Shown piece after piece: positions 1 through 48,520 of a stretch of 48,520 bases of DNA. This DNA is from Ranitomeya imitator. Taxonomy: Eukaryota. The notes beneath the pieces were generated by a model, which saw only the letters and a list, made by a program, of their open reading frames with translations, did no database searches and was not told the origin of the DNA. Each line of letters begins with the position of its first letter. Position 1 is the stretch's first letter. Both the position numbers and the translations under genes were made by a program. The stretch is from NCBI RefSeq assembly GCF_032444005.1, contig NC_091287.1, forward strand, positions 563,409,481 through 563,458,000. The letters are read 5' to 3'.

Positions 1-11655: not shown

Positions 11656-12683
11656 CCGGTGCAGGTGAGGACACCGGAGATCAACGGCTGCCAGCGCCCG
11701 GAGCAGGCGAGGACACCGGAGATCAGCGGCTGCCAGCGCCCGGAGCAGGCGAGGACACCGGAGATCAGCGGCTGCCAGCGCCCGGTGCAGGTGGACACCG
11801 GAGATCAGCGGCTGCCAGCGCCCGGTACAGGTGGACACCGGAGATCAGCGGCTGCCAGCGCCCGGTACAAGTGAGGACACCGGAGATCAGCGGCTGCCAG
11901 CGCCCGGTACAAGTGAGGACACCGGAGATCAGCGGCTGCCAGCGCCCGGAGCAGGCGAGGACACCGGAGATCAGCGGCTGCCAGCGCCCGGTGCAGGCGA
12001 GGACACCGGATATCACCGGCTGCCAGCGCCCGGTGCAGGTGGACACCGGATATCACCGGCTGCCAGCGCCCGGAGCAGGCGAGGACACCGGAGATCAGCG
12101 GCTGCCAGCGCCCGGAGCAGGCGAGGACACCGGAGATCAGCGGCTGCCAGCGCCCGGTGCAGGCGAGGACACCGGAGATCAGCGGCTGCCAGCGCCCGGT
12201 ACAAGTGAGGACACCGGAGATCAGCGGCTGCCAGCGCCCGGTGCAGGCGAGGACACCGGAGATCAGCGGCTGCCAGCGCCCGGTGCAGGCGAGGACACCG
12301 GATATCACCGGCTGCCAGCGCCCGGTGCAGGCGAGGACACCGGAGATCAGCGGCTGCCAGCGCCCGGTACAGGTGAGGACACCGGAGATCAGCGGCTGCC
12401 AGCGCCCGGTGCAGGTGAGGACACCGGAGATCAGCGGCTGCCAGCGCCCGGTGCAGGTGAGGACACCGGAGATCAGCGGCTGCCAGCGCCCGGTGCAGGT
12501 GAGGACACCGGAGATCAGCGGCTGCCAGCACCCGGTGCAGGTGAGGACACCGGAGATCAGCGGCTGCCAGCGCCCGGTGCAGGTGAGGACACCGGAGATC
12601 AGCGGCTGCCAGCGCCCGGTGCAGGCCAGGACACCGGAGATCAGCGGCTGCCAGCGCTCGGTACAGGTGAGGACACCGGAGAT
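11656..12683. repeat. 42-bp GC-rich minisatellite (~24 units, some 39 bp)
   Basis: Unit GACACCGGAGATCAGCGGCTGCCAGCGCCCGGTGCAGGTGAG. Confidence 0.96.
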
Positions 12684-12784
12684 GAGGGGACATGAGCATT
12701 TCTTCGTCTCCTGTAGTGAGGAATCACTGCTCTTTTCTGGTGTCTCCGGCAGAATACATTGCTCCAGAGCTGTAATCTCTCCAG

Positions 12785-12915
12785 TAGTGTTGAGCGATAC
12801 CTTCCGATATCGGAAAGTATCGGTATCGGTTTGGATCGGCCGATATTCAAAAAATATCGGATATCGCCGATACCGATACCCGATCCCAATGCAAGTCAAT
12901 GGGACCAAAATATCG
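12785..12915. repeat. hAT left terminus: TIR and subterminal CCGATA/TATCGG motif array
   Basis: More than 10 copies of the motif in both orientations. Confidence 0.88.
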
Positions 12916-13954
12916 GAATTAAAATAAACCCTTTCTTTCCTTGTAGGTTCATTCTACCTGAAGGAAAACAACTAAGAATAATGTAGGATGTATGGGGGAG
13001 GTGGCGGAGACATTAAAGGCAATGAGGATTAGTCCAATCAAATAGAATAGCATGTTTTTTTTTTTTTTTTTAAAGACGTTCGGATTGAAAAAGATATTGA
13101 GTATGTAAATTTTTTTTATTTTGTCAGATATTGATGTTTCACTATTCCACGCCCTTCCCCTTCTTTTTTTTCTTTTTTTTTTTTCTTTTCCCACACTTTC
13201 ATCTTCATCATCATCAGCATCCTTGACATCAACTTCTTCACCTTATTCATCTTCTTCTTCATCTTCTACCTATTTTTTTTTTTTATTACATTCTTCATAT
13301 TCATTTTCTTCAACTATTATTATTCTTCCTATTCTACATATTCTTTTTATTCCACTGTTATTATTCTTCCTATTCTACTTCTTCATCATATTCTCATTTG
13401 TGACAGGCATTCCCGTAGTTGTTATCTATAAAAGTTGGAAGATTACACCTTCCGTTCTGCCAGTCACAAAAGTTACATTTGTCCGCGTTCAGTTTGGCCT
13501 GCAGCATCAGGCTTTATCCAGGGGCACCACGAGGAGGAACGGACTCACCCCCATACACTGCTTAGTCTTCTTCTGCATATAATTTAGATAATATCTTTTG
13601 CTCTGATATTAAGTCTTATGCTTAATGTTCTTCTGCTCTTTGTTCTGCAGCCTCTTGTTCTTCTGCTTCTCGGTCTTCCATGTTGTCGTCTCCAGGGTCT
13701 TCGTCTCCAGTGTCGTCATCTCCGCCGTCGTCGTCTCAGCCGTCGTCGTCTCCGCCGTCGTCGTCGTCGTCGTCATCGGGGTGGTCTTCCGGGTCGTCGT
13801 CATCGGGGTGGTCTTCCGGGTTGTCGACGTTAGGGTCTTCAACTTGGAAATGTAGCAGAAGGTACAAGAAGGCTGAGAAAATGCCAAGAACCAGCTGATG
13901 GAACTGGAACTCGGATGGCTACCCGAAGGTTCAAGAGCCTATGGAACTACCGAG

Positions 13955-14460
13955 GACCAGCTGACGTTACTGGAACCCGGTTACTAAGCAGGAGGTACCC
14001 GTGCTAAAAAGCACTACCAAGGACCGCCTGACGTTGGCGGAACTCGGATACCCAGAAGGAGGCACCTAAGCCAAAGGCTCTGCCCGGAACCAGATGACGT
14101 TACTGGAACCAGGATGGGGAGCAGAAGGTACAAGAGCAAAAGACACTGCCGAGAACCAGCTGACGGTACTGGAACCCGGATGGGTAGCCGAATGTCCAAG
14201 AGCCAATGGAACTACCAAGGACCAGCTGACGTTACTGGAACCCGGTTACTAAGCAGGAGGTACCCGTGCCTGAAAGCACTACCAAGGACCACCTGACATT
14301 GGTGGAACTTGGATACCCAGAAGGAGGCACCTAAGCCAAAGGCTCTGCCCGGAACCAGCTGACGGTACTGGAACCAGGATGGGGAGCAGAAGGTACAAGA
14401 GCAAAAGACACTGCCGAGAACCAGCTGACGGTGCTGGAACCAGGTGGTGGACCCCAAGGC
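13955..14460. repeat. 265-bp tandem duplication at the head of the 535-bp array
   Basis: ACCAGCTGACGTTACTGGAACCCGGTTACTAAGCAGGAGG occurs near 13957 and 14222. Confidence 0.8.
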
Positions 14461-17400
14461 CCACAGGAGAGGAGAGAACAGCTAGGCCGCGAGGCAGCCG
14501 CAGTTACCGAACCCCAACAGTCCTACAGGGGGAGCTGGGCCTACTGGCACTACAGAACCAGCCTTGACTACCAGTTCACGCAGCCCACATAGGAAGCTCC
14601 TAAACTGGAGGCACCCTGGAGTTGGCTAACTCGACCGCCCCACGACGGGGCAAGCATAGGCGTCTCAGTGAAGTTGACACAACCCGGAAACAGCTGACGG
14701 TGCTGAAACCAGGCTTGGCACGAGGGAGTACCTGTGACAAGAACACTGCCGAGAACCAGCTGGCGGTGCTGGAACCCGGATGTGTTGCCCCAGTGTGCAA
14801 GAGCCAATGGCACGACCGAGGACCAGCTGACGGTGCTGGAACCCGGTTGCTAAGCTGTAGGTGCCCGCGCTTAAAAGCACTACCAAGGACCGCCTGGCGT
14901 TGGCGGAACACGGATACCCAGGAGGAGGCACCTAAGCCAAAGGCTCGGCCCGGAACCAGCTGACGGTGCTGGAACCAGGTGGTGGACCCCAAGGCCCACA
15001 GGAGAGGAGAGAACAGCTAGGCCGCGAGGCAGCCGCAGTTACCGAACCCCAACAGTCCTACAGGGGGAGCTGGGCCTACTGGCACTACAGAACCAGCCTT
15101 GACTACCAGTTCACGCAGCCCACATAGGAAGCTCCTAAACTGGAGGCACCCTGGAGTTGGCTAACTCGACCGCCCCACGACGGGGCAAGCATAGGCGTCT
15201 CAGTGAAGTTGACACAACCCGGAAACAGCTGACGGTGCTGAAACCAGGCTTGGCACGAGGGAGTACCTGTGACAAGAACACTGCCGAGAACCAGCTGGCG
15301 GTGCTGGAACCCGGATGCGTTGCCCCAGTGTGCAAGAGCCAATGGCACGACCGAGGACCAGCTGACGGTGCTGGAACCCGGTTGCTAAGCTGTAGGTGCC
15401 CGCGCTTAAAAGCACTACCAAGGACCGCCTGGCGTTGGCGGAACACGGATACCCAGGAGGAGGCACCTAAGCCAAAGGCTCGGCCCGGAACCAGCTGACG
15501 GTGCTGGAACCAGGTGGTGGACCCCAAGGCCCACAGGAGAGGAGAGAACAGCTAGGCCGCGAGGCAGCCGCAGTTACCGAACCCCAACAGTCCTACAGGG
15601 GGAGCTGGGCCTACTGGCACTACAGAACCAGCCTTGACTACCAGTTCACGCAGCCCACATAGGAAGCTCCTAAACTGGAGGCACCCTGGAGTTGGCTAAC
15701 TCGACCGCCCCACGACGGGGCAAGCATAGGCGTCTCAGTGAAGTTGACACAACCCGGAAACAGCTGACGGTGCTGAAACCAGGCTTGGCACGAGGGAGTA
15801 CCTGTGACAAGAACACTGCCGAGAACCAGCTGGCGGTGCTGGAACCCGGATGCGTTGCCCCAGTGTGCAAGAGCCAATGGCACGACCGAGGACCAGCTGA
15901 CGGTGCTGGAACCCGGTTACTAAGCTGTAGGTGCCCGCGCTTAAAAGCACTACCAAGGACCGCCTGGCGTTGGCGGAACTCGGATACCCAGGAGGAGGCA
16001 CCTAAGCCAAAGGCTCGGCCCGGAACCAGCTGACGGTGCTGGAACCAGGTGGTGGACCCCAAGGCCCACAGGAGAGGAGAGAACAGCTAGGCCGCGAGGC
16101 AGCCGCAGTTACCGAACCCCAACAGTCCTACAGGGGGAGCTGGGCCTACTGGCACTACAGAACCAGCCTTGACTACCAGTTCACGCAGCCCACATAGGAA
16201 GCTCCTAAACTGGAGGCACCCTGGAGTTGGCTAACTCGACCGCCCCACGACGGGGCAAGCATAGGCGTCTCAGTGAAGTTGACACAACCCGGAAACAGCT
16301 GACGGTGCTGAAACCAGGCTTGGCACGAGGGAGTACCTGTGACAAGAACACTGCCGAGAACCAGCTGGCGGTGCTGGAACCCGGATGCGTTGCCCCAGTG
16401 TGCAAGAGCCAATGGCACGACCGAGGACCAGCTGACGGTGCTGGAACCCGGTTGCTAAGCTGTAGGTGCCCGCGCTTAAAAGCACTACCAAGGACCGCCT
16501 GGCGTTGGCGGAACTCGGATACCCAGGAGGAGGCACCTAAGCCAAAGGCTCGGCCCGGAACCAGCTGACGGTGCTGGAACCAGGTGGTGGACCCCAAGGC
16601 CCACAGGAGAGGAGAGAACAGCTAGGCCGCGAGGCAGCCGCAGTTACCGAACCCCAACAGTCCTACAGGGGGAGCTGGGCCTACTGGCACTACAGAACCA
16701 GCCTTGACTACCAGTTCACGCAGCCCACATAGGAAGCTCCTAAACTGGAGGCACCCTGGAGTTGGCTAACTCGACCGCCCCACGACGGGGCAAGCATAGG
16801 CGTCTCAGTGAAGTTGACACAACCCGGAAACAGCTGACGGTGCTGAAACCAGGCTTGGCACGAGGGAGTACCTGTGACAAGAACACTGCCGAGAACCAGC
16901 TGGCGGTGCTGGAACCCGGATGCGTTGCCCCAGTGTGCAAGAGCCAATGGCACGACCGAGGACCAGCTGACGGTGCTGGAACCCGGTTGCTAAGCTGTAG
17001 GTGCCCGCGCTTAAAAGCACTACCAAGGACCGCCTGGCGTTGGCGGAACTCGGATACCCAGGAGGAGGCACCTAAGCCAAAGGCTCGGCCCGGAACCAGC
17101 TGACGGTGCTGGAACCAGGTGGTGGACCCCAAGGCCCACAGGAGAGGAGAGAACAGCTAGGCCGCGAGGCAGCCGCAGTTACCGAACCCCAACAGTCCTA
17201 CAGGGGGAGCTGGGCCTACTGGCACTACAGAACCAGCCTTGACTACCAGTTCACGCAGCCCACATAGGAAGCTCCTAAACTGGAGGCACCCTGGAGTTGG
17301 CTAACTCGACCGCCCCACGACGGGGCAAGCATAGGCGTCTCAGTGAAGTTGACACAACCCGGAAACAGCTGACGGTGCTGAAACCAGGCTTGGCACGAGG

Positions 17401-20400
17401 GAGTACCTGTGACAAGAACACTGCCGAGAACCAGCTGGCGGTGCTGGAACCCGGATGCGTTGCCCCAGTGTGCAAGAGCCAATGGCACGACCGAGGACCA
17501 GCTGACGGTGCTGGAACCCGGTTACTAAGCTGTAGGTGCCCGCGCTTAAAAGCACTACCAAGGACCGCCTGGCGTTGGCGGAACTCGGATACCCAGGAGG
17601 AGGCACCTAAGCCAAAGGCTCGGCCCGGAACCAGCTGACGGTGCTGGAACCAGGTGGTGGACCCCAAGGCCCACAGGAGAGGAGAGAACAGCTAGGCCGC
17701 GAGGCAGCCGCAGTTACCGAACCCCAACAGTCCTACAGGGGGAGCTGGGCCTACTGGCACTACAGAACCAGCCTTGACTACCAGTTCACGCAGCCCACAT
17801 AGGAAGCTCCTAAACTGGAGGCACCCTGGAGTTGGCTAACTCGACCGCCCCACGACGGGGCAAGCATAGGCGTCTCAGTGAAGTTGACACAACCCGGAAA
17901 CAGCTGACGGTGCTGAAACCAGGCTTGGCACGAGGGAGTACCTGTGACAAGAACACTGCCGAGAACCAGCTGGCGGTGCTGGAACCCGGATGCGTTGCCC
18001 CAGTGTGCAAGAGCCAATGGCACGACCGAGGACCAGCTGACGGTGCTGGAACCCGGTTGCTAAGCTGTAGGTGCCCGCGCTTAAAAGCACTACCAAGGAC
18101 CGCCTGGCGTTGGCGGAACACGGATACCCAGGAGGAGGCACCTAAGCCAAAGGCTCGGCCCGGAACCAGCTGACGGTGCTGGAACCAGGTGGTGGACCCC
18201 AAGGCCCACAGGAGAGGAGAGAACAGCTAGGCCGCGAGGCAGCCGCAGTTACCGAACCCCAACAGTCCTACAGGGGGAGCTGGGCCTACTGGCACTACAG
18301 AACCAGCCTTGACTACCAGTTCACGCAGCCCACATAGGAAGCTCCTAAACTGGAGGCACCCTGGAGTTGGCTAACTCGACCGCCCCACGACGGGGCAAGC
18401 ATAGGCGTCTCAGTGAAGTTGACACAACCCGGAAACAGCTGACGGTGCTGAAACCAGGCTTGGCACGAGGGAGTACCTGTGACAAGAACACTGCCGAGAA
18501 CCAGCTGGCGGTGCTGGAACCCGGATGCGTTGCCCCAGTGTGCAAGAGCCAATGGCACGACCGAGGACCAGCTGACGGTGCTGGAACCCGGTTACTAAGC
18601 TGTAGGTGCCCGCGCTTAAAAGCACTACCAAGGACCGCCTGGCGTTGGCGGAACTCGGATACCCAGGAGGAGGCACCTAAGCCAAAGGCTCGGCCCGGAA
18701 CCAGCTGACGGTGCTGGAACCAGGTGGTGGACCCCAAGGCCCACAGGAGAGGAGAGAACAGCTAGGCCGCGAGGCAGCCGCAGATACCGAACCCCAACAG
18801 TCCTACAGGGGGAGCTGGGCCTACTGGCACTACAGAACCAGCCTTGACTACCAGTTCACGCAGCCCACATAGGAAGCTCCTAAACTGGAGGCACCCTGGA
18901 GTTGGCTAACTCGACCGCCCCACGACGGGGCAAGCATAGGCGTCTCAGTGAAGTTGACACAACCCGGAAACAGCTGACGGTGCTGAAACCAGGCTTGGCA
19001 CGAGGGAGTACCTGTGACAAGAACACTGCCGAGAACCAGCTGGCGGTGCTGGAACCCGGATGCGTTGCCCCAGTGTGCAAGAGCCAATGGCACGACCGAG
19101 GACCAGCTGACGGTGCTGGAACCCGGTTGCTAAGCTGTAGGTGCCCGCGCTTAAAAGCACTACCAAGGACCGCCTGGCGTTGGCGGAACTCGGATACCCA
19201 GGAGGAGGCACCTAAGCCAAAGGCTCGGCCCGGAACCAGCTGACGGTGCTGGAACCAGGTGGTGGACCCCAAGGCCCACAGGAGAGGAGAGAACAGCTAG
19301 GCCGCGAGGCAGCCGCAGTTACCGAACCCCAACAGTCCTACAGGGGGAGCTGGGCCTACTGGCACTACAGAACCAGCCTTGACTACCAGTTCACGCAGCC
19401 CACATAGGAAGCTCCTAAACTGGAGGCACCCTGGAGTTGGCTAACTCGACCGCCCCACGACGGGGCAAGCATAGGCGTCTCAGTGAAGTTGACACAACCC
19501 GGAAACAGCTGACGGTGCTGAAACCAGGCTTGGCACGAGGGAGTACCTGTGACAAGAACACTGCCGAGAACCAGCTGGCGGTGCTGGAACCCGGATGCGT
19601 TGCCCCAGTGTGCAAGAGCCAATGGCACGACCGAGGACCAGCTGACGGTGCTGGAACCCGGTTGCTAAGCTGTAGGTGCCCGCGCTTAAAAGCACTACCA
19701 AGGACCGCCTGGCGTTGGCGGAACTCGGATACCCAGGAGGAGGCACCTAAGCCAAAGGCTCGGCCCGGAACCAGCTGACGGTGCTGGAACCAGGTGGTGG
19801 ACCCCAAGGCCCACAGGAGAGGAGAGAACAGCTAGGCCGCGAGGCAGCCGCAGTTACCGAACCCCAACAGTCCTACAGGGGGAGCTGGGCCTACTGGCAC
19901 TACAGAACCAGCCTTGACTACCAGTTCACGCAGCCCACATAGGAAGCTCCTAAACTGGAGGCACCCTGGAGTTGGCTAACTCGACCGCCCCACGACGGGG
20001 CAAGCATAGGCGTCTCAGTGAAGTTGACACAACCCGGAAACAGCTGACGGTGCTGAAACCAGGCTTGGCACGAGGGAGTACCTGTGACAAGAACACTGCC
20101 GAGAACCAGCTGGCGGTGCTGGAACCCGGATGCGTTGCCCCAGTGTGCAAGAGCCAATGGCACGACCGAGGACCAGCTGACGGTGCTGGAACCCGGTTGC
20201 TAAGCTGTAGGTGCCCGCGCTTAAAAGCACTACCAAGGACCGCCTGGCGTTGGCGGAACACGGATACCCAGGAGGAGGCACCTAAGCCAAAGGCTCGGCC
20301 CGGAACCAGCTGACGGTGCTGGAACCAGGTGGTGGACCCCAAGGCCCACAGGAGAGGAGAGAACAGCTAGGCCGCGAGGCAGCCGCAGTTACCGAACCCC

Positions 20401-20676
20401 AACAGTCCTACAGGGGGAGCTGGGCCTACTGGCACTACAGAACCAGCCTTGACTACCAGTTCACGCAGCCCACATAGGAAGCTCCTAAACTGGAGGCACC
20501 CTGGAGTTGGCTAACTCGACCGCCCCACGACGGGGCAAGCATAGGCGTCTCAGTGAAGTTGACACAACCCGGAAACAGCTGACGGTGCTGAAACCAGGCT
20601 TGGCACGAGGGAGTACCTGTGACAAGAACACTGCCGAGAACCAGCTGGCGGTGCTGGAACCCGGATGCGTTGCCTT
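14420..20676. repeat. 535-bp tandem array inside the hAT (~11.7 near-identical units)
   Basis: The ORF track and sequence recur at an exact 535-bp period, with only a few SNPs between units. Confidence 0.97.
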
Positions 20677-20949
20677 GCCTATTAAAGATTGTCTTCCTAG
20701 AGCCCCAACTAGCGGTGTTGGAGCAAAGGGTAAGCAGGGGGAGATGAGTGTAGGCCGAAGCCTGCACTGGAGGCAGCTTTGTGTCTGCGTTGCGTTTGCA
20801 GGACACTTTGCCGGCTACACACTGGGGGAACAGCTGGCGTTGCTGAACCCCACTAACACAATGGCGTGTGTTTTTATCTGTGCAGCTAGCACTTGCGGGC
20901 AAAAACTAGCGATGTTAGAGCCCGTGTTGAAGCAGGAGGAGGAGGAGAG

Positions 20950-23900
20950 GAGCAGAGTGTAGGCCGAAGCCTAGTTGAACCAATTTCAAAGGAAACCTTT
21001 AACCCCCCCCTCAGGTGTTACAAAGTACAAGAGACACACCTTGTGCAGTATTAATGCTGCACAAGTGAAAGGTTGCTCTATTAATTTGTCTACTTGCACA
21101 CGCTGAATGAAAGACATACACAATTTACCCCATTCTACAGTCAAACTGTAGTGGATGCGTGACTTGGTTTTTTGATGAGACGCAGCACAGGTGTCCAAAA
21201 TAACGCCTTGGTGCTTGGCGCAGCTTCCTGAGCGTTGTTATTTGCTGTACAGGAGTCTGCGCTCTTGTGTTATCCCTTGGCAATGCCCTGTTAGCGCTGC
21301 CCATCTTATGACCTCATTTCATGTTGGCCGGTGCGGTTAACGATGGCCATAAATCCCAGACCCACAGTGTCTTTTCATAAAGCCACACTGCGGTGCTGGG
21401 ATTCGTGGCCTTGAGCAGTAAATATTTTGGCCGCTCACACACGTCCTTACACCTGCTTCAGACTGGGCGGCCTCTGCTGATCCCTTCTCGCATGCCGCGG
21501 CCATGAGGCTGCACAGTCTGAAGAAGGCGGAAGGAGATGAGTTAAGACAGGCGAAGATATGCATTGCTCGTGCCCATCAATCACACCCTCGCAGTCAAAA
21601 TAATTAAGACAACGAGGAGCATTTTATTCAGGCAGGGCGGACGAACAGGCGCAAGTAGCCAACCAATGATGTCAGAAGACGGGAAGCGCTACCAAGGGGG
21701 GTGCTGCGTATCATTAGAAAGGAAAGTCACACCTCAGGGACAGTGGAATGGTCTCAAAGAGACACATTTTGTACGTGTTGAGTTCCACGTGGGCAAGGAG
21801 AAAACATCAGCCACCTTGTACAAATGCAGCAGTACTGCTGTACAAGGTGGCTGTTATACATAGAAACACCTGGGGGTGGGGGCCAGGCTCCCTTCAATTT
21901 CAGTTCATGTGCCTGCGTGGCGTTTGCAGGTCACGTTGCAAGCTGCACAGCAGGGGAACAGCAGGCGGTGCTGAACCCCACTAACACATTGGCTGGTGTT
22001 TTTCTCTGTGCAGCTAGCATGTCCGGGCAGAAACTGGCGTTGTTTGAGCCCAGGGTCAGCAGGAGGAGGAGAGGAGCAAAGTGTAGGCCGAAGCCTGCAC
22101 TGGTGGCAGCTTTTGTTCTGTTGTGCCAGCGTGGCTTGTGCTGGACACGTTGCCGACTACACAGCAGGGGAACAGCTGGCGGTGCTGAACCCCACTAACA
22201 CATTGGCTGGTGTTTTTCTCTGTGCAGCTAGCATTTCCGGGCAAAAACTAGCGGTGTTTGAGCCCAGGGTCAGCAGGAGGAGTAGAGGAGCAGAGTGTAG
22301 GCCGAAGCCTAGTTGAACCAATTTCAAAGGTTACCTTTAACCCCCCCCTCAGGTGTTGCAAGGTACAAGAGCCACACCTTGAACAGCATTAATGATGCAC
22401 AAGTCAAAGGTTGCTCTATTTAATTTTGCTCCTTGCACACGCTGAATTAAACACGTACACTATTTAGCCCATTATACTGTCAAACAGTAGTGGAGGCGTG
22501 ACTACTAGTCTTTTTAAGGAGACGCAGCACAGGTGTACAAATTTACACCTAGGTGCTGTGCGCAGATTCCTTACCGTTGTTATTTGCAGTACAGGAAACT
22601 GCGCTCTTGTGTTATCCCTTGGCAATACCCTGTTAGTGCAGGCCGTCTCATGACCTCATTTCATGTTGGCCGGTGCGGTTAACGATGGCCATAAATCCCA
22701 GACCCACAGTGGCTTTTCCTAAAGTCACACTGCGGTGCTGGGATTCGTGGCCTTGTGCAGTAAATATGTTCGCCGCTCACACATGTCCTTACACCTGCTT
22801 CAGACTGGGCGGCCTCAGCTGATCCCTTATCGCATGCCGCGGCCATGAGGCCGCACAGTCAGAAGAAGGCGGAAGGAGGGGAGTGAAAACAGGGGAACAT
22901 ATGCACTGCTCGTGCCCATCAATCACACCCTCGCAGTCAAAATATATGAGACAACGGGGGGCGTTGTGTCGGGCAGGGGGGACGCACAGGCACAGCCAGC
23001 CAACCAATGATGTCAGGAGACGGGCAGCGCTAACAATGGGGGTGCTGCGTGTCATTAAAAAGGAAAGTCACACCTCAGGGACATTGTAATGGTCTGTAAT
23101 GAGACACATTTTGTACTTGTTGAGTTCCACGTGTGCAAGGAGAAAAAGTCAGCCACCTTGTACAAATGCAGCAGTACTGCTGTACAAGGTGGCTGTTATA
23201 CATAGAAACACCTGGGGGGGTGGGGGGCAGGCTCCCTTCAATTTCAGTTCATGTGCCTGCGTGGCGTTTGCAGGTCACGTTGCAAGCTACACAGCAGGGG
23301 AACAGCTGGCGTTGCTGAACCCCACTGACACATTGACTGGTGTTTTTCTCTGTGCAGATTGCATGTCCGGGCAAAAACTAGCGGTGTTAGAGCCCAGGGT
23401 CAGCAGGAGGAGGAGGAGAGGAGCAAAGTGTAGGCCGAAGCCTGCACTGGTGGCAGCTTTTGGTCGGTTGTGCCAGCGTGGCTTGTGCTGGACACGATGC
23501 CGGCTACACAGCGGGGGAACAGCAGGCGGTGCTGAACCCCACTAACACATTGGCTGGTGTTTTTCTCTGTGCAGCTAGCATGTCCGGGCAGAAACTGGCG
23601 TTGTTTGAGCCCAGGGTCAGCAGGAGGAGGAGAGGAGCAAAGTGTAGGCCGAAGCCTGCACTGGTGGCAGCTTTTGTTCTGTTGTGCCAGCGTGGCTTGT
23701 GCTGGACACGTTGCCGACTACAACTACACAGCAGGGGAACAGCTGGCGGTGCTGAACCCCACTAACACATTGGCTGGTGTTTTTCTCTGTGCAGCTAGCA
23801 TTTCCGGGCAAAAACTAGCGGTGTTTGAGCCCAGGGTCAGCAGGAGTAGAGGAGCAGAGTGTAGGCCGAAGCCTAGTTGAACCAATTTCAAAGGTTACCT

Positions 23901-26900
23901 TTAACCCCCCCCTCAGGTGTTGCAAGGTACAAGAGCCACACCTTGTGCAGCATTAATGCTGCACAAGTAAAAGGTTGCTCTATTTGTTTTGCTCCTTGCA
24001 CACGCTGACTAAAACACGTACACTATTTACCCCATTATACTGTCAAACAGTTGTGGAGGCGTGACTTGTCTTTTTAACGAGACGCAGCACAGGTGTCAAA
24101 ATTTGCACCTAGGTACTGGGCGCAGATTCCTGAGCGTTGTTATTTGCTGTACAGGAGTCTGCGCTATTGTGATCCCTTGGCCATGCGCTGTGAGCGCTTC
24201 CTGTCTTCTGACCTCATTTCATGTCGGCCGTTGCGGTTAGCGATGGACATGAATCCCAGACCCACAGTGTGTTTTTAAAAAATCACACTGCGGTGCTGGG
24301 ATTCGTGCCCTGGTGCACTAAATATGTTTGCCGCTCACACATGTCCTTACACCTGCTTCAGACTGGGCGGCCTCATCTGATCCCTTATCGCCTGCCGCGG
24401 CCATGAGGACACCCAGTCTGAAGAAGGCGGAAGGAGATGAGTGAACACAGGCAAACATATGCACTGCACATGCCCATCAATCACACCCTCGCTGTCCAAA
24501 AAAATAAGACACCGAGGGCCGTTGTTTCGAGCAGGGGAGATGCACAGGCGCAGCCAGCTAACCAATGATGTCAAAAGACGGGCAGCGCTAACAAGGGTGG
24601 TGCTGCGTGTCATTACAAAGGAAAGTCACACCTCAGGGACATTGTAATGGTCTCTAATGAGACACATTTTGTACGTGTTGAGTTCCACGTGGGCAAGGAG
24701 AAAAAGTCAGCCACCTTGTACAAATGCAGCAGTACTGCTGTACAAGGTGGCTGATATACATAGAAACACCTGTGGGTGGGGGGCAGGCTCCCTTCAATTT
24801 CAGTTCATGTGCCTGCGTGGCGTTTGCAGGTCACGTTGCAAGCTACACAGCAGGGGAACAGCTGGCGTTGCTGAACCCCACTGACACATTGACTGGTGTT
24901 TTTCTCTGTGCAGATTGCATGTCCGGGCAAAAACTAGCGGTGTTAGAGCCCAGGGTCAGCAGGAGGAGGAGGAGAGGAGCAAAGTGTAGGCCGAAGCCTG
25001 CACTGGTGGCAGCTTTTGGTCGGTTGTGCCAGCGTGGCTTGTGCTGGACACGATGCCGGCTACACAGCGGGGGAACAGCAGGCGGTGCTGAACCCCACTA
25101 ACACATTGGCTGGTGTTTTTCTCTGTGCAGCTAGCATTTCCGGGCAAAAACTAGCGGTGTTTGAGCCCAGGGTCAGCAGGAGGAGTAGAGGAGCAGAGTG
25201 TAGGCCGAAGCCTAGTTGAACCAATTTCAAAGGTTACCTTTAACCCCCCCCTCAGGTGTTGCAAGGTACAAGAGCCACACCTTGTGCAGCATTAATGCTG
25301 CACAAGTAAAAGGTTGCTCTATTTGTTTTGCTCCTTGCACACGCTGACTAAAACACGTACACTATTTACCCCATTATACTGTCAAACAGTTGTGGAGGCG
25401 TGACTTGTCTTTTTAACGAGACGCAGCACAGGTGTCAAAATTTGCACCTAGGTACTGGGCGCAGATTCCTGAGCGTTGTTATTTGCTGTACAGGAGTCTG
25501 CGCTATTGTGATCCCTTGGCCATGCGCTGTGAGCGCTTCCTGTCTTCTGACCTCATTTCATGTCGGCCGTTGCGGTTAGCGATGGACATGAATCCCAGAC
25601 CCACAGTGTGTTTTCAAAAAATCACACTGCGTGGCTGGGATTCGTGGCCTTGTGCAGTAAATAGGTTTGCCGCTTACACATGTCCTTACACCTGCTCCAG
25701 ACTGGGCGGCCTCAGCTGATCCCTTATCGCCTACCACGGCCAGGAGGCCGCACAGTCTGAAGAAGGCGGAAGGAGATGAGTTAAGACAGGCGAACATATG
25801 CACTGCTCGTGCCCATAAACCACACCCTCGCTGACAAAATAAATATGACAACGAGGGGCGTTGTTTCTAGCAGGGCGGATGCACAGGCGCAGCCAGCTAA
25901 CCATGATGACAAAAGACGGGAAACGCTACCAAGGGGGGTGCTGCGTATCATTACAAAGGAAAGTCACACCTCAGGGACAGTGGAATGGTCTCAATGAGAC
26001 ACATTTTGTACGTGTTGAGTTCCACGTGGGCAAGGAGAAAAAGTCAGCCACCTTGTACAAATGCAGCAGTACTGCTGTACTAGGTGGCTGTTATACATAG
26101 AAACACCTGGGGGGGTGGGGCCAGGTTCCCTTTTAATTTCAGTTCCTGTGCCTGCATGGCGTTTGCAGGTCACGTTGCCGGCTACACAGCAGGGGAACAG
26201 CTGGCGTTGCTGAACCCCACTAACACATTGGCTGGTGTTTTTCTCTGTGCAGCTAGCACTTCCGGGCAAAAACTAGCGGTGTTTGAGCCCAGGGTCAGCA
26301 GGAGGAGGAGAGGAGCAGAGTGTAGGCCGAAGCCTGCACTGGTGGCAGCTTTTGTTCTGTTGTGCCAGCGTGGCTTGTGCTGGACACGTTGCCGACTACA
26401 CAGCAGGGGAACAGCTGGCGGTGCTGAACCCCACTGACACATCACCTAGTGTTTTTTTCTGTGTAGACAACACTTCCAGGTGGCAACTGACAGTGTTGAA
26501 ACCCAGGGAATCAAAGAGGAGCAGAGTGTAGGCCGAAGCCTGCAGTGGAGCAAGTTGAAAGGGAACCTTTAACCCCCCCCCCCCCCCAGGCATTTGTTGC
26601 TGAAAGAGCCATCTTGTACAGCAGTAATACTGCACATGGAAAATGGTGGCTCCGAAAATTATGCTCCTTGCAAACGCTGAAGTACACACTCATATAATGT
26701 GTCCCCTCACACCGTCAAACCATCCCGGAAGTGGGACTTTCCTTTGTAATGTGACACAGCACAGCCGTCATTCCAACCCCCTTGGTGCCGGGCACCACCT
26801 CCTCAACGTTGTTTGGTTCTGTCACGGAGCCCGCACTGTAATGTTATCCCTTGGCCATGCACAGTTAGCGGTGCCCGTCTTCTGACATCATGTAGGTGTC

Positions 26901-29110
26901 AGGCTGGCAGTGCCTGTGCGTCCAAGCTGCCCGAGATCCAACCTTGCAGTGTCATCTAATGTAGTCCCACTGCGGGCCAGGGATCCATGGGCATGCGCAG
27001 TGCATATCATCGCCTCTCACTCACCTCCTTCCTGCTTCTTCAGACTGTGCGGCGTCACGGCCGTGGCATGCTATTAGGGATCAGCTGACGCCGCCTAGTC
27101 TGAAGAAGCGTGAAGAAGGGGAGTGAGAGGCTAGTATATGCACTGCGCATGGCCATGGATACCAGGCCCACTGTGGGATCACATTAGACGACACTGCGAG
27201 GTGTGATTTCGGGCAGCGTGGACGCACAGGCGCAGCCAGGACGACAACAAATGATGTCAGAGGACGGGCAGCGCAAACTGTGCATGGCCAAGGGATAACA
27301 TAACAGCGCAGGGTCCATGACGGAATCAAACAACGCTAAGGAGGCAGCGCACGGTGCCAAGGGGGTAGCAATGACGGCTGTGCTGCGTCACATTACAAAG
27401 GAAAGTCCCACCTCCGGGACGGTTGGACGGTGTGAGGGGACACATTACATGAGTGTGTAGTTCAGCGTTTGCAAGGAGCATAATTTCAAGAGCGACCTTT
27501 CCCTTGTGCAGTATTAGTGCTGCACATGGTGGCTCTTTCAGTAACAAACGCCTAGGGGGGGGGGGACAGGTCCCCTTACATTTTAGTTGTGCCAGCGTGG
27601 CGGTCGCATGACACGTTGCCGGATACACAGCTGGGGATCAGCTGACGTTACTGAACCCCAATAACAGAGGAGCGACTGTTGACTGTGCACACAGCACTTC
27701 CAGGCACCAACTGGCGGTGTTAGAGCCCAGGGACAGCAGGAGGAGCAGATTGGAGGTATTGCCGCACACACAGCTGGGGATCAGCTGACGTTACTGAACC
27801 CCAATAACAGAGGAGCGACTGTTGACTGTGCACACAGCACTTCCAGGCACCAACTGGCGGTGTTAGAGCCCAGGGACAGCAGGAGGAGCAGATTGGAGGT
27901 ATTGCCGCACACACAGCTGGGGATCAGCTGACGTTACTGAACCCCAATAACAGAGGAGCGACTGTTGACTGTGCACACAGCACTTCCAGGCACCAACTGG
28001 CGGTGTTAGAGCCCAGGGACAGCAGGAGGAGCAGAGGAACAGAGTGTAGGCCGAAGCCTGATTGGAGCAAGTTGAAAGGAAACCTTTAACCCCCCCCCCC
28101 CAAGACGTTTGTAGCTGAAAGAGCCATGTTGTGCAGCACTAAGGATGCAAAAGGAAAAGGTTGCTCTTTTAATTATGCTCCTTGCAAACACCGAAGTAAA
28201 CACTAAAAATGTGTCCCTTTATACCGTTAAACCGTTCCGGAGGTGCGAATTTCCTTCGTAATGGGACACAGCACAGCTGTCATTCCTATCCCCTTGATGC
28301 CGTGCGCTGCCTCCTCAGCGTTGTTTTAAGCTGCCACGGAGCCTGCGCTGTTCTGTTAGCCCTTGGCCATGCCCAATTAGCGCTGCCTGTCTTCTGACAT
28401 AATTTGGTGTCAGGCTGTCAGTGCCTGTGCGTCCACGCTGCTCCAGATCCCACCTCGCAGTCTCATCTAACGTAATCCCACTGCGGGCCTTGGAACCATG
28501 GGCATGCACAGTGCATAACCTCGACTCTCACTCCCCTCCTTCCCTCTTCTTCAGACTGTGCGGTGTCACGGCCGTGGCATGCTAGGGATCAGCTGACGGC
28601 GCACAGTCTAAAGAAGGCGGAGGGAAATGAGCGAGAGCCCGAGGGGAAGATATGCACTGCGCATGCCCATGGATCCCAGGCCCGCAGTGTGACTCAATCA
28701 GAAGACACTGCGAGGCGGGATCTCGGGCACCGCGGCCGCACAGGCGCAGCCAGCCTGACACCAAATTATGTCAGAAGACAGGCAGCGCAAATAGGGCATG
28801 CCCAAGGGATAACAGAACAGCGCAGGCTCCGTGACAGCTTAAAACAACGCTGAGGAGGCAGCGCATGGCACCAAGGGGGTAGGAATGACGGCTGTGCTGC
28901 GTCACATTACGAAGGAAAGTCCCAGCTCCGGGACGGTATAACGGTATCAGTGAACACATTTTATAAGTGTTAAGTTCTGCGTGTGCAAAGAGCTAAAAAA
29001 AAAGAGCTACCTTTTCCTTGTGCAGCATTACTGCTGCACAAGATGGCTCTTTCAGTAACAAACGACGGGGGGGGGGGGGGACAGGTTCCCTTACATTTAG
29101 GTTGTTGTGC
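20950..29110. repeat. Six tandem 1.3-1.55-kb units, each containing a ~1-kb imperfect inverted repeat
   Basis: Units start at C-runs near 20994, 22332, 23896, 25235, 26564 and 28081 and end at G-runs. Each is centred on CTTCAGACT...AGTCTGAAG. Confidence 0.88.
27625..28045. repeat. 143-bp unit x3
   Basis: ACACAGCTGGGGATCAGCTGACG near 27625, 27768 and 27911. Confidence 0.9.
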
Positions 29111-29312
29111 CAGCGTGGCGGTCGCAGGACACATTGCCGGCTACACAGCTGGGGATCAGCTGACGTTACTGAAACCCAATAACACTGGGTCGTATGTTTT
29201 TACTGTGCAGCCTGCACTTCTGAGCCGCAACTGGCGGTGTTGGAGCCCAGGAATAGCAGTTCAGGTGGTAGAAAGATGAACACAGCAGGAGACCTGGATG
29301 ACACCCAATTAC

Positions 29313-32300
29313 TTAATCAGGCAGAGGAGTGGCAAATTCCTGCGAGATCCAGGCCTGGTTCATTTTCAGGAAAGTAAGCCGGTCAACGTTATCGGAGGAT
29401 AGTCGCATGCGACGGTCTGTTAGTACACCACCTGCGGCACTAAAGACACGTTCCGATAAGACACTAGCCGCAGGGCAAGCCAGCACCTCCAATGCATACT
29501 GGCTTAGCTCTGGCCATGTATCCAGCTTAGAGACCCAAAACTTGAACGGGGAAGAGCCGTCTGGGAGTACAGTAAGAGGGCAAGCCATGTAGTCTGTCAC
29601 CATCTGACGGAACCGTTGCCTCCTGCTGACTGGAGCCGCCGGTGATGGTGTAGACATTTGGGGCGGGCACACAAAAGTGTGCCAGAGTTGTGCCATACTG
29701 GGCTTGCCTTGGGCAGAGGCACTGCTTCTGCTCCCTCTTTGGGCAGAGCCTCCCCCACTGCCTCGACGCACTGAGCTGCTTTGTAAAGCACTAGCAGCAC
29801 TCCTCTCAGTTGGACAGGAGAAGATGATGGAATTCACCAGTGTGTCGTGGTACTCCCGCAATTTACGCTCCCGGGTCAACGCAGGGATGAGGTTTTGGAC
29901 GTTGTCCCGGTAGCGAGGATCGAGGAGGGTGAACACCCAATAATCAGGCATGTTGAGAATGTGGTCGATGCGGCGGTCGTTTCTCAGGCACTGCAGCATG
30001 AAATCCACCATGTGCTGCAGAGTGCCAACCGGCCCAGAAACGCTGTCCCCTGCTTGAGACATGATCTCTGCCCGCTCGTCATCACCCCACCCTCGCTGTA
30101 CACACTGACCACTGGACAATTGTGTCGCTCCCTCCTCTGGACGGAGCACTTCCTCCTCCATTGACTCCTCCTCATCCTCCTCACAAATTGGCCCCTGCGT
30201 ACCCCTTTGTGAGGAACCACGTGGCGCTGACTCTCCAGAAGCTGATGGAAAAGGTGACTCCTCATCCTCCACCTCTTCCACCACATCATCCCTTAACCCT
30301 TGCAAAGTTTGCTGAAGCAGGCAGATAAGGGGGACAGTCATGCTGACTAGTGCATCATCTGCACTTGCCATCCGCGTGGAATAATCAAAAGGACGCAAAA
30401 CCTGGCAGACGTCCTTCATAGTGGCCCACTCTGTGGTTGTGAAGTCTGATCGGCGCTGACTGCGACTTCTTTGCGCCTGATGCAGCTGGTACTCCATAAC
30501 TGCTTGCTGCTGCTCACACAACCGCTCCAACATATGTAACGTGGAATTCCACCGGGTAGGTAGGTCACATATGATGCGGTGTTCCGGAAGGCGGAATCGG
30601 CGCTGCAGAGCAGCAATGCGGGATCTGGCCAAGCTGGAACGCCGCAAGTGAGCACACTCTAGGCGGACCTTGTGCAGCAGGGCATCAAGATCCGGATAGT
30701 CCCTCAGAAAACTCTGCACAACCAAATTGAGCACATGTGCCAGACATGGGATGTGAGTGAGGTTGCCAAGGGCCAAAGCTGCCACCAGATTTCGGCCATT
30801 GTCACACACTACCATGCCTGGCTGGAGATTCGCTGGCAGTAACCACACATCGCTCTCCTGCTTTATGGCATTCCAGAGCTCCTGCGCTGTGTGGCTTCGA
30901 TGCCCCAATGAAACTAGTTTCAAGACGGCCTGCTGACGTTTGGCCACGGCTGTGCTCATGTCGGTCATAGGTAAACGTTCACGGGTCCATGTGGGGGTGG
31001 ACTGTGACGGATCCTGCAGAGAGGAATCAGAGGAACTGGTGTAAGAGGAGGAGTCGATGCGTACAGACTGGATTCCTGCAATCCTTGGAGTGGGCAGGAC
31101 ACGTCCTGCGCCACTCGCACGATCTGTACCTGGCTCAACAACATTAACCCAATGGGCAGTGAGGGAAACATATCGCCCCTGTCCATGCTGACTGGTCCAC
31201 GCATCGGTGGTGAGGTGGACCTTGCTACTGACGGCGTTCAGTAGCGCATGTTTTATGTTTGCCTCAACATGCCTGTGCAGGGCAGGGACAGCCTGCCTGC
31301 TGAAGTAAAAGCGGCTGGGCACCTTGTACTGTGGGACTGCCAATGCCATCAAGTCACGGAAGCTGTCAGTCTCCACCAGCCTGAACGAGAGCATTTCCAG
31401 GGACAACAGTTTGGCAATGCCTGCATTCAGAGCCTGTGCTCGGGGGTGGTTGGCCGAGAATGCCCGCCTTTTCTCCCATGCCTGTACTACCGATGGCTGT
31501 AGAGTAGACTGGGAGTGTGAGGATGACTGGGAAGGTGGTGCTGTGGGTGGAATTACACAAGGTCTCTGGGAGGAAGCCAAACCAGCTGTGCGTGAGCTGG
31601 AGGAAGAGGCAACACGAGCTGAAGAGGTGGTAGCTGCCGCTGTTGGTTGGCCTACATCTTCAGTGTGTTTCTGTAACTCCACCGCGTGCCTGGTCCGCAC
31701 ATGTTTCCACATATTTGTGGTATTGAGGTTGCTGACATTTTTCCCTCTTTTTACTTTATGATGACACAGCTTGCATTTGACAAAACAAATGTCATCTGCA
31801 ACTGTGTCAAAAAAGGACCAGGCACTGCAAGTCTTGGGAGCGCCCTTTTTGGCTTTGGAAAGAGACAGGCTCCTAACGGGTGCCAAAGTGGAGGCTACAG
31901 GCTCCGCAGTCTTCCCCCTCCCTCTCCCTCTTTGGCCCGTAAGAGGAAGCTCTTCCTCTGAGCTGCTCCCACCACCTTCCTGTTCCTCACGCCACGATGG
32001 GTCAAGGACCTCATCATCTCCACTACCCTCTGCCACCAACTGCTCCTCCTGGGTAGTCTCAGCAGCACAGTACGCACGAGAAAGCGGCACCTGAGTTTCA
32101 TCATCAGATGCGTACTGCGCTGTGGTCACCGGAGGCACTGGCCCACCTGCCTCTTCAGAGTCAGAGAGAAAAAGGTGTTGGGCATCACTGCACACTGCCT
32201 CTTCTTCCATTTCTCCAATGCTGCTTGGCTGGCCCCCTGTTTCCAAGCCAAGAGATTCAGAGAACAGAAGTAGAGACGGCTCCTGTCCTGGGCTCTCTGA

Positions 32301-32621
32301 CTGCCTGGCCAATTTGGCAGGTGGTGAAGAGACAGATGGCTGCTCTCCAGTGCTCTGTGCCTGAGAGGATGTGGCACTAACTGAAGTCGATGCCGAGGCG
32401 TTAGCTGCCATCCACCCGACAACGGCTTCAATTTGGTCTTCACGCAGCAGCGGTGCACGGCGCTCTCCGACAAAGCTGCGCATGAAGGACTGTTCCCTGC
32501 TGAAACTGAGTGACGACGAGTCACCGGCGCCCGCAGCAGGCACAGAATCACCACGTCCTCTCCCTGCTCCTCTCCCTGCTCCGCGCCCACGCCCACGTGC
32601 CTTACTCCCTGCCCTCTTCAT
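29313..32621 (-). CDS. hAT (Ac/ZBED-like) transposase, 1102 aa, uninterrupted
   Basis: BED finger (AWSFF..CKLC..KHVRTRH), catalytic TTDAW, VCDNG and SERVFS, CxxH (CLAH), TRWNST, and a C-terminal hAT dimerisation domain. Confidence 0.96.
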   Translation of the reverse strand: MKRAGSKARGRGRGAGRGAGRGRGDSVPAAGAGDSSSLSFSREQSFMRSFVGERRAPLLREDQIEAVVGWMAANASASTSVSATSSQAQSTGEQPSVSSPPAKLARQSESPGQEPSLLLFSESLGLETGGQPSSIGEMEEEAVCSDAQHLFLSDSEEAGGPVPPVTTAQYASDDETQVPLSRAYCAAETTQEEQLVAEGSGDDEVLDPSWREEQEGGGSSSEEELPLTGQRGRGRGKTAEPVASTLAPVRSLSLSKAKKGAPKTCSAWSFFDTVADDICFVKCKLCHHKVKRGKNVSNLNTTNMWKHVRTRHAVELQKHTEDVGQPTAAATTSSARVASSSSSRTAGLASSQRPCVIPPTAPPSQSSSHSQSTLQPSVVQAWEKRRAFSANHPRAQALNAGIAKLLSLEMLSFRLVETDSFRDLMALAVPQYKVPSRFYFSRQAVPALHRHVEANIKHALLNAVSSKVHLTTDAWTSQHGQGRYVSLTAHWVNVVEPGTDRASGAGRVLPTPRIAGIQSVRIDSSSYTSSSDSSLQDPSQSTPTWTRERLPMTDMSTAVAKRQQAVLKLVSLGHRSHTAQELWNAIKQESDVWLLPANLQPGMVVCDNGRNLVAALALGNLTHIPCLAHVLNLVVQSFLRDYPDLDALLHKVRLECAHLRRSSLARSRIAALQRRFRLPEHRIICDLPTRWNSTLHMLERLCEQQQAVMEYQLHQAQRSRSQRRSDFTTTEWATMKDVCQVLRPFDYSTRMASADDALVSMTVPLICLLQQTLQGLRDDVVEEVEDEESPFPSASGESAPRGSSQRGTQGPICEEDEEESMEEEVLRPEEGATQLSSGQCVQRGWGDDERAEIMSQAGDSVSGPVGTLQHMVDFMLQCLRNDRRIDHILNMPDYWVFTLLDPRYRDNVQNLIPALTRERKLREYHDTLVNSIIFSCPTERSAASALQSSSVRRGSGGGSAQRGSRSSASAQGKPSMAQLWHTFVCPPQMSTPSPAAPVSRRQRFRQMVTDYMACPLTVLPDGSSPFKFWVSKLDTWPELSQYALEVLACPAASVLSERVFSAAGGVLTDRRMRLSSDNVDRLTFLKMNQAWISQEFATPLPD

Positions 32622-32834
32622 CTTGGTTGACAGATAAAGATAAGCAGAAAAGTACTAAGGCCTTAGTGTGCTTATTCCTGTAATGCTCCTCCTAACAGGT
32701 GTAAGAAACACTAATGTTGTAAATTGTGGACTAAACTTTATTATTTTTCAAATGTGGCCTACACAAGTGTAAGTTGTGTTTGGTGAACTTAACCTTTTTT
32801 TTGGTGCAGATCGGGCTACAGAGCTAGTTTAAAT

Positions 32835-33925
32835 CACACGGAGACCGTGCAGACAGCCGTAAACGGCGCTGCAAGGCCAAGAAACCCTCCTCTAGGTTAT
32901 CCTATATAGTGTTTTTCCACTATTTAGCTGGATACAAGTGGAAAGACACTAATAGGAATTTTTTTTTTCAAATTTTAAACTGGCTGCACTATTTGAAAAA
33001 AAGGAAATTGTTTTTCAAGGTATGAGGCAGTAACGCACCCTGAGCTGAATCCAACCGGCTATGGCTGCACACAGACTACAGGGCGAGCTGCGCTCACACA
33101 GAGACCGTGCAGACAGCCGTAAACGGCGCTGCAAGGCCCCCAAAAAAACCTCTAGGTTATCCTATGTAGTGTTTTTCCACAATTGAGCTGGAGACTGGTG
33201 GAAAGACACTAATAGGAATTTTTTTTTTTTTCAAATTTTAAACAGGCTGCACTATTTGAAAAAAAGGAAAATTTTTCTCAAGGTATGAGCCAGTAACGAA
33301 CCCTGAGCTGAATCCAACCGGCTATGGCTGCACACAGACTACAGGGCGAGCTGGGCTCACACGGAGACCGTGCAGACAGCCGTAAACGGCGCTGCAAGGC
33401 CAAAAAACCCTCCTCTAGGTTATCCTATATAGTGTTTTTCCACTATTTAGCTGGATACGAGTGGAAAGACACTAATAGGAATTTTTTTTTTCAAATTTTA
33501 AACAGGCTGCACTATTTGAAAAAAAGGAAAATTTTTCTCAAGGTATGAGCCAGTAACGAACCCTGAGCTGAATCCAACCGGCTATGGCTGCACACAGACT
33601 ACAGGGCGAGCTGGGCTCACACGGAGACCGTGCAGACAGCCGTAAACGGCGCTGCAAGGCCCAAAAACCCCCCTCTAGGTTATCCTATGTAGTGTTTTTC
33701 CACAATAGAGCTGGAGAATGGTGGAAAAACACTAATAGGAAATTTGAGAAAAAATGTGCAGCAGGCTGCACTAAGAGCAAAAAAGAACAACTGTGTGAGG
33801 CAGTGTGAACCCCCCCTGAGCTGAATACAACCGGGTATATGGCTGCACACAGACTACAGAGTGAGCTGCACACACACACACACACACAGAGACCTTGCAG
33901 AACGCTGTTAAAACAGCGCTGCAAG
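32835..33925. repeat. ~260-bp tandem repeat (~4 units) upstream of the transposase, with a (CA)n tract near 33867-33888
   Basis: GAGACCGTGCAGACAGCCGTAAACGGCGCTGCAAGGCC at 32841, 33101, 33364 and 33624, with a variant at 33889. Confidence 0.9.
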
Positions 33926-34060
33926 GCAAGAGCAAGGTGAACAGTGAAGGACACACAGCGTTTTGCTAAATTAGCCTTTGGAAAGGAAAATAAAGCAATT
34001 AGCTAGCTCAACTGGCCCTCAGTTAGAACACAGCGTCCTGTCCCTAACTGAAATCACAGC

Positions 34061-34200
34061 AGAGTGAGCGCAAAATGGCGGCAGCGCTTTTTTATAGTGC
34101 AGAGTGACATCATTTCAGCAGCCAATCCAAGCCTTGCCAGTACTTACATGCCCACCATGCTAAACAGGATGTGCCCACACTTTCATTCATTCCTCATTGG
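34061..34200 (-). promoter_or_regulatory. Putative Pol II promoter of the transposase
   Basis: TATAAAAAA 34088-34096, Inr-like TCACTCT with its A 31 nt downstream (34065), YY1-like GCCGCCATTTT 34072-34082, CCAAT at 34122 and 34196. Confidence 0.6.
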
Positions 34201-34235
34201 CTGCTGCGTTCAATTTGAATTCTGGGAACTTCCGA

Positions 34236-34341
34236 TTCCGGTATCCGATACGCGGGAAGTATCGGAATTCAGTATCGGAATTCCGATACCGCAAATATCG
34301 GCCGATACCCGATACTTGCGGTATCGGAATGCTCAACACTA
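34236..34341. repeat. hAT right terminus: subterminal motif array and TIR
   Basis: Repeated CCGATA/TATCGG motifs ending in GCTCAACACTA. Confidence 0.88.
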
Positions 34342-34525
34342 CTCTCCAGTAATGTTTCCTCCTCACCTACAACTCTGATCTACACACGGTTTCTTACCCG
34401 GTAACTGCTCAACTAATCAAAGAAAAACATCAGAATCCGCAGCTGCACCGACAACTACAAATCAAGTGGAGATAGAAGCGGCCGCGGTGCAGGAGCGGAC
34501 AGAACCCGGCCCTACAGGAGGAGCA

Positions 34526-36364
34526 GCTCTTATAGTGAGGGTGCGGGTGGCTCTTATAGTGAGGGTGTGGGGGGCTCTTATAGTGAGGCTGCGGGCGGCT
34601 CTTATAGTGAGGGTGTGGGGGGCTCTTATTGTGAGGCTGCGGGGGGCTCTTATAGTGAGGGTGTGGGCGGCTCTTATAGTGAGGCTGCGGGCGGCTCTTA
34701 TAGTGAGGGTGTGGGTGGCTCTTATAGTGAGGCTGCGGGCGGCTCTTCTAGTGAGGGTGTGGGTGGCTCTTATAGTGAGGGTGTGGGTGGCTCTTATAGT
34801 GAGGGTGTGGGGGGCTCTTATAGTGAGGGTGTGGGGGGCTCTTATAGTGAGGGTGTGGGGGGGCTCTTATAGTGAAGGTGCGGGTGGCTCTTATAGTGAA
34901 GGTGCGGGCGGCTCTTATAGTGAAGGTGCGGGTGGCTCTTATAGTGAGGGTGCGGGTGGCTCTTATAGTGAGGGTGTGGGTGGCTCTTATAGTGAGGGTG
35001 TGGGGGGCTCTTATAGTGAGGCTGTGGGGGGGCTCTTATAGTGAAGGTGCGGGAGGCTCTTATAGTGAGGGTGTGGGGGGGCTCTTATAGTGAAGGTGTG
35101 GGTGGCTCTTATAGTGAGGGTGTGGGTGGCTCTTATAGTGAGGCTGTGGGGGGGCTCTTATAGTGAGGGTGTGGGTGGCTCTTATAGTGAGGGTGTGGGT
35201 GGCTCTTATAGTGAGGGTGCGGGTGGCTCTTATAGTGAGGCTGTGGGGGGGCTCTTATAGTGAGGGTGTGGGTGGCTCTTATAGTGAGGGTGTGGGCGGC
35301 TCTTATAGTGAGGGTGCGGCTGGCTCTTATAGTGAGGGTGTGGGGGGGCTCTTATAGTGAGGGTGTGGGCGGCTCTTATAGTGAGGGTGTGGGCGGCTCT
35401 TATAGTGAGGGTGTGGGGGGGCTCTTATAGTGAGGGTGTGGGGGGCTCTTATAGTGAGGCTGCGGGCGGCTCTTATAGTGAGGGTGTGGGGGGGCTCTTA
35501 TAGTGAGGGTGTGGGTGGCTCTTATAGTGAGGGTGTGGGGGGGCTCTTATAGTGAGGGTGTAGGGGGCTCTTATAGTGAGGCTGCGGGCGGCTCTTATAG
35601 TGAGGGTGTGGGGGGCTCTTATAGTGAGGCTGTGGGTGGCTCTTATAGTGAGGGTGTGGGCGGCTCTTATAGTGAGGCTGTGGGTGTCTCTTATAGTGAG
35701 GGTGTGGGCGGCTCTTATAGTGAGGGTGCGGGCGGCTCTTATAGTGAGGGTGCGGGCGGCTCTTATAGTGAGGGTGTGGGGGGGCTCTTATAGTGAGGGT
35801 GCGGGGGCTCTTATAGTGAGGGTGCGGGGGGCTCTTATAGTGAGGGTGCGGGGGGCTCTTATAGTGAGGGTGCGGGGGGCTCTTATAGTGAGGGTGCGGG
35901 GGGCTCTTATAGTGAGGGTGCGGGGGGCTCTTATAGTGAGGGTGCGGGGGGCTCTTATAGTGAGTGTGCGGGCGGCTCTTATAGTGAGGGTGCGGGGGGC
36001 TCTTATAGTGAGGGTGCGGGGGCTCTTATAGTGAGGGTGCGGGGGGCTCTTATAGTGAGGGTGCGGGGGGCTCTTATAGTGAGGGTGCGGGGGGGCTCTT
36101 ATAGTGAGGGTGCGGGGGGCTCTTATAGTGAGGGTGCGGGTGGCTCTTATAGTGAGGCTGCGGGGGGCTCTTATAGTGAGGGTGTGGGTGGCTCTTATAG
36201 TGAGGGTGCGGGGGGCTCTTATAGTGAGGGTGCGGGGGGCTCTTATAGTGAGGGTGCGGGGGGCTCTTATAGTGAGGGTGCGGGGGGCTCTTATAGTGAG
36301 GGTGCGGGGGGCTCTTATAGTGAGGGTGCGGGGGGCTCTTATAGTGAGGGTGTGGGTGGCTCTT
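34526..36364 (-). repeat. 24-bp H2B 3'-processing-derived minisatellite (~76 units)
   Basis: Same unit as 4361-5147; terminal AAGAGCTG at 34524-34531. Confidence 0.95.
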
Positions 36365-36373
36365 AGAAGAGCC
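36358..36373 (-). terminator. H2B copy 2 stem-loop
   Basis: CAAA-GGCTCT TCTA AGAGCC-ACCCA. Confidence 0.95.
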
Positions 36374-36397
36374 TTTGGGGTGAGGAGCGGAGCACGG

Positions 36398-36682
36398 NNN
36401 NNNNNNNNNNNNNNNNNNNNNNNNNNNNNNNNNNNNNNNNNNNNNNNNNNNNNNNNNNNNNNNNNNNNNNNNNNNNNNNNNNNNNNNNNNNNNNNNNNNN
36501 NNNNNNNNNNNNNNNNNNNNNNNNNNNNNNNNNNNNNNNNNNNNNNNNNNNNNNNNNNNNNNNNNNNNNNNNNNNNNNNNNNNNNNNNNNNNNNNNNNNN
36601 NNNNNNNNNNNNNNNNNNNNNNNNNNNNNNNNNNNNNNNNNNNNNNNNNNNNNNNNNNNNNNNNNNNNNNNNNNNNNNNNNN
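36398..36682. other. 285-nt N block covering the H2B copy 2 core
   Basis: Same length and flanks (GAGCACGG...CTGCTCTTCC) as 5182-5466. Confidence 0.97.
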
Positions 36683-36782
36683 CTGCTCTTCCTTCGCTTC
36701 TTGCCGTCCTTCTTCTGAGTCTTGGTCACGGCTTTCTGGAGCCCTTCTTGGGCGCAGGCGCAGACTTGGCGGGATCAGGCAT
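36403..36782 (-). pseudogene. H2B: Histone H2B copy 2 with a 1-bp frameshift (pseudogene or sequence error)
   Basis: [15 protein letters not shown], then TCC AGA AAG CCG TGA (one A missing near 36737). Span is 380 nt against 381 expected. Confidence 0.8.
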
Positions 36783-37482
<700 letters not shown>

Positions 37483-37662
37483 GCGCTGCCGCCAATCTCT
37501 ACAAAACCAAAGGCTCTTCTTACACCCACACCCTCCGCACAGGAGTCGGTGCCTCTTCTATGTAGATGTGCAGTGTGCACTGTCTGTAGCCTGCCTGACA
37601 CCACACAGGGCTCTTATCTTCTGGGCTCCATTGTCTTCTGTTCCAAGTTTTTGTAAACTCCT

Positions 37663-37980
37663 CCACCTCCCTAAGGTGGCTAGCATATATGTATCGCTTG
37701 CTCACCGAGCCCCACTCCATACAGCCAACCAATTCCAGCCCTGTGCTGATGAGGGCCTAAAGCCCGAAACACGTGTCCACAGGTAGGAATTGGTTGGCTG
37801 TGTAAATTTAGAAAACTATTCCGCAGCATTGCACGCTTGGCGGTTCCAAGCGCTGTGGATTAGACAGGGGTGGAAAGAGATGATTTGCATAGCTCCGCCT
37901 ACTGCAAAGGATTCTGGGTAAACCTGCTATTCTTTGTATTATGCTGCTTGCAAGTACTTTCCGTTTCAGGAAAGCATCCA
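37663..37980 (+). mobile_element. ~310-bp hammerhead-bearing insertion (Penelope-like LTR or retrozyme-type monomer)
   Basis: Absent from the paralogous H2A copy 1 flank (~1085-1125); contains the hammerhead; possible TCCAC direct repeats at 37662-37666 and 37977-37981. Confidence 0.55.
37721..37801 (+). ncRNA. Type I hammerhead ribozyme
   Basis: Stem I CCTGTG/CACAGG, core CTGATGA 37746-37752, stem II GGGC-CTAAA-GCCC, GAAA 37766-37769, palindromic stem III ACACGTGT, GTC cleavage triplet ending at 37777, and a 16-bp perfect distal helix 37721-37736/37786-37801. Confidence 0.93.
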
Positions 37981-38070
37981 CTATGTAAAGGGGGCTGCAA
38001 TTTGCAAATGATGGAGTGTGGGCTGCATAAGACGAGGGAGGGGAGGTAGATTGCACAATGAACAAAAGGT

Positions 38071-38580
38071 GACTGCACATGATGAAGTGGGGGGAGAATG
38101 GGGGGCTGCACATGATGAAGTGGGGGGGAGAATGGGGGACTGCACATGATGAAGTGAGGGGAGAATGGGGGACTGCACATGATGAAGTGGGGGGAGAATG
38201 GGGGGCTGCACATGATGAAGTGGGGGGGAGAATGGGGGACTGCACATGATGAAGTGGGGGGAGAATGGGGGACTGCACATGATGAAGTGGGGGGAGAATG
38301 GGGGGCTGCACATGATGAAGTGGGGGGAGAATGGGGGACTGCACATGATGAAGTGGGGGGAGAATGGGGGGCTGCACATGATGAAGTGGGGGGAGAATGG
38401 GGGACTGCACATGATGAAGTGGGGGGAGAATGGGGGACTGCACATGATGAAGTGGGGGGAGAATGGGGGGCTGCACATGATGAAGTGGGGGGAGAATGGG
38501 GGGCTGCACATGATGAAGTGGGGGGAGAATGGGGGACTGCACATGATGAAGTGGGGGGAGAATGGGGGACTGCACATGAT
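38071..38580. repeat. 33-bp G-rich minisatellite (~15 units)
   Basis: Unit GCACATGATGAAGTGGGGGGAGAATGGGGG(A/G)CT. Confidence 0.95.
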
Positions 38581-38712
38581 TCCCCAAAACACATACTGAT
38601 AGGGATTCTAGATTGTGAGCCCCATCGGGGACAGTGATGATAATGTGTGCAAAACTGTAAAGCGCTGCGGAATATGTTAGCGCTATATAAAGATAAAGAT
38701 TATTATTATGAT
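38581..38712 (+). mobile_element. 3'-terminal fragment of an L2-type LINE or its partner SINE
   Basis: CTAGATTGTGAGCCCC...TGTAAAGCGCTGCGGAATATGTTAGCGCTATATAAA followed by an (ATT)n tail, recognised by eye as an L2-like 3' end. Confidence 0.65.
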
Positions 38713-39232
38713 GATGATGATGAAGTGGGGGGGGAGAGCAGTTGATGATAATGTGGGAGAGAGAAAACCTGACAATGAATTTGGGAGGAAGGAGCATGTA
38801 AATAAAATGGGGGAGAGGGGGGCACATAGTGGGGGCGTTGAGATGCATTGACTGTCAATCAATTGGGGGAATGAGTACAGGGGCTAATTAATGTGTGTAT
38901 GTATTAGGTGGGGCAAATTGCTATGTAGTATTTATAGTTGGCGCAGTGGTGGATTATGATTTATATTTGGAATGGTGGATTGCGTCCTGCAATGTATGGG
39001 TACAGCATATACAGCACTATATGGGGGCATACAGAAATGTTACGGCATACTGTATAGGGTTATATAGCATCTACAGCACTGTATGGAGTGTGGTGGAGGA
39101 GCAATAAAGGCAGTGAGCGGAAATATCACATTCTGTAGTCAGCCAATAATTAAGCTTCAAGTCTACGGCTCCGCCCACAGGAGGCGCCACTGTTAACCAT
39201 TTGGAGTCTGCTATTTCCATAATCAGTGATTT

Positions 39233-39273
39233 CCTGAGAGGGAACTGCAGATTGATGACGCAGTTCTGGGGCG
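39233..39273 (-). promoter_or_regulatory. Second, shorter copy of the orphan H4-promoter relic
   Basis: Reverse complement matches 453-493, then lacks ~110 bp that are present in the left copy. Confidence 0.55.
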
Positions 39274-39783
39274 TGTATGTTACAGGAGCGCACGTTTATC
39301 TGCTCTCTGATTGGCCGGTCACTGAGGTTAGTGACTTTGAATTTTCCGCTCATTGTAAGATTTCTGTTATTTTTAGATGTTACAATATTGTTGGAAAACA
39401 AAAAGAAAATCATTCAGGATCAGCAGCAACTGCTCAGAAACAGGACTCATCCCCAGCAGTAACTGCTCCACTATACATCACTATATGGGGGTGTCGGGAC
39501 ACACGGCAGAATATGGGGATACACAGCACTATATCAGGGTATAGAGGTAGAGGTGTATCTAGCCTTTCCTGCACCCGGGGCAAAGGATCAGTTCGGCGCC
39601 CCAAACCCCCCCTCCCCCTTCCCTCCCCCTCCCCCTCAAACCTCTCCCTCCACCTCCCCCATTTGAACATTAACTGTAGCTCTGCTACATCTGACATATC
39701 AGGACTACAAGAGCTGCTACATGTGAATGACAGGTTCAGGTTTGCTACATTTCACAAACTTAGATAGGTGGCACTTAACAAAC

Positions 39784-41422
39784 TCAGCTCTACAATATCA
39801 GACAATCTCAGCTCTGCTACATCAGATCATCACATCTCTTCTGCATCAGACCATCTCAGCTCTGCTGCATCAGACTATCTCAGCTCTGCTGCATCAGACC
39901 ATCACAGCTCTACTTCATCAGACCATCTCAGCTCTGCTACATCAGACCATCTCAGCTCTGCTACATCAGACCATCTCAGCTCTGCTACATCAGACCATCT
40001 CAGCTCTGCTGCATCAGACCATCACAGCTCTACTTCATCAGACAATCACAGCTCTGCTTCATCAGACCATCTCAGCTCTGCTACATCAGACCATCTCAGC
40101 TCTGCTACATCAGACCGTCTCAGCTCTGCTACATCAGACCGTCTCAGCTCTGCTACATCAGACCGTCTCAGCTCTGCTACATCAGACCATCTCAGCTCTG
40201 CTACATCAGACCGTCACAGCTCTGCTACATCAGACCGTCACAGCTCTGCTACATCAGACCATCTCAGCTCTGCTGCATCAGACCATCACAGCTCTACTTC
40301 ATCAGACCATCTCAGCTCTGCTACATCAGACCATCTCAGCTCTGCTACATCAGACCATCTCAGCTCTGCTGCATCAGACCATCACAGCTCTACTTCATCA
40401 GACAATCACAGCTCTGCTTCATCAGACCATCTCAGCTCTGCTGCATCAGACCATCACAGCTCTACTTCATCAGACCATCTCAGCTCTGCTACATCAGACC
40501 ATCTCAGCTCTGCTGCATCAGACCATCACAGCTCTGCTACATCAGACCATCTCAGCTCTGCTGCATCAGACCATCTCAGCTCTGCTGCATCAGACCATCA
40601 CAGCTCTACTTCATCAGACCATCTCAGCTCTGCTACATCAGACCATCTCAGCTCTGCTACATCAGACCATCTCAGCTCTGCTGCATCAGACCATCACAGC
40701 TCTACTTCATCAGACAATCACAGCTCTGCTTCATCAGACCATCTCAGCTCTGCTACATCAGACCATCTCAGCTCTGCTACATCAGACCATCTCAGCTCTG
40801 CTACATCAGACCATCTCAGCTCTGCTACATCAGACCATCACAGCTCTGCTACATCAGACCATCACAGCTCTGCTTCATCAGACAATCTCAGCTCTGCTTC
40901 ATCAGACCATTTCAGCTCTGATGCAGCATAGCTGAGATGGTCTGATGAAGCAGAGCGGCGATGGTGTGATGCAGCAGAGCTGAGATGGTCTGATGTAGCA
41001 GAGTTGTGATGGTCTGATGAAGAAGAGCTGTGATGGTCTGATGTAGCACAGCTGTGATGGTCTGATGTAGCAGAGCTGTGATGGTCTGATGTAGCAGAGC
41101 TGTGATGGTCTGATGTAGCAGAGCTGTGATGGTCTGATGTAGCAGAGCTGTGATGGTCTGCATCAGACCATCTCAGCTCTGCTTCATCAAAACATAACAG
41201 CTCTGCTGCATCAGAACATAACAGCTCTCTGCATCACACCATCTCAGCCCTGCTGCATCAATCAATCTTGGCTCTGCTACCTCACACAATCTCAGCCCTG
41301 CTGCATCAATCTTGGCTCTGCTACCTCACACAATCTCAGCCCGGCTACCTCACACAATCTCAGCACGGCTGCCTCACACAATCTCAGCCCGGCTACCTCA
41401 CACAATCTCAGCACGGCTGCCT
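39784..41422. repeat. 24-bp minisatellite with an internal inverted block at 40920-41160
   Basis: Unit CAGACCATCTCAGCTCTGCTACAT: ~47 forward units, ~10 reverse units, then degenerate forward units. Confidence 0.95.
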
Positions 41423-42436
41423 GTGAAAATTCAAACACACCAACACAGTTCTGCTGTGCAGTGTATATTACAGTGTCTCTTGGGATGTGGGCTGTAGTTG
41501 CCTATGACAATCGGGGAACTTGGAGTCACCCGGTGGTCCCCGCGGCCGCGGTCTGGAGTAGTGGAGCACGACGCACCTGTCCTGACCCTGACCTGACCTA
41601 CCACCGTCCAACCACGCAACAACAGCACCTACACTGAGTGACTACTGACTAAACACACAGGACACCCGCGGCCGCCAGCGAACCTAGTCATCGGCGCAAC
41701 GACGAACGATGCAGCAGCAGCAGCCTGTCACGCGCTCCATGACGTCAGCAGCTGCTGGCGCTTCCCTGATGCGCAAGTGCCAGCGGCGGTCAGAGCGCCT
41801 CTCAGCGGTTGTCAGGGTCCGGCCCAGGGCGCAGGCTTTAAACAGAGAAGGAAGGGACTCCTCTTGTCTCACAAGGCAAGAAAGCGAACCGCAACCGCCG
41901 GGTAGTAGCGCAGCAGCACGGGACTATTATCTCACTAGTCTGTGGGGCCGGCAGAAGCCGCCGACGAGGAGCCTGGCTTTTGACAGCTGCAATGCCTCAT
42001 CCTCCCCCCGGATACGCCACTGTATAGAGGATCCGGCACGGGGAGCTGCAGAGGAGGATGCGGGAATCACTGCAGTCACTGCGCCGCCAATTGTAACGGG
42101 AAACCCCCGAGATCCGATATAAAACGTCACTTCCCCCAGAGACTAGCCCGGTGTGTGAGGAGCGGAATGCGCGGGGCGGTCACCGTGTAACTGCTCATTG
42201 TGGCCCCCGGATCTCCGCAGATAAACTCCGATGTAGGATTTTGTTTTTCCCTTTGGAGCAAATGTCGCTGCTGAAATGTGACAGATCTTATTCTGCATCT
42301 GATCTTTCCTGTCTGTGCGGAGAATCTGCCCCTTGTGCTCCGACCTCGGCTCCTTCCTAATAATCTCCCGACCTCCACATCCTGCAGTGGGAGCGCGGAG
42401 TATAGCGCGAGGGGCGTGGAAGTGGCTGATACCTCG

Positions 42437-45400
42437 ATATAGCGCTGTATATCCACCACACTCCATACAGTGCGAAATACCCCCATATACCGCTGAATAT
42501 CCACCACACTCCATACAGTGCGGAATACCCCCATATACCGCGGAATATCCACCACACTCCATACAGTGCGGAATACCCCCATATACCGCGGAATATCCAC
42601 CACACTCCATACAGTGCGAAATACCCCCATATACCGCTGTATATCCACCACACTCCGTACAGTGCGAAATACCCCCATATACCGCTGTATATCCACCACA
42701 CTCCATACAGTGCGAAATACCCCCATATACCGCTGTATATCCACCACACTCCATACAGTGCGAAATACCCCCATATACCGCTGTATATCCACCACACTCC
42801 ATACAGTGCGAAATACCCCCATATACCGCTGTATATCCACCACACTCCATACAGTGCGAAATACCCCCATATACCGCTGAATATCCACCACACTCCATAC
42901 AGTGCGGAATACCCCCATATACCGCTGTATATCCACCACACTCCATACAGTGCGAAATACCCCCATATACCGCTGTATATCCACCACACTCCATACAGTG
43001 CGAAATACCCCCATATACCGCTGAATATCCACCACACTCCATACAGTGCGAAATACCCCCATATACCGCTGTATATCCACCACACTCCATACAGTGCGGA
43101 ATACCCCCATATACCGCTGTATATCCACCACACTCCGTACAGTGCGAAATACCCCCATATACCGCTGTATATCCACCACACTCCATACAGTGCGAAATAC
43201 CCCCATATACCGCTGTATATCCACCACACTCCATACAGTGCGAAATACCCCCATATACCGCGGAATATCCACCACACTCCATACAGTGCGGAATACCCCC
43301 ATATACCGCTGTATATCCACCACACTCCATACAGTGCGAAATACCCCCATATACCGCTGAATATCCACCACACTCCATACAGTGCGAAATACCCCCATAT
43401 ACCGCTGTATATCCACCACACTCCATACAGTGCGAAATACCCCCATATACCGCTGAATATCCACCACACTCCATACAGTGCGAAATACCCCCATATACCG
43501 CTGAATATCCACCACACTCCATACAGTGCGAAATACCCCCATATACCGCTGAATATCCACCACACTCCATACAGTGCGAAATACCCCCATATACCGCTGA
43601 ATATCCACCACACTCCATACAGTGCGAAATACCCCCATATACCGCGGAATATCCACCACACTCCATACAGTGCGAAATACCCCCATATACCGCTGTATAT
43701 CCACCACACTCCGTACAGTGCGAAATACCCCCATATACCGCTGTATATCCACCACACTCCATACAGTGCGAAATACCCCCATATAGCGCTGTATATCCAC
43801 CACACTCCATACAGTGCGAAATACCCCCATATACCGCTGTATATCCACCACACTCCATACAGTGCGAAATACCCCCATATAGCGCTGTATATCCACCACA
43901 CTCCATACAGTGCGAAATACCCCCATATAGCGCTGTATATCCACCACACTCCATACAGTGCGAAATACCCCCATATACCGCTGAATATCCACCACACTCC
44001 ATACAGTGCGAAATACCCCCATATACCGCTGTATATCCACCACTCTCCATACAGTGCAAAATACCCCTATATACCGCTGTATATCCACCACACTCCATAC
44101 AGTGCGAAATACCCCCATATACCGCTGAATATCCACCACACTCCATACAGTGCGAAATACCCCCATATACCGCTGAATATCCACCACACTCCATACAGTG
44201 CGAAATACCCCCATATACCGCTGAATATCCACCACACTCCATACAGTGCGAAATACCCCCATATACCGCTGTATATCCACCACACTCCATACAGTGCGAA
44301 ATACCCCATATACCGCTGTATATCCACCACACTCCATACAGTGCGAAATACCCCCATATACCGCTGAATATCCACCACACTCCATACAGTGCGAAATACC
44401 CCCATATACCGCTGTATATCCACCACACTCCATACAGTGCGAAATACCCCATATACCGCTGTATATCCACCACACTCCATACAGTGCGAAATACCCCCAT
44501 ATACCGCTGTATATCCACCACACTCCATACAGTGCGAAATACCCCATATACCGCTGTATATCCACCACACTCCATACAGTGCGAAATACCCCCATATACC
44601 GCTGTATATCCACCACACTCCATACAGTGCGAAATACCCCCATATACCGCTGAATATCCACCACACTCCATACAGTGCGAAATACCCCCATATACCGCTG
44701 TATATCCACCACACTCCATACAGTGCGAAATACCCCCATATACCGCTGTATATCCACCACACTCCATACAGTGCGAAATACCCCCATATACCGCTGTATA
44801 TCCACCACACTCCATACAGTGCGAAATACCCCCATATACCGCTGTATATCCACCACTCTCCATACAGTGCGAAATACCCCCATATACCGCTGTATATCCA
44901 CCACACTCCATACAGTGCGAAATACCCCCATATACCGCTGAATATCCACCACACTCCATACAGTGCGAAATACCCCCATATACCGCTGTATATCCACCAC
45001 ACTCCATACAGTGCGAAATACCCCCATATACCGCTGTATATCCACCACACTCCATACAGTGCGGAATACCCCCATATACCGCTGTATATCCACCACACTC
45101 CATACAGTGCGAAATACCCCCATATACCGCTGTATATCCACCACACTCCATACAGTGCGAAATACCCCCATATACCGCTGTATATCCACCACACTCCATA
45201 CAGTGCGAAATACCCCCATATACCGCTGAATATCCACCACACTCCATACAGTGCGAAATACCCCCATATACCGCTGAATATCCACCACACTCCATACAGT
45301 GCGAAATACCCCCATATACCGCTGTATATCCACCACACTCCATACAGTGCGAAATACCCCCATATACCGCTGTATAGCCACCACACTCCATACAGTGCGA

Positions 45401-47287
45401 AATACCCCCATATACCGCTGTATATCCACCACACTCCATACAGTGCGAAATACCCCCATATACCGCTGTATATCCACCACACTCCATACAGTGCGAAATA
45501 CCCCCATATACCGCTGTATATCCACCACACTCCATACAGTGCGAAATACCCCCATATACCGCTGTATATCCACCACACTCCATACAGTGCGAAATAACCC
45601 CATATACCGCTGTATATCCACCACACTCCATACAGTGCGAAATACCCCCATATACCGCTGTATATCCACCACACTCCATACAGTGCGAAATACCCCCATA
45701 TACCGCTGAATATCCACCACACTCCATACAGTGCGAAATACCCCCATATACCGCTGTATATCCACCACACTCCATACAGTGCGAAATACCCCCATATACC
45801 GCTGTATATCCACCACACTCCATACAGTGCGAAATACCCCCATATACCGCTGAATATCCACCACACTCCATACAGTGCGAAATACCCCCATATACCGCTG
45901 TATATCCACCACACTCCATACAGTGCGAAATACCCCCATATACCGCTGTATATCCACCACACTCCGTACAGTGCGAAATACCCCCATATACCGCTGAATA
46001 TCCACCACACTCCATACAGTGCGAAATACCCCCATATACCGCTGAATATCCACCACACTCCATACAGTGCGAAATACCCCCATATACCGCTGTATATCCA
46101 CCACACTCCATACAGTGCGAAATACCCCCATATACCGCTGAATATCCACCACACTCCATACAGTGCGAAATACCCCCATATACCGCTGAATATCCACCAC
46201 ACTCCATACAGTGCGAAATACCCCCATATACCGCTGTATATCCACCACACTCCATACAGTGCGAAATACCCCCATATACCGCTGTATATCCACCACACTC
46301 CATACAGTGCGAAATACCCCCATATACCGCTGTATATCCACCACACTCCATACAGTGCGAAATACCCCCATATACCGCTGTATATCCACCACACTCCATA
46401 CAGTGCGAAATACCCCCATATACCGCTGTATATCCACCACACTCCATACAGTGCGAAATACCCCCATATACCGCTGAATATCCACCACACTCCATACAGT
46501 GCGAAATACCCCCATATACCGCTGAATATCCACCACACTCCATACAGTGCGAAATACCCCCATATACCGCTGTATATCCACCACACTCCATACAGTGCGA
46601 AATACCCCCATATACCGCTGAATATCCACCACACTCCATACAGTGCGAAATACCCCCATATACCGCTGTATATCCACCACACTCCATACAGTGCGAAATA
46701 CCCCCATATACCGCTGTATATCCACCACACTCCATACAGTGCGAAATACCCCCATATACCGCTGAATATCCACCACACTCCATACAGTGCGAAATACCCC
46801 CATATACCGCTGTATATCCACCACACTCCATACAGTGCGAAATACCCCCATATACCGCTGTATATCCACCACACTCCGTACAGTGCGAAATACCCCCATA
46901 TACCGCTGAATATCCACCACACTCCGTACAGTGCGAAATACCCCCATATACCGCTGTATATCCACCACACTCCATACAGTGCGAAATACCCCCATATACC
47001 GCTGAATATCCACCACACTCCATACAGTGCGAATACCCCCATATACCGCTGAATATCCACCACACTCCATACAGTGCGAAATACCCCCATATACCGCTGT
47101 ATATCCACCACACTCCATACAGTGCGAAATACCCCCATATACCGCTGTATATCCACCACACTCCATACAGTGCGAAATACCCCCATATACCGCTGTATAT
47201 CCACCACACTCCATACAGTGCGAAATACCCCCATATACCGCTGAATATCCACCACACTCCATACAGTGCGAAATACCCCCATATACC
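42437..47287. repeat. 48-bp satellite (~100 units)
   Basis: Unit TATCCACCACACTCCATACAGTGCGAAATACCCCCATATACCGCTGTA. Confidence 0.98.
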
Positions 47288-48520
47288 ATAGTAACATAGT
47301 TAGTAAGGCCGAAAAAAGACATTTGTCCATCCAGTTCAGCCTATATTCCATCATAATAAATCCCCAGATCTACGTCCTTCTACAGAACCTAATTGTATGA
47401 TACAATATTGTTCTGCTCCAGGAAGACATCCAGGCCTCTCTTGAACCCCTCGACTGAGTTCGCCATCACCACCTCCTCAGGCAAGCAATTCCAGATTCTC
47501 ACTGCCCTAACAGTAAAGAATCCTCTTCTATGTTGGTGGAAAAACCTTCTCTCCTCCAGACGCAAAGAATGCCCCCTTGTGCCCGTCACCTTCCTTGGTA
47601 TAAACAGATCCTCAGCGAGATATTTGTATTGTCCCCTCATATACTTATACATGGTTATTAGATCGCCCCTCAGTCGTCTTTTTTCTAGACTAAATAATCC
47701 TAATTTCGCTAATCTATCTGGGTATTGTAGTTCTCCCATCCCCTTTATTAATTTTGTTGCCCTCCTTTGTACTCTCTCTAGTTCCATTATATCCTTCCTG
47801 AGCACCGGTGCCCAAAACTGGACACAGTACTCCATGTGCGGTCTAACTAGGGATTTGTACAGAGGCAGTATAATGCTCTCATCATGTGTATCCAGACCTC
47901 TTTTAATGCACCCCATGATCCTGTTTGCCTTGGCAGCTGCTGCCTGGCACTGGCTGCTCCAGGTAAGTTTATCATTAACTAGGATCCCCAAGTCCTTCTC
48001 CCTGTCAGATTTACCCAGTGGTTTCCCGTTCAGTGTGTAATGGTGATATTGATTCCCTCTTCCCATGTGTATAACCTTACATTTATCATTGTTAAACCTC
48101 ATCTGCCACCTTTCAGCCCAAGTTTCCAACTTATCCAGATCCATCTGTAGCAGAATACTATCTTCTCTTGTATTAACTGCTTTACATAGTTTTGTATCAT
48201 CTGCAAATATCGATATTTTACTGTGTAAACCTTCTACCAGATCATTAATGAATATGTTGAAGAGAACAGGTCCCAATACTGACCCCTGCGGTCCCCACTG
48301 GTCACAGCGACCCAGTTAGAGACTATACCATTTATAACCACCCTCTGCTTTCTATCACTAAGCCAGTTACTAACCCATTTACACACATGTTCCCCCAGAC
48401 CAAGCATTCTCATTTTGTGTACCAACCTCTTGTGCGGCACGGTATCAAACGCTTTGGAAAAATCGAGATATACCACGTCCAATGACTCACCGTGGTCCAG
48501 TCTATAGCTTACCTCTTCAT
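47288..48520 (-). mobile_element. CR1 LINE, same family as 1179-2436, continuing beyond the window; frameshifted
   Basis: Near-identical RT and 3' UTR; 8-mer tail at 47288-47305; 1-bp deletion near 48292 (GGGGACC versus GGGGTACC). Confidence 0.95.

Follow-up and report, generated by a model that had tools for sequence, protein, structure and literature searches.

The insertion site and the ends of the element

The window, i.e., the whole 48.5-kb stretch of DNA that was analysed, contains histone genes and one very large hAT transposon. Genes for H2A, H2B, H4, H3, and H1 are found to the left of the element and genes for H2B and H2A to the right. The insertion point is a spacer flanked by 42-bp and 24-bp minisatellites, and no gene is interrupted. 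The initial annotation had the transposon splitting the histone cluster, which is true in the loose sense that there are histone genes on both sides, but what was hit is an intergenic spacer. The element proper covers 12785-34341 (21,557 bp), while the interval given earlier, 12777-34349, also includes both copies of the target site duplication (TSD). The features at its two ends are the following, with the strand given where one was assigned:

12777-12784: left copy of the TSD, CTCTCCAG, which fits nTnnnnAn
12785-12795, plus strand: left terminal inverted repeat (TIR), TAGTGTTGAGC, matched in the window only here and at the right end
12796-12916: left subterminal cluster of nine TATCGG/CCGATA motifs, in both orientations
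12917-13853: unique sequence of the left arm, coding signal absent
34232-34330: right subterminal cluster of eight TATCGG/CCGATA motifs
34331-34341, minus strand: right TIR, the reverse complement of TAGTGTTGAGC; contigs from other runs depart exactly after 34341
34342-34349: right copy of the TSD, CTCTCCAG, identical to the left copy

The TIRs had been described as perfect and the 8-bp TSD as unmutated, and both statements hold. The TIRs match at 11 of 11 bases, with an imperfect similarity extending further inward, and the 48.5-kb window contains no other occurrence of TAGTGTTGAGC even when one mismatch is allowed. Because the two copies of the 8-bp TSD match, the ends can be assigned to one and the same insertion, and the target site with its joined flanks reads …GCTGTAAT CTCTCCAG TAATGTTT…. 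A paralogous empty site was sought in the window and none was found; the 199 bp starting with the right TSD copy (34342-34540) have no second copy there. Neither an excision footprint nor a polymorphism was seen for the insertion. Seventeen of the 23 TATCGG/CCGATA motifs in the window lie no more than 130 bp from the ends of the element (nine within 130 bp on the left and eight within 100 bp on the right), the remaining six being found elsewhere. Both ends are strongly palindromic (z -4.75 for the left cluster and z -6.75 for the right). By analogy with Hermes (PMC10368747), the two clusters are presumed to be binding sites for the BED finger of the transposase.

The initial annotation proposed a search for copies with the same termini and different TSDs, and for the right end copies with other flanks were found. 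In runs X3 and X4 contigs match the element exactly through 34341 and then split into differing flanks, which start with GTGGTTAG, TTAATGAC, CTGATAAC, and CTCAACAT (consensuses from few contigs). The pattern nTnnnnAn, in which the second base is T and the seventh is A, fits the element's own TSD as well as all four flank consensuses of the other copies. Since the contigs stop at 34341 with different nTnnnnAn flanks, the family is multi-copy and the right end is a true transposon end. The same target pattern has been given for Hermes (PMC10368747), and it points to a hAT of the Ac/Hermes type as opposed to the Buster type. Run X1 yielded 53,415 contigs that matched 5.9 kb of sequence; summed contig word depth does not equal copy number, and reading it as such was rejected.

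The transposase gene and its leader

The coding part of the element is located towards the right end and is read on the minus strand:

29313-32621, minus strand: intronless transposase gene, 1102 amino acids, no joints in colinear contigs
32622-34107, minus strand: leader of 1486 nt, no ATG on the transposase sense strand
32834-33745: 260-bp tandem repeat, 3.5 copies, within the leader and unrelated to the 3' arrays
34090-34200, minus strand: putative RNA polymerase II promoter, with CCAAT at 34200-34196, ATTGG at 34126-34122, and TATAAAA at 34096-34090 (motifs read directly)

The reading frame is uninterrupted, as noted earlier, and its 3309 bp constitute 15.3% of the 21,557 bp, very close to the 15% first estimated. 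The protein starts with a disordered, RG-rich N-terminus of 265 residues and contains two more disordered inserts. The BED finger is found at residues 267-312 (zf-BED, PF02892, 1.6e-7) and the hAT dimerisation domain at residues 1022-1086 (Dimer_Tnp_hAT, PF05699, 1.9e-14). The CCHH residues of the finger (C283, C286, H307, and H312) are invariant in a 14-sequence alignment, and the D, D, E, CxxH, and W of the catalytic core (D473, D607, E1057, C626xxH629, and W691) are conserved in it. D607, E1057, C626xxH629, and W691 also align with the Hermes blocks, while D473 was assigned from the family alignment only.

Hermes is the only relative with a solved structure that was found by sequence (E 2.5e-16). 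When the predicted model of the transposase was compared with known structures using Foldseek, all 12 matches with E <=0.001 were Hermes chains (best 7e-14), and TM was 0.57-0.69 on the Hermes targets, being about 0.67 for the best fold match. In the predicted model the core has the Hermes fold, i.e., an RNase-H-like DDE domain with an inserted helical domain. The element is complete at both ends, has an 8-bp TSD and short TIRs, and encodes a transposase with BED, DDE, and hAT dimerisation domains, and calling it an intact hAT was thus appropriate.

The closest relatives of the protein come from dendrobatid and other frogs; they are named 'ZBED4/6-like' and are up to 85-88% identical to it. 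An exact-protein look-up for other copies of the 1102-residue transposase returned no record. Contigs colinear with the reading frame differ from the present copy at 1 of 3780 positions in X3 and at 4 of 3781 in X4, and the distance of the copy from the dominant family variant is estimated at about 0.1% or less, as judged from contigs, which drop rare variants. At residue 825 the present copy has a private V and the family majority has E.

The leader contains no ATG, compared to 15.9 ± 3.1 in shuffled sequences, and when the 260-bp array is collapsed to one unit there is still none, against 8.8 ± 2.3 expected. ATG is the only trinucleotide that is absent, while the opposite strand has 15 of them, and the last one upstream of the leader is at 34110-34108. 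An AUG-free leader is a simple sign that selection acts on the transposase gene or did so until very recently. The CCAAT and TATA motifs probably act as its promoter. No poly(A) signal was found within 1.1 kb past the stop codon, and the sense strand has its first one at 28168, within the second of the palindromes listed below.

The internal repeats

The part of the element to the left of the transposase gene is dominated by repeats:

13854-20757, plus strand: hierarchical tandem array, in which units of 66-67 bp make up a 265-bp unit, and this in turn a 535-bp higher-order unit
20707-26548, plus strand: older repeats, 2.9-kb super-units (88% identical) composed of 1.3-1.7-kb units (80-93%) that contain 214-217-bp repeats
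26576-27565: palindrome 1, about 1 kb, arms 84% complementary
27616-28035, plus strand: 143-bp tandem repeat, 2.9 copies, 99% identical, between the two palindromes
28073-29095: palindrome 2, about 1 kb, arms 82% complementary, beginning 218 bp past the transposase stop codon

Repeats amount to about 16.3 kb, or ~76% of the element. The earlier description of everything apart from the transposase as structured repeats is correct for this share. Starting at 14338, twelve 535-bp units can be counted. Identity among the ten in the middle is 99.4-100%, and the units at the edges match them at 94 and 88%. The older 1.3-2.9-kb repeats share sequence kinship with the 535-bp array. It was considered whether the 66-bp unit bears a hairpin, and this was dropped as it folds no better than shuffled sequences (z 0.44 and -0.10).

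No sign of a nested or composite insertion was seen; the interior contains no further TIR match, motif cluster, or protein from another transposable element, the other internal reading frames gave no Pfam hits, and Rfam and tRNA scans found nothing within the element. The 3' repeats are all related to one another, which also argues against a composite of several transposable elements.

Words from the left arm and the arrays were recovered in other material as well. Of the words sampled, many other runs of organism A contained a fraction of 0.62-0.80; for organism B the fraction was 0.67 and for organism C 0.46. The flank of the present locus was unseen in the other samples and species labels bearing these words. 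This word sharing suggests that the arrays may be linked to the termini in other copies too.

Age, mobility, and relatives of the element

The insertion had been proposed to be recent, and the copy does look young: the TSD and the TIRs are perfect, the reading frame is open, and the distance to the dominant variant is minimal. The 1.3-2.9-kb repeats diverge by 7-20% from each other, and given how close the copy is to the dominant variant, most of the repeats predate the insertion. The element is very probably a complete, young, and autonomous member of a very abundant poison-frog hAT family that entered the histone-cluster spacer in one piece, about 20 kb long. Its target pattern places it closest to Hermes and Ac, and the names given to its relatives place it closest to ZBED4/6. 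Apart from its unusually large size, the element is of an ordinary kind.

A transposition cycle can be sketched from these features. The promoter, ~250 bp inside the right end, would give a transcript, and with no AUG in the 1.49-kb leader, its 260-bp array included, scanning ribosomes would arrive at the transposase start codon. The BED finger might then bind the TATCGG/CCGATA repeats found within 100-130 bp of either terminus, and the DDE core would cut at the 11-bp TIRs, after which the element would integrate at nTnnnnAn sites, the stagger being 8 bp. The 16.5 kb from the stop codon to the left end would represent one lineage of home-grown repeats, expanding and contracting through unequal exchange or replication slippage. 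Since hAT transposition needs only the ends, this block would be carried passively, so that with each transposition a new locus would receive an array already assembled, along with two ~1-kb palindromes. It is a reasonable inference that the element is a vehicle able to spread satellites and foldbacks, because its internal repeats are far more diverged from one another than the copy is from the dominant variant, and because the left arm and the arrays occur in other samples and species labels.

The element may well be active at present. That it is instead a dead relic, structurally intact through its youth while the family is immobile now, either silenced or with an inactive transposase, is quite possible, though not the reading we favour. 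Direct evidence of activity was not found, the runs labelled 'RNA?' may contain DNA and give no proof of transcription, and the V825 is private to this copy; against this, the 3.3-kb reading frame is open with all catalytic residues kept, the leader is still AUG-free, and the dominant variant is near-identical to the present copy in several samples and species labels. Whether the element is a relic concerns its present activity only and not its identity.

A more far-reaching proposal is that the family transposes today as units of at least 20 kb, that the leader array and the palindromes are selected for tuning translation and, if transcribed, for folding into a long hairpin that feeds small-RNA self-limitation, and that histone-cluster spacers may be preferred targets. 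This is unlikely to be correct; if it were, vertebrates would have in this family a natural transposon for large cargo, with its regulation built in and a chromatin target.

It is quite improbable that a hAT of normal size (about 5-6 kb) was inserted and that most of the 16-kb arrays grew later in place, which would make the giant size a property of the locus. The near-identity of the ten central 535-bp units fits a recent amplification, and at most ~5 kb of such homogeneous units could be local. However, divergence is 7-20% among the 1.3-2.9-kb units and the palindromes, which together cover 8.5 kb, in a copy with perfect TSD and TIRs that is about 0.1% or less from the dominant variant, and the left-arm and array words are found where the flank of the present locus is not seen. 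An assembly chimera or collapse, with real ends and TSD but an interior mixed from reads of near-identical copies and thus unreliable in length and array counts, is very unlikely even though the family is extremely abundant, the near-identical arrays extend over 5 kb that an assembler could mis-size, and no contig spanned the whole stretch, as the matching 8-bp TSD ties the two ends to one insertion, the order of the modules is coherent, and the 3' arrays are all on one strand.

The element shares with Hermes, Ac, hobo, and Tol2 the 8-bp nTnnnnAn TSD, a short TIR starting with YAG, subterminal repeats in both orientations, and the layout of the transposase: a BED finger, a DDE core into which a helical domain is inserted, and a hAT dimerisation domain at the C-terminus. 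It was earlier said to be several times larger than such elements, and 21.6 kb is indeed 4-8 times longer; Ac, hobo, and Tol2 are about 3-5 kb. The frog element further differs in that 76% of it consists of tandem, hierarchical, or palindromic repeats, and in its 1102-residue transposase with the disordered N-terminus and inserts. The transposase genes of Ac and Tol2 contain introns, whereas the frog gene is intronless and has a 1.49-kb AUG-free leader.

Tetris, a foldback transposon of Drosophila virilis, is likewise a DNA transposon with internal tandem repeats, and these can seed satellite arrays (PMC4079207). Tetris is non-autonomous and has its repeats inside long TIRs, while the frog element has 11-bp TIRs, internal one-strand arrays, and its own transposase. 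A foldback or Tetris-like class was rejected, as the TIRs are only 11 bp, the left-arm arrays have no inverted counterpart at the right end, and the transposase gene is intact. Tol2 vectors have been used to move more than 100 kb of cargo in experiments (PMC8151067). Such engineered vectors demonstrate that hAT transposases are able to move units far above 20 kb with the ends only, but they are artificial, while the frog family is natural, abundant, and carries its own repeats.

The genomes of poison frogs are very large and contain many young transposons, hAT elements making up a few percent (PMC11152451, PMC6278860). A literature search found no paper on giant array-bearing hAT elements in frogs, nor on the structure of poison-frog hATs. 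An array-rich hAT provides a concrete route by which cut-and-paste elements could inflate genomes and seed satellites and palindromes. The family is also a natural test of how length affects hAT transposition, and a vector system for large cargo might be attempted with its transposase and short ends.

The nearest named relatives are ZBED4 and ZBED6, which are domesticated vertebrate hAT transposases, platypus ZBED4 having 27-30% identity to the frog protein. According to the alignment ZBED4 has lost the first catalytic aspartate, and it lacks TIRs, while the frog protein has kept D, D, and E and is encoded between TIRs with a TSD.

Ends and classification of the element

The boundaries of the element can be read directly as …ctgtaat CTCTCCAG TAGTGTTGAGCgatacc… on the left and …ggaatGCTCAACACTA CTCTCCAG taatg… on the right. 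The following features are found at its ends and between them:

12777-12784 and 34342-34349: 8-bp target site duplication CTCTCCAG, in exact copies
12785-12795 and 34331-34341: 11-bp terminal inverted repeats
First 1.07 kb from the left end: unique sequence
13854-20757: hierarchical tandem array, a 66-67-bp unit building 265-bp and then 535-bp higher-order units
20707-26548: 2.9-kb super-units (88% identical) of 1.3-1.7-kb units (80-93%), with inner 214-217-bp repeats
26576-27565: palindrome 1, about 1 kb, 84%
Between palindromes 1 and 2: a 143-bp repeat
28073-29095: palindrome 2, about 1 kb, 82%
29313-32621, minus strand: transposase ORF of 1102 aa, the only long ORF within the element
34096-34090, minus strand: TATAAAA
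34126-34122, minus strand: ATTGG
34200-34196, minus strand: CCAAT, inward of the right subterminal region

The element proper is 21,557 bp long and has both hAT ends and a hAT transposase, in agreement with the hAT element of about 21.6 kb proposed in the initial annotation. The perfect terminal repeats and unmutated duplication described there were also recovered, the 11-bp ends being inverted and CTCTCCAG identical on both sides. The transposase was correctly called open, and the claim that the remainder consists of structured repeats holds for about 76% of the element length.

The 11-mer of the inverted ends matches the 48.5-kb window at these two sites only, also when one mismatch is permitted. 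Of the 23 TATCGG/CCGATA hexamers in the window, nine are located in the 130 bp next to the left end and eight in the 100 bp next to the right end. Because these motifs are arranged as inverted pairs, the terminal 116-nt stretches are strongly self-complementary at both ends (z of -4.75 and -6.75). The exact 8-bp duplication, the inverted ends and the motif clusters are jointly far beyond chance.

Judged by all sequence-level criteria the element is a hAT transposon. It does not classify as a foldback/Tetris-type element, nor as a nested composite insertion, by the criteria of either. Poison-frog genome papers deal with hAT abundance only (PMC11152451, PMC6278860), and no description of giant, array-filled hATs was found in the literature searched.

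The element has hAT anatomy and an intact transposase. By analogy with Hermes, Tol2 and Ac, the TATCGG pairs would be bound by the BED finger, the requirement in cis would be limited to the terminal 100-200 bp, and the interior would travel as passive cargo, which hAT vectors are able to move in very large size (PMC10368747, PMC8151067). Each jump would then plant the array and the palindromes at a new site, and array length may, again by analogy, change through unequal exchange or slippage.

The transposase and its leader

Pfam places zf-BED at residues 267-312 and Dimer_Tnp_hAT at 1022-1086. Among solved structures, the only relatives found by sequence are chains of the Hermes transposase (E 2.5e-16) and the BED finger of ZBED2. 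AlphaFold, run with a 14-sequence alignment, gave a model with confident folded parts and disorder at residues 1-264, about 324-380 (324-357, 359-380), about 499-554 (499-507, 510-554), 788-860 and 939-995. A Foldseek comparison of this model with the PDB gave a significant match to Hermes (E 7e-14; TM of about 0.67, normalised on Hermes) and to no other fold. The alignment shows no variation at the zinc ligands C283, C286, H307 and H312, nor at D607 (CDNG), C626xxH629, W691 (RWNS) and E1057 (SERVFS). D473 (TTDAWTS) is kept in every transposon-like member and is missing in platypus ZBED4.

The closest proteins are 'ZBED4/6-like' models of dendrobatid frogs, and more distant relatives are widely found in anurans. 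These relationships place the host among the poison frogs or their close relatives. Identity to the Ranitomeya variabilis relative, P0001, is 85% in a local alignment and 88% in the multiple alignment. The P0001 locus sits within overlapping KRAB zinc-finger genes, and its annotated protein, of 1296 aa, has a KRAB domain joined to the transposase on the upstream side. This reflects either an artefact of the annotation or a fusion transcript of host and transposase sequence. An arginine-glycine run, RGRGRGAGRGAGRGRG, is found at the N-terminus (residues 2-15; window 32577-32618, minus strand). It is conserved in the Ranitomeya protein and in P0003, a relative only 51% identical, and could be a candidate nuclear-import or arginine-methylation motif.

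Expression signals were read along the transposase sense strand. Seven ATGs are found from the right end to 34108, the last one 12 nt upstream of the TATA box. The next 1486 nt, which begin at 34107 and lead up to the start codon at 32621 (context aagATGa), contain none. ATG alone is missing from this leader, the other 63 of the 64 trinucleotides being present, and the opposite strand contains 15 ATGs. Dinucleotide shuffles of the leader give 15.9 +/- 3.1 ATGs, with a minimum of seven (n=1000). With its 260-bp array reduced to one unit the leader still has none, against 8.8 +/- 2.3 in shuffles (minimum two). Elsewhere in the window, long stretches lacking ATG consist of plain short-period satellites. 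We read the leader as being kept free of upstream AUG by selection, and therefore as a probable sign of selection for transposase translation. The depletion also indicates that the 260-bp leader array belongs to the functional unit. The first poly(A) signal is more than 1.1 kb beyond the stop codon, at 28168 within palindrome 2.

Other copies and the age of the repeats

Logan contigs from four sequencing runs were compared over 28900-34800. A DNA run of organism A gave 53,415 matching contigs with many variant positions, and the family is very abundant. Other copies with the same terminus and different flanks, suggested earlier as a check, were found for the right end. Contigs from X4 (DNA, organism B) and X3 (an unlabelled run, 'RNA?') match to exactly 34341 and then leave into loose ends that disagree among themselves (agreement 0.55-0.72); additional loose ends start at 34343 and 34344. 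Including preceding matching letters, the flanks of these copies begin GTGGTTAG, TTAATGAC, CTGATAAC and CTCAACAT, all four having T at position 2 and A at position 7, as has CTCTCCAG. This nTnnnnAn target preference has been described for Hermes (PMC10368747). The family thus has multiple copies, its right end is precise, and its insertions follow this target pattern. The flank of the window insertion has zero depth in X3, X4 and a further run, X20.

Contigs colinear with the ORF (1540, 1336 and 904 nt in X3; 1948, 157 and 1676 nt in X4) contain no joints, and the transposase gene is therefore intronless. The window copy has one mismatch in 3780 positions to those of X3 and four in 3781 to those of X4, which places it within about 0.1% of the dominant variant elsewhere, an approximate, contig-based divergence. 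V825 is private to the window copy, all other contigs having E. Summed contig depth in X3 is about 30-50 across the ORF and climbs to about 1160 in the terminal 120 bp (34219-34341). This would fit many short derivatives with common ends, but summed contig depth is no copy number.

The 535-bp array, the 1.3-kb units and the palindromes have sequence in common on the same strand. The element contains 30 occurrences of a motif specific to these repeats, all on the plus strand, and the motif is absent from the rest of the window. Identity is 99.4-100% among the ten 535-bp units at the centre of the array, and the edge units match these at 94% and 88%. The interior does not recur in the flanks of the element, the remaining internal ORFs have no Pfam match, and Rfam and tRNA scans inside the element gave no match.

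Over 8.5 kb, the 1.3-2.9-kb units and the palindromes diverge mutually by 7-20%, whereas the window copy has perfect ends and duplication and differs from the dominant variant of the family by about 0.1% or less. Comparison of these sequences therefore indicates that the repeats and palindromes predate the insertion, unless they evolve orders of magnitude faster than the gene. The share of sampled words of the left arm and arrays (12785-16000) is 0.62-0.80 in many independent organism A runs, 0.67 in organism B, 0.46 in organism C and 0.00 in organisms D and F; the left arm and arrays are therefore not private to the window locus. Only for the homogeneous 535-bp block is a later expansion in place conceivable.

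Genomic context

The surroundings of the element are as follows:

Left: H2A, H2B, H4, H3 and H1, all on the minus strand, and a 42-bp minisatellite
Right: a 24-bp minisatellite, H2B (minus strand) and H2A (plus strand)

The element was initially said to split the histone cluster. Histone genes do lie on both sides, but the insertion site is spacer and no gene is interrupted. The 42-bp minisatellite (11656-12683; 24.6 copies, 95% identical) stops 93 bp short of the insertion site, and the target was therefore a short unique island between two minisatellites. One 24-bp minisatellite (4361-5149 and 34526-36365) is found immediately 3' of each H2B copy, its arrays overlapping Rfam histone stem-loops at 5118-5162 and 36334-36378; the hAT right end lies 176 bp from the second array. 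A 365-aa ORF at 1230-2327 (plus strand) with a reverse-transcriptase domain (RVT_1, E 1.5e-24) is a non-LTR retrotransposon fragment adjoining the H2A gene. At 42429-47287 a 48-bp satellite (101 copies, 98% identical) produces spurious ORFs in several frames, the longest being 1731 aa.

What the first reader, a model, noticed from the sequence alone, without database searches (positions are those of the whole stretch)
37482..37801. Hammerhead ribozyme on the sense strand downstream of the stem-loop-less H2A
All conserved core nucleotides are present (C3-U4-G5-A6-N7-G8-A9, G10.1-C11.1, G12-A13-A14, A15.1-U16.1, GUC site at 37777), with a bulged, extended stem I. The short palindromic stem III is typical of Penelope/retrozyme type I hammerheads that can work as dimers. 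Such ribozymes are known in amphibian repeats. What is unusual is the position: 295 nt after the stop of the only histone gene here lacking a stem-loop, same strand, and absent from the intact paralog. Hypothesis: self-cleavage supplies a non-polyadenylated 3' end or destabilises read-through RNA. Coincidental insertion beside a dying gene is equally possible.
Basis: partly seen in the sequence, partly recalled or inferred. Interest (0 to 1): 0.9.

Follow-up and report, generated by a model that had tools for sequence, protein, structure and literature searches.

The report
Stray retrozyme hammerhead beside histone H2A
The self-cutting hammerhead RNA motif is real, but it sits in one truncated copy of a very abundant frog mobile repeat (a retrozyme) that most likely landed behind this histone gene by chance, so it is ordinary.

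Summary
A complete type I hammerhead lies at 37721-37801 (+), with the predicted cut after C37777. It has every core nucleotide, a 4-bp stem II, a 2-bp stem III with a palindromic ACGU loop, and a long bulged stem I. Rfam's HH9 model scores it 30.1 bits, below the gathering score of 52.

The motif is not free-standing. It lies inside a 321-bp repeat copy (37667-37987). Contigs from public runs show that this repeat is extremely abundant in frog DNA. They also show it joined head-to-tail in units of about 353 and 384 bp, and present in RNA libraries. One RNA-library contig carries a 5' adapter joined exactly at 37778, the predicted cleavage product end.

This is a solo, incomplete unit of a non-LTR retrozyme, a class already published for amphibians. 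This scan has noted the family many times elsewhere in the same genome, once in another histone repeat.

However, no RNA contig covers the 184 bases between its stop codon and the repeat. Published relatives of this hammerhead type cut poorly as single units. The proposed role in histone mRNA 3'-end formation is therefore unsupported, and a bystander insertion is the best reading.

The parts
37096..37482 (+). Histone H2A copy 2 coding sequence (128 aa plus stop). The protein is identical to copy 1 (2542-2928, minus strand).
   Evidence: 5 of 387 nucleotides differ from copy 1, all at third codon positions and all synonymous.
37512..37527 (+). Decayed histone 3' stem-loop. The 5' arm and loop remain, but the 3' arm is lost through a 3-nt deletion plus substitutions.
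   Evidence: (2 mismatches to the stem-loop pattern, no pairing arm) and the alignment with the copy 1 3' flank.
37667..37987 (+). Solo, incomplete copy (321 bp) of a hammerhead-bearing non-LTR retrozyme family whose tandem units are about 353 and 384 bp.
   Evidence: Summed contig depth is about 5e5 inside versus about 11 outside in DNA run X1. Joints 37987->37667 carry a 34-nt linker in X1, and a 414-nt X12 contig equals one 384-bp unit plus a 30-nt overlap. A 327-nt contig in X14 matches 37667-37987 with 1 substitution and 1 gap.
37721..37801 (+). Type I hammerhead ribozyme with extended stem I.
37777..37778 (+). Predicted self-cleavage site, between C17 (37777) and C1.1 (37778).
   Evidence: Core numbering read. 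In one search an X19 RNA-library contig carries the small-RNA 5' adapter sequence, which then runs straight into 37778. The adapter sequence was confirmed.
37769..37776 (+). Stem III palindrome ACACGUGU. It forms a 2-bp stem in a monomer and an 8-bp intermolecular helix in a dimer.
   Evidence: the dimer cofold is -101.7 kcal/mol against 2 x -45.5 for two monomers.
37883..37890 (+). Octamer motif ATTTGCAT inside the repeat, downstream of the hammerhead in this solo copy.
   Evidence: Its significance is inferred only.
37957..37987 (+). 3' terminal region of the repeat: hairpin CTTTCC-GTTTCA-GGAAAG followed by CATCCACTATGTA. Many other copies end here against unrelated flanks.
   Evidence: loose ends behind 37985 and 37987 in 16 X1 contigs agree with each other only 0.46-0.53. 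Sequence.

Best explanation
Positions 37667-37987 are one incomplete unit of an abundant frog non-LTR retrozyme. This is a small non-coding retroelement whose RNA carries a type I hammerhead.

The family's life cycle has been worked out for amphibian and invertebrate relatives, and is inferred here. Tandem units are transcribed into multimers. Hammerheads of neighbouring units pair through the palindromic stem III and cut after C17. The monomers are circularised by a host ligase and are copied back into DNA by a reverse transcriptase supplied by an autonomous element; the literature favours Penelope-like elements.

This copy begins 111 nt before and ends 210 nt after the cut site. It lacks the 34-64-nt segment that closes the unit, and it ends at the family's usual 3' terminus. 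It therefore looks like a 5'-truncated reverse-transcription product.

It landed 184 nt downstream of H2A copy 2, in the same orientation, most likely by chance. As a lone unit without a partner hammerhead it is probably a poor self-cleaver, with no role in histone mRNA 3'-end formation.
For: Shown here:
- The hammerhead anatomy is complete and statistically unlikely by chance.
- The repeat boundaries are sharp at 37667 and 37987. Summed DNA contig depth is about 5e5 inside versus about 11 in the flanks.
- Head-to-tail joints 37987->37667 occur in DNA contigs with 34-nt and about 64-nt linkers, giving units of about 353 and 384 bp. These match the unit sizes noted independently elsewhere in this genome.
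- Contigs from runs labelled as other organisms match this copy with 1 substitution and 1 gap in 321 nt, so the copy is young or close to the master sequence.
- RNA-library contigs cover only the repeat. One joins the small-RNA 5' adapter directly to 37778, the expected 5' end after cleavage.
- The element has no long sense-strand ORF, is 48.6% GC, and is strongly self-paired, z -5.4.

From the literature:
- Amphibian non-LTR retrozymes of 330-350 nt carry type I hammerheads with a short helix III. These cut weakly as monomers (6-22% in 1 h) and efficiently as dimers (PMC7229834).
- All seven amphibians sampled carry such elements. Monomers are dispersed evenly, and the rare exon overlaps fall mostly in 3' UTRs (10.64898/2026.07.22.740005).

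Against a link to H2A:
- No RNA contig lies on 37483-37666.
- The other H2A copy also has a young transposon, a CR1-like LINE, about 100 nt past its stop codon. Transposon insertions next to histone genes are therefore common here.
Against: - No target-site duplication flanks this copy, so the insertion mechanism is not directly visible.
- The runs available were Logan contigs of small libraries, which can show presence but not absence. Read-through H2A transcripts in, for example, oocytes or embryos are not excluded.
- The sense orientation and the 295-nt distance from a histone gene that lacks its normal 3' signal is a coincidence. I can only argue it is affordable; I could not quantify it genome-wide.
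- Depth in RNA libraries could partly be DNA carry-over of a very high-copy repeat.
Confidence: 0.85

Rival explanations
1. The retrozyme copy has been co-opted. Pol II transcripts of H2A copy 2, no longer cut at a stem-loop, read into the hammerhead, which cleaves after 37777. This would either give a non-polyadenylated 3' end or mark the read-through RNA for decay.
For: The orientation matches H2A, and the cut site lies 295 nt after the stop codon. The stem-loop is broken while the coding sequence is intact. The next AATAAA on this strand is only at 38801, so read-through RNA would have to cross the hammerhead. Family RNAs do appear to be cut at this site in vivo. Hammerheads embedded in mRNAs are known elsewhere; PMC7229834 cites conserved amniote HHRs with a role in mRNA biogenesis.
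Against: No RNA contig lies on 37483-37666, and no listed RNA run holds that stretch. The copy is near-identical to the family master sequence, so nothing locus-specific has evolved. The 2-bp stem III predicts poor cleavage as a single unit (PMC7229834). By established knowledge, an mRNA ending in a 2',3'-cyclic phosphate without a stem-loop or poly(A) tail is not expected to be stable or well translated. The repeat is so abundant that chance placement is a sufficient explanation.
Confidence: 0.05
2. The 321-bp copy is not a retrozyme monomer. It is the terminal repeat (pLTR) left by a heavily 5'-truncated Penelope-like element insertion.
For: The family has a fixed 3' terminus with many unrelated flanks behind 37985-37987, and this copy is cut short at its 5' side. 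Most PLE insertions are 5'-truncated to a single terminal repeat, and retrozymes are close relatives of pLTRs (10.64898/2026.07.22.740005). Truncated PLE copies were noted elsewhere in this genome (s1-271793).
Against: Contigs that continue upstream of 37667 carry the same sequence that links units head-to-tail in the arrays, not a coding region. The hammerhead is a canonical type I form with a 4-bp stem II and an internal loop 1, whereas PLE hammerheads are described as atypical minimal variants (PMC7229834). No PLE reverse transcriptase ORF is in the window.
Confidence: 0.1
3. The motif is a chance look-alike with no ribozyme activity in any copy.
For: The Rfam score is below the gathering threshold. 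Eight of nine Xenopus retrozyme dimers tested did not cleave in vitro (10.64898/2026.07.22.740005).
Against: All core positions and all three helices are present. The motif is conserved without change in the most abundant RNA contig, X19, over 37703-37791 with 0 differences. An adapter-ligated 5' end falls exactly at the predicted cut.
Confidence: 0.03

Closest known systems
Amphibian non-LTR retrozymes (axolotl Rtz331/Rtz353; newt satellite 2) - Cervera & de la Pena 2020, PMC7229834
   Same: Non-coding units of about 330-385 nt carrying one canonical type I hammerhead with a very short helix III capped by a palindromic tetraloop. They are tandemly repeated, extremely abundant, below 50% GC, highly self-paired and present in RNA libraries.
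   Different: This particular copy is a single, incomplete unit (321 of about 353/384 bp) with no partner hammerhead and no visible target-site duplication. The sequence family is that of a frog, not a salamander. I could not compare the sequences directly.
Xenopus non-LTR retrozyme families and their monomer derivatives - Li, Clavereau & Pollet 2026 preprint, 10.64898/2026.07.22.740005
   Same: Frog genomes hold many families. Monomer copies are dispersed along chromosomes, and the few genic overlaps are mostly in 3' UTRs. These copies are regarded as immobile offspring of active arrays.
   Different: This is a different frog lineage. Here the copy lies behind a replication-dependent histone gene rather than in an annotated polyadenylated 3' UTR.
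Rfam Hammerhead_HH9 (RF02275), the conserved intronic hammerhead of amniotes
   Same: It is the best-matching covariance model, with the same type I topology, the same 6-bp proximal stem I, and a similar internal loop 1 and loop 2.
   Different: The score is 30.1 bits against a gathering score of 52. Stem III is 2 bp plus a tetraloop instead of 3 bp plus a pentaloop. The motif lies in a repeat, not in a conserved intron. It is not a member of this family.
Penelope-like element terminal-repeat hammerheads (cited in PMC7229834 as ref. 23)
   Same: Type I hammerheads with minimal stem III that are thought to act as dimers. They belong to retroelements that co-occur with retrozymes and probably mobilise them.
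   Different: PLE motifs are described as atypical minimal variants. This one has full-size helices and loops, and no PLE coding region is nearby.

Membership tests
Hammerhead ribozyme, type I (class) | Conserved catalytic core: C3 U4 G5 A6 N7 G8 A9, G12 A13 A14, A15.1-U16.1, and H17 that is not G | tested here: met
   Read: CUGAUGA at 37746-52, GAAA at 37766-69, U16.1 C17 at 37776-77. The pattern is unique in the window.
Hammerhead ribozyme, type I (class) | Three helices around the core, with stems II and III closed by loops and stem I open | tested here: met
   Covariance-model alignment, fold, 16-bp inverted repeat.
Hammerhead ribozyme, type I (class) | Site-specific self-cleavage after position 17 | not testable with these tools
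   Indirect evidence only. An RNA-library contig joins the 5' adapter to 37778. It could come from any identical copy of the family.
Rfam RF02275 Hammerhead_HH9 | Score at or above the curated gathering threshold (52 bits) | tested here: not met
   30.1 bits, and no hit in the gathering-threshold run.
Non-LTR retrozyme | Head-to-tail repeats of a unit of about 170-400 bp, each with one type I hammerhead (family level) | tested here: met
   Joints 37987->37667 in DNA contigs of X1 and X12 imply units of about 353 and 384 bp. Tandem arrays of the same sizes were noted elsewhere in this genome (unchecked notes).
Non-LTR retrozyme | This copy itself is a tandem array (two or more units) | tested here: not met
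   There is one hammerhead in the window, no direct repeat in 37483-38100, and only 321 bp of the unit is present. It is a monomer derivative, not an array.
Non-LTR retrozyme | No LTRs, no coding capacity, GC below 50% | tested here: met
   No sense-strand ORF of 90 aa or more lies in 37667-37987. No terminal direct repeats. GC is 48.6%.
Non-LTR retrozyme | Abundant linear and circular RNA of unit length | tested here: inconclusive
   RNA-library contigs cover exactly the repeat and not its flanks. They are contigs, DNA carry-over is possible, and no back-joint was seen in the two RNA runs.
Non-LTR retrozyme | Target-site duplication at the insertion (present in some copies only, per PMC7229834) | tested here: not met
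   The best shared word between the flanks is TGTAAA, and it is not adjacent to the 5' boundary.
Penelope-like element | Reverse transcriptase / GIY-YIG ORF next to the hammerhead-bearing terminal repeat | tested here: not met
   The only reverse transcriptase ORFs in the window belong to the LINE copies at 1230-2327 and 47389-48276. A fully truncated PLE copy would also lack the ORF, so this does not exclude a PLE origin.
Replication-dependent histone 3' end (H2A copy 2) | 16-nt stem-loop downstream of the stop codon | tested here: not met
   six intact stem-loops lie behind the other histone genes, and only a remnant lies at 37512-27. The alignment shows the loss of the 3' arm.

The most novel reading that the evidence does not exclude
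The sense-strand hammerhead of this stray retrozyme copy acts on read-through transcripts of the stem-loop-less H2A copy 2, possibly in trans-dimer with the abundant family RNA. It would either create a cyclic-phosphate 3' end or silence the gene. That would make it a natural case of a transposon ribozyme replacing or overriding a histone 3'-processing signal.
Probability: 0.04. Interest if true: 0.6.

Novelty: already known. Interest (0 to 1): 0.12.

Why it matters
As it stands it matters little. It is one more copy of a repeat class already described in amphibians and already met many times in this genome by this scan.

Two small points have some value:
- The adapter-to-37778 junction is public-data evidence that RNAs of this frog family carry a 5' end at the predicted hammerhead cut.
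- The locus is a clean natural construct, with an intact histone gene, a dead stem-loop and a sense hammerhead 295 nt downstream. A laboratory could use it to ask whether a retrozyme monomer can process a Pol II read-through transcript.

Only if such processing were shown would the finding become interesting.

Tried and rejected
- Rfam at gathering threshold found only three histone stem-loops and no ribozyme. The hammerhead appears only in the E-value run.
- A chance motif was rejected on the core pattern count, the covariance-model E-value and the exact conservation in RNA contigs.
- I looked for a target-site duplication around 37667/37987 and found none.
- I tested whether the repeat shares its 3' region with the CR1-like LINE of the window, as a SINE shares its partner's tail. 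Local alignment scored no better than shuffles (15-19 versus a shuffle maximum of 25). Only the terminal ACTATGT matches the LINE's (ACTATGTT)n tail, so this is kept as an untested lead.
- I tried to fetch paralogous or orthologous H2A loci through the exact H2A protein. Ten places were found in three NCBI assemblies, but no DNA was served.
- The search of earlier findings by sequence was blank.
- The paper on the newt satellite 2 snRNA-type promoter (PMC308520) is not held. That point rests on its citation in PMC2220036.
- The sigma-70 promoter and terminator scan is irrelevant to a vertebrate locus and was ignored.
- The second run search, on 37483-37700 only, listed no RNA run that holds the stretch. 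This means none was listed, not that none exists.

Full report
**1. The observation**

The sequence reads, from 37721: ACAGCCAACCAAUUCC-AGC-CCUGUG-CUGAUGA-GGGC-CUAAA-GCCC-GAAA-C-ACGU-G-UC / CACAGG-UA-GGAAUUGGUUGGCUGU. All invariant core positions of a hammerhead are present:
- C3-A9 lie at 37746-52.
- G12-A14 lie at 37766-68.
- A15.1 is 37769, U16.1 is 37776 and C17 is 37777.

Stem II has 4 bp with a 5-nt loop. Stem III has 2 bp around the palindromic loop ACGU. Stem I has a 6-bp proximal helix, a small internal loop and a perfect 16-bp distal helix.

Rfam at gathering thresholds reports only three histone stem-loops. With E-value reporting, Hammerhead_HH9 aligns over its full length at 37728-37800 (+) with 30.1 bits, E 1.3e-5 for 501 bases, against a gathering score of 52. 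The strict pattern CTGATGAG-N6-30-CGAAAC occurs once in 48.5 kb on both strands, against 0.01 expected. The 96-nt stretch folds far better than shuffles, z -6.3.

**2. The histone context**

A stem-loop pattern search finds intact stem-loops behind H2A copy 1, both H2B genes, H4, H3 and H1. At 37512-27 it finds only a remnant, GGCTCTTCTTACACCC.

Alignment with the copy 1 3' flank shows that the 3' arm was lost through a 3-nt deletion plus substitutions. Homology between the two flanks runs to about 37590. Beyond that point copy 1 is interrupted by the 3' end of a LINE.

The two coding sequences differ at 5 of 387 positions, all synonymous, so the protein is intact. The first AATAAA on the + strand downstream is at 38801.

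**3. What the hammerhead belongs to**

I laid contigs of two DNA runs and two RNA-library runs on 37483-38040. They show a sharply bounded repeat at 37667-37987.

- **Depth.** Summed word depth in DNA run X1 is about 5e5 inside the repeat and about 5-17 in the flanks. The tool warns that this is not a copy number, but it does show a very high-copy repeat.
- **Tandem joints.** DNA contigs join 37987 back to 37667. One in X1 has a 34-nt linker, giving a unit of about 355 bp. A 414-nt contig in X12 covers 37827-37987 and 37667-37856 with 64 further letters between them. Taken as one unit plus a 30-nt overlap, that is 384 bp. These sizes agree with the 352/353-bp and 384-bp hammerhead tandem arrays that this scan noted independently on other pieces of the same genome (s1-294657, s1-294648, s1-292464, s1-312541).
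- **5' side.** Contigs that continue upstream of 37667 agree with each other (0.87) and with the linker.
- **3' side.** Contigs that continue beyond 37985-37987 agree with each other only 0.46-0.53. Many copies therefore end there against unrelated flanks.
- **Age.** A 327-nt contig from X14, and the X12 contig from a differently labelled organism, match this copy with one substitution (37819) and one 1-nt gap (37812). The copy is within about 0.6% of the common sequence.

The element has no sense-strand ORF, is 48.6% GC and is strongly self-paired, z -5.4. No target-site duplication is visible.

**4. RNA evidence**

A run search on 37483-38050 returned many runs holding 0.30-0.58 of the sampled words. 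A search restricted to 37483-37700 listed no RNA run that holds that stretch. Consistently, RNA-library runs X14 and X19 have depth only on 37667-37987 and zero on 37483-37666.

In X19 the most abundant contig over the ribozyme (37703-37791) is identical to this copy.

One X19 contig has the loose letters GAGTTCTACAGTCCGACGA lying before 37776. Together with T37776 and C37777, these spell the end of the small-RNA 5' adapter GTTCAGAGTTCTACAGTCCGACGATC (sequence confirmed). The ligated RNA therefore begins at 37778, exactly the 5' product end of hammerhead cleavage.

This is evidence for the family, not for this locus. It is a single contig. A 5'-hydroxyl end would also need phosphorylation before ligation. 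I count it as supportive, not decisive.

**5. Mechanism**

The family behaves as published for amphibian non-LTR retrozymes. Units of 330-350 nt carry canonical type I hammerheads whose very short helix III makes them weak as single motifs (6-22% cleavage in one hour) but efficient as dimers. They give monomeric linear and circular RNAs that are thought to be templates for reverse transcriptases of autonomous elements, with Penelope-like elements as the favoured candidates (PMC7229834). A 2026 preprint adds four points (10.64898/2026.07.22.740005):
- All seven amphibians sampled carry such elements.
- Monomer copies are dispersed evenly along chromosomes.
- Rare exon overlaps lie mostly in 3' UTRs.
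- The elements are related to PLE terminal repeats.

For this sequence, a cofold of two copies gains about 10.7 kcal/mol over two monomers, through an 8-bp intermolecular ACACGUGU helix. This fits dimer action.

The copy here contains an uninterrupted hammerhead in its middle, ends at the family's usual 3' terminus and lacks the unit's first 34-64 nt. I therefore infer a 5'-truncated reverse-transcription product of a multimeric or circular template. Those steps are inferred, not shown.

**6. The functional hypothesis**

Nothing found here supports a role in H2A 3'-end formation:
- No RNA contig bridges the gene and the repeat.
- The copy has evolved nothing locus-specific.
- A lone unit is predicted to cleave poorly.
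- By established knowledge of mRNA metabolism, a transcript ending in a cyclic phosphate without a stem-loop or poly(A) tail would not be a good mRNA.

Chance is a sufficient explanation. The repeat is extremely abundant. Hammerhead notes occur in 282 findings of this genome's scan. Another array sits in a different histone repeat. The other H2A gene of this window also has a young transposon about 100 nt past its stop codon.

The libraries available were small and stored as contigs, so absence of read-through RNA is not proven. I leave about 5% for the hypothesis.

**7. Comparison and novelty**

This is a type I hammerhead by structure. It is not a member of Rfam HH9, because its score is below the threshold. 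It belongs to a retrozyme family by the family-level tests, but it is itself only a monomer fragment. A truncated PLE terminal repeat is a minor rival. Against that reading, the upstream continuation in other copies is the array linker, and the ribozyme is canonical rather than minimal.

The kind is already known, and the scan has found this family before on other DNA of the same genome. Interest is low.

Noticed in passing
window 37957-37987 compared with 2380-2445 (+) and 47300-47389 (-): The repeat ends with a 6-bp hairpin followed by CATCCACTATGTA. Two young CR1-like LINE copies in the window end with a hairpin followed by (ACTATGTT)n ACTATG. Four DNA contigs leave the repeat right after ...ACTATG (37985). 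This may be tail mimicry of a LINE partner rather than, or besides, a Penelope-like element. No further similarity was found between the two 3' regions.
   Followed up: partly
window 37883-37890 and 37701-37720: The repeat holds a perfect octamer, ATTTGCAT, and about 180 nt upstream of it a CTCACCGAG... stretch. In a 353/384-bp tandem unit the octamer would lie roughly 240-270 nt upstream of the cut site of the next unit. Newt satellite 2 is reported to use an snRNA-type promoter (cited in PMC2220036). In this solo copy the octamer lies downstream of the hammerhead.
   Followed up: no
window 1230-2445 (+) and 47300-48276 (-): These are two nearly identical 5'-truncated LINE copies, matching Pfam RVT_1 and carrying a CR1-type C-terminal motif. 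One is inserted antisense about 100 nt after the stop codon of H2A copy 1, just past its stem-loop and purine-rich element.
   Followed up: partly
window 37566-37643: DNA run X1 holds a 295-nt contig matching this unique-looking stretch of the H2A copy 2 flank at only about 91%. No X1 contig among those listed bridges either repeat junction. There may be a paralogous or allelic site without the insert.
   Followed up: no
window 38060-38600: A minisatellite of 33-34-bp units (GACTGCACATGATGAAGTGGGGGGAGAATGGGG) starts about 70 bp after the repeat's 3' end.
   Followed up: no
window 29313-32621 (-): An uninterrupted 1102-aa ORF carries a BED zinc finger and a hAT dimerisation domain. It is an apparently intact hAT-type transposase or a domesticated ZBED-like gene.
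   Followed up: partly
window 37667-37987, runs X3-X20: Runs labelled with at least five different organism codes, some of only 4-30 million letters, hold about 0.41-0.47 of the sampled exact 31-mers. That is most of the repeat's words. The family's common sequence is therefore nearly identical across several labelled species, and abundant enough to be assembled from tiny data sets.
   Followed up: no
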